From an uncultured Methanosarcinales archaeon (lineage in GTDB: Archaea > Nanobdellota > Nanobdellia > Woesearchaeales > CAZOXR01), in assembly GCA_964566535.1 (NCBI GenBank), contig CAZMIO010000001.1, positions 124,001 to 183,750 of the forward strand: a DNA stretch of 59,750 bases, given 5' to 3'. The notes beneath the pieces were generated by a model. The model worked only from the letters and a program-made list of their open reading frames with translations, had not been told where the DNA came from and ran no database searches. The position numbers were made by a program, and so were the translations under genes. The number at the start of each line of letters is the position of its first letter. Within the stretch, counting starts at the first letter, position 1. Shown piece by piece: positions 1-59,750 of the stretch.

Positions 1-1323
1 AATTTAATTAAGAAAAATACGCCTAAATATAATATCAATCTTAAAGATTCTAAAAGGTATGCATATATTGAATTAACTAGGGAGAAGTTTCCTAGATTAG
101 TTATTGCTAGGAAAAGGGTTTCTTCTGGGAAATATTTTGGTCCTTTTGTCTCTGGGACAGATAGGAATTATGTTAGGGAGCTTATTATTAAAACATTTAA
201 GATTAGGACTTGTAAGAAATTCCCTAAAAAACCTTGTTTGAGATACCATATCAACTTATGTAGCGCACCTTGTGTGGGGCTTATTACTGAAACTAATTAT
301 GATTCTGATGTTAGGTCTGCTGTTATGGTGCTTCGAGGTCATAATTCTGAATTGATTTCTGAATTAAAAAATAAAATGAATGACTCTTCTGAGAAAAAGG
401 ATTATGAAAAGGCCATTGCGAGAAGAAACCAGATTCAAGCGGTTAAATGGTTATCTGAAAAGCAGACAATGGAGCGACAGAAAAAATATGATGAAGATAT
501 CATCAACTTTATTGTAAAGGAGAGTAGGGTTTATTTGATTTTGTTTAATCTGTACAAAGGGATGCTTGAGAATAAACAGGAATTTGATTTTTTGTTTAAT
601 GAGAATTTCTTTGAAGAATTTTTGGTGCAATATTATTCTGATAATCCCGTTCCTAAAGAGCTGATATTACCTAAATTGGTTGATGAATCAATTGGCCATT
701 TCTTAAAGGAAAGAAGGAAGAATAATGTTATAATTACAGTTCCAAAGATTGGTGAGAAAAAGAATCTTTTGGAGTTAGTTGGGAAAAATATTGAGCTGAC
801 TTTCTTTGGGGATATGACAAAACTTGATGACCTTAGGGCGAAGTTAAAATTGAATGAAAATCCTAATGTAATTGAATGTTTTGATATCTCGCATTTGTCT
901 GGAACTTCAACAGTAGGATCAATGGTGCAATTCAGAAATGCAAAACCAGATAAATCAAATTATAGGAGATTTAAGATAAAAACTGTTTCTGGGATTGATG
1001 ATTTTGCTGCGATTTCTGAGGTTGTGAGTAGAAGATATAAAAGATTGATTTTAGAGAAAAAGGAACTGCCTAAACTAATAATTATTGATGGTGGTAAGGG
1101 TCAGTTATCAGCTGCGTTAGATGAACTTAATAAATTGAATCTTAAGATTCCAATTATTTCTATTGCTAAGAAAATGGAGGAGATATTTGTTCCAGGACTT
1201 TCTTTTTCAATAAGATTGGATAGGAAGAGCAAGGCACTTTTGTTGATTCAGGAGATGAGGGATGAGGCTCATAGGTTTGCAATTAAATATAATAGGCTGC
1301 TTAGGAAGAAGGAGATTAAGTAA
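1..1323 (+). CDS. uvrC: Excinuclease ABC subunit C, 5'-truncated by the window edge; no C-terminal HhH domain
   Basis: Frame 1 is open from base 1 (NLIKKNTPKYNINLKDSKRY, end of the GIY-YIG region). It also has a Cys cluster, a UVR helix and RNase H-like motifs FDISH, IDGGKGQL, RDEAHRFA. Lies directly upstream of uvrB. Confidence 0.95.
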   Translation, partial: NLIKKNTPKYNINLKDSKRYAYIELTREKFPRLVIARKRVSSGKYFGPFVSGTDRNYVRELIIKTFKIRTCKKFPKKPCLRYHINLCSAPCVGLITETNYDSDVRSAVMVLRGHNSELISELKNKMNDSSEKKDYEKAIARRNQIQAVKWLSEKQTMERQKKYDEDIINFIVKESRVYLILFNLYKGMLENKQEFDFLFNENFFEEFLVQYYSDNPVPKELILPKLVDESIGHFLKERRKNNVIITVPKIGEKKNLLELVGKNIELTFFGDMTKLDDLRAKLKLNENPNVIECFDISHLSGTSTVGSMVQFRNAKPDKSNYRRFKIKTVSGIDDFAAISEVVSRRYKRLILEKKELPKLIIIDGGKGQLSAALDELNKLNLKIPIISIAKKMEEIFVPGLSFSIRLDRKSKALLLIQEMRDEAHRFAIKYNRLLRKKEIK

Positions 1324-1362
1324 CCCCAAAATCTATAAATACCAATTAATTCACATATTACT

Positions 1363-3291
1363 ATGCATAAATTTCAACTTAAGTCAACATTCAAACCGAA
1401 AGGTTCGCAGCCTGAAGCGATAAAGCAATTGGTTAGCGGTCTTGATAAAAAGTTTAAGGCACAGACACTTTTAGGAGTTACTGGTTCTGGGAAGACTTTT
1501 ACTATGGCTAATGTTATTAGTAAATACCAGAAGCCTACACTTGTTCTTGCTCATAATAAGACTCTTGCTGCACAATTGTATAGCGAGCTAAAAGACTTTT
1601 TTCCAAATAACCGGGTTGAATATTTTGTTTCGTACTATGACTATTATCAACCTGAATCTTATATTGCATCAAAGGATCAGTATATTGAAAAGGATGCTGA
1701 GATTAATGCGAAGATTGAGCAATTAAGACTTGCGGCTACTGCTTCACTAATGTCACAGAATGATACAATTGTTGTTTGTTCTGTTTCTTGTATTTATGGT
1801 TTAGGGAATCCTGATAACTTTGAAAAATTAGGTTTTGAATTAAGTGTAGGGCAGAAAATTGAGAGAACGCAGATTTTACAAAAATTAATTCCTATTCATT
1901 TTGAGCGAAATGATCTAGAATTAATGCCTGGAAGATTCCGTGTTAAGGGAGACACAATTGATTTCATACCAGGATATTTTGATAACATCATTAGAATTGA
2001 GATGTTTGGTGATAAGATTGAGCGAATTTCTGAGATTGATAAAAATACTGGAGAAGTAAATGAGAAATTAGATTATTTCTATGTTTATCCTGCAAGGCAT
2101 TATGTTGTGCCTCAAGGTGAGATTAAGAGGGCAATCAATCAGATTAGAGCTGAATTAGAAGAAAGATTACCAGAGCTTGACATGATTGAGGCCCATAGAT
2201 TAAAACAAAGAACAAATTATGATATTGAGATGATTGAGGAAACTGGTTCTTGTAAAGGAATAGAAAACTATTCGAGGCATTTAGATGGAAGGAAGGAAGG
2301 GGAGAAGCCATTTACTTTGATGGATTTTTTTCCAAAAGGTTTTCTATTGATTATTGACGAGTCCCATCAAACAATACCTCAGCTAAATGGGATGTATAAG
2401 GGAGACTATTCTAGGAAGAAGGCGTTAATTGATTATGGTTTTAGGCTTCCTTCTGCATTTGATAATAGGCCTTTGAAATTTCCCGAGTTTGAAAAATATA
2501 TGAATCAGGTGGTTTTTGTGTCAGCCACTCCTGGGCCTTATGAGAAAGAGCATTCCAAACAGATTGTTGAACAAATTATTAGGCCGACTGGTTTAATTGA
2601 TCCTTCAGTTGAAGTGCGACCTATAAAGGGCCAGATGGATGATATTATTCGTGAAATTAGAGATACTATAAAAAAAGGAGATAGAGTTTTGGTGACAACT
2701 CTTACTAAAAAATTAGCGGAAGAATTATCTAATTTCTTATCAGAAAAAGATATTAAAACGAGGTATTTGCACTCGGAGATTGATACTTTGGAGAGAACTG
2801 AGATTATTCGGGAGCTTCGTTTGGGTAAGTTTGATGTTTTAGTTGGGATTAATTTGCTTCGGGAGGGTTTAGATATTCCTGAAGTTGGATTTATTGGAAT
2901 ACTTGATGCAGATAAGGAAGGATTTTTACGAGATCAAAGAAGCTTAATACAGATTATTGGAAGAGCTGCAAGAAACATTAATTCTAATGTTGTTTTGTAT
3001 GCTGATAAGATGACTGATTCTATTAAAGGCGCATTAAAGGAGACTGACAGAAGGAGAGATATACAGATAGAGTTTAATAAGAAAAATAAGATTACTCCAA
3101 AAACTATTATTAAACCTGTAAAAGAGAAGGTTGTTGATATTAAGGATACTAAGCACATACCTAAGAAAGAAGTTCCTAATCTTTTGATCCAGTTAGAAGC
3201 TGAGATGAAAGAAGCTGCTGACAAATTAGATTTTGAATTGGCAATTGCTCTTAGGGAAAAGATAAAGAATTTGAATGAACGGATTTCTTAG
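1363..3291 (+). CDS. uvrB: Excinuclease ABC subunit B
   Basis: GVTGSGKT Walker A, YYDYYQPE beta-hairpin, DESH, LLREGLD, QIIGRAAR, C-terminal UVR domain. Confidence 0.98.
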   Translation: MHKFQLKSTFKPKGSQPEAIKQLVSGLDKKFKAQTLLGVTGSGKTFTMANVISKYQKPTLVLAHNKTLAAQLYSELKDFFPNNRVEYFVSYYDYYQPESYIASKDQYIEKDAEINAKIEQLRLAATASLMSQNDTIVVCSVSCIYGLGNPDNFEKLGFELSVGQKIERTQILQKLIPIHFERNDLELMPGRFRVKGDTIDFIPGYFDNIIRIEMFGDKIERISEIDKNTGEVNEKLDYFYVYPARHYVVPQGEIKRAINQIRAELEERLPELDMIEAHRLKQRTNYDIEMIEETGSCKGIENYSRHLDGRKEGEKPFTLMDFFPKGFLLIIDESHQTIPQLNGMYKGDYSRKKALIDYGFRLPSAFDNRPLKFPEFEKYMNQVVFVSATPGPYEKEHSKQIVEQIIRPTGLIDPSVEVRPIKGQMDDIIREIRDTIKKGDRVLVTTLTKKLAEELSNFLSEKDIKTRYLHSEIDTLERTEIIRELRLGKFDVLVGINLLREGLDIPEVGFIGILDADKEGFLRDQRSLIQIIGRAARNINSNVVLYADKMTDSIKGALKETDRRRDIQIEFNKKNKITPKTIIKPVKEKVVDIKDTKHIPKKEVPNLLIQLEAEMKEAADKLDFELAIALREKIKNLNERIS

Positions 3292-3297
3292 AAGTGA

Positions 3298-3714
3298 TTA
3301 TTCTCCGATGATTTTTACTAGGACCCTTTTCTTTCTTTGGCCGTCGAATTCTGCGTAGAATATTTGTTCCCAAGGTCCTAGGTCTAACTTTCCGTTTGTT
3401 ATTGCAACTGTTACTTCACGTCCCATAATGGTTCTCCAGAGATGGGCATAGCCGTTATCTTCTCCGGTTTGGTTGTGTTGGTATAGGTTTTCGTCTGTTG
3501 GTGCTAGTTTGTTGAGCCATTTTTGGAAGTCGTTGATTAGGCCTGATTCTGCATCGTTGATGTAGATTGATGCTGTTATGTGCATAGGGTTTACTAGGAC
3601 TAGGCCTTCTTTTACTCCTGATTTGCTAACTAGTTCTTCAACTTTGTTTGTTATGTTGATAAAGTCGTGTCTATTTGGGGTGTTGAACCATAGATGTTCT
3701 GTTAGGGTTTTCAT
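3298..3714 (-). CDS. yjbQ: YjbQ/UPF0047 family protein
   Basis: [22 protein letters not shown] and [14 protein letters not shown] motifs. Confidence 0.92.
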
Positions 3715-3728
3715 TTTAAAAAATTAAA

Positions 3729-3801
3729 TGAGCCTACGAGGAATTGAACCCCGATCCTCCGGTCCGAAGCCGGATGCACGAATCCGTTATGCTATAGGCC
3801 C
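3729..3801 (-). tRNA. tRNA-Arg(TCG); CCA not encoded
   Basis: Reverse complement folds as a cloverleaf: acceptor GGGCCTA/TAGGCTC, anticodon arm TCCGG-CT TCG GA-CCGGA, T loop TTCAATT. Confidence 0.95.
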
Positions 3802-3871
3802 TTTTAGTAATTGAATAAAGTTAATAGTATAAAAACTTTAACTTTTTAATGAAAAAAATAAAAGAAAATAA

Positions 3872-4159
3872 TTACTTACTAGTTCGACGCAAAGAGATCT
3901 CAATAGTAGAAACCCGTACGTCACGGCCTTCTTTGTTCTTGAAATCTTCTGAATCAATCTTTATGTCCTTAACTGCAATGTTGCCTTCCATAAATCTCTT
4001 TGAAGAAACTTCGGCTACATCAACTGCTCTAGAAATAAACTTTCCTCTTGCTTTAACAAAAACTTCCTCTGCGTTTTTTGTCGTGAACTGCATTACAACA
4101 CCAGTAACGTAGTTCATAAACGGCTTTCCACCAATAAAGATACTATTGTCTTCTGCCAT
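3872..4159 (-). CDS. albA: DNA/RNA-binding protein Alba
   Basis: IFIGGKPFMNYV, KARGKFISRAVDVAE, VSTIEI. Confidence 0.96.
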   Translation of the reverse strand: MAEDNSIFIGGKPFMNYVTGVVMQFTTKNAEEVFVKARGKFISRAVDVAEVSSKRFMEGNIAVKDIKIDSEDFKNKEGRDVRVSTIEISLRRTSK

Positions 4160-4217
4160 CTTTTTTGCCCCCTTGTTGTTTTTTGTTTTCTGTAAAATTA
4201 CTTTGATTAAATTAGCG

Positions 4218-4406
4218 TTATTCTTCTATCTTCATCAGTCTGGTAATGTATCCAGCAATAACATTTCTAAGTTTGGCACTAGGAATATCAGCAAATTTTT
4301 TTAAGATTAATTTGTTTTCCTTGAAGTCTTTCTTAAATTCTGCCCTGTGTTCACTAATTAATTTGTTGGTTGTTCTCTTGACAATTTGTGTTTTTATTCT
4401 TCCCAT
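4218..4406 (-). CDS. rps17e: 30S ribosomal protein S17e
   Basis: MGRIKT..VKR, DFKENK, LRNVIAGYITR. Start moved to the ATG at 4406, which follows an AGGTGA RBS. Confidence 0.96.
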   Translation of the reverse strand: MGRIKTQIVKRTTNKLISEHRAEFKKDFKENKLILKKFADIPSAKLRNVIAGYITRLMKIEE

Positions 4407-4465
4407 GAAATTCACCTTGTTGCTTAATTAAGGGTATAAAATCAGTTTATAATGGTTTCGGATAT

Positions 4466-4966
4466 TTACTCCACATCTGATTCTTCATCATCTTCGTCTG
4501 ATTCTCTTCTAATAACTTTAACGGCATCCATCTTAACTGTTATTGGAATAGGTACTGCTGCTTCTAAAAGTTCAACAACTACTTCTTCTTTTGCTTTGTC
4601 TATTCTTGTAATCTTAGCTTTTTCTCTTTTGAAAGGTCCTGAGATTATCTCACAAATATCATTCTTTTGGATGTTTCTTTCTACTTTAACTTGTTCAATC
4701 ATGTGTTCAATTTCTTTGTATTCAATTGTTTTTGGAAGAATTCCTCTTGCGTATGGAACGTTAAATGCTGCTTGTTCTGCATCTGTTCTAGTTGCTGCTT
4801 CTAAGAAGATATAACCTCTCATACCATGAGCTCTGATTATTGAAAATACTTCAAGTTTTTTCTTTTTAGCGTTACTCGTAACAAAATCCATCACTTGGTC
4901 TTCTCTGTTCGCAGTTGTTCTTAATGCGAATATGTTCACTTGTTCTTGCTTTTGTTCTTCTGCCAT
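4466..4966 (-). CDS. spt5: Transcription elongation factor Spt5 (NusG homologue)
   Basis: NGN domain (GYIFLEA) plus KOW (EIISGPFK...VVVELLEAAVPIPITV); ftsZ-secE-spt5 synteny. Confidence 0.96.
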   Translation of the reverse strand: MAEEQKQEQVNIFALRTTANREDQVMDFVTSNAKKKKLEVFSIIRAHGMRGYIFLEAATRTDAEQAAFNVPYARGILPKTIEYKEIEHMIEQVKVERNIQKNDICEIISGPFKREKAKITRIDKAKEEVVVELLEAAVPIPITVKMDAVKVIRRESDEDDEESDVE

Positions 4967-4997
4967 CTTTAAAAATCCTCGATTTTTTTGGTTTTAT

Positions 4998-5189
4998 TTA
5001 TTGGAAAAATAATATCTTTAACATCTGGATAACAAATCCTAATAATCCGATTATTAACATCCCTAGGCCGGATGCTTTCACAATTGTTGTAAACTCCAGT
5101 TTATCTGGTTTCTTTGTAACCTTTAAAACTCTTACGCTTTCTCTGACAAATTGCTTTGCCTTAAAACTCCAAGAACTTTCTTCATTCAT
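4998..5189 (-). CDS. secE: Protein translocase SecE/Sec61-gamma
   Basis: [14 protein letters not shown] followed by one TM helix; synteny. Confidence 0.95.
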
Positions 5190-6307
5190 TTTACAAACTC
5201 AATGCCTAGCTCACTTTCCATTTCCTTAGTCTTCTTATCAGATACCTTTCTTGTAGGTCCGAATATCTGAGATGACTGTACCCCCGTAACTATCAGCATT
5301 GTTCTTATTGTTTTGTCAAGATCTTTATATATCTGAGCTCCCCAGATAATCTTTGCGTCGTCATTTAGTCTTTCTGATACTGTCTCTACAACCCTTCGTG
5401 CTTCGTCTAGCGTCATATCTTCTCCGCCTGCAACGTTTATTAGTGCTCCGTTTGCTCCTGCAACGTCAACATCTAATAATGGGTTGGTTATTGCTTTTTC
5501 TACTGCTTCTACTGCTCTATTTTCTGAATCTGACTCTCCTACACCTATTAATGCAACTCCGCCGCCCTTCATAATTGTCCTTATATCGGCGAAGTCAAGG
5601 TTTACTAGTCCTGCTTTTGTTACTAATTCAGCAATTCCCTTGACAGCGTTTGTTAGAATTTCATCAGCTACTTTGAAAGCTGTATGAAGCGGTAAATCTG
5701 GTGCTAACTCTAGTAATTTATCATTTGGAATGACTATTAAAGTGTCAACTGTCTGCTCCATCTTTTCTAAGCCAAGCATTGCGTTTTCGTATCTTCTGTT
5801 TCCTTCCATTGCGAAAGGTAAAGTAACTACTCCTACAGTTAGCGCGCCTATTTTCTTTGCTACTTCTGCAACAACAGGTGCTGAACCAGTTCCAGTTCCG
5901 CCGCCTAGTCCGCAAGTAATGAATACCATATCAGAATTTTGTAATGCGGCCCTTATTTCCTGTTCATTCTCTCTTGCAGATTCTTCTCCTATTTTAGGGT
6001 TTGAACCTGCACCTAATCCTTTTGTAACTTCCTTTCCAATTAAGATCTTCTTATTAGCTGTAGTGTAGAGTAAATCTTGAGCATCTGTATTTATTGCGAT
6101 TGATTCTGCTCCAACGATACCTACTTCAGAAATTCTGTTTATGGTGTTGTTTCCACCGCCACCAGCTCCAACAACTTTAATAGTTGCTCTTTGGGTTGAT
6201 AGCATTTGCTCTAATTCAGCATCAACACCGGACTTCTGAGAAGGCTGTTGTTGAATTGGGTTATTGTTAATTTCAACGTCTGATGCGTCAGTTATAGTTG
6301 TTTCCAC
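5186..6307 (-). CDS. ftsZ: Cell division protein FtsZ (FtsZ1-type context)
   Basis: GAGGGGNN, GGGTGTG tubulin signature, NLDFAD T7 loop; GTG start after a GGTGGG RBS. Confidence 0.98.
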
Positions 6308-6351
6308 GTTCCCACCTTATATTTTAGTATGGCACTTATATTTAAAATTAT

Positions 6352-7077
6352 TTATTTTTTTGTTTCTTTTTCTGTATCCTTCAGTGGTGTTTCTTTTGAT
6401 GTATCTGGTTTCTTTACTGGTTCTTGTTTCACTGTGAAATTCAATTTTTTAACAGAAGGTATGATTTCACTGATCTTTTTGTTTAGAATTTCAGTTAATT
6501 CCTTAGGTAACTCTTGTTTTAGCGTAATTGTTGCAGTTCCTTCTTTTATTTCTGCTGTTAGGTCTTTTTGGTTTAATTGTACTTTTAAGAAAGATGTTAA
6601 CTTTTCTTTGTCATCAGTTATTAGTTTGTTGATTTTGATATTGTAGATTAATTCTTTGCTCGATAATGGATGGTTGAAATCAACTAATGTTCTCCCACCT
6701 GAAACTGTTTTTATGGTTCCTACAGTTCCGTCCATGTTTACTTGGAGTCCAGGTATTGGTTGGACATTTTGTTTTAAGAACTTTGATGTTGAGATTAGTT
6801 GGATTAGTTTTACGTCTTTTTTTCCAAATCCTTGTTCTGGTGGAACTTCAACTGTGTATGATTTTCCAACTTCCTTTCCTTCTAATGCTAAGTCTAGGCC
6901 TTGGATTACGTTACCATCTCCAACTCTTATGATTACTGGTCCGAAATCTAAGTTTTCTGTTGGTAATTCGTTTTCTTTTGCTACTTTTTGGTCTGTTGTA
7001 TCAAAGACCATGCTCTCTTCTTTTGTTTTTCCGGTGTATTCGATTTCAATGAAATCTTCTTTTTTTATTTGAGTCAT
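6352..7077 (-). CDS. slyD: FKBP-type peptidyl-prolyl isomerase (long archaeal SlyD type)
   Basis: IEYTG..VFDTT, PPEQGFG, VDFNHPL. Confidence 0.92.
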   Translation of the reverse strand: MTQIKKEDFIEIEYTGKTKEESMVFDTTDQKVAKENELPTENLDFGPVIIRVGDGNVIQGLDLALEGKEVGKSYTVEVPPEQGFGKKDVKLIQLISTSKFLKQNVQPIPGLQVNMDGTVGTIKTVSGGRTLVDFNHPLSSKELIYNIKINKLITDDKEKLTSFLKVQLNQKDLTAEIKEGTATITLKQELPKELTEILNKKISEIIPSVKKLNFTVKQEPVKKPDTSKETPLKDTEKETKK

Positions 7078-7640
7078 TTTTGTTTTTCCAATGATTTTGC
7101 TACTAAAGTTTGTTTTATGAGTTTGTTTATTTGGCTTACGATGTTTTCTATTGTTAGGTTTGTTGTGTCTATTACTGTGTCATATTTGGACTTATCGTAG
7201 CAATCTAGATGGTAATATTCTTTGAATCTTTTTATTTCGCTTTGTTCTCTTTGTTGTAGTTTTTCTGTTAGTTCTTTCTCGTTTTCTGCTTTTTCTCCGT
7301 TTCTGTTGTCTTTTAGTATTCGTTTTGCTCTTGTTTCTTCTTCTGCTTCTAAAAAGATTTTGAAGTCGGCGTTTGGCATGAAGAAAACACATAGTCTTCC
7401 GTCAATTACAAAATTATCTTCGTTTTCTGCTAACTCTTTTTGTTTTTGATCTAATTCTTTGTCAATAGTTGAATCTTGTTCTTCTAGCTTAGATAGTTCT
7501 GATAAGCTAATTCCCCTTTTTTCAGCTATCTGTCTTTGCAGGTCGCCCATAGAATGATGTTTTAAGTCTAGTTTTTTTGCTAGTTCTTTAGCAATTGTAG
7601 ATTTACCGGCGCCTGCTTTTCCGCCAATAACTATAATCAT
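7074..7640 (-). CDS. cmk: Cytidylate kinase, archaeal type
   Basis: GKAGAGKST P-loop, VIDGRL, RFKEYY, YDTVIDT. Confidence 0.9.
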   Translation of the reverse strand: MIIVIGGKAGAGKSTIAKELAKKLDLKHHSMGDLQRQIAEKRGISLSELSKLEEQDSTIDKELDQKQKELAENEDNFVIDGRLCVFFMPNADFKIFLEAEEETRAKRILKDNRNGEKAENEKELTEKLQQREQSEIKRFKEYYHLDCYDKSKYDTVIDTTNLTIENIVSQINKLIKQTLVAKSLEKQK

Positions 7641-7714
7641 GGGAAATGAGAACAGATAAGAGGTATTTAAAGGTTTGTGTTAATGATTGGGAAAACTTGA
7701 GAATATAAATCTAT

Positions 7715-8398
7715 TCACATACTTCTAATCCGTTGGTATGAGACTAGATTCTTAAGATATAACCCATCCCTATCATTTTTTCCAACAGGTGTGCCATCGT
7801 TAGGTAATCTCTTACCAAATTCTAACCAATGATTAGGACCGTTAGGTGATTCCTTGACTCCTATTATAGGCCTGATTTCTCTCCAATCTAATGCTGCATC
7901 AGATCCAGTTGGATTGCCAAAACGATTTGATACAATCTCTGCTAGTTCAACTACTCTTCCATCAAATTCTTCACTAGTGTTAATCTTTGGTAAATGATCC
8001 AAATCTAGGTCTTCTTCGTGATCGGGAATATCTAATGGATCATACCCTACAATGCTACCCTCTTCCAAACATCCTGCATATGGCTCAAGCCTAACTTGAG
8101 TTCCACTGTTGGTACTAACACATCCTGCAAATAATAAGGAAACTGGTCCAACTTCCCTTCCTCTGCTAAACTGTACAGCTCTAAGTGGCTTTCCATAACC
8201 GATGGCATAACCTACTTCGTGGACTATTGAGTCACCATTTACCACATTGTAAGATAGCTCTATTGGAACTGGGTCTAATTTTACTCCCAAATCCTCTAAT
8301 CTCACTTCAACCCCACCAAGGTTCGGCTCAATGTCTAATAAACCCCTCATTTGACCAAGAGTTAAACGTCTAACACCAATCTCACTTAATTTAACCAT
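7715..8398 (-). CDS. Hypothetical protein, tandem paralogue A
   Basis: 227-aa ORF with its own TATA box; aligns by eye end to end with 8474..9148. Confidence 0.8.
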   Translation of the reverse strand: MVKLSEIGVRRLTLGQMRGLLDIEPNLGGVEVRLEDLGVKLDPVPIELSYNVVNGDSIVHEVGYAIGYGKPLRAVQFSRGREVGPVSLLFAGCVSTNSGTQVRLEPYAGCLEEGSIVGYDPLDIPDHEEDLDLDHLPKINTSEEFDGRVVELAEIVSNRFGNPTGSDAALDWREIRPIIGVKESPNGPNHWLEFGKRLPNDGTPVGKNDRDGLYLKNLVSYQRIRSM

Positions 8399-8419
8399 AA
8401 GTCAAAGAAATCTCAAATT

Positions 8420-8456
8420 ATTTAAAAATATTTTTGATTAAAACGTAACATTTATT
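8420..8456. repeat. 37-bp direct repeat, copy 1 (promoter block of paralogue A)
   Basis: ATTTAAAAATATTTTTGATTAAAACGTAACATTTATT, 35/37 identical to 9170..9206. Confidence 0.9.
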
Positions 8457-8473
8457 GATAACTAATCAGAAAT

Positions 8474-9148
8474 CTATTCACCCATACGCTCAATTTTTTG
8501 GTATGAAGTTAATGTATCAAGAGGTATACTACGTTCCAGTCCAAGGTCACTAAGCCAACCTCTACCATCACGGACGTAATTAAGACACGTCAGTCTAGGA
8601 CCATTTTCATGAAATTCTTCCACTCCTACGACATGCCTAATAGATCCCCACCTTTGCCTTGCAATAGATTCGGTTGGATTATATAACTCTGTTGTAACAA
8701 GTTCAGCAAGCTCAATAAATTCAGGATCTAGTTCACTTCCTCGATCCAATCGTGGTAAGTAACCTAAATCCAGTACCTCCTCATGTTCATCAATCTCCAA
8801 TCTTCTATGTCCAACAACAATGCTTTCTTCAACTGTACCTCTTCGTTCAAAAGGCCTTACTTGAACTCCAGTTTCACCATTAACATATTCTGCAAATAGT
8901 AAGGAGTCTTCTTCTCTACCAGATCCTGCTGCTTGTAATCCATAACCAACAGCGTACCCTCCTTTATGGAAAACTACAGATGAATCCCCATATGCCTTAT
9001 AAGAAAGTACTATCGGAACAGGAGCTAATTGTACTCCCAAATCTGCCAATCTTCTTTCAACTACATCTGGAGGTAATCTTCCATTCAGTAAAACCTTCAT
9101 TTGTGCTGGAGTTAAACGTTCAACACCCATTTCTTCAAGTATTGCCAT
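8474..9148 (-). CDS. Hypothetical protein, tandem paralogue B
   Basis: Shares GV.RLT..QM..LL, RL.DLGV.L.PVPI.LSY, GYA.GYG, HEE.LDL..LP, ELAE.V....NPT and SYQ.I with paralogue A. Confidence 0.8.
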   Translation of the reverse strand: MAILEEMGVERLTPAQMKVLLNGRLPPDVVERRLADLGVQLAPVPIVLSYKAYGDSSVVFHKGGYAVGYGLQAAGSGREEDSLLFAEYVNGETGVQVRPFERRGTVEESIVVGHRRLEIDEHEEVLDLGYLPRLDRGSELDPEFIELAELVTTELYNPTESIARQRWGSIRHVVGVEEFHENGPRLTCLNYVRDGRGWLSDLGLERSIPLDTLTSYQKIERMGE

Positions 9149-9169
9149 TAAGTAGGGTAACTTGGATCC

Positions 9170-9206
9170 ATTTAAAAATATTTTGGATTAAAACGCAACA
9201 TTTATT
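9170..9206. repeat. 37-bp direct repeat, copy 2 (bidirectional promoter region)
   Basis: ATTTAAAAATATTTTGGATTAAAACGCAACATTTATT, 750 bp from copy 1. Confidence 0.9.
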
Positions 9207-9232
9207 AGAATAACACCTTAGTAAATCTTAGT

Positions 9233-10093
9233 ATGAAACAATCAATTTTAGAAAAAGTTTGCATCTATCTTTTAGGTAAAGGTTATATCATAAAATCATT
9301 ATCAAGAACTTGTTTTGACATCCTAGCAAGAAAAGATACAAAAATACTCCTAATCAAGATCTTAGAAGACGCCAATGCAATCTCAGAAGAATACAGCTAT
9401 GAGATGAAGAAGATCAGCTCCTACATCAACGCTTCCCCAATCATAATATCCGAAAAAGCAGGCAATAAACTTCAAGATAATGTCGTATATTCACGTTTCA
9501 ACATCCACACCCTAAATCTAGGAACCTTCAAAAGATGTGTAGAAAACAAACTACCTTTTGTTAGAAGAGACCATGCTGGGTTGATTGCGCATATTAAGGG
9601 AGATGTGCTTCGAAGGAAGATTGAAGATGAAGATATTTCACTCGGCCTACTATCAAGAAAATTAGGAGTATCAAAAAAAATGATACAAAAGTATGAAAGT
9701 GGTGCTAATATTACAATATCTAAAGCGTTTAAGCTGTATGATATATTTGGGCATAGTGTTTTTGATAAGGTTGATGTTTTTTCTGTTTCTAACTTACGTG
9801 AACATGATTCAGGTTCAGATGTTACTAAGAAATACTCCGATTTAGGTTTTGAGGCTGTAAAGACCAAGAAAGTGCCTTTTGACGTTATTGCTAAGAAGGG
9901 TAATGAGATAATCCTTACCGAGGTTGGGGATAAGGCTAATCCTCAGATTAAATCGTTGTCTAAGCTGTTAGATGCTGATAATTTGGTCATCTTTAAGAAA
10001 AATAAGCCTAAAGGTCTTCCATCTATGACTAAGAAGGAGTTTTTAGATTTTGAGAAAGCTAATGAGTTGATTAAGTTTCTGAAAGAATACTAA
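9233..10093 (+). CDS. Archaeal HTH (XRE-type) putative transcriptional regulator, COG1395-like
   Basis: CFDILARK...LLIKIL N-terminus, central HTH (SLGLLSRKLGVSKKMIQKYESG), KKVPFDVIAK. Confidence 0.85.
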   Translation: MKQSILEKVCIYLLGKGYIIKSLSRTCFDILARKDTKILLIKILEDANAISEEYSYEMKKISSYINASPIIISEKAGNKLQDNVVYSRFNIHTLNLGTFKRCVENKLPFVRRDHAGLIAHIKGDVLRRKIEDEDISLGLLSRKLGVSKKMIQKYESGANITISKAFKLYDIFGHSVFDKVDVFSVSNLREHDSGSDVTKKYSDLGFEAVKTKKVPFDVIAKKGNEIILTEVGDKANPQIKSLSKLLDADNLVIFKKNKPKGLPSMTKKEFLDFEKANELIKFLKEY

Positions 10094-10212
10094 GATTTTC
10101 TGCTTGCACAAACCAAACAATAAGTGTGGATTGTTACTCCATCATTGGTTGATAGTTTGCAATCATCAGCTGATTCTATTTGTTTCCCACAAGACTCGCA
10201 TTTATTGTACAT
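10090..10212 (-). CDS. 40-aa zinc-finger microprotein (not in ORF track)
   Basis: My translation: MYNKCESCGKQIESADDCKLSTNDGVTIHTYCLVCASRKS*. Two CxxC pairs, a GGGGA RBS-like motif and a TTTATATA box upstream. Confidence 0.7.
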   Translation of the reverse strand: MYNKCESCGKQIESADDCKLSTNDGVTIHTYCLVCASRKS

Positions 10213-10277
10213 GCTATCCCCAATTAAGAAGGAATATGTTATGAAATATATAAATTTTGCCTAAGAATCGTTAGAAT

Positions 10278-10469
10278 TTATTTAAACTTGTACTCAAACT
10301 GATTTCTTCTGCCAGATGACCTATATTGTATAGATCTTGATTTTCTTAACTTTTTAAGACAATTTGTAACAGAACCGATAGAAACCTTTAGTTTTGTACT
10401 GATTTCCCTAGCTGTATACCACTTTCTTTTGTTCTTCTTTAGGAAATCGTATATTTCTTGTTGTCCCAT
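10278..10469 (-). CDS. Small winged-helix DNA-binding protein
   Basis: QQEIYDFLKK..WYTAREISTKLKVSIGSVTNCLKKLRK HTH pattern; own TATA box. Confidence 0.8.
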   Translation of the reverse strand: MGQQEIYDFLKKNKRKWYTAREISTKLKVSIGSVTNCLKKLRKSRSIQYRSSGRRNQFEYKFK

Positions 10470-10542
10470 ATCTAGTAGGGAATAGACAAATGTTTATATA
10501 CTTATCTATTTTTAAATGAACAATTATAAAGAAAATAAAAAA

Positions 10543-10692
10543 TTATGCCTTTCCTAAGATTCGCCAAGCATCGATTCCGGAAGGTGCTTTAGCAATAGCG
10601 AATCTTCTTCCTTTTCTAGTTACTGTCTTGTATTCAGTTGCTTTAAATTTGGTTTTACCCTTTACATCATAGAAACTTAGTTCTTCAGCCAT
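10543..10692 (-). CDS. CC1/Cren7-like small chromatin protein, 49 aa (not in ORF track)
   Basis: My translation: MAEELSFYDVKGKTKFKATEYKTVTRKGRRFAIAKAPSGIDAWRILGKA*. Strong GAGGTG RBS. The pattern L.FYD.K.K..F....Y...FA.AK.P..G....R.LGK matches Thermoproteales CC1 as I recall it. Confidence 0.8.
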   Translation of the reverse strand: MAEELSFYDVKGKTKFKATEYKTVTRKGRRFAIAKAPSGIDAWRILGKA

Positions 10693-10774
10693 ATATTCCA
10701 CCTCATGTTTTTAACATAATTTAAGTTTATACTAGAAATTGAGGAGTGGATATTTAAATCTTTTGATTTTTAGG

Positions 10775-11164
10775 TTAAAAAGGAGGCTCAGCTATAAAAT
10801 CAGACCTTTCTTCGGGTTCTAAAATATCATCCAATACTTTTCCAATCAAATCCCTATCATCAGGATGAAGTTCTTGTTTCATCAGGATTTGAACTTGACT
10901 TCCACCATCAACAATTAAATCGTGATATATCCTAATCCAAGGGAAAAGTGAATCTAAACCGGAATAACTAGATATGGCAGCCACCCAAAGATTTCCTTCA
11001 TCATCCCCTAGGTATGTTTGTGCAACTATAGGTATAACAACATGAGCATGACTATTACCTGTAGAACCTAACTTTAATGGTGGTTCAAAATGAGCTGTAT
11101 ATATCTCTATTTTCCCATCTGGACTTGGTCTTTTTCCAATTGATAAAAGATACATGTCTTCCAT
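10775..11164 (-). CDS. Hypothetical protein
   Basis: 129-aa ORF filling the gap downstream of the thermosome gene; no recognised motif. Confidence 0.6.
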   Translation of the reverse strand: MEDMYLLSIGKRPSPDGKIEIYTAHFEPPLKLGSTGNSHAHVVIPIVAQTYLGDDEGNLWVAAISSYSGLDSLFPWIRIYHDLIVDGGSQVQILMKQELHPDDRDLIGKVLDDILEPEERSDFIAEPPF

Positions 11165-11191
11165 TTTAAAGAAAGAAAATAAAAAATAAAA

Positions 11192-12850
11192 CTACATACC
11201 AGGCATTCCTGGCATACCGCCCATTCCTGGAGGCATTCCGCCTGGTGGCATTCCACCGCCATCTGACTTTGTGCCGGTTCCAGCAATAACATCATCTATT
11301 CTTAGAATCATTACTGCTACTTCAGCTGCAGATGAGATTGCTTGGGTTTTGATCTTTAATGGTTCGATTACGCCCCTTTTCCAGGAATCTGTGATTTTTC
11401 CTGTAAAGACATCAACGCCAGCCCATTTCTGCTTTTTGTCGTGAGCTGATTTAAGCTCAGTTAAAATGTCAATTGGGTCTAATCCTGCGTTTTCAGCTAA
11501 TGTTATTGGGATTATCTCCACTGATTCTGCAAAGGCCCTTACAGCTAGTTGTTCTCTGCCTGATAGGGAGTCAGCATACTTCCTTAATCCCCTGGAAAGC
11601 TCTATTTCAGGTGCTCCTGCTCCTGCAACTACTTTTCCTACCTTTAGTGCTGATGCAACATCTCCTAGAGCGTCATCCATTGCCCTTTTTATTTCATCAA
11701 CAACATGCTCTGTTCCACCTCTAACTAAGATAGTAACTGCTTTTGGGTTTTTGCACTCTCTGATGTAAGTCATTTGTTCGTCTCCTACTTTGACTTCTTC
11801 AACAACTCCTGCGTTTCCCAAATCATCTTGGCTTAGATCGTCTAAGTTAGTAACTATTTTTCCGCCAGTAGCTTTTGCTAGTGCTTGCATATCTGATTGT
11901 TTAGCTCTTCTAACTGCAAAGATTCCTTTTTTTGATAAGAAATGTTGTGCAATGTCATCAATGCCTTTTTGGCAGATAATAACGTTTGCTCCTGATGCTT
12001 CTATTTTTTCTACTTTCTCTCTTAGCATCTTTTCTTCCATTTCAATAAAGCCCTGCATTTTTTCAGGGTCTGTTATTTGAATCTTAGCATCAGTTTCTGT
12101 GCTTTTGATTTCAACTGCAGAATCAACTAATGCTATTTTAGCGTTTTTAACTTGTCTTGGCATTCCTGCATGAACTCTTTCCTTGTCTAATACAATTCCT
12201 TCAACAAGTTCTGAGTCATCAACAGATGCTCCAACTTTCTTTTCTATCTTTATGTTGTCTAGGTCTACTGTTATTACTTCAGCTTCTTTTTCAGCAACTG
12301 ATTTTACTGACTTTACGGCTATGTCCGATAGTAATTCTTTTGCTGATTCTGCACCCTTACCAGTCATTGCAGTTATTGCAACATTTTTTAGGGTTGCTAG
12401 GTCTGTGTCTTTTATTTCTTCTGAGATTTCGTCTAGGATAGCTTGTGCTTTCTTTTCAGCTAATCTGTATCCTTTTGCAATAACAGTTGGATGTACTTCT
12501 TTTTCTATTAAATCTTCAGCGTTCTTTAATAGTTCTCCTGCAATTACAACTGCAGTTGTAGTTCCATCTCCAACTTCGCTTTCTTGAGTTTTTGCAACTT
12601 CAACAAGCATCTTTGCAGCTGGATGTTCTATTTGAATTTCTTCTAGAATTGTAACTCCGTCATTTGTAACGGTAATATCTCCTAATCCGTCAACAATCAT
12701 CTTGTCCATTCCTTTTGGACCTAAGGTTGTTCTTACAGTTTCTGCAACTAACTTTGCTGCCATAATATTTGTTTTCTGTGCACCTTTACCGGTGGTTCTT
12801 TGTGTGCCTTCTGGCAAAATAAATATAGGTTGTACTTGGTTATTTGTCAT
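11192..12850 (-). CDS. ths: Thermosome (group II chaperonin) subunit
   Basis: [35 protein letters not shown]-rich tail; GGAGG RBS. Confidence 0.98.
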
Positions 12851-12916
12851 GTTTTTTCCCCTCCAATTGTGGAAAAGGTAAGTGACTGGTTCTATATAAG
12901 GGTTTTGGTTTTAGAA

Positions 12917-13519
12917 TTAGTGTCCAACTACCCTTAAAGGTACTCTGTCGGCTAGTTTTTCTAATCTTATTGGTGCTCCACGATACATTGCTTCAGATAC
13001 TTCTTCTACAACTTCGCCAGGTAAAGTGACTACACTGGGGTCTGTTTTCATCCTAAGTTCGAATAGTGATTTTGTTAAACCTTCGAAATCTGTTGCCAAC
13101 CTGGAGCATAAACCACTACCGGATACTCTAAGATTTGCGCGTGCAGACACAGCATACTGATATGCCGTTCTTCCAGATTCAATATAATGTCTTATTCCTA
13201 AGCTTGCTCTTCTTGCTTTTGCTGCATAACCTGGAAAAAAGCCAGCCAACCATAAGTAAGTATCACCGACTTGTCTAAAACTGCCATATCTCTCTGATAC
13301 TCTATCACTTTTCCATATCTGATCAAATCTTTCTGAATCAGATAATCCATCTGATAAGAATTTTAATCTACGCCTTTCGGTGTGTTCAACCATAATTTGG
13401 GCAACATGTCCCCTAACCTCTCCATCATCAATACCTTCAAGATTTAACCAGAAATATCGTTGAAGATCCCTATTACTTGTATTTGAAATTATTTCCCCAC
13501 CAGGATCTATAACGCCCAT
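12917..13519 (-). CDS. Hypothetical protein resembling an uncharacterised bacterial family (GD..L..AG.FP...HY...G..AY)
   Basis: RQVGDTYLWLAGFFPG...HYIESGRTAY...RLATDF; family recognised from memory only. Confidence 0.65.
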   Translation of the reverse strand: MGVIDPGGEIISNTSNRDLQRYFWLNLEGIDDGEVRGHVAQIMVEHTERRRLKFLSDGLSDSERFDQIWKSDRVSERYGSFRQVGDTYLWLAGFFPGYAAKARRASLGIRHYIESGRTAYQYAVSARANLRVSGSGLCSRLATDFEGLTKSLFELRMKTDPSVVTLPGEVVEEVSEAMYRGAPIRLEKLADRVPLRVVGH

Positions 13520-13605
13520 CTTACAAATTTGAAGGGCATAGGAAATATTTAAATCTTGTTAAATTCTGAAATAAATTTAAATAATGAGGGCCATTACTCT
13601 GATTA

Positions 13606-13953
13606 ATGTCGGACCCTGAGATGAGTAAAGAAAAAGAGATTGAGAATATAGGGGTCAGTTGGTTGGAAAGGGTTATTATCAATTGGGCTACTCCAGTAGA
13701 ATTCTTCTTAGTTAAGCCGGTTGTAAAATATGAGCCATGTGGTGGGAGATTTAACGAATTCTTTACTGAAGAGGTTTGCGAAGATGGTCTTTGGAAAGCT
13801 AAGGTAAACAAATATAAAAGATTGAAATATATAGCAAATAGATATGATGGCCGAGTACCAGAAACTGTTTTATCATTATATAGGAGAACTGCATGTGGGC
13901 ATATTGAATATGCTACCCTTAGAGTTTCTAATTATCTTCGAGGAGAACATTAG
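13606..13953 (+). CDS. Hypothetical protein
   Basis: 115-aa ORF with TTTAAATA 22 nt upstream of the ATG. Confidence 0.6.
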   Translation: MSDPEMSKEKEIENIGVSWLERVIINWATPVEFFLVKPVVKYEPCGGRFNEFFTEEVCEDGLWKAKVNKYKRLKYIANRYDGRVPETVLSLYRRTACGHIEYATLRVSNYLRGEH

Positions 13954-14906
13954 TTTTCAAATCCACTACTCTTAATTATATCTCTATCTTTTGTTATCAA
14001 TAAACCTTTGACATTATCTAATGTTTCTATTAGTTTTAGACCTTCTTCTTTTCCTAGTACGAAAACTGAGGTTGCTAATGCGTCAGCGTCGATAGCTTTG
14101 TCTGTTATGATTGTTACTGAGATTAGTTCGGTTGCTGAATAGCCAGTGTTTGGGTTGATTATATGGTGGAATTTCTTTTCTGGGTCGAAGTATCTCTCGT
14201 AGTCTCCTGATGTTGCAACTGCTTTGTTGTTTATGTTTAGGATTGTTATGTATTGACTTTTGTCTCTTGGGTTTTCTAATGCAATTTGCCAATTGTTTGT
14301 TGGTTTTTTTCCAATTGCTCTCATGTCTCCGCCTGCATTTACTAGGGCGTGTTGGATGTTGTTTTTTTGTAAAGTTTCAATTGCTTTGTCTATTACGTAG
14401 CCTTTTGCGATTCCGCCTAAGGTAACTTTCATATTTTCTTTTAGTTCAATTTTACTTTTTCCAATGGTTAAATCTTTGTAATTAATTAATTCTAAGGTGG
14501 TTTTTATCTCTTCTTCTGTTGGTGGTTTGTTGTTTTCTGCGAATGAGGTTTTGTATAAGTCCAGGATTGGTTGTACGGTTATGTCGAATGAGCCTTGTGA
14601 GATTTCAGAGTAGTAGTTTGATTTTTCTAAGTTGATTAGTAAGTCTTTGCTTGGTGAGTTGATGTACTTATCTTTATTTAGGAAAGAGACTTCGCTATTT
14701 TCTTTGTAGCTAGAAAGTAAACTATCAATTCTTATTATTTCGTTATATGCTTCGTTGATAGCTTGTTGTGCTAACTCCTGGTCTTCATGGTAAACTGTTA
14801 TTGTGACGAAGGTTCCCATTAATTCCCTTGTTTCTTTGACTTCTAGGGGAGTTTGGCAGCTGGTTAATAGAATTGCAAGTAATAGTAAAGGGATTAGTTG
14901 TTTCAT
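13950..14906 (-). CDS. apbE: FAD:protein FMN transferase (lipoprotein)
   Basis: Lipobox LTSC, LMGT, FDITV, LGGIAKGY, VNAGGDM, ATSGDYERY, ADALAT; divergent from rnf. Confidence 0.96.
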   Translation of the reverse strand: MKQLIPLLLLAILLTSCQTPLEVKETRELMGTFVTITVYHEDQELAQQAINEAYNEIIRIDSLLSSYKENSEVSFLNKDKYINSPSKDLLINLEKSNYYSEISQGSFDITVQPILDLYKTSFAENNKPPTEEEIKTTLELINYKDLTIGKSKIELKENMKVTLGGIAKGYVIDKAIETLQKNNIQHALVNAGGDMRAIGKKPTNNWQIALENPRDKSQYITILNINNKAVATSGDYERYFDPEKKFHHIINPNTGYSATELISVTIITDKAIDADALATSVFVLGKEEGLKLIETLDNVKGLLITKDRDIIKSSGFEN

Positions 14907-14949
14907 TGGTTGGAAGGATTAATGGTTTATTAAAAATGTTTTCATAACA

Positions 14950-14957
14950 TTTAAATA
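14950..14957 (+). promoter_or_regulatory. TATA box of the rnf operon (leaderless spacing)
   Basis: TTTAAATA ending 23 nt before the rnfC ATG, with no RBS in between. Confidence 0.6.
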
Positions 14958-14980
14958 ATAAATCAGAAGAAGATTACCTT

Positions 14981-16282
14981 ATGCAGAACTTTATCGGTGG
15001 GATACACCCTAATTATTCTAAGTTGACTGAAAAAGAGGAAATTAAGGTAATGAATACTCCTAAAAAGGTAGTTATTCCTCTGTCAATGCATATTGGGGCT
15101 CCTTGTAAAGCTATTGTTGATGTTGGGGATAGAGTTAAGGTTGGGCAGAAGATTGGGGAAGCTGAGGGTTTTGTTTCTGCGCCAATACATTCAAGTATTT
15201 CTGGTACGGTTAGGTTGATTAAGGATATGCCTCATCCGCTTGGGACTACTGTAAGTTCTGTTGTTATTGAGTCTGATGATGCAAATGAATGGGTTGAGTC
15301 GGTTAAGGCCAGGAATAATGTTGATCATTTTTCTAAGGACGAGTTGAATAAGATTGTTCAAGAATCTGGAATTGTTGGATTGGGTGGAGCTGCTTTTCCT
15401 ACTCATGTTAAGCTGAGTGTTAAGGATAAGAAAATAGATACTGTTATTTTGAATGGAGCTGAGTGTGAGCCTTATCTTACTGCTGATCATAGTTTAATGG
15501 CTAAGGAGTATGAGAAGATTATCAAGGGTTTGAAGTTGATAATGAAGATTGTTGGTGCTTCTAAGGGAATAATTGGGGTAGAGGACAATAAATCTGATGT
15601 TATTCAAACTATGGCAGATAGGGCTAAGGTAATTCAAGGAGATATTTCTGTTGTTTCACTAAAAACTCTGTATCCTCAAGGTGCTGAGAAGATGTTGATC
15701 TATTCTTTGTTGGGTCGGAAGGTTCCTCCTCGAGGATTGCCGTTGGATGTTAATGTTGTTGTTAATAATGTTGGAACTGCAAAAGCTGTTTATGATGCTG
15801 TTTATGAAGGGAAGCCTTTGATTGAGAGGGTTGTTACTGTTACTGGTGTTGTTAGGGAGCCTAAGAATTTACTGGTTAAGATTGGAACTTTATTTGATGA
15901 TGTTATTAAGGAATGTGGTGGAGCTAGGGAGGGTGTTAAGAAGATTATATCTGGCGGACCGATGATGGGAATTTCGCAGAAGACTGCTTTAGTTCCTGTT
16001 GTTAAAGGGACTTCTGGGATTTTGCTTTTGGATAAGATAACTGTTGATGAAAAGTTAACTTGTATAAGATGCTCAAGGTGTGTTGATGTTTGTCCTATGT
16101 TTTTATTGCCGACTACAATTGCTCAGCATGCTGATAAGGAGTTGTATGATTTGGCTGAGTCTTATAATGCTGTAGATTGTTTTGAATGTGGTTGTTGTGC
16201 TTATGTTTGTCCTAGCAAGATTCCACTGGTTGAGATGATTAAGAAGGGGAAGATGGAGATTATGAAGAGGGCGAAGAAGTAA
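14981..16282 (+). CDS. rnfC: Rnf complex subunit C
   Basis: GGIHP, GIVGLGGAAFPTHVK, NGAECEPYLTAD, GGPMMG and two CxxCxxCxxxCP clusters. Confidence 0.97.
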   Translation: MQNFIGGIHPNYSKLTEKEEIKVMNTPKKVVIPLSMHIGAPCKAIVDVGDRVKVGQKIGEAEGFVSAPIHSSISGTVRLIKDMPHPLGTTVSSVVIESDDANEWVESVKARNNVDHFSKDELNKIVQESGIVGLGGAAFPTHVKLSVKDKKIDTVILNGAECEPYLTADHSLMAKEYEKIIKGLKLIMKIVGASKGIIGVEDNKSDVIQTMADRAKVIQGDISVVSLKTLYPQGAEKMLIYSLLGRKVPPRGLPLDVNVVVNNVGTAKAVYDAVYEGKPLIERVVTVTGVVREPKNLLVKIGTLFDDVIKECGGAREGVKKIISGGPMMGISQKTALVPVVKGTSGILLLDKITVDEKLTCIRCSRCVDVCPMFLLPTTIAQHADKELYDLAESYNAVDCFECGCCAYVCPSKIPLVEMIKKGKMEIMKRAKK

Positions 16283-16283
16283 G

Positions 16284-17201
16284 ATGGAAGAAAAGCACTT
16301 GATTGTTGATAACTCGCCGCACATTAAGGATAAAGATAGTGTGATGAGTATAATGTGGTGGGTTGTTATTGCATTATTACCTGCTGCTGGTGCTGGGGTT
16401 TATTACTTTGGTATTAGTGCTTTGTGGATTATACTAGTTAGTGTTCTTAGTGCTGTTATTACTGAGACTGTGATTCAGAAGTTTATGGGTAGAAATAATA
16501 CTGTTAAAGATGGTTCTGCTGTTATTACTGGGTTGCTTTTAGCTTTAGTGTTGCCGCCAACTGTTCCTTTGTGGCTTGCTGCTGTGGGATCTATAATTGC
16601 TATTGCGATTGCTAAGTTTGCTTTTGGCGGTTTAGGATTTAATATTTTTAATCCTGCTTTGATTGGAAGGGCTTTTTTAGTCGGTTCTTGGCCAATACTA
16701 ATGACAACTTGGTTAAGTCCAGATGGACTTACATCTGCAACTCCACTTGGAGCGTTGAAGGTTGGTGGAGAATTAATTGCAACAAATATGCAGATGTTTC
16801 TAGGGAATATTGGCGGGACAATAGGGGAGACTTCTGTTGTTGCTATTCTTGTCGGTGCTTTGATCTTGTTTTTGAAGAAGATAATTAATTGGAGAATTCC
16901 TGCAACTTATATTGGAACGGTGTTTGTATTTGCGTGGATATTTGGTCAGGATGCAATATTTCATATTTTAGGTGGAGGATTAATGCTTGGTGCGTTTTTT
17001 ATGGCCACTGATTATGTTACTTCGCCAATCACTAGGAATGGGAAGTTTGTATTTGGAGTTGGTTGTGGGTTGTTAACTATAATCATTAGAGTGTTTGGAG
17101 GAATAAACGAGGGAGTTATGTATTCAATATTGTTGATGAATGCTTTTACCCCTATAATTGATAGATATACTCAGCCTAAAGTTTTTGGAGCTAAAAAATG
17201 A
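16284..17201 (+). CDS. rnfD: Rnf complex subunit D
   Basis: SPHI, FGGLGFNIFNPAL, FMN site DGLTSATPL, GTIGETS, FFMATDYVTSP. Confidence 0.97.
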   Translation: MEEKHLIVDNSPHIKDKDSVMSIMWWVVIALLPAAGAGVYYFGISALWIILVSVLSAVITETVIQKFMGRNNTVKDGSAVITGLLLALVLPPTVPLWLAAVGSIIAIAIAKFAFGGLGFNIFNPALIGRAFLVGSWPILMTTWLSPDGLTSATPLGALKVGGELIATNMQMFLGNIGGTIGETSVVAILVGALILFLKKIINWRIPATYIGTVFVFAWIFGQDAIFHILGGGLMLGAFFMATDYVTSPITRNGKFVFGVGCGLLTIIIRVFGGINEGVMYSILLMNAFTPIIDRYTQPKVFGAKK

Positions 17202-17764
17202 GTGAGACGATACAATTAGTTACAGTGCTTGTTGTCATTAGTATAATTTCAGGTGTAGCTTTGTCTCTTACTTTTGATGCTACTGATCCTATTATTCAGC
17301 AGAATAAAGTTGATGATTTGATTAAGTCGTTATCTGATGTTTTAGCAGCGGATAGTTTTGAAGAGGTTGACATTTCAACTGGCAGTATATTGAAAGTGTA
17401 CAAGGGTTTTGATAAAGAAGGGAAGTTAGTTGGATTGGTGGTGTTGTCTGAACAAGCTGGATTCCAGAGTTATATTAAGATCTTGACTGGGATTGATATT
17501 AAATCAAGAAAGATAACAAAAGTTAAGGTATTAGAGCACTTGGAAACTCCAGGACTCGGTGCTAGGATTGATGAGGATGAGTTTTTATCTCAATTCCAGG
17601 ATAAATGGCTTAAGGAAGAAGTTGATGGTGTAACATCTGCAACAGTAGCAACTGTTGATGCTATTACTGGAGCGACAATATCCTCATCTACAGTAATTGG
17701 GACTGTTGGTGAGAGTCTAGAAGGTGTCTTAAGATTAATTAAAGAAGAGAATCTACTAAAATGA
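17198..17764 (+). CDS. rnfG: Rnf complex subunit G
   Basis: N-terminal TM helix, HLETPGLG, VDAITGATISS flavinylation motif. Confidence 0.95.
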   Translation: MSETIQLVTVLVVISIISGVALSLTFDATDPIIQQNKVDDLIKSLSDVLAADSFEEVDISTGSILKVYKGFDKEGKLVGLVVLSEQAGFQSYIKILTGIDIKSRKITKVKVLEHLETPGLGARIDEDEFLSQFQDKWLKEEVDGVTSATVATVDAITGATISSSTVIGTVGESLEGVLRLIKEENLLK

Positions 17765-18396
17765 GTTTTGCGCAACTACTAAAAGGAATATGGAAACAGA
17801 ATCCGATATTTAGGTTAGTTTTAGGTATGTGTCCTACTCTTGCTGTTACGACTGCTGCTGTAAATGGCCTTGCGATGGGGCTTGCTACACTCTTTGTGTT
17901 GTTAAGTTCTGCTTTGATTGTTTCCTTGATTAGGAAAGTAATTCCGACTAAGGTAAGGATACCAAGTTTTATTGTTATAATTGCTACTTTTGTTACGATT
18001 GCAGATTATATACTTGCTGCAACTGTTCCCCCTATTCATAAGGTTCTAGGGATATATGTTCCTTTGATTGTTGTGAACTGTATTATACTTGGTAGAATGG
18101 AGGCTTTTGCTTCTAAGAATTCAATTGGAACTTCTCTAATGGATGCTTTAGGGATGGGTCTTGGTTTTACTCTTGGTTTGGTGATATTGGGTTCGGTTAG
18201 GGAATTACTTGGGTTTGGTACTTTGTTTGGTGTTGGTTTGTTGGGTTCGTGGTATCCTCAGATGTTGATTATGAAACTGCCAACTGGTGCTTTTGTTACA
18301 CTTGGATTATTAATTGGGTTGATGAATTATATGTCGAAGAAGAAGACTTTGAAGACAACTTGCCATGATGCCGGTGGAGCTGATAAGAATGGTTAA
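17761..18396 (+). CDS. rnfE: Rnf complex subunit E
   Basis: LGMCPTLAVT, RIP, PLIVVNCIILGR, RELLG. Confidence 0.97.
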   Translation: MSFAQLLKGIWKQNPIFRLVLGMCPTLAVTTAAVNGLAMGLATLFVLLSSALIVSLIRKVIPTKVRIPSFIVIIATFVTIADYILAATVPPIHKVLGIYVPLIVVNCIILGRMEAFASKNSIGTSLMDALGMGLGFTLGLVILGSVRELLGFGTLFGVGLLGSWYPQMLIMKLPTGAFVTLGLLIGLMNYMSKKKTLKTTCHDAGGADKNG

Positions 18397-18964
18397 TTTG
18401 TTTTCGATATTCTTTGCAGCGGCCGTTGTTAATAATTTTGTATTTTATAGATTCTTAGGTATATGTCCATTTTTAGGTGTTTCACGTAAGACGAGGTCTG
18501 CAGTTGGCATGGGACTAGCAGTAACGTTTGTTATGGTTGTTGCTGGTAGTATTACTTGGATGATACAGCACTGGTTACTTGATGCTTTTGGTCTGCCGTT
18601 TTTACAGTATGTTTCGTTTATTTTAGTGATTGCTTCACTTGTGCAGCTGATAGAGATGTATATGAAGAAACATCAGGAAGCTTTGTATAAGGCTTTTGGG
18701 ATTTATCTGCCGTTGATTACTACGAATTGTGCTATTTTGGGTCTTGCTTTACTTAATGTTTTGAATAATTATAACTTTATAGAAAGTTTAGTGTTTTCAA
18801 TTGGTGCTGGTGCTGGTTTTACGCTTGCTTTGGTGATTATGTCTGGTATTCGTGAAAGGTTGGAGTTAGCTGATATTCCTGATGCTTTGCAAGGGATACC
18901 AATTGCTTTGATAATTGCTGGTTTGCTTGCGCTTGCTTTTAGTGGGTTTAGTGGGATGATATAA
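18389..18964 (+). CDS. rnfA: Rnf complex subunit A
   Basis: FLGICPFLGVS, LPLITTNCAILG, GIRERL; start moved to the ATG at 18389. Confidence 0.97.
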   Translation: MVNLFSIFFAAAVVNNFVFYRFLGICPFLGVSRKTRSAVGMGLAVTFVMVVAGSITWMIQHWLLDAFGLPFLQYVSFILVIASLVQLIEMYMKKHQEALYKAFGIYLPLITTNCAILGLALLNVLNNYNFIESLVFSIGAGAGFTLALVIMSGIRERLELADIPDALQGIPIALIIAGLLALAFSGFSGMI

Positions 18965-19036
18965 GTTCGTGGATTAATCTGAATAACTGCTTCTGAAAGA
19001 TAATATTTATATATCTTAGTACATTGCCTATTAGTT

Positions 19037-19726
19037 ATGTCGTACATGCATAAAGAACAGGTTGGAAAACTCGTTGAATCGGGCATTGATTCTGAAGATA
19101 TAATTGGTTGGCATGGTACATCTTTTGGTGCCATTCAAAAAATGGCTCAGATTGAAAGTCTTCTGCCAGGTACAAGATATGGACCTCAGCTGTCTTTTGT
19201 TCCTGTTCAAGGTATTGGAGATCGGGCAGCAATAGAGGCTGTTGGGGATTTCGCTTTTATGCATGCAAACGCTCATGCTTTATTAGGTGATATTAATGGA
19301 AGGGATGAACACTATGCTGCTGCTGTTGACTATTTTGAAGGTAAGATGAATCCGAGTAAATTAGCAGATGAACAAGCAAGAGCCCTATACGAGGCCGGCA
19401 GAGATCACCTTTGCGAACAGTTGGATTATACCGAAGATGAACTTAATGAGGCCTATAGTGAATTGGTTAATGAAGATGTATTTGGACAAGCACAAGAGGA
19501 TATCTCAAGAGTGGTATTTCAGAGTGTTGCAGTTGCTTTTTCCACAAGAGTAGCTGAGGATTTGGGGGTTCAAGTAAGAGATGGTTCTACACCCCAGGAT
19601 GGATCATACATCGTTGTCCCTGAAGAAGGTCTACCTTTAGAGTACGTTACTGGAATTGAAGCCTATGATAGGATAGTAATGAAATTTCTTGTTAGCGAAT
19701 TTCAAGGAGATCTTCCTTTTCCATAA
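19037..19726 (+). CDS. Hypothetical protein with possible ADP-ribosyltransferase-like fold
   Basis: IGWHGTS..AI (ART strand-1-like), LSFVP, C-terminal GLPLEYVTGIE; own TATA box at 19006..19013. Confidence 0.55.
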   Translation: MSYMHKEQVGKLVESGIDSEDIIGWHGTSFGAIQKMAQIESLLPGTRYGPQLSFVPVQGIGDRAAIEAVGDFAFMHANAHALLGDINGRDEHYAAAVDYFEGKMNPSKLADEQARALYEAGRDHLCEQLDYTEDELNEAYSELVNEDVFGQAQEDISRVVFQSVAVAFSTRVAEDLGVQVRDGSTPQDGSYIVVPEEGLPLEYVTGIEAYDRIVMKFLVSEFQGDLPFP

Positions 19727-19765
19727 TCATTAAATATATAAATCAGTATTCAATCTAATTCTAAT

Positions 19766-20056
19766 ATGGGAAGTATGCTTAGTTCGATATTAGTAATGGC
19801 CGGTCTTGGTTTAATATTTGCACTTATACTTAGCTGGGCTTCTAAGAAGTTTAAGGTTGAGGAAAAGGTTAAGGTTGATGTTAGTAAGATGAAAGATATT
19901 GTTATGGTCTTGCCTAAGACTAATTGTGGGGGCTGTGGGTATCCTGGTTGTGGTGCATTTGCTAAGGCTGTTTTAGATGGAGATGCCCCTCATGATGGTT
20001 GTATTGTAGGTAAGGAAGAAGTTGCTAAGAAGATTGAAGATATAATGAAAAAATAA
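19766..20056 (+). CDS. rnfB: Short RnfB-like subunit (membrane anchor plus one FeS domain)
   Basis: TM helix, ASKKFKVE, LPKTNCGGCGYPGC..FA.AV..G.....C; ends before any ferredoxin domain. Confidence 0.85.
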   Translation: MGSMLSSILVMAGLGLIFALILSWASKKFKVEEKVKVDVSKMKDIVMVLPKTNCGGCGYPGCGAFAKAVLDGDAPHDGCIVGKEEVAKKIEDIMKK

Positions 20057-20074
20057 TTTTAAAAAAGAAATAAA

Positions 20075-20524
20075 TTAAGCTTCGTCACTGTATTCAGTGA
20101 CTTCTGAGACTGTTTCTGCTTGTGGTTCATCAGATTTAGTTTCAACTTTTCTGTAGATGCTTGCAAAAGCTGGTGTTATTGCAATCCAGTCGTCTCCAAA
20201 TCCTGCAATATCTCCTTCGATTGCATCAGTTGTTTTCTTTAATTTGTTGATTGCTCTCTTTAATTCAACTAAATCTTTGTCTCTTAAAGGCTTAATGTTA
20301 ATTAAAGCAATTGTATGACCTTCTCTTAAGGACTCTAGAATTGGTTTAATATGTTCAAAATCTTCAATAACATAGGGTCTTACCTGAACTTTAGACTCAG
20401 GTTTTGACTCTGACTCTGCGCCTATTTCCACATACCCTTCATCCTCAGAAGGTTCAGTAGACACCGGTGCCTCATATTCTGTACTTGCTAATTTTTCCTT
20501 CATCTTTGAAAAGAAACCTGCCAT
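20075..20524 (-). CDS. sepF: Cell division protein SepF
   Basis: YVEI linker motif; ILESLREG..ALINIKPL...ELKRAINKLK....EGDIAG. Confidence 0.92.
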   Translation of the reverse strand: MAGFFSKMKEKLASTEYEAPVSTEPSEDEGYVEIGAESESKPESKVQVRPYVIEDFEHIKPILESLREGHTIALINIKPLRDKDLVELKRAINKLKKTTDAIEGDIAGFGDDWIAITPAFASIYRKVETKSDEPQAETVSEVTEYSDEA

Positions 20525-20597
20525 TTTATCCCTCCACAGTAAAATATTTTTTCAACAAAAAAATGTTACACTATTATCTATTTAAATCTTTTGTTTT

Positions 20598-20705
20598 AAA
20601 TGTCAAGAACCCCAATCAAAAATTTGTGGAATATAGTAGTAAATTTACATCATGTGGTTCTTGAGCATGCTCAGACACTTTTCAGCTGGAAAGTTTCTGA
20701 CATTT
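20598..20705. repeat. Nested inverted repeats (REP/MITE-like element)
   Basis: Ends AAATGTCA/TGACATTT; TCAAGAACC (20603) with GGTTCTTGA (20656); perfect palindrome TGAGCATGCTCA (20662..20673); 30-bp imperfect palindrome at 20671..20700. Confidence 0.6.
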
Positions 20706-20756
20706 TATTTTTCATTAATCATAATATTTAAATAGTATCTTGCTAAGGTAGTAAAT

Positions 20757-21053
20757 ATGGGTAAAATCAGCGATACAGAAAGAGAGGTAATCTATTTAGA
20801 GATAGAAAAATCGAAGATTAATCGAGAGAAATCAAAGATTGTACTGAATAAAAGTCTTGTTCTTTATATTACATTTACAATTGTTGGGATAATGGGGTTT
20901 GCATTTGATTATATTGACTCTTTTTTACTTAATGTGCTTGTAGTTATTGGGATTGTTGTACTGATAATAGGAATTGTGCCTTATCATATGATTACTCACA
21001 AGGAAGAGAAGAAGATTAATGAGTTGTTGAATAAGTTTAAACGGAAAAAATGA
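20757..21053 (+). CDS. Small two-TM membrane protein
   Basis: Two hydrophobic segments; TATA 22 nt upstream; overlaps the next gene (ATGA). Confidence 0.75.
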   Translation: MGKISDTEREVIYLEIEKSKINREKSKIVLNKSLVLYITFTIVGIMGFAFDYIDSFLLNVLVVIGIVVLIIGIVPYHMITHKEEKKINELLNKFKRKK

Positions 21054-21490
21054 GAAAAAAAGGACTATCGCCGCTGGTTTCGTCTGTATTGCTAATCTCG
21101 TTTGCAATTGTTTTAGGTATACTTGTGATGAGTTGGGGGAAGGCTGAGCAGGGTAAGAGAGTTGTTGATGTTTGTGATAAGGCTGGTGTGGAGATTGTTT
21201 CTATTAATGATGAATTGCAGGCTTGTTATACAGATACTAAGATATTTTTTACTGCTGGGAATACTGGTGAGGGTATTTTGAGTGGGATTAAGGTTACTGC
21301 TATTGGGAGTCAGGATATTGGTAATGAAGAGGTTGTTGTTGATATGGGTCCTGCTGATGTTACTCGATTGGAGACTATTTATGGTGGAAATGTTGGGGAG
21401 TTGTTGCAAGTTAGGTTTGCTCCTGAGATTAATCTAGGTGAAGTGTGTGCTAACAAAATTTTTATAGTTGATGAGATTAGTCGGTGTTAA
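21050..21490 (+). CDS. Archaeal type IV pilin-like protein
   Basis: Class III signal peptide MRKKG|LSPLVSSVLLISFAIVLG; paired Cys in the globular part. Confidence 0.85.
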   Translation: MRKKGLSPLVSSVLLISFAIVLGILVMSWGKAEQGKRVVDVCDKAGVEIVSINDELQACYTDTKIFFTAGNTGEGILSGIKVTAIGSQDIGNEEVVVDMGPADVTRLETIYGGNVGELLQVRFAPEINLGEVCANKIFIVDEISRC

Positions 21491-21491
21491 G

Positions 21492-21749
21492 ATGTTTAAG
21501 AAGATGAGTTTTTTTACGAAGGTTGTGATTGCAATACTTATGTTAGCTCCAGTAATATTGGGATATTACTGGTATACTTATCTTGATTCAAGTGAAAGTT
21601 CTGTTTTGGGTGCTTTTTTGTCTCCTGTTAACAATACCCCCATAATGATTTCACTTATTGTGTTCTTAGTTGGTTATTTGATATTTATTATTGCTATGTT
21701 TTATGATAACATAAAAGAGTTCATGGATAAAAGAACTCATAAGAGTTAA
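21492..21749 (+). CDS. Small two-TM membrane protein
   Basis: Two hydrophobic helices; start moved to the ATG at 21492. Confidence 0.7.
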   Translation: MFKKMSFFTKVVIAILMLAPVILGYYWYTYLDSSESSVLGAFLSPVNNTPIMISLIVFLVGYLIFIIAMFYDNIKEFMDKRTHKS

Positions 21750-21758
21750 TTTCTTACG

Positions 21759-22529
21759 ATGAAAATAGGGCTATATCTGGATAAATCGATTGAAGAGAAT
21801 GCTGGTCTTTATTACGATAAAGCTAAGAAGATTAAGAAAAAGATAGAGGGAGCAAGAAAGGCTCTTGATGAGGGCCTTTTGAAATTGAAGAAGCTTGAGA
21901 AGGAGCAGAAGGTTTTAGAGGTTAAGGAGGAGGTTGTTAAGGTTAAGAAGAAGTGGTATGAGAAGTTCCATTGGTTTGTCAGTTCTGAGGGTTTTTTAGT
22001 TATTGGGGGTAGGGATGCTACATCTAATGAGATTGTTGTTAAGAAACATACTGATTCAAATGATTTAGTACTTCATACTGATATGGCAGGTAGTCCATTT
22101 TTTGTTATTAAGTCTGATGGGAAGGAAATTGGGAAGGATACTATTAAGGAGGCTGCAGATGCTACTGTTAGTTTTTCTCGAGCTTGGAAATTGGGGCTAA
22201 TGACTACATCTGTTTTTTATGTTACGCCAGAGCAGGTTAGCAAAAAGGCTCAGTCTGGAGAGTATATGAGCAAAGGTGCTTTTATGATCTATGGTAAGGT
22301 CAATTATATTGATAATGAAATGAGTATGGCTGTTGGAATGTTTGATGGTGCTATTATGGCTGGTCCTGTTTCTGCTGTTAAGAAGAATTGTTCTAAGATT
22401 GTTGTTGTTATTCAGGGTAAGGATAAGACTAGTTCTGTTGCTAAGAAGATAAGGTATCTGGTTGGTGGAGAGCTGGATGATATTATTCGTGCTTTGCCTG
22501 CTGGTGGGGTTGAGGTAAAGAGTGGATAA
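21759..22529 (+). CDS. NFACT-R/DUF814 RNA-binding protein (resembles the C-terminal part of Rqc2)
   Basis: ENA..YY.KAKK, WYEKFHWF.SSEG.LVIGGRDA..NE, GEY..KGAFMI.G. Confidence 0.9.
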   Translation: MKIGLYLDKSIEENAGLYYDKAKKIKKKIEGARKALDEGLLKLKKLEKEQKVLEVKEEVVKVKKKWYEKFHWFVSSEGFLVIGGRDATSNEIVVKKHTDSNDLVLHTDMAGSPFFVIKSDGKEIGKDTIKEAADATVSFSRAWKLGLMTTSVFYVTPEQVSKKAQSGEYMSKGAFMIYGKVNYIDNEMSMAVGMFDGAIMAGPVSAVKKNCSKIVVVIQGKDKTSSVAKKIRYLVGGELDDIIRALPAGGVEVKSG

Positions 22530-23304
22530 GAGATTTAATTGCACAGAATGTGGTAATTGTTGTTCTAAGATAAGGGGGAAGTTAAGTGAAGAGGAGACTG
22601 AATTCTTAAAAGAGAATGCATATGGAAAGATGCCTTTGTTTCAGCTGATTTCTATTGAGGAAAGTAGTTTTCCGCTTTGGGATTGGGAGGCTAAGAGGTT
22701 TAAGGCTTGGGCTGATGAGGTTGGGGTTGATGCTAAAATTAGGCCTTTGCGAGCTATGTTTGATCTGGATTCGAATAAGACTATAATTATTGCTTATCAT
22801 ATGGATTCTGATTCGTGTCCGTTTCTTTCTGATAAGAAATGTTTGATTTATGATAAGAAAAGGGCTTTTGTTTGTAGATTGTTTCCGTTTCAACGGACTC
22901 CTTTCTTAGATATTGATGAAGAATCTGATCCTTCTAAGTTATTAGGGTATTGTCATGTTACGAATGAGGTTTTGGATGAGATCCCCAGGAATAACTTTGA
23001 GATGGTTAAGTGGTTTAATGAGTACTTTTCTGATGGAAGTTTTTTGAATGCTGTGCAGAATGATATCTCTATTGCTTGGACTAATAAGATGATTATGGAG
23101 TTGTGTAAAGGTGAGGTTATTAGGCCTGCAATTAATTATCCTTATGATAAGTTGATGAAAAGGGTTTCTAATTCTGTTTCAGTTGATTTTATGGATTATC
23201 TAATAGAGAAAAAAATTAAGACTAAGGAAGAAATAGAAACATTAATAAAAAGATTTGATGATAATAGAGATGCTGTAGATAAGATAAAAGAGTTTTTAGG
23301 GTAA
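22522..23304 (+). CDS. YkgJ-family CxxCxxCC metal-binding protein
   Basis: FNCTECGNCC, CPFL...CLIY...R...CRLFPF. Confidence 0.85.
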   Translation: MDKRFNCTECGNCCSKIRGKLSEEETEFLKENAYGKMPLFQLISIEESSFPLWDWEAKRFKAWADEVGVDAKIRPLRAMFDLDSNKTIIIAYHMDSDSCPFLSDKKCLIYDKKRAFVCRLFPFQRTPFLDIDEESDPSKLLGYCHVTNEVLDEIPRNNFEMVKWFNEYFSDGSFLNAVQNDISIAWTNKMIMELCKGEVIRPAINYPYDKLMKRVSNSVSVDFMDYLIEKKIKTKEEIETLIKRFDDNRDAVDKIKEFLG

Positions 23305-23308
23305 AAAA

Positions 23309-24058
23309 GTGGTGCAAAGAGAATCTAGGTCGGTTGAGGAAGTTCTTAGTGATTTGGCTAAATATTCTGATTTTGAATTTTATACGACTTTTAGAGAAGG
23401 GCATCTTGGATATCACTGGGAAGAAGATTCAGATAATCTGAGAATGCTTTTACAAGTTTATGAAGAGTTCAAGGTTTTATATCAAGAGGATGTTTGGGTG
23501 CACATACTCAAAGAATCTTATTCTGTAATCTACTATATGGATTATTTTAAGCAAAGAGAGTTGAAATATTTATTTGAAAACTATGGTAGATGGTGTGGAG
23601 GGGGAGATGATAGTGCGCTTGAAGGATTTAATAGTTTGATCCCAAGAGCTAAAGCAACTTTAGGGATGTTACATGATTCTGTTAAAGGAGTAGTTGAGAA
23701 TTACCCAAGGACGCCTGAAGAAAGACAAAGATACATACATGAAATTGACCCCCATATTGGAGTGGAGACTGGTGAAGATGTTCAGGTATTAGCCAGATTA
23801 ATTGAAGGAAAAGAATTTGAAAGTAAGGCCTTTATTTTATTGCATAAGTATGTTCTAAAAGATTTTTTTAAGAAAAGTATGATTCCAATTAGAAGACTTG
23901 AGGATCTACTTAATAAGTTAAAAGAGAAAAGCAAGTATCATACCTATTTCTTTAATGTTAAGCGATGGAGAAGAGATAAATTTATTGATGGTTCAGAGAT
24001 CAAATTTGAACTTGAATATTGGTCTAGTGTAGCGAAAATAGGTGTATGGTTGGTCTAG
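23309..24058 (+). CDS. Hypothetical protein
   Basis: 249-aa ORF with GTG start; no recognised motif. Confidence 0.65.
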   Translation: MVQRESRSVEEVLSDLAKYSDFEFYTTFREGHLGYHWEEDSDNLRMLLQVYEEFKVLYQEDVWVHILKESYSVIYYMDYFKQRELKYLFENYGRWCGGGDDSALEGFNSLIPRAKATLGMLHDSVKGVVENYPRTPEERQRYIHEIDPHIGVETGEDVQVLARLIEGKEFESKAFILLHKYVLKDFFKKSMIPIRRLEDLLNKLKEKSKYHTYFFNVKRWRRDKFIDGSEIKFELEYWSSVAKIGVWLV

Positions 24059-24100
24059 GATATTTTTTTTGATAGTCAATTTTGGGATATTTATGTTGGA

Positions 24101-25228
24101 TTGGTAAGTTTGGCTTCTAATAGAGGTAAAATGTCTGGAATAAGTGGAGATAATGTTAGATTGGATCAGACTATAGTAGGGACCATTTCAAGTCTGAAAC
24201 ATAATAGGAAAGATGGTAATGAAGCTGAAAATGAACACATACAAAAGATAATTAAGAGATTGTGCAGTATAAATTTTAAGTTTGAGACAGAATTAATCAG
24301 AGTGGATCCAGGAGACTTGTGGGTGTTTCTAACAGGGTTAACTGAGGGAACAGTTAACCTCCTTGCTTTATTTAAGATAAAGAATGCCCATAACCCGAGT
24401 CAGATCTCTGATTTGAAAGTAATTTCTGAGATAGGCAAAAGACATAATGATTTTAGGGAGGTTATGATCAAGTTAAAGCAATATTGGGAGGGGATTGTAG
24501 ACAAGCACATTAGAGATATAACTCATATGGCTATTTTCATTAGATTGTTTGATAAATTTGAAATGGAATTTTTTGAGTTGTTAGTTAGAGCTGGTATTAA
24601 GCTTTCATCTTCAGATATGCAGCATCTTGAAGAAATAATGAAAAATTATTCATCCAATAATGCTCAAGAATTCTTTGATAAGTTTATGGGAGAAAGGGGT
24701 AATGAGGAAAGAAAGTTTATATTATTTCTATCTGCCAAAACTGACCACAATCTTGCATCTAGATGGAAGGATATGGAAATGGATGAGATGCCAAAGGATC
24801 ATTACGTTGTTGAATATGCATTCGTTTCTTCACCAGCACATTTAGCTGTCATGATAAAAGACGCCTCTTCAAGAAAAAAGATAGACGTTTTAATAATTGA
24901 AGGGCATGGATCTAAGGGCCATATTACATTTAGTGATGGAGCAGAAGGTAGGCTTACAACTGACAGTTTAAATTCAGATTATTTTAAAGGCGTAAACTCT
25001 TGTTTTTCAAAAGATGCTGTTTGTTACTTGTTATCGTGTTCTACTGGAGGTGGTGAAGACCCAATTGCCCAACATTTTGCTAATGTGATTGGGGTTCCTG
25101 TTTATGGCCCACATATACCTGCCGCTACAAGGATAGAATTTAATCGTAAGAAAGAAATTATAGTTAAATATTTTGAAGTTAATGCCGATAAAACACAAAT
25201 TATGCCAGTTGTTTTTAATCCTCAATAG
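24101..25228 (+). CDS. Helical N-terminus fused to a caspase-fold (DUF4347/CHAT-like) His-Cys domain
   Basis: VLIIEGHGS and CYLLSCSTG.....IAQ..A......VYGP; start codon uncertain. Confidence 0.65.
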   Translation: MVSLASNRGKMSGISGDNVRLDQTIVGTISSLKHNRKDGNEAENEHIQKIIKRLCSINFKFETELIRVDPGDLWVFLTGLTEGTVNLLALFKIKNAHNPSQISDLKVISEIGKRHNDFREVMIKLKQYWEGIVDKHIRDITHMAIFIRLFDKFEMEFFELLVRAGIKLSSSDMQHLEEIMKNYSSNNAQEFFDKFMGERGNEERKFILFLSAKTDHNLASRWKDMEMDEMPKDHYVVEYAFVSSPAHLAVMIKDASSRKKIDVLIIEGHGSKGHITFSDGAEGRLTTDSLNSDYFKGVNSCFSKDAVCYLLSCSTGGGEDPIAQHFANVIGVPVYGPHIPAATRIEFNRKKEIIVKYFEVNADKTQIMPVVFNPQ

Positions 25229-25271
25229 AATTCAAAAAATATTTAAAAGGGTCTATGTAAAATGTATAAAA

Positions 25272-25904
25272 ATGATAACAACAGAAGAGATGAAGAAGTT
25301 AGAAGAGGCGAGTGAGGTTTCTAAGGTTCAATTGATGAGTAATGCTGGTAAGGGGATTTTTGATGTTCTAAATTCGCGGATGGATATAAAGAATAAGAAG
25401 GTGCTTTTAGTTTGTTATCATGGGAATAATGGTGGAGATGGGTTTGTTGCTGCTAATTGCTTATGTGATGTTTCTGATGTTACTGTACTTTTTGTTGGAG
25501 ATGAGGATAAGTTTAAGGAAGAAGGTGGTGTAAATTATAAGAAGATGTTGAAGAACTCTAAGATTCAGCTTTTGCATGATGCTTCTGATATTGATTTTGG
25601 TGATTTTGACTATATAATTGATGCTATTTTGGGGACTGGGAGTGAGAGTGGGTTGAAGGAGCCCATTGCTTCTGTTGTGGACCAGATAAATGAGTCAGGT
25701 GCTTTTAAGATTGCTGTTGATGTTCCTACTGGAATGAATCCTGATACTGGCGAAGTTGTTGATAAGGTTGTTAATGCAGATTTAGTTGTTAGCTTTCATG
25801 ATATTAAGAAGGGGTTAGAAGGGATTAAGGATAAGGTTGTTGTTGTTGATATTGGGATTAAGGATAAGGTTGTTGTTGTTGATATTGGGATTAAGGATTC
25901 TTAA
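25272..25904 (+). CDS. nnrE: NAD(P)H-hydrate epimerase (YjeF N-terminal domain only)
   Basis: LMSNAG, GNNGGDGFVAA, IDAILGTG, AVDVPTG; start moved to the ATG at 25272. Confidence 0.92.
   Translation: MITTEEMKKLEEASEVSKVQLMSNAGKGIFDVLNSRMDIKNKKVLLVCYHGNNGGDGFVAANCLCDVSDVTVLFVGDEDKFKEEGGVNYKKMLKNSKIQLLHDASDIDFGDFDYIIDAILGTGSESGLKEPIASVVDQINESGAFKIAVDVPTGMNPDTGEVVDKVVNADLVVSFHDIKKGLEGIKDKVVVVDIGIKDKVVVVDIGIKDS
25821..25898 (+). repeat. 33-bp perfect in-frame tandem duplication (about 2.4 copies)
   Basis: GGGATTAAGGATAAGGTTGTTGTTGTTGATATT twice, then GGGATTAAGGAT; encodes GIKDKVVVVDI twice. Confidence 0.95.
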
Positions 25905-25976
25905 GCTAATTATCCGTAAGCTATATAAATAAGTTATAGTTTTTAATGTATAATAATAATCCGGGGTGGATCAAAA

Positions 25977-28073
25977 ATGGAATTAAGCGCAAATGTTATA
26001 GCAGTATTGGTTTTTATTGTAAGTTTAATTGGACTCGGTTTTGTTTATCTTCTTATTAGAAGGATAAAGAAAGCTGATGAAGGTACTGATGTTATGAAGG
26101 ATATTTCTAAAAGTATCAAAGAGGGATCAAATGCTTTCTTGAAAAGACAGTATGGTGTTATTGCAATATATTTAGTTGTTGTTTCGATTATTTTAGGTGT
26201 ACTGGTTAAGATGGGTTATTTAGTTGTTTTTGTTCCTTTTGCATTCTTGACTGGTGGGCTTTTCTCGGCTTTAAGCGGATTTATAGGAGTTAAGATTGCT
26301 ACATTTTCAAATGCCCGTACTGCTCAGGCTTCAAGCAAATCTTTGAACGATGGTTTGAAGGTTGCTTTTTCGGCTGGTGCTGTTATGGGGCTTATTGTCG
26401 TTAGTTTTGCTTTACTTGATTTAGCGATTTGGTTTTTAGTTCTTAATTGGTATTATGCTGCATTGCCTCTTGCTGAGAGGATGCAGAACTTAACATCAGC
26501 TATGCTGACTTTCGGAATGGGGGCATCATCGGTTGCATTGTTTGCAAGGGTTGGTGGAGGAATATTTACTAAAGCTGCTGATGTTGGAGCTGATTTAGTC
26601 GGTAAGGTTGAAGCTGGAATTCCAGAAGATGATCCGAGGAATCCTGCTGTTATTGCTGATAATGTTGGTGATAATGTAGGGGATGTTGCTGGAATGGGGG
26701 CTGACCTTTATGAGAGTTATGTTGGTTCTATAATTGCTACAATGGCCCTTGCTGTTGCTGCTGGTTTGTCGCTTAAGGGAGTTGCTGTTCCTTTGGCAAT
26801 TGCTGCTGTTGGAGTAATTTGTTCAATAATTGGAACTTATCTTGTTAGGACAGAAGGCAAGGCAGATGCGCATGCTTTACTTTGGGCTTTGCGTAAGGGT
26901 ATTTTTTCTGCTGCTATTTTGATTGCGATTGCTTCTTATTTTATTGTTGTTCAGATATTAGGTGTGGAGCATATTAATGTCTATTATACAGTTTTAATTG
27001 GTTTAGCGGCCGGACTCATAATTGGACTAAGTACTGAGTACTATACGGCTAAGGAGTACAAACACACTAAAAGATTAGCAGAATCTGCTAAAACTGGTCC
27101 TGCTACTATTGTGATTGAGGGTACTGCTTTAGGTATGAGGTCAACTGCAATTCCAATATTGACTGTTTCTGCTGCAATACTCGGAAGTTTCTATATTGCT
27201 GGTGGGTCTGCAAGTTATAGCTTAGGATTATATGGTGTTGGACTTGCTGCCGTTGGTATGTTGTCTACACTTGGTATTACACTAGCTACTGATGCTTATG
27301 GTCCAATTGCTGATAATGCAGGCGGTATTGCAGAGATGGCAAAGATGGATCCTGAAGTTAGGAAAAGAACTGATGCATTGGATGCCTTAGGTAATACAAC
27401 TGCTGCGACTGGAAAGGGTTTTGCAATTGGTTCTGCTGGACTTACTGCACTTGCTTTGATTGTTGCTTACAAAGAACAAGTTGAGTTATTAGGTCATGAG
27501 CTTACTTTGAGTTTGCTTAATCCTGTTGTTGTTGTTGGATTGATGATTGGGGCAATGCTTCCATTTATCTTTAGTTCAATGACAATGAGTGCTGTTGGAA
27601 GATCTGCTGAGAAGATAATTGTAGAGGTTCGAAGACAGTTTAAAGAGATTAAAGGATTGATGGAAGGCACTGCAAAAGCTGATTATAAAAGTTGTGTTGA
27701 TATATCAACTAAGGCTGCGCAGCATGAGATGATTGCTCCTGCAATTTTAGCTATTGTTTCACCAATTGCTGTTGGATTGTTACTTGGTCCTGCTGCTGTT
27801 AGTGGATTGTTGATTGGAACATTAGTTACTGGATTTGTACTGGCAATATTTATGGCTAATGCTGGCGGTTCATGGGATAATGCAAAGAAGCACATCGAAG
27901 AAGGACATCATGGCGGTAAGGGTTCTGATGCTCACAAAGCTGCTGTTGTTGGAGATACAGTTGGAGATCCTTTCAAGGATACATCTGGACCTTCGATTAA
28001 CATATTGATTAAGTTGATGTCAATGGTTAGCTTAGTGTTTGCTTCGTTTGTTGTTGCTAATGCTTTGATTTAG
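25977..28073 (+). CDS. hppA: Membrane-bound ion-translocating pyrophosphatase, K+-dependent, probably Na+-pumping
   Basis: [35 protein letters not shown] (Ala marks K+ dependence), GADLYESY (helix-6 Glu typical of Na+-PPases). Confidence 0.96.
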
Positions 28074-28094
28074 TTTTTATTTTTTTATTTTTAT

Positions 28095-29204
28095 TTAACT
28101 ATGTTCTCTTAGAATCTCAAGTAGTCTTTCTGTATTAAATGATTTTCCCCCAGAAGTAACTAGTCCCCTTATCCTTGCATTAGTAGGGATATTGCCGTCT
28201 GTATATGCATTAAGTAACATGATCATAATCTCATTTCCTAATTGATTAAAACCAGGTCTTAACTCACCGTTGTTTATTGACCATAATAAGTCTGTCATTG
28301 ACATATATGGTACGCCAACGTCAACGGCTTTGTTGTAATCGCTTTCAAAACCATTCCCTGGAAGTCGTCTTGATGTGGACCAATCTACCATGTAAGTTCG
28401 TCCATCTACAGGATATAGATTACTTAAATGTGCTTGAAGGTGTGCATAGCCAACTTCTTCATGTAAGTGTCTCAGCGAGTGCATTAATCTAGTGATTCCT
28501 GGATCAATCCAAACGTCATTACCTACTGATAAACCAGTAGTTAGGTGTACCTCCATGTCTCTTCCAAGTCTAGCTTGCTCTGAATGAGGGACAGGAATTA
28601 CTACAAAACCAAAGTGGCCATCTTCATCTGCTAAATCATCATCAATAAATCTTCCGTATGCTTCAATATGTGGAACGACTGGGTCAATTGGATTTCTTGC
28701 ATTAATTGCTTGAGTTTTTTTAACCTTATTTTTTACTCTTGCGGTTGTGTAAGTTCCAAGTGGACTATAGCTTGGAACATCATTAACAATTCTCCTGCCA
28801 ACAGCATAGGTTGTGCACATAACACCGTTATCCCTAATTGAATCCATAAAATTCCCAGAACTTGGAGGTTGCATTCCCTCACTTGTAAAACGTCCAACAC
28901 TTCTTGAGCCAACTTCTCCAGTTCTGTAACCTATTCCACTTACTAATACTCCCCCCAAACTAAGTCCATGTTTTTCAATGGGTTCTTCTCTATCAAACAC
29001 AACTCCCCTTCCACCTTCTGGTCTGTCTGAAAGTTCTCCCGGATCTTGATCCCACGTAGCAATTGCACAGATTCGTTCAATATCACTTGGTCTAAGAGTT
29101 GAAGTTCCTGGTAATTCTAGTTGAACTTTATACCTAGCTTCTGCTACTCTAATGTCTACATTTGGAAAAAGTGGTTCTAGTGCTGTTTCTGGAATATAAC
29201 GCAT
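28095..29204 (-). CDS. Hypothetical protein with protein-kinase-like C-lobe motifs
   Basis: LRHLH..GYAHLQAHLSNLY....TYMVDWS resembles HxDxxxxN/DFG. Confidence 0.5.
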   Translation of the reverse strand: MRYIPETALEPLFPNVDIRVAEARYKVQLELPGTSTLRPSDIERICAIATWDQDPGELSDRPEGGRGVVFDREEPIEKHGLSLGGVLVSGIGYRTGEVGSRSVGRFTSEGMQPPSSGNFMDSIRDNGVMCTTYAVGRRIVNDVPSYSPLGTYTTARVKNKVKKTQAINARNPIDPVVPHIEAYGRFIDDDLADEDGHFGFVVIPVPHSEQARLGRDMEVHLTTGLSVGNDVWIDPGITRLMHSLRHLHEEVGYAHLQAHLSNLYPVDGRTYMVDWSTSRRLPGNGFESDYNKAVDVGVPYMSMTDLLWSINNGELRPGFNQLGNEIMIMLLNAYTDGNIPTNARIRGLVTSGGKSFNTERLLEILREHS

Positions 29205-29280
29205 AGTCTTTGAGTGATTAGATGTTTTTTTAAATATTTTTTTGAAAAGATTCTTAAATTGAGATTGATTCTACGTTTAT

Positions 29281-29850
29281 ATGGCAAGATTATATAACTT
29301 GGGTTTTAACCATCATAGTACTGCATATTATCCAGCACGTGAAGCTCTTGAGGATATCCAACCAGGTGTTGTGACATTAGAATTATCTTTATTTACTAAA
29401 CAAATCAAAGACCATATTGGCGGGCTTTTTGAATGGGAAGTTGAGGTATTTGATGACATTGAGCATCATTTAGCAGATATGAATAGGAATTCTGGAGAAG
29501 TTACTGCTGCAATAGTTTATGCAAGAAGAAATAATCTTCCAGTTTACTGTATTGATGAAACTGATATCCCAGTGGAAGAGGTTATAAGATATAATTTAAC
29601 TGCAATAGAAGATTCAAGGCAACTTTCAAATGATGAAATGGATGAAGAATATTTTGATAGGGGGACTATGAGATCTAGAAATGCTTATATGGCTTTAGCA
29701 TTAGACTTCCTTGTGGGACTGTACCCTGATGAAGATTTTGCTCATATTGGTGGGAGATATCATGTAATGCTGGATAATCCAGATCGTGCACGACCCATTC
29801 AACAGCTTGTGAGGAAATTTGATGATGCTGAAGGTAGGATGATAACTTAA
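29281..29850 (+). CDS. Hypothetical protein, TraB/TIKI/ChaN-like superfamily
   Basis: LGFNH, VTLE, RNAYMA and HIGGRYH in the order expected for this fold. Confidence 0.55.
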   Translation: MARLYNLGFNHHSTAYYPAREALEDIQPGVVTLELSLFTKQIKDHIGGLFEWEVEVFDDIEHHLADMNRNSGEVTAAIVYARRNNLPVYCIDETDIPVEEVIRYNLTAIEDSRQLSNDEMDEEYFDRGTMRSRNAYMALALDFLVGLYPDEDFAHIGGRYHVMLDNPDRARPIQQLVRKFDDAEGRMIT

Positions 29851-29900
29851 TTCTTTCCAATGGTTAAGTTTTTAAATAATTGAAGTTTATTTATCTTAAA

Positions 29901-30320
29901 ATGGAATACAAACAGTTTGGGAATAAGTATGTTATTAGGCTTGATAAAGGAGAAGAGATAGTTTCTGTTCTTCAGAAGTTTTGTTCTGATAATTCAATAA
30001 AGTTAGGTTCGGTTTCTGGTATTGGAGCGGTAAATAAGGTAGTTATTGGTTTTTTTGATCATGAAAAGAAGGAATACTTTCAGGAAGAGCTTAATCAGAA
30101 GTTTGAGATTTTGAGTGTTAATGGGAATGTTTCAACGATGAAAGGAGGGGCGTATATTCATCTGCATATTACTTTGTCTGATTCTGAATCTAAAGCGCTT
30201 GGTGGGCATTTGAATTCTGCTGTTGTTAGTTCTACATGTGAAATCATTGTAGAAAAGATTGATGGGTCTGTTGATAGGGAATTGAGTGAAGAGATTGGGT
30301 TGAATCTGATTAAGTTTTGA
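29901..30320 (+). CDS. DUF296/PPC-domain protein
   Basis: RLDKGEEI, SGIGAV, EILSVNGN, HLHITL, GGHL. Confidence 0.92.
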   Translation: MEYKQFGNKYVIRLDKGEEIVSVLQKFCSDNSIKLGSVSGIGAVNKVVIGFFDHEKKEYFQEELNQKFEILSVNGNVSTMKGGAYIHLHITLSDSESKALGGHLNSAVVSSTCEIIVEKIDGSVDRELSEEIGLNLIKF

Positions 30321-30364
30321 GTTTTTTCAGTAAGTTTAAATAGATATTTTGTTTTCTTAGTTAT

Positions 30365-30865
30365 ATGGCAATTGATACAGTTGTAGAAGATAGGGGTGTA
30401 TTTGGAGGGGTTGAAGATAGGATATTTGAAGGTGGTGGGAGAGAGTATACTTTGAGTTTATTGTATAGGGATAGTGGAGATAGTAGGTATGGTGGTAGTT
30501 ATGCTGTTGTTGCTCATACAGATATTGTTGAAGTAGATGGTGTTGAAGTAGGTGTTAGGTCTGTTGAAGTTGGTAATGTTCTAGGCAGATATTTTCCTGA
30601 GTATCCTTCTCCTAGAACTCCATCTACTGAGATTCATAGGATAGATGTTGATGAAGAACATAGGAGACTAGGTCTTGCAACTGCAATGTTAGATATGTTT
30701 TATGATACTCTTCCTGATGGAACAAAGATTACAATGAGGTCTAAAGCTAAGGATACAGTTAGGAGATTAAAGCATATGCTTGAGACTGTTGGATTTGATA
30801 TGGTTTATTCATGGAAGGGGTTAGAAGAGAGAAAAATATATTTTATTACTGCACTTAGAGGATGA
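30365..30865 (+). CDS. GNAT-family acetyltransferase-like protein
   Basis: IHRIDVDEEHRRLGLATAML (motif A) and LETVGF. Confidence 0.75.
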   Translation: MAIDTVVEDRGVFGGVEDRIFEGGGREYTLSLLYRDSGDSRYGGSYAVVAHTDIVEVDGVEVGVRSVEVGNVLGRYFPEYPSPRTPSTEIHRIDVDEEHRRLGLATAMLDMFYDTLPDGTKITMRSKAKDTVRRLKHMLETVGFDMVYSWKGLEERKIYFITALRG

Positions 30866-30955
30866 TTATTCTTTTATTGAAATCTTGAGGTTCTAATGGA
30901 AATATTTATTAAAAGGTTGGTTGTTCTCTCTTCTTATTATAAGGAGGTAATTGAA

Positions 30956-31501
30956 ATGAATAAAACTGAAGAGAATTTAAAAGCTGCTTTTGCTGGTGAA
31001 AGTCAGGCTAGGAATAAATATGATTTCTTTGCTAAGGTTGCTAGGAAGGAGAATTTGCATTATGTTGCTAAATTGTTTGAGGAGACTGCTTTGAATGAGA
31101 TGCAGCATGCTAAGGATGAGTTTAAGCTGTTGAATGGAATTGGGGATACAAAGGCTAATCTTTTGGCTGCGATTGAAGGGGAGGATTATGAGACTGTTAA
31201 GATGTATCCTGAGTTTGCTAAGGTTGCTATGGAGGAAGGTAATATTGAGGCTGCTAACAAATTTAAGATGATTGGCAAGGTTGAGCTGGAGCATAGGGAG
31301 AGATATAAGAAATTACTTGAGATGGTTGAGAATGGAACTGTCTTTAAACGGGAGAAGCCAATAAGATGGAAATGTTCTAAGTGTGGTTATGTTCATGAAG
31401 GTCTGGAGCCTTTGGATAAATGTCCATCTTGTGAACATGAGAAGGAATACTTTGAGCCTGAGTGTATGTGCTTTAAAGAAGGTTGTGAGACTTGTAATTA
31501 G
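30956..31501 (+). CDS. rbr: Rubrerythrin
   Basis: AFAGESQARNKY, NEMQHA, EGEDYE..MYPEFA, VELEH, rubredoxin-like CSKCG..CPSC; AGGAGGT RBS. Confidence 0.95.
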   Translation: MNKTEENLKAAFAGESQARNKYDFFAKVARKENLHYVAKLFEETALNEMQHAKDEFKLLNGIGDTKANLLAAIEGEDYETVKMYPEFAKVAMEEGNIEAANKFKMIGKVELEHRERYKKLLEMVENGTVFKREKPIRWKCSKCGYVHEGLEPLDKCPSCEHEKEYFEPECMCFKEGCETCN

Positions 31502-31567
31502 AGTTTTTATTTCTTTTTTTCCATTCTAAGAAACATTTATATAATAAGTTAGTTTATTCAAATTACT

Positions 31568-33223
31568 ATGTCAGATGAATCTATGCATTGGGCGGATCAG
31601 ATTGCTAGAGAGATTAAAGATAGGGTTAGCAAGGAAGACGTTCTTAAGGAGATTGTAAAGGAGAAAGGTTATCTTATTTATGATGAGAAGACTCCATCTG
31701 GTTCGATACATATCGGCTCTGGGAGAGGGTGGATAATTCACGATGCGATTGCAAAGGCCATGAGAGATTTGGGTCTTAAGGCTAAGTTTGTATTAAGCTC
31801 TGATGATATTGATCCTTATGATAAGCCGAATAAGGAATTGCCTAGTACGTTTGATAAGTATTTAGGGATGCCGTTTAGGGATATTCCTTCTCCGGAGAAA
31901 GGGTACAAAAGTTTTGCTGACTATTATTTTACATTAGTTACTGATAAGTTTGAGGAGTTTGGAATTGAATGTGAACTGGAAAGTACTGGTGAACGGTATG
32001 AGAAAGGAGATTTTAATGCTGCTATTAAGAAAATATTAGATAATACTTCTAAAGTGAATGATATTTTTGAGAGGTTTTATGGAAATCGGCCCCAGAAACT
32101 TCCATTTAATCCTATTTGTGAGAAATGTGGGAAGATTGGAACTACAATTGCAACTGAATGGGATGCTGAAACTGAGAAAGTGAAATATAAGTGCTCTCCT
32201 GATGCAGTTAAGTGGGCTAAGGGATGTGGGCATGAAGGTGAGATCTCGCCTTATGATGGTAAAGGTAAGTTGCCATGGAAGGTTGAATGGGCTGCTAAGT
32301 GGCCGACAGTTGGTGTTGTATGTGAACTGGCTGGAAAGGATCATTTTACTCATGGTGGGTCTCGAAGTATTTCAATTGCTGTTTCAGATGAAGTGTTAGA
32401 TTTTCCACCGCCTTATCCTTCAACTAGGAAGGCTATTGGTAAGGGTTATGAGTTTTTTACTGTGGGTGGGAAGAAGATGTCCACTTCAAAAGGTACTGGT
32501 ATGAGTTTTGTTGAGAGTACTATGTATGCTCCTGCTAAGATTTTTAGATATTTACTTATTGCTACTAGGCCTCATGCTGTTTTGGACTTTAATCCTACAG
32601 GTAGGAATGATTTGATACTTCTTTATGATAGATTTGATAAGACTGAAAGAATTTATTTTAAGAAAGATGATGCTGAGAAAACTGATTATGAGCAGCACAA
32701 GAGAATTTATGAGCTGAGTCATATTGGGGAAATTCCTTCAAAGATACCTATACAGATTCCGTTTTCATTTTGTTCTGTTTTGGTTCAGGTTACTCAAAAT
32801 CAGGAGAAAGCAATTGAGGTGTTGAGCAAATTAGGTCATTTGCCTTCGAAGGTTAGTGATTCTGAATTAGAGTATGTTCAAGGTAGGTTGGATTTTGCTT
32901 CTACATGGGTAAAGGAGTTTGCGCCTGATGAGTTTAAGTTTGATGTTCAGTCTGAGATTAGTGATGGAGTTAGAACTGAGTTAAGTTCTGGTCAGATTAG
33001 TGGGTTGAAAGCGCTTGTTAAGGTTTTAGAGACTAAAGAGTATACTGATAATGAACTTTATGAAGAGTTTTATGGTATTTGTAAAGAAGCTGAAATAAAT
33101 CCTAAGGAGTTTTTTCAAGGTGCTTATAGGGTTTTGTTGAATAGAGATAGGGGACCAAAGTTGGCGGGATTTATTCTAACTATTGGTAAGGAGAAGGTTG
33201 TTGAGTTGTTGAAACAGCTGTAA
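31568..33223 (+). CDS. lysS: Lysine--tRNA ligase, class I
   Basis: HWAD, TPSGSIHIGS, KLPWKVEWAAKW, GKDH, KMSTSKG, RGPKL. Confidence 0.97.
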   Translation: MSDESMHWADQIAREIKDRVSKEDVLKEIVKEKGYLIYDEKTPSGSIHIGSGRGWIIHDAIAKAMRDLGLKAKFVLSSDDIDPYDKPNKELPSTFDKYLGMPFRDIPSPEKGYKSFADYYFTLVTDKFEEFGIECELESTGERYEKGDFNAAIKKILDNTSKVNDIFERFYGNRPQKLPFNPICEKCGKIGTTIATEWDAETEKVKYKCSPDAVKWAKGCGHEGEISPYDGKGKLPWKVEWAAKWPTVGVVCELAGKDHFTHGGSRSISIAVSDEVLDFPPPYPSTRKAIGKGYEFFTVGGKKMSTSKGTGMSFVESTMYAPAKIFRYLLIATRPHAVLDFNPTGRNDLILLYDRFDKTERIYFKKDDAEKTDYEQHKRIYELSHIGEIPSKIPIQIPFSFCSVLVQVTQNQEKAIEVLSKLGHLPSKVSDSELEYVQGRLDFASTWVKEFAPDEFKFDVQSEISDGVRTELSSGQISGLKALVKVLETKEYTDNELYEEFYGICKEAEINPKEFFQGAYRVLLNRDRGPKLAGFILTIGKEKVVELLKQL

Positions 33224-33304
33224 ACCTTTGAAATATAACAAAATTTAAAAATAACCAGGTTAAAGCTATAGAAAATAACATAATTATTACGGAGGCGGTA
33301 AAAA

Positions 33305-34249
33305 ATGGTAAGTCCAATACAGTATATAAGAAATAGTTATCAAGATCATAAATTACATTTATTTACTGCTGGGGTAACAGTCGCGTTAGCAGCTGCAACG
33401 ATTACTTCTGGAGTTGTTGGGCGTAACAAGGGTAATGAATTAGAGGCAATATTAGGTGGTTATAGGGCAACTCGTGGTGAATATTCAACATTATCAGAAC
33501 CATTTAGAATGGGTATTCTTACTAGGGACGGAATTAGATCAACTGCAAGAACTCTTGATGAGATGGGTGATACTAATCATATAACTGGGCACTTATATCC
33601 AGTTTATGCGGCATTAAGCTCAGGTAATAACCCTGATCAACTTAGAGATTTGATTATGGAGCATCTATCTCCTGAATTTGAAGCAAAGTATGGTGGTGCA
33701 CTAGATTCTTTATCAACTACAGAATTTGGGATACTTGCTAAAAGTGTTGTTGATAATGTAAAACCTGAAGAAAGAGGGAGTCATGATGGATCAGTTACTC
33801 CTGCGTACATTAATAGGATTAGGGAAGCATTGGGGTGTGTATATCCAACAAATACCCCCAGTGATAGTGCCCCTTGGTTAGATAGGTTTACAGATGTTAA
33901 TCCAAAGGGATTGACTCAAACTGAAGTTAGGGAACTTGCAAAAGGTGCGGTAAATGGAGTTGGTATTGAGCAAGATGTGACTGCAGGCATACAGGCTGCG
34001 TTAAAAGCTATTGCATCAACTAAATCTGATGAGGGGGAACCTGGTGATTATCATGGTCAGATAAATGCTGCATATCAACCATTTGAGGATGAAACAGATG
34101 CTGCATTAGCAGCCCATACTACTATTGAAGAAAGTCAAGCAACAGCAAATAATATTGCTATAGGTACTTTGATTGCAGCAGCTGTGTCTGGAATTGGCTC
34201 ACTTGTTTCAATACCTCATAAAAAAAGGAAAAGATTAGGCCAAAGGTAG
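33305..34249 (+). CDS. Hypothetical membrane protein with N- and C-terminal TM helices
   Basis: Hydrophobic segments at both ends, basic tail HKKRKR; GGAGG RBS. Confidence 0.7.
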   Translation: MVSPIQYIRNSYQDHKLHLFTAGVTVALAAATITSGVVGRNKGNELEAILGGYRATRGEYSTLSEPFRMGILTRDGIRSTARTLDEMGDTNHITGHLYPVYAALSSGNNPDQLRDLIMEHLSPEFEAKYGGALDSLSTTEFGILAKSVVDNVKPEERGSHDGSVTPAYINRIREALGCVYPTNTPSDSAPWLDRFTDVNPKGLTQTEVRELAKGAVNGVGIEQDVTAGIQAALKAIASTKSDEGEPGDYHGQINAAYQPFEDETDAALAAHTTIEESQATANNIAIGTLIAAAVSGIGSLVSIPHKKRKRLGQR

Positions 34250-34313
34250 TTTCTTTTTTTGTTAATATAATAACAGTAAGCTTATAAACAGATATTTATG
34301 ACTTAATTCTACT

Positions 34314-35636
34314 ATGATAGTGATGAAATTTGGGGGTACTTCTGTTGGAAGTGCTGAGAGGATAAGGAATGTGGCAGATATTGTAGTTTCACGGTTAGAT
34401 AAAGGGCCAGCAGTTGTTGTTAGTGCTGTTGGTGGGATAACTGACAAGTTAATTGAAAGTTCTAATGTTGCTGTTAATGGTGAGAGTCCGGATGAACATT
34501 TGACTTTTATTGAGAATAAGCATCATGAGATACTTAGGGAGTTAGGATTAGATGAAAGTTTGGTTGATGATTTACTTAGTGAGTTTAGGGAAGTGATAAT
34601 GGGGATAAAGGAGAAAAAAGAAGCTGACGTTAAAACAATGGATATTGTGCAGAGTTTTGGTGAGAGGATGTCATCTAGAATTGTTGCTGGTCATTTAACT
34701 AAGATTGGTCATAAGGCTTTCGCTTGCTTTGCCTGGGATTATGGAATGATAACTGATGATAATTTTGAGGGTGCAGAGCCTCTTAAGAGTAGCTTTAAGG
34801 TTATGAAAGAGAAAGTTTCTGGAGTTGATGGAATTCCAATCATAACTGGATTTATTGGTAAGAATGAAGATGGGGAGATTACGACACTTGGTAGAGGCGG
34901 TTCTGATTATACTGCTGCTTTGTATGGTGCTGCTCTAGGTGCTGAAGAGATTCAGATATGGACTGATGTTGATGGAGTAATGACAGCTGATCCTAGGGTT
35001 GTTTCTGATGCTCAGACTATACTTCAAGTTAGTTTTGCAGAAGCTTCTGAATTAGCTTATCTTGGAGCTAAGGTATTGCATCCAAAAACAATTATTCCTG
35101 CAATGAATAAGAATATCCCAGTAAGAGTATTGAATACGTATAATGTGGATGGTGAAGGTACCGTTATTTTGAAAGAAGCTGGGAAGTCGGATAAGACGGT
35201 TAAGGCCATTACTGCTAAGAAGAATGTTATTGTATTGAATATTACCTCTTCAAGGATGTTGGATGCTCACGGTTTTTTAGCAAAGATATTTACAATCTTT
35301 GCTAAGAACAATAAAAGTGTGGATATGATCTCAACTTCAGAGGTTAGTGTTTCATTAACTATTGATAATGATAAAGATCTAGATAAGATTGAAAAGCAGC
35401 TTGGTAAGATTGCTTATGTAAGGGTTGAGAAGGAGAAGGCAATCATTAGTCTGATTGGAGAAGGTATGAAATGTACTTATGGACTGGCTGGAAAGATATT
35501 TACTGCTTTAGGTAATCATAAGATTAATATTGATATGATATCACAGGGAGCTTCTGAGATAAATGTTGGGTTTGTTGTGGATAGTGCTGCTGCTGATAAA
35601 GTTGTTAAGTTGTTGCATGAAGAAGTGTTTGGTTAA
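34314..35636 (+). CDS. lysC: Aspartate kinase
   Basis: MKFGGTSV, VVSA, TLGRGGSDYTA, WTDVDG, GAKVLHP, two ACT domains. Confidence 0.96.
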   Translation: MIVMKFGGTSVGSAERIRNVADIVVSRLDKGPAVVVSAVGGITDKLIESSNVAVNGESPDEHLTFIENKHHEILRELGLDESLVDDLLSEFREVIMGIKEKKEADVKTMDIVQSFGERMSSRIVAGHLTKIGHKAFACFAWDYGMITDDNFEGAEPLKSSFKVMKEKVSGVDGIPIITGFIGKNEDGEITTLGRGGSDYTAALYGAALGAEEIQIWTDVDGVMTADPRVVSDAQTILQVSFAEASELAYLGAKVLHPKTIIPAMNKNIPVRVLNTYNVDGEGTVILKEAGKSDKTVKAITAKKNVIVLNITSSRMLDAHGFLAKIFTIFAKNNKSVDMISTSEVSVSLTIDNDKDLDKIEKQLGKIAYVRVEKEKAIISLIGEGMKCTYGLAGKIFTALGNHKINIDMISQGASEINVGFVVDSAAADKVVKLLHEEVFG

Positions 35637-35638
35637 GA

Positions 35639-36718
35639 TTAAGTATAGTGTTTTATATTACGATTTCGAAGTTCACCAGTACTTCTATTGACATCATTTA
35701 ATACTTCCATAGCCTGAAGAAATGCAGGATCATATACATCGACTGTAAAACCATGTATCTTGCCATAATATGTAGGTTCCATGCCAAATGGAGTATTGGG
35801 CCCTGTTACAGTATCAGAATAGAATGTAATTGTACCGATTTTTCTTCTTTGCCCAATCCAAGGTAATCTTAATGTTGTGCCTGCTTCTTGATAAAAATCT
35901 ATTCTCCCTCTATAGTATGAGCTTTCATCAACGAAATTTCGTCTACTTAAATTTTGCACAAACCAATATCCTCTTCCTTCTGGAATTAGGGTTGCTTTTG
36001 TAGATATGCCACTAGAAGGATGGCGTCTTGCGATATCTTCCCATACCCTATACCTGAATAGATTAGCTACTTCTTCATCACTGTAAATAGGTTTTTTATC
36101 GCTACTTTTAACTGAAAGATTATTCCTTAAATCCTCTGTTAAGGCGGAAATTAATTCTTCTAATTCCTTATCCTTAGAAGATGTTTCAACTACTGCATGA
36201 GATCCACGATGTTCAAAATCATAGCTTACTAACAGTTCTCTATGTCTTACTGTTGTTGTTCCAGTTTCAAAACTCTTGTTCTCATATACTTTTACCCCTT
36301 CATAATCTGCCTCTACCACAAAGTCTCTCTTTGCTATATCTAATGGGATAGATGGGTTTGTTAATATACTGGTTATTCTTTCGTGAAAAATTCTTGTTAG
36401 ACTATCAAGGTCTTGAAGGACCTCATATTGTCCCATAAGTTCAGCTGTTCTTTCATGTGTGACCCAATGGGCATTAAAGGCTCTTTCAACATATCCTGGT
36501 TCAATGCCCTGTTCTCCAGCTTTTCTGATTGCTAGTGCCTTTAGATCGGTAATAGCATCAGGTTTAACTGTCTCTCCATCTGGAATTAAGACTGCTAATT
36601 CTCCTTGAACAGCACTTTGGAGTGCTCTTCTAGCTTCTAACCTATGTCTTTCTCTTTCTGCTGTAGCATCATCCTGTTTATGGAGAGCGGCATCTAAAAC
36701 TACTCGTACTAAATCCAT
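35639..36718 (-). CDS. Hypothetical protein
   Basis: 359-aa ORF with its own TATA box; no recognised motif. Confidence 0.7.
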   Translation of the reverse strand: MDLVRVVLDAALHKQDDATAERERHRLEARRALQSAVQGELAVLIPDGETVKPDAITDLKALAIRKAGEQGIEPGYVERAFNAHWVTHERTAELMGQYEVLQDLDSLTRIFHERITSILTNPSIPLDIAKRDFVVEADYEGVKVYENKSFETGTTTVRHRELLVSYDFEHRGSHAVVETSSKDKELEELISALTEDLRNNLSVKSSDKKPIYSDEEVANLFRYRVWEDIARRHPSSGISTKATLIPEGRGYWFVQNLSRRNFVDESSYYRGRIDFYQEAGTTLRLPWIGQRRKIGTITFYSDTVTGPNTPFGMEPTYYGKIHGFTVDVYDPAFLQAMEVLNDVNRSTGELRNRNIKHYT

Positions 36719-36861
36719 GGGAAAATGGGGTTTTTTATAGTATATAAAGTTTACTATTATTGAGTGGTAATAAATGAAGGGTTTTGTTCTAGGTGTAATT
36801 CTGATGTAGAGTTCTAAAACAAGTATATAATCTGTATTCTTAAAGACAACAGTATTTATAT

Positions 36862-36891
36862 ATTAGTAATGGTTGTTAATTAGTAATGGTT
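36862..36891 (+). promoter_or_regulatory. Candidate operator: 13-bp direct repeat over the start of the perR/fur gene
   Basis: ATTAGTAATGGTT at 36862..36874 and 36879..36891, just downstream of TTTATATA (36855..36862). Confidence 0.5.
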
Positions 36892-37269
36892 CCTAAGATT
36901 AAGAATACTACGCAAAGGATTAAGATTGTTGAGTTCTTAAAATCGGTGAAGACTCATCCGACTGCAGAAGACGTTTATGGGAATGTGAAGAAGGAATTAC
37001 CTGGGATTAGTCTTGGAACTGTTTATAGGAATCTTAATCTTTTAGCTGACTTAGAGATGATTCAAAAGCTGGAGATTAATAATGAATTTCACTTTGATGG
37101 AGACGTTCAAGTTCATCAGCATGGTGTTTGTGATTCATGCAATAAAATATTTGATATCTTTCAGAAGAATATTTCAGATTTTGCGCTGAGTAAGGTTAAA
37201 ACAAATGAGTTTATTCCAAAGGGAGTAACTGTTATTTTTAATGGTCTATGCAGGAATTGTTCTGGGTAA
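36886..37269 (+). CDS. Fur-family regulator, PerR-like
   Basis: HPTAEDVY, SLGTVYRNL, FDG...HQH.VCDSC.KIFD, CRNC. Confidence 0.92.
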   Translation: MVPKIKNTTQRIKIVEFLKSVKTHPTAEDVYGNVKKELPGISLGTVYRNLNLLADLEMIQKLEINNEFHFDGDVQVHQHGVCDSCNKIFDIFQKNISDFALSKVKTNEFIPKGVTVIFNGLCRNCSG

Positions 37270-37323
37270 TATCTTTAATCTTAATTGGTTTGTTTCTTTG
37301 GAATTAAAATAAAGTAAACTGGG

Positions 37324-40050
37324 GTGTTTAAGGTGATTGAATTTATTAAAAAAAGGGATGGTAAGAAAGTTAGGTTTGAGAGCAATAAGGTAAATGTTGC
37401 AATTAAGAAAGCATTTCTATCACAAAGTATGCCTAATGACAAATCTGCTGATTCTTTGACTGATCAAGTTGTAAAAGTAATTGGGAGCAAATCATACAAA
37501 GACATTCCTACTGTTGAGAATATCCAAGATATAGTTGAGAATGTTTTAATTCTAAATGGTTATACAGATACTGCAAAGGCCTATATTCTTTATAGGCAGA
37601 AACATAAGGAGATTCGAGAGGAAGAGACTATAGAGAAGATTAAAGAGAATAAGCTATCTGTAAAAAAAGAAGATGGGAGTTTAGTACCATTTAATTCTGT
37701 GATAATTAAGAACAAGGTTTCAAATTTAATTGACGGACTTTCTTTTATTGATATTGATGGGATAGTAACTGAGGTTTCTAAGACTGTTTATGACCAGATA
37801 TTAATTGAGGAGATTGATAAATCTATTTTAAATGCGGTTACGCTTAAGATAGAAAATCACTACAACTATTCGTATCTTGCATCAAGGCTTGTTCTAAATA
37901 AATTGTATAAGATGGGTCTAGGATGTGATTTTAGTTCTAAAGAGCTGTCTTCACTTTATAAGAATAAGTTTGAAGGGTATATTGATAATGGAATAGCAGA
38001 AGGACTATTGAATCCGAAGTTAAAAGAATTTGATTTCGATAAGATTAGTGAGGCAATTGAGGGTAGTCGTGATAGAAATTTTCAGTTCTTAGGACTTCAG
38101 ACAATAAATGATAGGTATCTATTGAGAACTAGGAAGGAAGATAAGGTTTTTGAGCTTCCGCAATGGATGCTCATGAGAGTTGCAATGGGGCTTAGTCTTT
38201 TGGAAGAGGAAAAAGAGAAGTATGCAATAAAATTCTATGAAGTTCTGTCTAAAATGTTAGTTTTATCTTCTACTCCCACTCTTTTTAACAGCGGGACAAC
38301 TCATAGTCAGATGAGTTCCTGCTATGTAAACTCTGCGGAGGATTCAATTGCTGGAATCTTTAAAACATATTCAGATTGTGCGAAACTTTCGAAGTGGGCT
38401 GGTGGGATTGGTACTGATTGGACGCAAATTCGTGCGAAGAATGCTAAGATTCATGGAACTAATGGTGAATCGCAAGGAGTTATTCCTTTTTTAAAAATAT
38501 ATAATGATATTGCGCTAGCAGTCAATCAGGGCGGGAAGAGAAGAGGAGCTATGGCTGCGTATCTTGATATGTGGCACAAGGATGTTGAAGAGTTTTTGGA
38601 ACTTAAAAAAAATACTGGTGATGAAAGAAGAAGGGCTCACGATATACATACTGCTTGTATGATCCCAGACTTATTTATGAAAAGGGTTAAGGAGAATGGA
38701 AAGTGGACTTTGTTTTCTCCCGAGACTGTTCCTGATTTATTGAATTCTTATGGTAAGAAGTTTAATGAAAAGTATGAAGCTTATGAAAGTCAGGATTTAA
38801 GGGGTGCAAAATCAGTTAATGCTGTGGATTTATGGAGGAAATTACTTACTATGCTTTATGAAACGGGACATCCATGGATTACATTTAAGGATTCGATTAA
38901 TGTTAGAAATCCTCAAGATCATGTAGGGATTGTAAGGTCATCTAATCTATGCACAGAGATTACATTGAATACATCAGAGAATGAGACGGCTGTTTGTAAC
39001 TTAGCAAGTATTAATTTGTCTAAGATGATTGAAGGTAAGGAGTTGGATGAAGAGCTGATAAAGGATACTGTTGTTACTGCTATTCGTATGCTTGATAATG
39101 TTATTGACAATAATTTCTATCCTATTCCAGAAGCAAAAGATGCTAATCTTAAACATAGGGCAATTGGATTAGGTGTTATGGGTTATCAAGATGCATTGTA
39201 TCAACTAAGAATTCATTTTGATTCTGACGAGAACATTGAGTTTGCAGATAAATCAATGGAGATGGTCTCTTACTATGCAATTATGGGGAGTAGTCTTCTT
39301 GCAAAGGAAAGAGGGCAATATAAAAGTTATAAGGGAAGTAAGTGGGATAGGGGAATTTTTCCTCTTGATAGTGTTAAGTTGCTTGAGGAGGAGAGGGGAA
39401 TGAGTATTCCAATATCTAAAGAGAGTAGGATGGATTGGGAAGAGTTGAAGAAACAAGTAGCTGAGAACGGTATGAGGAATTCTAATTGTATGGCGATTGC
39501 GCCAACTGCAACTATTGCGAATATTGCAGGAACTACTCCTTGTGTAGAACCTACGTTCAAGAATATTTATATGAAGGAGAATCTGTCTGGGAATTTTGTT
39601 GTTGTGAATAAATACCTTATTGATACTCTTTATGAACAAGGTATATGGGATAGTGATATTTTAACTAAGATTAAGATTAATAATGGATCTATTCTTGGGA
39701 TTGATGAAATATCTGCTGATATTAGAAATAGGTATAAAGAAACATTTGAGATTGACCCTAAATGGATTTTGGGGGCGGCTGCTCACAGAGCAAAGTGGAT
39801 TGATCAGTCGGCTTCTACTAACATATTTATTAAGACTACAAGTGGCAAGGTAATTAATGACCTGTACTTTATGGCATGGGAATTAGGACTTAAGACTACT
39901 TATTATTTAAGAACGCTTGCAGCATCGCAAGTTACAAAGACTGCGATAATTGAAAAAGAATCTATTGTGAAAGAGAAAAAGGAAATTGAGATAAAAGAAC
40001 AGGTGAAGGTGTGTAGTATTAGTGACCCTGATTGTGAATCCTGTCAGTGA
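37324..40050 (+). CDS. nrdA: Ribonucleoside-diphosphate reductase class Ia alpha subunit with two ATP cones
   Basis: KKRDG and KKEDG cones, STPTLFN, SSCY, SNLCTEI, APTATI, KTTYYLR, C-terminal CESCQ. Confidence 0.96.
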   Translation: MFKVIEFIKKRDGKKVRFESNKVNVAIKKAFLSQSMPNDKSADSLTDQVVKVIGSKSYKDIPTVENIQDIVENVLILNGYTDTAKAYILYRQKHKEIREEETIEKIKENKLSVKKEDGSLVPFNSVIIKNKVSNLIDGLSFIDIDGIVTEVSKTVYDQILIEEIDKSILNAVTLKIENHYNYSYLASRLVLNKLYKMGLGCDFSSKELSSLYKNKFEGYIDNGIAEGLLNPKLKEFDFDKISEAIEGSRDRNFQFLGLQTINDRYLLRTRKEDKVFELPQWMLMRVAMGLSLLEEEKEKYAIKFYEVLSKMLVLSSTPTLFNSGTTHSQMSSCYVNSAEDSIAGIFKTYSDCAKLSKWAGGIGTDWTQIRAKNAKIHGTNGESQGVIPFLKIYNDIALAVNQGGKRRGAMAAYLDMWHKDVEEFLELKKNTGDERRRAHDIHTACMIPDLFMKRVKENGKWTLFSPETVPDLLNSYGKKFNEKYEAYESQDLRGAKSVNAVDLWRKLLTMLYETGHPWITFKDSINVRNPQDHVGIVRSSNLCTEITLNTSENETAVCNLASINLSKMIEGKELDEELIKDTVVTAIRMLDNVIDNNFYPIPEAKDANLKHRAIGLGVMGYQDALYQLRIHFDSDENIEFADKSMEMVSYYAIMGSSLLAKERGQYKSYKGSKWDRGIFPLDSVKLLEEERGMSIPISKESRMDWEELKKQVAENGMRNSNCMAIAPTATIANIAGTTPCVEPTFKNIYMKENLSGNFVVVNKYLIDTLYEQGIWDSDILTKIKINNGSILGIDEISADIRNRYKETFEIDPKWILGAAAHRAKWIDQSASTNIFIKTTSGKVINDLYFMAWELGLKTTYYLRTLAASQVTKTAIIEKESIVKEKKEIEIKEQVKVCSISDPDCESCQ

Positions 40051-40057
40051 GGTGAAT

Positions 40058-41125
40058 ATGATGAGTGTTAAATTATTTGAGAGTGATTTTGAGGAGATTA
40101 GCAAGGGCTCTAATATTGATAGGATCAATAAAAGGAGGATAATAAATGGTGAAGATGATGGACTAATGCAGGTCTCTCCACTAAAACATCCTTTTGCTGA
40201 TGAAATATTTAAAACAATGCTTAAGAATACCTGGGTTCCTCAGGAGGTTCAGATGGCAAAAGATATTGAGATGTGGGAAAGTGCTACTAGTCTTACTGAA
40301 AAAGAAAGGGAAGTTTACAAAAGGAGTCTTGCGTTTGTTTCTAATCTTGATGGGATTCAGACAAATAATCTTGTTTCAAACATATGTAAACATATTACAT
40401 CTCCAGAGGTTACTCTTGCTGTGGTTAGACAGGCTTATGAGGAAGCATTACATGTTCATGCATATTCCACAGTGGTTGAGACGCTAAATCTTGATCCTGA
40501 GGAAGTTTATGGGCTTTATAGAAAAGATAAAGATTTATTTAACAAAAACAAAAAGGTTTTAGCTGCAGTTAGTAAGATTGCTGATAGTAGTTTTAAGACT
40601 GGAACTTTAGAAGGTGATCAAACTTTTCTTGAGGCTTGTGTTGGGAATATTATTTTGGAAGGGATTTACTTTTATTCTGCTTTTTTAATCTTTTATATAT
40701 TTAGGAGGAATAATAAGATGCCTGGTTCTGCTGAGATGATACAATTCATAAACAGGGATGAAGATATGCATCTTCAGCTTTTTATCAATATTACAAATAA
40801 GATTGCTGAGGAACAACCAGAACTTTGGACTGAAGAATTTAAGAAAAAAATGACTCAAAATATTATTGATGCAGTTGAGCTTGAATATTCGTGGGGAGTT
40901 GCTTGTATTGGTGATGGGATTTTAGGTTTGAATCCATCTAACTTGAAAGAATATTTACAGTTTGTTGGAGATATGAGATTGGTTTCTGTTGGTTTGCCAA
41001 AAGTGTTTAATTCAACTAATCCTTTTCCGTGGATTGATGATATCACTCAGAGTTCGATGATTGAAGTTAATTTCTTTGAGGGGACTGTTAAGGAATATTC
41101 TGTTGGGTCGCTTGAGTGGGATTGA
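40058..41125 (+). CDS. nrdB: Ribonucleoside-diphosphate reductase class Ia beta subunit
   Basis: Diiron ligands LD, EEALH, LEGIYFY, RDEDMH; radical Tyr (HVHAY); NFFE...EY tail; GAGGTGA RBS. Confidence 0.96.
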   Translation: MMSVKLFESDFEEISKGSNIDRINKRRIINGEDDGLMQVSPLKHPFADEIFKTMLKNTWVPQEVQMAKDIEMWESATSLTEKEREVYKRSLAFVSNLDGIQTNNLVSNICKHITSPEVTLAVVRQAYEEALHVHAYSTVVETLNLDPEEVYGLYRKDKDLFNKNKKVLAAVSKIADSSFKTGTLEGDQTFLEACVGNIILEGIYFYSAFLIFYIFRRNNKMPGSAEMIQFINRDEDMHLQLFINITNKIAEEQPELWTEEFKKKMTQNIIDAVELEYSWGVACIGDGILGLNPSNLKEYLQFVGDMRLVSVGLPKVFNSTNPFPWIDDITQSSMIEVNFFEGTVKEYSVGSLEWD

Positions 41126-41187
41126 AATGTTTGTCACTCATTAAATTTAAATAACATTTTTATAGGAATGTATATTAATTTGAGTTT

Positions 41188-42081
41188 ATGGCAGAAACTC
41201 ACCCAATATTATACATCCCAGAACCAATTAAGACAGGATATTCTGATTATCATATAGGCAAGATTGTAGAAGGCGGGATCCCATTAGTTAGTCCAGAAGG
41301 AGCTATAACATCTCAAGATATTGGTAGTTTTGTAATTGGGGAGTTAGCAAGGAATGAGGGTATTGCTGCTGCAGTTATTCATTATTATGTTACTGATGAT
41401 GACACCTCATTAGATGGTGTTCAAAGAATGAATAGTGCAATTGAAACAGTCAGGAATATTTGGAAAAGTAATGAACCTCGAACAGAAGGGAGTATTAATG
41501 CGTGGGAATTAATGGGTAATTTAAGGAGAGATTATACACATAACTTAGGAGAAGTCGCAAGTGTTGTTGGTCCAGGATTAGTTAATAGGATAAAACATGT
41601 TCGGGGAGAAGATTTCCCAATTGTAGTATATACTGCTGCAAAAAAAGATAGCGGTAACCCTTTACCAGGAATTCCAAAAGGAGTTTACGTTGTAAATATG
41701 GACGCAGTATCTAATTATCTCTTGGCACTCACAAAAATCTTCACTGGAGCTTCTAGTACTGATTTTGAAACATCTGAATATTCAACAACTTTTTCATGGG
41801 ACAGAGTAGATGTTTTTGGCTATACAGTTTCTTTGAGTTCTTTACCTGAAGATGTTAGAGGGAATATTGAAGTTGAAATGACCGCAAGGTATGTTGAAAT
41901 TGTTGCAGAAGAAGCAAAACAAGATGCAAGAATTAGGGCAAATCAAGATGGGGATAGAAGAGAAGCAATTGATAAATTTTGTAGAGGAATGCAAAGACAA
42001 GGTGTATACGTTTTTCCCACAGATTTGGGTGGATTTTTCCCAAAAAGCCTCTCATTAGCTGGAATACGTACTAGAAATTAA
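41188..42081 (+). CDS. Hypothetical protein with a weak receiver-domain-like segment
   Basis: GPGLVNRIK....DFPIVVYTA resembles the REC alpha3-beta4 region; otherwise unrecognised. Confidence 0.6.
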   Translation: MAETHPILYIPEPIKTGYSDYHIGKIVEGGIPLVSPEGAITSQDIGSFVIGELARNEGIAAAVIHYYVTDDDTSLDGVQRMNSAIETVRNIWKSNEPRTEGSINAWELMGNLRRDYTHNLGEVASVVGPGLVNRIKHVRGEDFPIVVYTAAKKDSGNPLPGIPKGVYVVNMDAVSNYLLALTKIFTGASSTDFETSEYSTTFSWDRVDVFGYTVSLSSLPEDVRGNIEVEMTARYVEIVAEEAKQDARIRANQDGDRREAIDKFCRGMQRQGVYVFPTDLGGFFPKSLSLAGIRTRN

Positions 42082-42152
42082 TTTTATATATCTTTTTATA
42101 TCTATATATTATCCCGCAAACTTTAAATACCCTCCCCGTTTCTTTTAGTGCT

Positions 42153-45062
42153 ATGATTGATAAATATGTGCCTACTGAGACTGAGAAAGAGATTTTGAAG
42201 TTTTGGGAAAAGAATGAGATTTATAAAAAGGCTAAGGAGAAGAATGAAGGGAAGAAGAGTTTCTATTTCTTAGATGGACCTCCGTATACTTCTGGTAAGA
42301 TTCATTTAGGTATTGCTTGGAATAAGTCGCTTAAAGATTCTGTTCTTAGGTATAAACGGATGGCAGGTTTTGATGTGTGGGACAGGGCTGGTTATGATAT
42401 GCACGGCCTGCCTACGGCTCACAAGGTTATGGATAAATTGGAGATGAGGCATAAAGAAGATATTCCTAAGTATGGCGTTGATAAGTTCATTAAAGAGTGT
42501 AAGAAATTGTCTCTAGGGAACTTAGAGATGATGAATAAGGATTTTGACAGACTAGGAGTATGGATGGATTTTAAGAATCCATACAAAAGTGTTGATAATA
42601 GTTTTATGGAAGGTGAGTGGTGGCTGATAAAGAAGGCTTTTGAGAATGAGCGGTTGTATGAAGGGGAGAAGACGATGCACTGGTGCTCAGGTTGTGCTAC
42701 TTCCCTTGCAAAGCATGAGTTAGAGTATAAGAATGTTAAGGATAATTCTATTTTTGTCAAGTTTAAGGTTAAAGGTAAGAAGGATGAGTATTTGATAATT
42801 TGGACAACAACTCCGTGGACTTTGTCTTTTAATTTAGCTGTGATGGTTCATCCAGAACTTGATTATGTTAGAGTTAAAGTTGGTAAGGAAATTTGGGTTC
42901 TTGCTAAGGGACTTTCCAATGCTTTTTTATCTGGTGTTGTGGATACTAAGTTTGAAATAATTGAAGAGTTTAAAGGGGAGGAGCTTAAAGGTGTTAAGTA
43001 CGTTCATCCTTGGTTGAAAGATATTAAGCCATTTTCTGAGATTGAGTCAAAGAAATTACATTCAGTTGTTTTATGTGCTGAATATGTTGATTTGAGTGCA
43101 GGTTCTGGGTTAGTTCACACTGCTCCTGGATGTGGGCCTGAGGATTATGAAGTTGGACATAGAGAAGGATTGCCTCCATTTAATAATCTGAAGGAGGATG
43201 GAACGTTTCCTGATGATATGGGGCAGTTTTCTGGGCTCCGAGCTAAGAAAGATGATGAGAAGTTTATTGAAGCGCTTGAAGATAGTTTAATTGCTACAAC
43301 TCCTGTTGAGCATGAATATGCACACTGCTGGAGATGTCGTAAGCCCGTAATATTTAGGACGACAAAGCAGTGGTTCTTCAAAGTTGAGGATATGAAGGAA
43401 GATATGCGGAAGTTGAATAAGAAGATAGAATGGGTGCCTGATTGGGCAGGTAATAATTGGTTTGATTCATGGCTGAATAATTTGCGTGATAATGGAATTA
43501 CAAGGCAGAGATATTGGGGAACTCCACTTCCAATATGGAGATGTGAATGTGGAGAGTTTGATGTTATTGGTTCTGCTAAGGAGCTTAAGAAACTGGCTGG
43601 AGAGATTCCTAAAGATCTGCACAGGCCTTGGATTGATGAGGTTAAGTATAAATGTTCATGTGGTAAAGAGAAAGTAAGGATACCGGACATATTAGATGTG
43701 TGGATTGATTCTGGGGTAGCATCATGGACGTGTTTAGATTATCCGCAGAAAGAAGAGATGTTTAAGAAATTATGGCCAGCTGACTTTATACTTGAAGGTA
43801 AGGATCAGATTAGAGGGTGGTTTAATTTGCTTTTTGTTGCTTCTATGGTTGGATTAGAGAAGCCTAGCTATAAGTCTGTTTACATGCATGGTTTTATTCA
43901 AGATTCATCAGGGAGAAAGATGTCTAAATCGTTAGGTAATATTATTTCACCTTACGAAGTTATTGATGAGTATGGTTCAGACACTTTGAGATATTATATG
44001 ATCGGTGGGGCTAATGCTGGGCTTGACATTAACTATAATCCTGAGGATTTGAAGGTTAAGTATAAGTATTTGTTTGTGATTTGGAATTTGCACAAATATT
44101 TGATTGATTTATGTTCAACTTATAAGATTGATCCGGTTAGTTTGAAGGCTGGAAAGTTAGGTGTTGAGGAAGAGTTTATCTTTTCTAAGTTGAACAATAC
44201 GATTAAGAATGTTACTTCGTTGTTTGATAAGTATAAGATTGATGAAGTTCCTTTGTTAATTGAGGAATTGTTTTTGGCGTTAAGTAGAACTTATATTCAG
44301 TCAGTTAGGGATAAGTTGAGCGGTGATGGAAGAGATGTTGTTGTTTATACACTCTATAATGTTTTGATGGAGGGTTTGAAGTTGTTTGCTCCTATTGTTC
44401 CTTTTATTACTGAGACTGTTTATTTGAATTTGAAAGAGGAGTTTAAGCTTGAAGAAGAGAGCGTGCATATGTTTGATTGGCCTAGTGCGGATGAGAAGAA
44501 GATTGATGATAAATTGGAGGAGTATGTTGATGTTTCGCAGAGTATTATACAAGTTATGTTGTCTGGTAGAGAGAAGATGCAGCTTGGAGTAAGATGGCCG
44601 ATAAAGGAAGCCATTTTTGTTACTGAAGATAATAATATCGTTAGTGCTGTTAAGAGGCTTGAGGATAATATTAAGACTAAGACTAACGTTAAGAAGATAG
44701 TGGTGCAGAATAGTGCTGGTGGGAAAGGAGATTTTGAGATGGTGGAGTATAAGAGCTGTAAGATTTACATTAATAAGGAGAGGAATGATGAATTAGATGC
44801 AGAAGGTTATGCTAGGGAAGTTATGAGAAGGGTTCAAGTTCTTCGTAAGAAAGCTGGACTGCAGAAGAAGGATGAGATTAAGTTGGCTATAAAAGTTGAT
44901 GATAAGCTTTCAGGTATGTTGTCTGGTTGGTCTGATGCTATAAAGGATAAGGTTGGTGCTAAGTCTATTGAAGTTGGTAGTGAGGTTAAAGGTGAGTATA
45001 AGGAGAGTTCTAAAGAGAAAGTTAAGGGTAAGGAGTTTGAGTTGTTTTTTGAAGTTGTTTAA
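42153..45062 (+). CDS. ileS: Isoleucine--tRNA ligase (archaeal/eukaryote type)
   Basis: DGPPYTSG.IHLG, WTTTPWTL, GLVHTAPG, RQRYWG, DQIRGWF, KMSKS. Confidence 0.98.
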   Translation: MIDKYVPTETEKEILKFWEKNEIYKKAKEKNEGKKSFYFLDGPPYTSGKIHLGIAWNKSLKDSVLRYKRMAGFDVWDRAGYDMHGLPTAHKVMDKLEMRHKEDIPKYGVDKFIKECKKLSLGNLEMMNKDFDRLGVWMDFKNPYKSVDNSFMEGEWWLIKKAFENERLYEGEKTMHWCSGCATSLAKHELEYKNVKDNSIFVKFKVKGKKDEYLIIWTTTPWTLSFNLAVMVHPELDYVRVKVGKEIWVLAKGLSNAFLSGVVDTKFEIIEEFKGEELKGVKYVHPWLKDIKPFSEIESKKLHSVVLCAEYVDLSAGSGLVHTAPGCGPEDYEVGHREGLPPFNNLKEDGTFPDDMGQFSGLRAKKDDEKFIEALEDSLIATTPVEHEYAHCWRCRKPVIFRTTKQWFFKVEDMKEDMRKLNKKIEWVPDWAGNNWFDSWLNNLRDNGITRQRYWGTPLPIWRCECGEFDVIGSAKELKKLAGEIPKDLHRPWIDEVKYKCSCGKEKVRIPDILDVWIDSGVASWTCLDYPQKEEMFKKLWPADFILEGKDQIRGWFNLLFVASMVGLEKPSYKSVYMHGFIQDSSGRKMSKSLGNIISPYEVIDEYGSDTLRYYMIGGANAGLDINYNPEDLKVKYKYLFVIWNLHKYLIDLCSTYKIDPVSLKAGKLGVEEEFIFSKLNNTIKNVTSLFDKYKIDEVPLLIEELFLALSRTYIQSVRDKLSGDGRDVVVYTLYNVLMEGLKLFAPIVPFITETVYLNLKEEFKLEEESVHMFDWPSADEKKIDDKLEEYVDVSQSIIQVMLSGREKMQLGVRWPIKEAIFVTEDNNIVSAVKRLEDNIKTKTNVKKIVVQNSAGGKGDFEMVEYKSCKIYINKERNDELDAEGYAREVMRRVQVLRKKAGLQKKDEIKLAIKVDDKLSGMLSGWSDAIKDKVGAKSIEVGSEVKGEYKESSKEKVKGKEFELFFEVV

Positions 45063-45115
45063 ACAAAAACTATATATAGTCTAATTTCTAGAATTAGTTA
45101 TAGAGGTGGTTTAAT

Positions 45116-45634
45116 ATGGTAGATGCTAACTTACTTGTAACTTTTGATCCTAGTCATGCTGGTAGTGCTAAGGATGAGATTGATATGGTTCTTAAGGAGA
45201 TTAAGAAAAAGGCTAAACATCTTGATTCAGAGGTAGATGGGTTGTTTAAGTTGAATGTTGCTAATCCTAAAGGTGCTGTTAAGTCTTTGAATAAGCTTTT
45301 TGCTAAGAAAGCTGAGTTGTTTGAGAAAACATGCCATTGGATTCCTATTGATAAGTGGGTTAAGACTTCTATTAAGGATATGCAAAAAGAGATTAAGAAG
45401 ATGCAGGTGAAAATTAAGAAGACTGACAAGTGGAAATTGTCTCTTGCTAAACGGAAGTATGACAAACATGGAACTATGGAATTAGTTATGAAATTAACTG
45501 AGGTTATTGATAAGCCGAATGTTGACCTTAAGAAGCCTAAGAAGATAATGCAGGTTGAGATTATTGGTAATAAGGCTGGACTTGCTTTGTTGAATTCCGA
45601 TGAGTTTTTGAATACTATGACGGGGAAGAAGTAA
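45116..45634 (+). CDS. THUMP-domain RNA-binding protein
   Basis: NLLVTFD, IPIDKWV, VDLKKP.KIMQVEIIGNKAGL. Confidence 0.85.
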   Translation: MVDANLLVTFDPSHAGSAKDEIDMVLKEIKKKAKHLDSEVDGLFKLNVANPKGAVKSLNKLFAKKAELFEKTCHWIPIDKWVKTSIKDMQKEIKKMQVKIKKTDKWKLSLAKRKYDKHGTMELVMKLTEVIDKPNVDLKKPKKIMQVEIIGNKAGLALLNSDEFLNTMTGKK

Positions 45635-46092
45635 TGGCTAAGAAGACAATATCTAAAGATACTCCGCTTGCTGAATTGACTTTAAGACGGTATGAGAAGC
45701 CTACTAATTTGGCTGGTAGGGATTTGATAAGGAAGTTGTGCTTGTCGATGGGGTTATTGCAGCCTGGCGATTCTAGGGATGTTGTTGTTGATGTTCTTTC
45801 TGTAATTCTTAAGTCTAAGAGAGAGTTAGGGAGTAGGGAAGTTGAGGAGTTGGTTATTGAGTCACGGAAGAACCATAGTCTGCCTGTGAAGGGGGTTGCT
45901 TCTTCTAATATTAGGAGACAGTTGAAGAGGTTAAGGGATATATTTCTGATTGATAAGGTTGCGAATAACTATAGGATGCATGAAAATGCTTCGCTTAGTG
46001 AGATTTTTGAGGAGAAGATTGAGAAGTATTATTTGCAGAATATTGTTGGGAGGGTAAAAGAGTATGTTAGTAAATTGGATGAGCACGTCTAG
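45634..46092 (+). CDS. Conserved hypothetical protein, probable winged helix
   Basis: LTLRRYEKP, CLSMGLLQPGDSRD, SNIRRQLKRLR..FLIDK. Confidence 0.7.
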   Translation: MAKKTISKDTPLAELTLRRYEKPTNLAGRDLIRKLCLSMGLLQPGDSRDVVVDVLSVILKSKRELGSREVEELVIESRKNHSLPVKGVASSNIRRQLKRLRDIFLIDKVANNYRMHENASLSEIFEEKIEKYYLQNIVGRVKEYVSKLDEHV

Positions 46093-46151
46093 GTAAATAA
46101 TTTGTTGGTATGAAATATATAGGTACAGCTTAGAAAATCTTAATCGGAGAA

Positions 46152-46373
46152 TTATTCTTCGTCGTCTTCGTCGTCTTTGTCTTTATCCTTGTCGTCCTTA
46201 TCGTCGTCATCGTCGTCTTCTTTTTTATCTTTGTCTTCGTCTGCGTCTTCATAGCCTTTCATGAAGCCTTCTTCTTCTGGGCTCATTTCGTCATCTTCTA
46301 CTAGGTCTTTTCTACCTTCTGTATCGTAGACTGATTCTCCTTCTTTCTCTTCAACATATTCTTCGTCTGCCAT
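46152..46373 (-). CDS. Small, highly acidic protein
   Basis: VYDTEGRKDLVEDDEMSPEEEGFMKGY core with a D/K-rich tail; own TATA box. Confidence 0.75.
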   Translation of the reverse strand: MADEEYVEEKEGESVYDTEGRKDLVEDDEMSPEEEGFMKGYEDADEDKDKKEDDDDDDKDDKDKDKDDEDDEE

Positions 46374-46477
46374 ATTTCTAGTTTTCTTATAACTTATTTA
46401 AAAAAGTTTCGTTATTGTGGTAACAGTAGCTAGTTATTTAGAAAACTTTATATAACTGTTATATCAGAATTAGGGTT

Positions 46478-47920
46478 ATGGCAATAAAAAACAGGTTGAT
46501 TTTCTTAATTATGGCAGTAATCTTGATTCCTTTTGTGTTTGCAGAGATAAAGATTGAGCCAATTGAGATAGAAAACTATAATCTTGGAGATACTATCAAT
46601 GTTAAGACTACTATAAAAGAAACTGATTCCCTTACTGGTATGTTGAAGCATACCATCAATTGTGGAGATTATGCGCTGACTTATGCCGTTACTCCATTGA
46701 TTCTTGAATATGATGTTGAGAAAGATGTTGAAACGTCAGTATTGTTGATTGGACAGATGGATGGTGGGTGTGAGATTGTTGCTGGTTTTGAATCTTTAGA
46801 TGGATTGTTTACAGAAGAGGAGAGGTCTAATATTCTTACTGTTTCTAGTGAGTTAGATGTTGAGATTTTAATGGATAAGGTTGAATTTTTACCTCAAGAG
46901 AATATTGTTGTTGGAGGTACTGTTAAAACAAAGAGCGGTGAGAATGTTGATGGAGTTCAGATGACTGTCAACTTTCAAAATAAAGATTATATTGTTGATG
47001 TAGATGATGGGAAGATTGCTACTAAGATAGAGGTTTTGGCCAGCATGAACTCAGGAACTCATAATATGTTTTTTATTGTAGAAGATAAGAATGGAAATAG
47101 GAAGGAGTTTACTAAGGAAATTACAATAGTTGCTGTGCCTTCCAGAATAAGGTTGGAGTTAGCTAAGAAAGATGTTGACCCTTTAGAGACATTGGCTATA
47201 ACGCCTTATGTACATGACCAGTCTGATACTCCAATTCCTGATGTGGTTAAAATTGAGATAATTGATGCAAAGAGAAGAAAGGTTGTTGATGAAGAAGTTT
47301 CTTCAAATGTTGCATATAATTTTGTTGTTGAGCCAGCATCGGTTCCTGGAGAGTATATAGTAAAGATTTCTAAAGATAGATTGAAGAAAGAAGAAAACTT
47401 TATTGTTAATGAGGTTGAGGATATTGATGTTCAGCTTGAAGGGAATATTGTGGTAATAAAGAACATTGGAAATGTTGTTTATAAGGATTCAACAACTATA
47501 ATTTTAGAAAATGAAGATAATAAATATATTTTGAATAAAAAGTTGAATTTGAAGCCTGGAGAGATTTTAGAGATTGATTTATCAAAAGAAGTCAAAGAAG
47601 ATGTTTATGATATAACAATTCCTACATCTAAGGATGGGTCTAAGGTTATCGAGGATACAAAGATAAGTGATAACAGGGGAGTTATTAAGAAAGTTGGCCA
47701 GGGTATTGGTGGCATAACTGGATTTTCAACTGCAGCTAAAACTAAAGGGTCTGGAAAAGGGTACTTAGCATTTATAGCCATTATAATCATCGTTGTTGTG
47801 ATTGTAGGTTATTTTTGGAAGGGGTCTGGTGGTGGAGATGTTCAGAAGGGAGAGAAGGTTGACTTTGGTGCAGTTGAGCAGGGAAAGAGTGAATCAGTTT
47901 CAGAGTTTAAAGATAACTAA
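46478..47920 (+). CDS. Cell-surface protein: signal peptide, beta-rich Ig-like repeats, C-terminal TM
   Basis: N-terminal signal (VFA|E), GITGF upstream of the C-terminal TM helix. Confidence 0.75.
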   Translation: MAIKNRLIFLIMAVILIPFVFAEIKIEPIEIENYNLGDTINVKTTIKETDSLTGMLKHTINCGDYALTYAVTPLILEYDVEKDVETSVLLIGQMDGGCEIVAGFESLDGLFTEEERSNILTVSSELDVEILMDKVEFLPQENIVVGGTVKTKSGENVDGVQMTVNFQNKDYIVDVDDGKIATKIEVLASMNSGTHNMFFIVEDKNGNRKEFTKEITIVAVPSRIRLELAKKDVDPLETLAITPYVHDQSDTPIPDVVKIEIIDAKRRKVVDEEVSSNVAYNFVVEPASVPGEYIVKISKDRLKKEENFIVNEVEDIDVQLEGNIVVIKNIGNVVYKDSTTIILENEDNKYILNKKLNLKPGEILEIDLSKEVKEDVYDITIPTSKDGSKVIEDTKISDNRGVIKKVGQGIGGITGFSTAAKTKGSGKGYLAFIAIIIIVVVIVGYFWKGSGGGDVQKGEKVDFGAVEQGKSESVSEFKDN

Positions 47921-47922
47921 AA

Positions 47923-48744
47923 ATGGTATTTGAAGCCCTTATTAATCCAATGAAGGCAGAAAGAAGGCCTTGGGAGCTATTTTTTATTGGGATTTTTTAT
48001 TCTTCGCTGGCGATAGTATTAAGTTTATGGATATTTAATGATCATGCTAGTTTGGTGATGGTTTTTATAACTGTTTTAGCATGTGTACATATTGTTTATG
48101 GAGTTATTCAATTAGAAGAGGAGAAAGGTAAGACTATAATGTCTGAGAGTGCTTTGTTTAAAGAGCATGGGAAGGCTTTGTTATTGTTCACATTTCTTTT
48201 TTTGGGTTTTGTTGTTTCTTTTTCGTTATGGTATGTATTTTTGCCTAGTGAGGCGTTGTCAAATGTGTTTGGAGTTCAGCAGCAAACTATAACTCAGATT
48301 AATACACAGATTACTGGAGGTTTTACTTTTAGTTTGACTACTTTTTCAAAGATATTTTTGAATAATATCAAAGTGATGATCTTTTGTTTGTTGTTTGCTT
48401 TCTTTTTTGGTACTGGTGCTATATTTATTCTGTCTTGGAATGCTTCTGTTATTGGAACAGCAATTGGTTCTTTTGTTAAAGGTAGTATGGAGTCAGGTGG
48501 TTTTGTTTCGGCCTTTTCACTTGGTGTGATGAGGTATATGACTCATGGAATATTTGAGATTGGTGCTTACTTTATGGTTGGGCTGGCTGGAGGGATTATT
48601 TCTATAGCTATTGTTAAGCATGAGTATGGCTCTGAAGGGTTTAGGCATACATTATTGGATTCTTTAGATTTAGTAATTGGGAGTGTTGTTGTGTTGTTTG
48701 TTGCAGGTTTGATAGAAGTGTTTGTTACTCCGGTTTTGTTTTAA
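47923..48744 (+). CDS. SpoIIM/DUF95 family membrane protein
   Basis: IFLNN, WNASVIG, HGIFEI.AY...GG, AGLIEVFVTP. Confidence 0.88.
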   Translation: MVFEALINPMKAERRPWELFFIGIFYSSLAIVLSLWIFNDHASLVMVFITVLACVHIVYGVIQLEEEKGKTIMSESALFKEHGKALLLFTFLFLGFVVSFSLWYVFLPSEALSNVFGVQQQTITQINTQITGGFTFSLTTFSKIFLNNIKVMIFCLLFAFFFGTGAIFILSWNASVIGTAIGSFVKGSMESGGFVSAFSLGVMRYMTHGIFEIGAYFMVGLAGGIISIAIVKHEYGSEGFRHTLLDSLDLVIGSVVVLFVAGLIEVFVTPVLF

Positions 48745-48745
48745 A

Positions 48746-50542
48746 ATGTTTCAGCCAAAACAAGTTAAAGAAAGAGTTGGACAGATTAGAGGATTAGTTA
48801 GTGAGGAGAAGCAGGATTTTGAACAGTTTTCTAAATATCAGAGAAAGAAGATTACTTTATTGAAGAGATATAAAAGAAGATTTGATAATCAGGGATTTCT
48901 TAGTGCTTTTCAGGAGATTGTTAATGCTCAACTTCGGATAATTTCGGCTATGAGAAGGGATCTTGCTAATGTTGGTAAGTTAATTTCTGTTTTATCTTCT
49001 ACTGAGGAAGAGGTTGAAGGAGTATTATTGGGATTTTTTAGAGAGAAGGGCTGGGAAACAAGGGATGCAGAAGAACTTCTTCATGAATTGAAATATGAGC
49101 ATGGGTTTGAGAAAGAGATTGGTAAAGTTAGGGAAGCTTCAGCTGAAGTGGTTGGTGAGATTGAACAGGGTCTTTCAGAGCAGAAGGCTCAACTTGAAGG
49201 TATAAAACCTAAGGGATTTAGAAATGTTGCGGCAGAATTGTTAAAAGCTAGTTCTGAAGAGAGGGAGAAGACAAAAGCTTTACGGAAGTTAGTGAAAGAA
49301 GGTGTAAGTGAAATGAAGAAATATTTTTCCTTACAATCTTTAAGTTATGTTCATGAGACAAAATTGGTTCCTGAGATTCAGAGAGTATTGGGGACTGGGC
49401 TAACTCCTGAGAATCTGGTTTTTGTTCATATGACTGATTATTTTCCTCTTAAGGGAGTTATAAGGACAAGAATTAGTTCTGATTATGCACCAAGGAATTC
49501 GCTTCACTTTACAACTAATGCGCCTGTTGAAGGTGTTGGAGGTATAGTGAATGCTTCTTGGAAAGGGATGAAGTTTTGTGTTCTTATACCTGGTTCAAGG
49601 TTTCCATTTAAGAGGATTGTAAATTTTGCTAGGTATGATACTTATATATTTGGGAATATTAGATTGCCTTCAGGTACAATAATAATAACACATCAAATAG
49701 ATGTTCTTCGTGAAGCGAAAAGTAAAGGTTTTGCTTTTGATGATTTTATTGAGTATTATAAGGGGAAGGGAGTAAGTATTCATATTATTGAAAGGAAGGA
49801 AAATACATATGATGCAGCAATTGAGATGATTCATAGAGTCGGGAGAGAGGTTCGAGATGTTAGTGATTTTGGAGATCCTCATGATAGGGCTCTTGCTAGT
49901 AGATTAGGTGCCTCTTCGGTAAGGCATTCGGAATTACCGCATGGTAGAATGGATGATAAGATTGGAAAATTGATTGATATAGCGTTGCCCTATTTAAGGA
50001 ATCCGAACTATTATAAAAATAAGTTTTTGCTCTCTGAAAAGAAGCAGTTCTGGAAAAGTATAGAGATTCTAGGGGTTGAGTTAGGATTTAGTGATGTAGA
50101 AAGTGTTGTATTCTTGCTTGGTGATGATGATATTAAGGATAAACCTAAATTACCTGCTATGGCAGTTGCATTGTTAGTGGAGTATTTTGAAAGATTATTA
50201 CGAGTTTTAGAATATCAATATAATCTTCTTAAAGAATATGATGGTAATGAAGAGAAGATGCATTCTGATGAAGGAGATTTAGCTCAATTTTTTAAGTGTT
50301 TTTGTGCTGATCCAACGTGGTATAAGCATGGGATGGGGAAGAGTATTTGTAGAGAATGGAAAGTACTACCTTTACCAAAGTATATTAGAGATATGTATCC
50401 TGGACAATCCAAGTCAATAGAAGCGAATATTAAGAAGATTGATAAGTTGATTAAATGGTTTTTAGCTTTGTATGAACAGTTTGAAGGAAGTGGAGAACTT
50501 GATACTGCAGAGATTGCGGAAAGGCTTCGAAATGGAGAATAA
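48746..50542 (+). CDS. Coiled-coil N-terminus plus central globular domain, possibly ART-like
   Basis: About 200 helical residues, then FVHMTDYFP...RNSLHFTTN...W...CVLIP...DTY. Confidence 0.55.
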   Translation: MFQPKQVKERVGQIRGLVSEEKQDFEQFSKYQRKKITLLKRYKRRFDNQGFLSAFQEIVNAQLRIISAMRRDLANVGKLISVLSSTEEEVEGVLLGFFREKGWETRDAEELLHELKYEHGFEKEIGKVREASAEVVGEIEQGLSEQKAQLEGIKPKGFRNVAAELLKASSEEREKTKALRKLVKEGVSEMKKYFSLQSLSYVHETKLVPEIQRVLGTGLTPENLVFVHMTDYFPLKGVIRTRISSDYAPRNSLHFTTNAPVEGVGGIVNASWKGMKFCVLIPGSRFPFKRIVNFARYDTYIFGNIRLPSGTIIITHQIDVLREAKSKGFAFDDFIEYYKGKGVSIHIIERKENTYDAAIEMIHRVGREVRDVSDFGDPHDRALASRLGASSVRHSELPHGRMDDKIGKLIDIALPYLRNPNYYKNKFLLSEKKQFWKSIEILGVELGFSDVESVVFLLGDDDIKDKPKLPAMAVALLVEYFERLLRVLEYQYNLLKEYDGNEEKMHSDEGDLAQFFKCFCADPTWYKHGMGKSICREWKVLPLPKYIRDMYPGQSKSIEANIKKIDKLIKWFLALYEQFEGSGELDTAEIAERLRNGE

Positions 50543-50557
50543 AATAAAAAAAATAAA

Positions 50558-51133
50558 TTATTTAGTTTTTCTTCTGATATAAGCTGATCTGCTAGGTCTT
50601 AGTTTTTCTGCGCCTTTACCTTTGTTTCTAAGTCCCCTAGTGTGCTTTCCTGCAGAAGTTAAACCACGTGCTGCCCTTCCCTTTTGATTGCAGATCCAGT
50701 TGATTGTAGGGTCTGCCATGATTGTAGGGCTTGCTCTGTCTACAAGGATAATTTCATACCAGAAATAATTTCCATCTTGTCCTACCCAATATGAATTTAG
50801 AACTGTGCAGTTTATGAATTTTCTTTGGGCTCTTTCTTCTGCTACTTGTTGGTAAGCTTTGTCAAGATCTTTCCTTTGTCCGTAGTGTTTTGGTCTTCTT
50901 CCTTTTCTAATTGTTGGTCTTTTACGTCCGCCTCTTAGAACTTTTTGCCTAACTACTATGAATCCTTTCTTAGCTTTATATCCTAAAGAACGAGCTCTGT
51001 CGATTCTTGTTGGCCGGTCAATTCTTAATGTGACTGGTTCTTTTCTCCATTGAATTAATCTATCTTTTTGGATTTTACCTAGGTTTTCCTTTGGTTTCTT
51101 CCATAAGTCTCTTACGTATTTGTACATTCCCAT
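50558..51133 (-). CDS. rpl15e: 50S ribosomal protein L15e
   Basis: [39 protein letters not shown]. Confidence 0.98.
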
Positions 51134-51248
51134 TTTGATTAGCCTCCATTGTTAATTCAGGTAAGCAACTACCCACATATGATAATTAGTATTTTGGGGC
51201 CCTTTAAAAACCTTATGATTTGGGAACTAAAATAATAGTATTTTTAAA

Positions 51249-51321
51249 CAACAATAATGGCGGCAACATCGGCATGCAGGGTGCTGTACACTGCATGCGT
51301 CTTTTTGTGCCGTTGTTGTTG
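51249..51321 (+). ncRNA. Candidate structured non-coding RNA (long two-stem hairpin)
   Basis: GC-rich island. Inner stem GCATGCAG/CTGCATGC; outer 13-bp stem AATAATGGCGGCA/TGCCGTTGTTGTT whose G-U pairs favour the + strand. Confidence 0.45.
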
Positions 51322-51406
51322 AAAAATGAATGTTGATGGTTTTTCCAAAAACAAAAACTATATAAAAGACCTCTTAGTTGTAAAATTAAAATATTAGGTG
51401 ATTTTA

Positions 51407-51916
51407 ATGGATGTTAATACTGCACAAAAAGTAAATGATTTGGCAAAAGAGTTGGTACAGAAAGGATTAGCTGCTTCTCTTGATGATGCGTCTAGTATGG
51501 CGCAAAGAATGATGAAAGATGAATTGAAGAAGGACGAATTACCTCAGCAGTGGTCTGAGGTTTCGAAAGCTGGTAATTCTACGGAGCAGCTTGAGATAAT
51601 GTTAGAGCGGAACAACAGAAAGATTGGTTATGAGATTACTGCTGTTAGAGATGAGGTTAAGTCTCTTAAGAATTTGATTGAGATGTTTAGAAACGAGATT
51701 GGTTATATTAAGAAAGACTTGAAAGGTTTGAAGTTGGGTGGCGGAGAGGTTGTGGAAGAGGTTAAGGTTGAGAAAGAAGTTGAAGTTGAGAAGAGGGAAG
51801 CTAAAGTTGAAGAGCAGAAGGTGTTGAGTGAAGAGAAGAGGGCGCCTCCTAAAAATCAAGATTTTACTCCCGAAGATGTTTCTGTTGAGAAGATGTTTTA
51901 TTTTGGTAAGAAATAA
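51407..51916 (+). CDS. Hypothetical coiled-coil protein
   Basis: AGGTGA RBS; central heptad repeats; motif-like C-terminus EDVSVEKMFYFGKK. Confidence 0.75.
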   Translation: MDVNTAQKVNDLAKELVQKGLAASLDDASSMAQRMMKDELKKDELPQQWSEVSKAGNSTEQLEIMLERNNRKIGYEITAVRDEVKSLKNLIEMFRNEIGYIKKDLKGLKLGGGEVVEEVKVEKEVEVEKREAKVEEQKVLSEEKRAPPKNQDFTPEDVSVEKMFYFGKK

Positions 51917-51977
51917 TTGAATTGTTCTGGGGCTTAAAATAATAAACTATTTATACAAGCATTCTAATGAATTATGT

Positions 51978-52946
51978 ATGACTATTGATAAATCAGATTA
52001 TCTAAGTGTTCTTGAGAATTTTCCTAGGCAGTGCAGAGAGGCTCTTGAACTGACTAAAGGGATGAAGATTTCTGGTAAGATTGGAAGTATTGTAATATGT
52101 GGGATGGGAGGTTCTGCTATTGGTGGAGATATGTTGAAGAGTTATATGAGGGATAATGAGATTCCTGTTGTTGTAAACAGAGATTATAATTTACCTAAGT
52201 TTGTTAATGAAAGTACACTTGTTTTTGTTATTTCTTATTCTGGGAATACTGAGGAGACTCTAAGTTGTTACAAAGAAGCTGTTAAGAAGAAAGCAACTAT
52301 TTGGGGAATTACGTCTGGTGGTAAGTTAGAGGGACTTTGTAAGAATATTATTAAGATTCCTTCTGGATTGCAGCCTCGTGCGGCTACTGGGTATTTATTC
52401 TTCCCAATGTTGGGATTGTTGTACAACACAGGAATAATTGATGTTAAGAATGCGGAATTGAATGAATTTTTGGATATGATTAAGGATGTTGAAAAGTTTA
52501 AATCAGCTGGTGAGGAGTTAGCTAAGAAAATGAAGGAGAAATTGCCGATTATTTATTCCTCTAATCTGTTTGAGCCTGTTGCTTACAGAATTAAGACTCA
52601 GTTTAATGAGAACAGCAAGCATCCTTCCTATCATCACACGTTTTCTGAGATGAATCATAACGAGATTTTAAGCGTTGAGAGTATGGAGCGGAGTAAATTT
52701 ATTGTGTTTATGATAAGAGATGAAGGTGATCATCCTAGGATTAAGAAGAGGATGGATATCTGTAAAGATATTTTTGAGCGAAATGTTGATGTTGAAGAGA
52801 TTAAGACTCAGGGGAAGTATTTACTGACTAGAATGTTTTCTGCTATCTATTTAGGTGATTTTATTACATATTATTTGGCCATAAACAAGAGGGTTGACCC
52901 TGCTCCTGTTGTAGTTATTGAGTGGTTGAAGAAGAAGTTGGGTTGA
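51978..52946 (+). CDS. Bifunctional phosphoglucose/phosphomannose isomerase (SIS)
   Basis: GMGGSAIGG, SYSGNTEET, QPRAA, QFNENSK, EMNHNE. Confidence 0.95.
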   Translation: MTIDKSDYLSVLENFPRQCREALELTKGMKISGKIGSIVICGMGGSAIGGDMLKSYMRDNEIPVVVNRDYNLPKFVNESTLVFVISYSGNTEETLSCYKEAVKKKATIWGITSGGKLEGLCKNIIKIPSGLQPRAATGYLFFPMLGLLYNTGIIDVKNAELNEFLDMIKDVEKFKSAGEELAKKMKEKLPIIYSSNLFEPVAYRIKTQFNENSKHPSYHHTFSEMNHNEILSVESMERSKFIVFMIRDEGDHPRIKKRMDICKDIFERNVDVEEIKTQGKYLLTRMFSAIYLGDFITYYLAINKRVDPAPVVVIEWLKKKLG

Positions 52947-53013
52947 AAAAAGGAAATATTTATAAATGAATTTTGCTTCCCTATAGTAATAACAAATAGG
53001 TAAAGTTAATAAA

Positions 53014-53934
53014 ATGCCAGAATTAAGTGATTTGAACGCAAGAGGATGGGAGTACATCCAAGAGTACAAACCTTTTGAAGATTATAGTCCTTCACCCAAT
53101 ATAGGTGGGCCTGCACCTTCACATGATAATGTTGATGTATCAAATAGTGCTTTTTCTGCGTTTGAAGAAGTAGTAGCTGTTTCTACAACAACTGTGAATT
53201 GGAGCCATCAGTTTAGGTCAAAGATGTTGTATGTTGTAGGCTATGATTCGATAGATCCAGTTACGAGTAGACCAAATATTTTAGATGAGGCTAAGGCCGA
53301 TAGACTAATTGATTTTATGCGTAAAGATCTTTTTGAGTATGTTCTTGATAAGTATTTTAATAGCAGTATAGAGGGAGAAGATAGGGATAAATTCCAATCA
53401 TTTGTTGAAAGGATTATTATGGTTGGGAAGGAACAGATTTTACAATATTTAGAAGTAGATTCTAGAGTAGACCATGCAAGGATTGCTAATGTTGCAAAAT
53501 ATGTTGCAGGCGAAGTTAGAAGAGTAATCAATAGGAGTATGGCATATTATGAGATCACTGATGAAAATGATGAAAATGCTGGACGAGAATTAATGGTATT
53601 CTCGCATATGTTTTCTGGTACTAATCTTAGTGCTCAACAATATACTAGTATCGCAAATATTAGAGGAGTTGCTAATATTGTTGGTGCATTAGGTCAGTTA
53701 GAGAGTGGTGTTGATGCTAAAGTTGATGAGTATATAGGGAGATCAACTGAAACTGACTTGGAAGCACTTCAAGGATTTATGCGTTCAAGAGTTGAAATAC
53801 CTACATTTAGGGATGTTGAAGATGGGCCTCTTGAAAATAGAGTAGCTATTCCTCATGAAGATGATGATCGGTTCGTAAGGTCTGAGCCTGGTGGAGTTTT
53901 GATTCCGAGAGACCATTCCATTATAGAACCTTGA
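53014..53934 (+). CDS. Hypothetical protein (acidic, Lys-poor)
   Basis: 306-aa ORF; no recognised motif. Confidence 0.7.
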   Translation: MPELSDLNARGWEYIQEYKPFEDYSPSPNIGGPAPSHDNVDVSNSAFSAFEEVVAVSTTTVNWSHQFRSKMLYVVGYDSIDPVTSRPNILDEAKADRLIDFMRKDLFEYVLDKYFNSSIEGEDRDKFQSFVERIIMVGKEQILQYLEVDSRVDHARIANVAKYVAGEVRRVINRSMAYYEITDENDENAGRELMVFSHMFSGTNLSAQQYTSIANIRGVANIVGALGQLESGVDAKVDEYIGRSTETDLEALQGFMRSRVEIPTFRDVEDGPLENRVAIPHEDDDRFVRSEPGGVLIPRDHSIIEP

Positions 53935-54067
53935 TTCTGAATTGAGATATATTATTTCTAATTAACCACTTTTTCTATTTCTGAATGGTAATCAAACCAA
54001 AAGATTTATATTGGAGTTATTTCTAAGTTTGTTATATCTTAATTAAACAATAAAAAGGTGATGATTA

Positions 54068-54799
54068 ATGACAAACGCAATTAAAAAAGCTCAAGATTAT
54101 AAACCACATCCTAAATCTAATCCTGATTTTCAACCACATCCTAAATATGAACCTAAATATGGAGAGGAGGAACATGTTGAGGAAGCTTTAGGTCACGTTA
54201 AGAAACTTCATGAGATCTATGATAAGACTGGTAACATGGAGCTAACCATTGCTAGTGAACTGAAAAGTTCTGCTGGCAAAGACTACCTTGATGAGATGGA
54301 TTCTGATAAAATTGATGCGATTGCAAAAAAATTAAGGAAATTAGCATCTGATAAGGTTCTAGGTGATTATTTTGGACAAGAAGAGGCTTCTGAATCTCTT
54401 AAAGAATTTGTTACAAATAACCTTATCCAGCCTTTAAACGATCTTAAAAGACGTTTGGAAAAAGGAGATAGGGTTAGTTTTGGTGAAATTGATAATATAG
54501 TAGCAGAGAACTTCCAAAGTATGAGAAGGCAGTTAGCAGAGCCAATCTATACTGAATTGCGACAACATGATAAATATGAAGTTGCTCAGGAAGTAGCAAG
54601 TATGTTGCATTATTATATTGGAGGAGCTGATGCTCAAAGTAGAGTTGATCAGGTAGGAAGACATAAAACTGCACAACAGGTTGTTCAGGATGATGTTATG
54701 GGTCTTGAGCGTGATGTTTCAATGGCATATCAAAGAATGCATAGGGGTTCGAAGGTTGGCGGAAGTAAGGGCGGTAAGGACGGCAAAAAAAAGAAGTAA
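54068..54799 (+). CDS. Hypothetical helical protein with a PHPK repeat and G/K-rich tail
   Basis: AGGTGA RBS; AACCACATCCTAAAT repeated at a 30-nt period. Confidence 0.7.
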   Translation: MTNAIKKAQDYKPHPKSNPDFQPHPKYEPKYGEEEHVEEALGHVKKLHEIYDKTGNMELTIASELKSSAGKDYLDEMDSDKIDAIAKKLRKLASDKVLGDYFGQEEASESLKEFVTNNLIQPLNDLKRRLEKGDRVSFGEIDNIVAENFQSMRRQLAEPIYTELRQHDKYEVAQEVASMLHYYIGGADAQSRVDQVGRHKTAQQVVQDDVMGLERDVSMAYQRMHRGSKVGGSKGGKDGKKKK

Positions 54800-54835
54800 A
54801 GTTAATTATTTTTTTCTATATTTTTTAATTAAGAA

Positions 54836-55657
54836 CTATCTGAAATCCATTGCAACTGCGGTTATCACTTCTGGAGGGGTTTTTGATGCGTCCTGCAGCT
54901 CCAATCTTAATCTGTCTTCTTCATCGTCAAAATCAATACTTAATGAGTCTGACCTTATTATCCAGCTGTCAGTTTCGATCTCTTCGGTGAATCTTATTGT
55001 CTTGTCTGGGCTTTCGCCGCTAGCTGTTGTCCAGCTGTCATAAATCTTAATCAGTAACTTTGGTTTAATGTCATGGTCTCCTTCGTTAATGATAGTGTAA
55101 TTTATTTTATTAACTGCATAATTTTTAAATTCTACTGCATCGATTGATAATGTTATTCCATCTGCTTTGCTGTTGAATTCTGAATCTATTTCAGGAACAG
55201 CAGCCTTACACTCTGATTCGTCTTCAACGATTCTGCCATCTGTGCATCTGTACATGTAAACGGTCTTTGGCTCTACTTTTGGACAGTCTACTTCGTGATC
55301 AACAAGATCACCATTAGAGCACTTAAACTTGATTGATATCTTTTCTTCAATTAGTTGTTCTGGACAGACTTCACAAGTAGGGCAGTCTTGAGTTACATTT
55401 TGATATACTACTGCGCCAGTTACAGTAGGTTTGAGGTATAGTGTGCCTGCAATAACGCCCCCTACAAGCAATAGTAGTAGTAGTAAATTTAGGGAGAAAC
55501 TCTTGAAAAATATGTGTTTTAGACCGGAGAGTAGATGGCCAAATCCTTTTGCTATGTTTCCTGCGCCTTCTGAGAATGATAAATCGCCTTTTTGCCCAGG
55601 TTCTTCTTTTTGTTCCCCGAACTTTCCATCGAAGATATCTTGTCTTTCTCCTTCCAT
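54836..55657 (-). CDS. Membrane-anchored surface protein with Cys-rich repeats
   Basis: TM helix followed by PTVTGAV; CPTCEVCP; two C.[ND]G..V.....C units. Confidence 0.75.
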   Translation of the reverse strand: MEGERQDIFDGKFGEQKEEPGQKGDLSFSEGAGNIAKGFGHLLSGLKHIFFKSFSLNLLLLLLLVGGVIAGTLYLKPTVTGAVVYQNVTQDCPTCEVCPEQLIEEKISIKFKCSNGDLVDHEVDCPKVEPKTVYMYRCTDGRIVEDESECKAAVPEIDSEFNSKADGITLSIDAVEFKNYAVNKINYTIINEGDHDIKPKLLIKIYDSWTTASGESPDKTIRFTEEIETDSWIIRSDSLSIDFDDEEDRLRLELQDASKTPPEVITAVAMDFR

Positions 55658-55749
55658 AATAGAAAATTGAGATAACGACTATTTAAATTTTTTGAAAAAG
55701 TGGAACAAAGTACAAAAGATTTAAATACAGCTGAATCTGGTTTTTAATT

Positions 55750-56610
55750 ATGGAACAAGCTAATCCTCAGAATATGACTCCGGAGGAGGTAGAGGAATTA
55801 AAGGAGAAGATTAAGAATATGTCTCCTGAGGAGCTCAAAGAGTTTCAGAAAAATCAATGTATATTCTGTCAGGTAATCTCTGGGAAGGTACAGGCTAAGA
55901 AGATATTTGAGGATGAGAAGACAATAGCTATACTTGACATCAATCCTGCTAATCCTGGACATGTCCTTCTTTTCCCAAAAGAGCATTACACTGTTATGCC
56001 TCAAGTACCTGAAAGCGAGATTGCGCATATTTTTGTAGTGGCAAAATCTCTTTCAAATACTGTTTTAAGATCATTAGAAGCTAGAGGGACTAATATCATT
56101 GTTGCAAATGGTCCTGCGGCAGGTCAAAAAGCTCAGCACTTTATGGTCCACATAATCCCTAGGAAGGAAAATGATAACATTAAGTTTGATTTGCCCCAGA
56201 AACAGGTTTCTGATGAAGAGCTTGAGGCTGTTATGAAAAAGATTGTTGGAAAACTGAGTAATAGGGGAGTTACGTCTCAACCTAAAGATAAAAATGTTGA
56301 TGTTGCTGAAATTCTAGCTAAAAAGAAGCCGGCTGTTGTTGAGGCTGAATTTGAGGAAGGTATAGGGGAAGGGGGAGTTGAAGATGTTCCTGAGGTTGTT
56401 GAAGAAGAGGATAATGACCTTGATGAAGTTTCTGAGATAATTGATGAAGGGAGTAAAGAGATTGAGAAAGAAGAAGATAAGGAAAGTAAGAAGGCAGGAA
56501 AAAAGAAGATAAAGAAAAAAAAGGCTAAGGAAAAGAAGGTGGAGAAAGGGGAAGGTGGAGAAAAGGAGGAAGGAGTAAGTCTGGATGATATAAGCGACTT
56601 ATTCGGTTAA
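55750..56610 (+). CDS. HIT-family protein with degenerate triad (HFMVH) and long charged tail
   Basis: CIFCQ, ILDINPANPGHVL.PKEH, NG.AAGQ, HFMVHIIPR. Confidence 0.9.
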   Translation: MEQANPQNMTPEEVEELKEKIKNMSPEELKEFQKNQCIFCQVISGKVQAKKIFEDEKTIAILDINPANPGHVLLFPKEHYTVMPQVPESEIAHIFVVAKSLSNTVLRSLEARGTNIIVANGPAAGQKAQHFMVHIIPRKENDNIKFDLPQKQVSDEELEAVMKKIVGKLSNRGVTSQPKDKNVDVAEILAKKKPAVVEAEFEEGIGEGGVEDVPEVVEEEDNDLDEVSEIIDEGSKEIEKEEDKESKKAGKKKIKKKKAKEKKVEKGEGGEKEEGVSLDDISDLFG

Positions 56611-56612
56611 AA

Positions 56613-57161
56613 ATGGCTAAAGAAGAATGTATATTGTGCCAGATAATTGATGGCAAAATTCCATCAAAAAAACTGTATGAAGATGACGAAGTTATTGCTG
56701 TTTTGGATATTAATGGGGCTAATCCGGGACATTCATTTGTTATGCCTAAAGAACACCATACAATTCTTGAGCAAGTTCCTGATCAGATAGTTGCTAAGCT
56801 TTTTCAGGTATCAAATATGGTGTCTACTGCTATTTTTGAATCTTTAGAGATACAAGGTACTAATCTTTTTGTCACTAATGGTATTGCTGCTGGGCAAGTT
56901 ACTGCTCATTTTATGGTCAATATTATCCCCAGAAAGGAAGGAGACGGGATAAATCTTCAATGGCCACCAAAACAGTTAACTGAAGAGGAGATGTCTACTG
57001 TTGAACTACAGCTGAAGGAAGGAGTTGAGAATATGGGGGCAGTGTCAGAAGTAGATGTTAATGAGAAAGCTGAAAAAGAGGCAGTAAATGAGGTACCTGT
57101 TAATGAAACAATTCCTGATGAAGATGATTACATGGTTAAGCAGTTGAATAGGATACCTTAG
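56613..57161 (+). CDS. HIT-family protein with degenerate triad (HFMVN)
   Basis: CILCQ, VLDINGANPGH.FV.PKEH, NGIAAGQ, HFMVNIIPR. Confidence 0.9.
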   Translation: MAKEECILCQIIDGKIPSKKLYEDDEVIAVLDINGANPGHSFVMPKEHHTILEQVPDQIVAKLFQVSNMVSTAIFESLEIQGTNLFVTNGIAAGQVTAHFMVNIIPRKEGDGINLQWPPKQLTEEEMSTVELQLKEGVENMGAVSEVDVNEKAEKEAVNEVPVNETIPDEDDYMVKQLNRIP

Positions 57162-57200
57162 CAACATTTTTAAATGGATTTACAGTAACATTCTTTATGG

Positions 57201-57302
57201 GGGCTTGTAGTCTAGCGGCTATGACGTCGCCTCGACAATTGAAGAGTAGTCCTCTTTGAATTGAATAGGCGGAGGTCGCCAGTTCGAATCTGGCCAGGCC
57301 CA
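57201..57302 (+). tRNA. tRNA-Val(GAC) with a 29-nt intron (57238..57266) at position 37/38
   Basis: Acceptor GGGCTTG/CAGGCCC; anticodon stem TCGCC/GGCGG; T arm GCCAG-TTCGAAT-CTGGC. The BHB central helix TCGA/TTGA is flanked by two 3-nt bulges. Confidence 0.93.
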
Positions 57303-57310
57303 TCACTATA

Positions 57311-58405
57311 ATGAAAGAAAATAATGGCCCAAAGTATGTATCTTTTGTTTTTATAGTATTAGCTTTAGTCGTTGCTTTTCTGATTGTAAGACCATTTATT
57401 ACTACTATCTTAACGAGCATATTAGTTGCCTATATTGCACATCCCTTATTTGTTAAGATAAATAAGTTGTTTAGAAATAGAAATCTATCTGCTTTTGTTA
57501 TCTCCTTTTTAATCGTTTTATTGATTGTGCTGCCTTTGTTTTTTGTCGTTAACATCGTTACAAGGGAAGCATATGTGGGGTATATTAGTTCTAAACAGCT
57601 GATTGGCAGCGGAGATATTTTTAAAGATAATTGTGAAGGTAAAACTAATTTCATCTGTAGTTTATCTTTATCTATTGAAGAGTTTTTTTCAAATCCTCAA
57701 ACGAGATACTATATTGAAGACACCGTGGAGAAAGTTAGTACTTTTGTAATAAATAGTGCCTCTGCTTTTCTTTTATCTATTCCAGTTATGATCATTAACT
57801 TTTTTATTATGATTTTTATCATATTCTATCTTTTGAAGGATGGGAAAGTGATGTATGAAAGATTAGAGGAATTTATTCCATTAAAGGGTCACCATAGGAA
57901 AAGTGTTCTGAAAAAAATAAGTGATGTTACTTATGCTGTTGTTTATGGACAGCTTTTTGTTGCGATTATACAAGGTAGTTTAGGTGGACTTGGGTTTTTG
58001 ATGTTTGGAGTACAATCTCCACTTTTATGGGCTGTTGTGATGTCCCTACTTGCGTTACTACCCTGGGTTGGACCTCCTGTTGTTTGGTTGCCTGCGGCGT
58101 TGTTTCAGATAATTAATGGAATATTACAGTCTGATAATGGATTGATTACAAGTGGAATTCTATTGATATTGTATGGGCTATTGATTGTAGGCACGATTGA
58201 TAATATATTGCGGCCTAAACTAATTGGGGAGAGAGGGGGAATACATCCCATCTTGGCATTAATTGGAGTTATTGGAGGATTGCAGTTGTTTGGGTTCATA
58301 GGAATATTTATTGGGCCGATTATATTGGCTATTATTATGGCTTTAATCAAGATATATGAGGAAGAAAAAAACATAGAGCCTATTTCTGAAGCTAGGGAAG
58401 AATGA
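57311..58405 (+). CDS. AI-2E (PerM/UPF0118) family transporter
   Basis: AYIAHP, FYLLKDG, IIQG.LGG.GF, IDNILRP.LIG, GG..LFG.IGIFIGP. Confidence 0.93.
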   Translation: MKENNGPKYVSFVFIVLALVVAFLIVRPFITTILTSILVAYIAHPLFVKINKLFRNRNLSAFVISFLIVLLIVLPLFFVVNIVTREAYVGYISSKQLIGSGDIFKDNCEGKTNFICSLSLSIEEFFSNPQTRYYIEDTVEKVSTFVINSASAFLLSIPVMIINFFIMIFIIFYLLKDGKVMYERLEEFIPLKGHHRKSVLKKISDVTYAVVYGQLFVAIIQGSLGGLGFLMFGVQSPLLWAVVMSLLALLPWVGPPVVWLPAALFQIINGILQSDNGLITSGILLILYGLLIVGTIDNILRPKLIGERGGIHPILALIGVIGGLQLFGFIGIFIGPIILAIIMALIKIYEEEKNIEPISEAREE

Positions 58406-58429
58406 TTATTCTTTTTTTTGTTTAATATA

Positions 58430-58504
58430 TTTCTAAATATAGAAACAATATTCTAATAATGGGATAACTATTTATTTTATGGAATTTAGTTACTAAAATA
58501 GAAA
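58430..58504. promoter_or_regulatory. Palindromic operator-like sites upstream of a wHTH gene
   Basis: TTTCTA-AATA-TAGAAA (58430..58445) and the related TTACTAAAATAGAAA (58490..58504) next to TTTAAATG. Confidence 0.35.
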
Positions 58505-58537
58505 ACTATTTAAATGAGGGAATGGATTAGGTGTTGT

Positions 58538-58795
58538 ATGAGTGAAATAGTAATGGAAGGATTGATAGATAGTAAGTTAACTAGAGTTATAAAGACGTTT
58601 CTTAGAGATAAAGATGGGCTTTTTCATTTGAAGAAGATTTCTAATCATTCAAAAGTTCCTTTGACTACTACACTTGCTATAACTAAGAAGCTAGTTGGCC
58701 TGGATATCTTGGAGATAGTTGTTATTGGAAAATTTAAACTGTATCGACTTGCTAAAAATAAGAAAACTGAATTTATTGATAAGGTAATAAGATGA
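58538..58795 (+). CDS. Small winged-helix DNA-binding protein
   Basis: FHLKKISNHSKVPLTTT..ITKKLV.LDILE...IGKFKLYRL. Confidence 0.75.
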   Translation: MSEIVMEGLIDSKLTRVIKTFLRDKDGLFHLKKISNHSKVPLTTTLAITKKLVGLDILEIVVIGKFKLYRLAKNKKTEFIDKVIR

Positions 58796-59750
58796 GAAAG
58801 GTAAAAAAAGAGGAAATGATTGTATTTATGGTTGTGCTACTGGGTGTTGTGGCGTTTACATTAGTTAATGATCCTACCATTACTGGCAATGTTGCCGTCT
58901 ATAGGATATATGGTTTTGGTAATTTCTCTGGTGAAGATGGAGGTCCTGTTGAGGGAAACAGTCCTCCGATTATTTATTTTTACAAACCCACTGCTCCTGT
59001 CTTGAATATTGGTACTGAAGGCGAGCAGAGCTTTGTTATTGAGAAGGCAGATCCTGATAATGACGAAATGAGTGTGAAATGGTATCTGAATAGTTTCTTG
59101 GTTAAAGAGGATAGTGATTATTATGTATTTAGTGGTGGAGATTATGATCTAGGGCGCTATAATCTTACTGTAGTTGTTTCGGATGGCTCTTTATCAGATA
59201 AGAGGGAGTGGGTGTTTAAACTTGAGGAGGGCGGTGTTGTAGAAGAGGATTACTGCGGGGAGTGTTGCGGGGTTGTGTGTGCTCCGTCTGAGGTAGAATG
59301 CCCTGATGGTTATATTGCTACTTGTGCGAATCAGTGCGATGTAAGGAATGGGAGATGCTCTACATGTGAGCCAACATGTACTTTGTATCCTGCTGCTTCC
59401 TATATTTCTGGGAATTATCAGACTATCAGAAGAGATGGTTTGAGTGGTATCAGCAGAAGAACTGTGCCTTGTATAAATGTGACATCTGAGAAGAAGAGAG
59501 TAGCTATAAATGAAGTTGATATTGAGCAGTTTGCGAATATGCCGGAAGGTTATTCAATGATATTGTCTCCTTTTAATTTGGATTGTGAGGGTGGGGAGGT
59601 AGAGCTTACATTGAGTTTGCCTAATGACTTTAAGGATATCCAGGCATTGAGATGTTCTGGTGTTGATTGTTATCCTAATGTTGTTGAACGAACAAGGAAT
59701 CTTGAATGTGGTGGGAGGATTGTTAAGGAATTTGTTGAGAAGAGCGAATA
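58792..59750 (+). CDS. Cell-surface protein, 3'-truncated by the window edge (not in ORF track)
   Basis: Open frame MRKVKKEEMIVFMVVLLGVVAFTLVNDPTITGNV..., then an Ig/PKD-like unit (NSPP...DPDND....WYLN...YNLTVVVSDG) and a Cys-rich segment; ATGA overlap with the wHTH gene. Confidence 0.85.
   Translation, partial: MRKVKKEEMIVFMVVLLGVVAFTLVNDPTITGNVAVYRIYGFGNFSGEDGGPVEGNSPPIIYFYKPTAPVLNIGTEGEQSFVIEKADPDNDEMSVKWYLNSFLVKEDSDYYVFSGGDYDLGRYNLTVVVSDGSLSDKREWVFKLEEGGVVEEDYCGECCGVVCAPSEVECPDGYIATCANQCDVRNGRCSTCEPTCTLYPAASYISGNYQTIRRDGLSGISRRTVPCINVTSEKKRVAINEVDIEQFANMPEGYSMILSPFNLDCEGGEVELTLSLPNDFKDIQALRCSGVDCYPNVVERTRNLECGGRIVKEFVEKSE

Follow-up and report, generated by a model that had tools for sequence, protein, structure and literature searches.

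A lysine-poor class of accessory genes in a woesearchaeal genome and its possible use in a bacterial host

Scattered among the housekeeping genes of a 59,750-nucleotide stretch of archaeal DNA (the window) are orphan genes whose products contain very little lysine. This raises the question whether they form a class of their own, and why Lys is scarce in it. A sequence-only reading had proposed a dispersed arsenal of effector-like proteins made for another compartment. Its hand counts of Lys were exact in all seven proteins (4/224 residues in 8474, 6/200 in 12917, 6/229 in 19037, 8/369 in 28095, 3/189 in 29281, 9/306 in 53014 and 36/241 in SlyD; orphans are named after their first position in the window).

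Composition and arrangement of the class

We determined K/(K+R) for the 1146 soluble ORFs of 100 aa or longer that our own ORF caller found in the Woesearchaeales-type genome G000 (assembly completeness 91%), which belongs to a tiny marine archaeon. The distribution is bimodal, a two-component fit being better than a single component (BIC -1078 vs -704) with modes at 0.76 and 0.39. The Lys-poor class comprises 170 of the 1146 ORFs, about one in eight of the archaeon's genes, and its Lys content is about 3–4% compared with about 10% in the remainder. Both modes were seen within narrow GC3 bins (0.20–0.23 and 0.23–0.26), the comparison that the sequence-only reading had asked for, and since GC3 in the class (0.226) lies below that of the core (0.300), GC content does not explain the class. 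The unimodal, GC-driven distribution that this reading had named as counter-evidence was not found.

The scarcity of Lys is not mutational. Both Lys codons are reduced in the class, with AAA relatively higher (AAG fraction 0.29 vs 0.37 in the core), no depletion of off-frame AAA/AAG was seen, and the neutral expectation is 8.4% K and 2.8% R. Class proteins are acidic (net charge -0.048 vs +0.001 in the core) and closer in amino-acid composition to soluble proteins of Poribacteria (distance 3.6) than to their own core (8.5). Their median length is 256 aa against 274 aa, and codon selection is weaker (TTC 0.20 vs 0.39, AAC 0.24 vs 0.40). N-terminal hydrophobic segments occur at similar rates in the class (31/170) and in the core (146/960), so that the proposed lack of signal peptides holds for 139 of the 170 members but not for the gene at 33305. 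About 75% of the class are orphans and about a dozen members are archaeal-style surface proteins. Being an orphan is, however, not equivalent to being Lys-poor: four Pfam orphans of the window (23309, 24101, 48722 and 54068) contain 8–12% K.

Class genes mostly stand alone, 112 of 135 runs consisting of one gene. Among genes with their own upstream gap, a TATA-like box at -22 to -45 was present in 77/106 class and 317/478 core genes, and by eye we read such a box at -28 to -33 in nine of the 11 class genes of the window; single placement and own promoters had both been described correctly. No class-specific promoter motif was found, the best hexamer reaching p 2e-4 uncorrected. The claim that mobile-element hallmarks are absent also stood: inverted repeats of at least 12 nt were not enriched (3/167 vs 4/198), the integrase profile rve was not found, and 5/118 orphans had a PHROG match at E 0.01. 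Direct repeats are enriched at class genes.

Class members in the window

Eleven of the 64 complete genes in the window belong to the class. The orphan at 7715..8398 on the minus strand (227 aa, 8 K, 16 R; no Pfam, NCBIfam, PHROG or PADLOC match) is a tandem paralogue of the orphan at 8474..9148 on the same strand (224 aa, 4 K, 20 R), with 41% identity, pS 0.64 and pN 0.37. Its promoter (8420..8456, minus strand) is 95% identical to that of 8474 (9170–9206), gene and promoter having been copied in one duplication. A borderline member (10775..11164, minus strand; 129 aa, 5 K, 4 R; posterior 0.31) lies directly behind the thermosome gene. The all-helical 200-aa protein at 12917..13519 (minus strand) belongs to an uncharacterised family with bacterial look-alikes, present in 16/301 genomes of the order; comparison of its structure model (pLDDT 84) gave no clear fold match. 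Contrary to what had been assumed, neither it nor 28095 is a strict orphan.

Four genes had been read as carrying traces of ART, kinase-like, TraB/TIKI-like or GNAT folds. The GNAT acetyltransferase at 30365..30865 (plus strand; 166 aa, 6 K, 16 R) passed the PF00583 cut-off (21.5 vs 20.7 bits) with partial coverage (residues 76–117), and also matched phrog_1249 (E 0.0013). The 229-aa protein at 19037..19726 (plus strand) is a candidate ADP-ribosyltransferase-fold protein. Its gene is inserted, with its own TATA box, between rnfA and rnfB, which adjoin each other in the relative G001, and occurs in 1/201 genomes. Its nearest structure models are DarT, DUF952 and NarE (TM by query all below 0.5), feature matches included AcrIF11 and ART-PolyVal at 0.89, and the named structure matches were mostly ART-fold families (TM by query 0.32–0.42, model pLDDT 0.53), which we treat as a lead. 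The 369-aa protein at 28095..29204 (minus strand) has one homologue, in G008 (41% identity, C-terminal SEC-C motif). Over the first 340 aa it contains 7 K at GC3 0.22, the homologue 18 K at GC3 0.48. H-x-Q-x-H-x-x-N and D-W are invariant in both, with Gln at what we take to be the position where kinases have Asp. These motifs make it a kinase-like candidate; family and PDB searches gave no kinase match, and the structure model has a pLDDT of 30. The orphan at 29281..29850 (plus strand; 189 aa, 3 K, 15 R) has motifs that we take to resemble TraB/TIKI, no Pfam or PDB match at E 10, and occurs in 1/201 genomes.

The remaining members are orphans. The one at 33305..34249 (plus strand, 314 aa) is hydrophobic at both ends, with an Ala-rich segment at the N-terminus and an anchor at the C-terminus. 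Another is located at 35639..36718 (minus strand; 359 aa, 16 K, 31 R). The junction of 41188..42081 (plus strand; 297 aa, 11 K, 19 R) with its upstream core gene is spanned by a contig of run X16. The last is located at 53014..53934 (plus strand; 306 aa, 9 K, 22 R).

Functions of the class and loss of lysine

A profile scan of 144 class members returned several bacteria-only functions: four sigma-70 factors, a YkuD L,D-peptidase, a Pup-ligase family gene, a TolB-like propeller and two dockerin plus FlgD-Ig tails. The class also holds a weak lysozyme-like match and second copies of metabolic enzymes, including the glycolytic PFK and aldolase. The members that can be recognised are for the most part regulators, proteins of the envelope and enzymes of metabolism, and some are ordinary archaeal surface proteins. 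The class is not mainly made up of toxin folds, only the GNAT having passed a family cut-off, and the earlier term arsenal overstated its content.

Several members were without partners in the 91% complete genome, where bacterial RNAP alpha-CTD, Pup, TatC and TatA were not found; this concerns the four sigma-70 factors, YkuD, the Pup ligase and the Tat-type signals on two class genes. TatC was likewise not found in the 100% complete G206, which has a class gene with a Tat-type signal. The sigma-70 factor g1025 (G000:C8:8310-9155) exceeds the Pfam cut-offs for regions 2, 3 and 4 and retains region 2.2 and WWIR, and its -35 helix is altered. The PafA-like gene is broken into two parts, as runs X4 and X6 show as well, a sign of decay. 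With regard to export, a TraG/VirB4-type ATPase was not found in the 91% complete genome, which has two weak T2SSE-family ATPases, and the shared terminal motif for which a search had been suggested was not detected by terminal composition, which resembles that of the class as a whole; a mild C-terminal rise in Arg is paralleled by a rise in Lys in the core.

We compared class proteins with their homologues. At positions conserved among 119 RpoD homologues, g1025 kept K at 1/14 and R at 14/21 sites (p 0.0006); against five Poribacteria homologues K was kept at 1/13 sites, eight having changed to R, and R at 10/16. The tail of g0856 contains 0.5% K (median 2.8% in 118 homologues). In 12917 the value is 3.2%, against a median of 6.5% among 34 homologues, and the residue most often aligned with their K is R; on the opposing side, K makes up 10/96 variable residues between 12917 and a 75% identical sister. 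Together with g0107 and 28095, five proteins lie below the level of their homologues, whereas the g0073 tail is like its homologues (3.2 vs 2.4%). Among the genes searched we found no close full-length homologue of high GC, the case that the sequence-only reading had named as speaking for simple recent transfer. Lys seems to have been lost after acquisition in several class genes, and the five cases suggest that K has decreased on balance along branches within Woesearchaeales. Three Lys aligned with what we take to be the aldolase active-site Lys were retained. Low Lys is also maintained: variable sites of nine class paralogue pairs contain 4.8% K and 7.0% R compared with 9.3% and 3.7% in 116 core pairs, and pN was below pS in 9/9 class pairs.

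Several findings point to Poribacteria. The only two taxon-named sequences among the best 120 tail homologues are both Poribacteria, and the full tail occurs in 2/201 genomes of the order. The C-terminus of g0107 matches a motif found in 9/752 Poribacteria ORFs, and the Pup-ligase gene of the class falls together with PafA of Poribacteria (42%; 195 bits, compared with 137 for actinobacterial Dop). In Poribacteria the Pup-proteasome operon, arc-dop-pup-prcBA-pafA, is complete. Five Poribacteria genomes yielded neither the aldolase nor the 12917 family, and g1025 resembles RpoD of Bacillota (41–42%) as closely as that of Poribacteria (39–40%). There were several donors, not one.

These donors, the Poribacteria-like composition, the g0073 tail, the broken PafA and the high turnover seen in 19037 and 29281 would fit old transfers of GC-richer bacterial genes whose silent sites have adapted while their amino acids lag, and which work or decay in the archaeon. 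Against this, once 55–65% of the amino acids had turned over, K at conserved sites had sunk lower than in the homologues, in-genome duplicates are still Lys-poor at variable sites, the sigma-70 factors and Tat signals lack partners, and relative G295 retains a Lys-poor class at GC3 of about 0.1. Moreover, core genes with Poribacteria homologues exceed these in K in 49/49 cases (median 9.9 vs 3.8%), showing that genes shared with bacteria are Lys-rich when they belong to the core. We consider such compositional inertia rather unlikely.

A possible proteome for a bacterial host

We favor, with a probability of roughly 50%, a second, Lys-purged proteome, encoded by about 170 accessory genes and fitted to a bacterial host, to which its products would be delivered. 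Since the class contains bacteria-only parts, its products likely act outside the archaeon's cytoplasm, chiefly inside or at the surface of a bacterial host cell, for which Poribacteria are the best candidate. That the host is a bacterium seems somewhat probable, that Poribacteria are among the hosts a tentative proposal. Genes would have been acquired singly from bacteria or other Woesearchaeota and placed behind native TATA promoters, some along with duplication of intergenic DNA. On cell contact the products would cross to the host, where those pre-proteins that carry Sec/Tat signals of bacterial style and Poribacteria tails would be handled by the host's own export. Selection in the host compartment would keep the class net-negative, like a free-living bacterial proteome, and strip non-catalytic Lys, the simplest cause being that Lys is the acceptor for host pupylation.

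Against the favored reading stand the several donors, the g0073 tail with its unchanged K, the decay of the PafA-like gene, the archaeal-style surface proteins, and the terminal motif and TraG/VirB4-type ATPase that were not found in the 91% complete genome. Pupylation as the driver is doubtful. Secreted class proteins would miss the cytoplasmic PafA unless they pass through the host cytoplasm. Among 16 sampled relatives, 4/5 Pup-ligase carriers have 0–6% Lys-poor non-core genes, and about 30% of non-core genes are Lys-poor in G001, G108 and G295; the purge does not track possession of a Pup ligase. Sigma-70 genes occur in 118/301 genomes, but most are not Lys-poor (median 8.3% K, 3/30 at 5% or less), so that loss of Lys can be separated from a function confined to the host. 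The full picture, a woesearchaeote living as an epibiont of Poribacteria and delivering a Lys-purged take-over kit that evades the host Pup-proteasome, is less likely still. If it were true, the kit would comprise sigma factors, enzymes for metabolism and modification, and also pre-proteins for host Sec/Tat and C-terminal sorting; it would be legible by K/(K+R) in any DPANN genome, and the tails would name the host. The earlier proposal of a second class for another compartment is partly supported: bacteria-only functions, Lys-to-Arg changes at conserved sites and, in the candidate host, a proteasome that works with Lys tagging now speak in its favor, but no terminal export motif was found.

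A pressure inside the archaeon could instead strip Lys from a conditional regulon, through Lys methylation, acetylation, the SAMP-proteasome, or tRNA-Lys or lysine shortage while the cell lives free and starves. The purge is lineage-wide and affects cytoplasmic-type and secreted members alike, weaker codon selection suggests a separate low-expression regime, and the presence of the class differs among archaeal lineages. This reading nevertheless leaves the gathering of bacteria-only functions unexplained, and the missing promoter motif, two LysA-type decarboxylase genes in the genome and the drop of both Lys codons with AAA relatively higher make it improbable. Least likely is a class that merely coats the archaeal surface or host envelope, Lys-poor like acidic seawater-exposed proteins, with Poribacteria-type tails for docking and peptidoglycan enzymes for access and none entering the host cytoplasm: large native surface proteins are Lys-poor too, and the tails, YkuD, TolB-like and lysozyme-like matches would suit it, but 139 of the 170 members show no hydrophobic segment at the N-terminus, the 146 core proteins with such a segment are rich in Lys (median 8.3% K), and sigma factors, PafA and glycolytic enzymes are useless outside a cell.

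The proposed host-directed proteome resembles several known systems in part. Auxiliary genes of phages for host take-over include sigma factors and metabolic enzymes, and the class likewise holds sigma factors, PFK, aldolase and ART- and GNAT-type modifiers, but it is chromosomal, dispersed, under archaeal promoters and poor in PHROG matches. As in ORFans and ameliorating transferred genes, reportedly described by Daubin and Ochman and by Lawrence and Ochman, class genes are single, patchy and low in GC3 with host-like silent sites; unlike ORFans they are not short, and their amino acids shift against AT pressure to below the donor Lys level. Like injected effector repertoires (T3SS/T4SS/T6SS) the class has members whose partners were not found in the genome, but no shared terminal translocation signal by terminal composition.

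As far as the cited parts of these papers go, Lys-poor AB toxins and effectors carry Arg for Lys, read as escape from ubiquitination in the target cytoplasm (PMC6769291, PMC4951486). The class shares this replacement relative to homologues; those were single toxins with eukaryotic targets and experiments, whereas here about 170 unrelated archaeal genes would face a bacterial Pup filter. In the literature searched we found no selective cause for a proteome-wide Lys-to-Arg purge, and even on a weaker reading such a purge against AT pressure, in some lineages only, needs one. K/(K+R) would set apart about 170 genes, most of them unannotated, as host-facing; together with lineage-specific sorting tails that point to one bacterial phylum, this would help to identify the hosts of Woesearchaeota and what their sigma-70 genes are for. 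In the portion drawn on here, Castelle et al. 2021 (PMC8204110) describe sigma-70 as prevalent in Woesearchaeota, not mis-binned and of unclear function, with bacterial hosts an open question, and see it as the archaeon's own hybrid inventory; we add a compositional class, Lys loss and proposed host delivery. Enzymes directed at bacteria occur in archaea, notably in Nanoarchaeota, and such archaea are suspected of attacking or feeding on bacteria (PMC12352652, PMC9723730). The sections cited on 'vampiristic' Woesearchaeota and peptidoglycan hydrolases concern secreted wall enzymes and a pore-forming toxin, whereas the class also includes regulators and enzymes of the cytoplasm and has its composition as its mark. 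The tlyC-like CNNM/CBS/CorC gene of G000 belongs to the Lys-rich core.

Composition and arrangement of the lysine-poor genes

The window corresponds to G000:C1:124001-183750. In the studied Woesearchaeales-type (DPANN) genome (G000; 1.45 Mb, completeness 91%), so placed by its archaeal core genes, a simple self-trained script called 1413 ORFs with approximate start sites. The ratio K/(K+R), which the sequence-only reading had proposed to check, was bimodal genome-wide, with BIC values of -704, -1078 and -1059 for one, two and three components (1146 soluble ORFs of at least 100 aa). The Lys-poor class described in that reading was thereby confirmed as a whole, and its hand-made Lys counts were correct in 7 of 7 cases on recount. 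The strict class set (n=137) contains 3.2% K, 7.0% R, 8.8% G, 5.8% I and 0.6% C with a median pI of 4.9, compared to 10.5% K, 3.6% R, 6.5% G, 8.6% I, 1.2% C and a pI of 8.4 in the Lys-rich core (n=941). A mixture model extended the strict set to 170 members, 11 of which lie in the window.

We rejected GC or A-to-G mutational bias as an explanation, since the class has the lower GC3 (0.226 vs 0.300 in the core), a smaller share of its Lys, Glu and Gln codons ends in G, and both modes are also found within GC3 bins. Random codons drawn from the class's own fourfold sites lead to an expected 8.4% K and 2.8% R. Avoidance of A runs at the DNA level was rejected on the basis of off-frame AAA (observed/expected 0.97-1.05), and chimeric assembly because class and core genes alternate on the main contigs and junctions are bridged by contigs of other runs. 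Window positions 27001-36900 are present in 20 of 22 listed runs (15 studies), three of these 20 possibly being the source; 17 carry a seawater or marine label, 2 a hydrothermal vent label and 1 has none, and an RNA run is absent among the listed runs. The population appears near-clonal, with 0-1 differences in listed contigs from marine runs of different studies (window 27001-43000 and locus L040:1-3000), and the runs compared were near-identical to G000, leaving no usable variants for population pN/pS. ARAGORN at default score called no tRNA-Lys in G000, which is uninformative as many tRNAs were missing or intron-split. Orphans of another kind, whose Lys content resembles that of the core (8-12%), are located at window 23309-24058, 24101-25228 (weak DUF4347 match), 48722-50542 and 54068-54799.

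Class genes had been described as mostly single orphans with TATA boxes of their own. Indeed 112 of the 135 class runs consist of one gene, coupling to the next gene is found for 7% of class genes vs 36% in the core, and a TATA peak at -30 is present in 77/106 class genes as in the core (317/478). The ART-fold candidate gene 19037 lies between rnfA and rnfB, two genes that are direct neighbours in G001, a genome of the same family, and its insertion splits an otherwise complete, Lys-rich rnfCDGEAB operon of bacterial type (window 14981-20056; preceded by an ApbE gene on the opposite strand).

Direct repeats of at least 13 nt flank 10/165 class genes (two being tandem paralogues) vs 4/950 core genes. 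Often they copy promoter-region DNA, as in the 13-30 nt repeats of intergenic or promoter DNA at G000 C3:41688-42185, C1:58305-58742 and C7:49570-50514, and they are possibly the trace of single-gene insertion accompanied by promoter gain. Inverted repeats flanking class genes were not enriched. Integron-type or phage cargo was supported neither by PHROG matches nor by inverted-repeat counts or an integrase search, and PADLOC matched 0 of 12 genes; this agrees with the claim that no mobile-element hallmark surrounds the genes, though direct repeats are enriched. Also noticed in the window were an exact 33-nt tandem duplication (25821-25886; 11 residues repeated) at the 3' end of ORF 25173, and two tandem HIT-like paralogues, assigned by motif, with acidic tails (55750-57161).

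Contents of the class

We scanned 144 class members outside the window, i.e. 170 minus the 11 window genes and minus 15 located outside obtained loci or containing masked letters. Pfam matches were obtained for 22 at E 1e-10 and for 36 at E 1e-3 (counted by hand), compared to 111/150 random core genes at E 1e-10. Recognised members of bacterial type are four sigma-70 proteins, a YkuD enzyme, a TolB-like propeller and two secreted dockerin+FlgD-Ig proteins; a Pup-ligase family gene is present in two pieces. Others are trypsin, kinase, HD, NUDIX, nucleotidyltransferase, MutS, methyltransferases and radical SAM, as well as the metabolic PFK, class I aldolase, LsrF, GmhA-like, homoserine dehydrogenase and LeuA-like proteins, the last two having Lys-rich paralogues.

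The effector-like folds proposed for window genes were supported in part: the GNAT (30365) is the sole window class gene passing a family cut-off, and the ART fold of 19037 is a lead from modelling. The kinase-like motif set of 28095 is shared with one homologue (G008, L307:1495-2640) whose C-terminus is a SEC-C motif of SecA type; SEC-C was not found in any ORF of G000. For 29281 no fold or family could be assigned. The all-helical 12917 belongs to a family found in 16/301 genomes of the order, with look-alikes in bacteria, and a word-seeded search returned only itself and a 75% sister. Searching PDB and BFVD with its model at E 0.001 gave no match; the best Z of 6.1, to helical repeats, points neither to a known nor to a new fold. 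A shared motif at the termini of the Lys-poor set, which the sequence-only reading had suggested looking for, was not found in an analysis of terminal composition.

Signal peptides are either rich in Leu/Ile, like those of the core, or rich in Ala/Gly; segments with at least 35% Ala+Gly were present in 18/41 class vs 22/177 core cases, a few being Rossmann strands. Two Ala/Gly-rich class signals we take to be Tat-type, judging by the Tat consensus. Searches of the 91% complete G000 found no TatC, TatA, Pup or bacterial RNAP alpha-CTD. TatC is present in 22/201 genomes of the order, and was not found in the 100% complete G206, which has a Lys-poor gene with a Tat-type signal. The Lys-poor protein of L056:2228-3010 (G000:C21) carries an Ala/Gly-rich signal and is possibly a peptidoglycan lysozyme, to judge from weak matches to Tse3 muramidase (E 0.05) and SLT_2 (E 0.14). 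A paralogous Lys-poor pair with Ala-rich signals (G000:C6:29454-30509 and C8:11081-12142) shows a G-E-D-H ... R ... G-x-x-H pattern, which we presume to be that of the TIKI/ChaN superfamily; Pfam lent this pair's likeness no support. G000 also encodes a full bacterial-type Lgt (prolipoprotein diacylglyceryl transferase; L215, G000:C14:7292-8017), matched among control genomes in the 10 bacteria only.

Poribacteria and the loss of lysine

The dockerin+Ig tail of class protein g0073 obtained 2852 protein matches, and both taxon-named ones in the best 120 are from Poribacteria. With one of these as query, 70 loci were retrieved; the title of 66 names Poribacteria and that of 4 an uncultured bacterium. 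Within the order, 2/201 genomes have the full tail and about 20 more a single domain of it, and the C-terminal motif of g0107 is also present in 9/752 Poribacteria ORFs. Four Pup-ligase family genes per genome were found in 5/5 Poribacteria genomes searched, and one Poribacteria locus, examined over its whole length, reads arc-dop-pup-prcB-prcA-pafA. Among Poribacteria and actinobacterial sequences, with other Pup-bearing phyla outside the comparison, the PafA-like gene of G000 (L040:304-1820, G000:C2:44228-45747) is closest to that PafA; a frame change identical in the independent runs X4 and X6 breaks it into two ORFs. Pup ligase is found in 6/301 genomes of the order, the five besides G000 having one to five matches each, some with long extensions. 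In composition the class is at a distance of 3.6 to 547 Poribacteria soluble proteins, a sample biased toward loci around tail genes, vs 8.5 to its own core. The gene comparisons argue against a single donor: the class I aldolase and the 12917 family were not found in the 5 Poribacteria genomes, and sigma g1025 is equally near to Bacillota and Poribacteria. Quick trees of the 12917 family and Pup ligase, with long branches and most bacterial phyla missing, do not fix the donor.

Transfer followed by inertia of composition would leave class proteins as Lys-poor as their homologues, which applies to the g0073 tail. However, g1025 keeps 1/14 K conserved among 119 RpoD homologues, compared to 43/87 other polar residues (p 0.003) and 14/21 R; measured against 5 Poribacteria homologues, one of the 13 conserved K remains and 8 have changed to R, while R (10/16), E (8/16) and D (8/13) are better retained. 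K is likewise below homologues in the g0856 tail (0.5% vs 2.8%), g0107 (1.0 vs 3.3%), 12917 (3.2 vs 6.5%, 24% of 34 homologues being equally low) and 28095 (7 vs 18 K). We therefore consider inertia rather unlikely. In a quick tree 12917 and its 75% sister fall within a 14-row group (support 92) whose other members have 3.9-13.4% K. Variable sites of in-genome class duplicates hold 4.8% K, pN was below pS in 9/9 class paralogue pairs (pS near saturation), and core genes with a Poribacteria homologue contain more K in G000 in 49/49 cases. From the homologue comparisons, the duplicates and these core genes we conclude that donors were often Lys-poor beforehand, further Lys being removed or kept out over long residence.

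We assign a probability of about 0.5 to class proteins working outside the archaeon's own cytoplasm, so that the earlier reading's interpretation of a class made for another compartment is supported in part. The analysis shows the class itself, its Lys loss, its bacteria-only members, the lack of their partners as far as the 91% completeness reaches, and a Pup system in Poribacteria as the candidate host. Single genes would have been captured one by one and placed behind native promoters, and their products would be handed over on contact with a host cell. In that compartment selection may favour a net-negative protein surface; according to PMC9171632, surface charge is matched to the interior of each kind of cell, being positive in endosymbionts. 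Lys might in addition be removed as acceptor of a tag, by analogy with AB toxins, which are likewise Lys-poor and for which part of PMC6769291 reads Lys in this way. A VirB4/TraG-type ATPase was not found in G000; two weak T2SSE-family ATPases are present. Compared with work outside the cytoplasm, a pressure internal to the archaeon appears improbable, and surface mimicry alone very improbable.

Already in print are sigma-70 in Woesearchaeota together with the question whether their hosts are bacteria (PMC8204110), peptidoglycan hydrolases of archaea and a predatory life of Woesearchaeota (PMC12352652, PMC9723730), and Lys-poor toxins (PMC6769291, PMC4951486). The literature searched, with most subscription journals outside, yielded no paper that pairs Woesearchaeota with Poribacteria or describes accessory genes of DPANN as forming a Lys-poor class. 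New are the proof of Lys loss via homologues, the tie to bacteria-only functions, the Tat signals lacking their partners, and Poribacteria as a candidate host.

Lysine-poor genes in related genomes

We sampled 16 relatives (59-273 kb each), distinguishing core from non-core through homology to G000 rather than composition. Non-core genes far below core K/(K+R) made up 30-31% in G001, G108 and G295, 15-21% in G022, G095 and G206 and 0-6% in the remaining ten; G008, a later addition, showed 19%. They include M23 peptidase, OmpA-family, T9SS-type tail, patatin, GNAT, sigma-70 and Pup-ligase genes, the last two from loci picked for those very genes, with 75 control genes outside the scan. Possession of a Pup ligase failed as a predictor of Lys loss across the sampled relatives. 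Sigma-70 region 2 was detected in 118/301 genomes of the order and, among controls, in the 10 bacteria only; 30 sigma-type ORFs of other genomes have a median of 8.3% K. The sigma-70 tally, this median and the TatC tally include the genomes G112, G121, G132, G182 and G244, which are marked unpublished, and none of our conclusions depends on those alone. An extreme case is G295 (L185-L188), in which GC3 is about 0.1, yet long ORFs contain about 4% Lys and 8% Arg.
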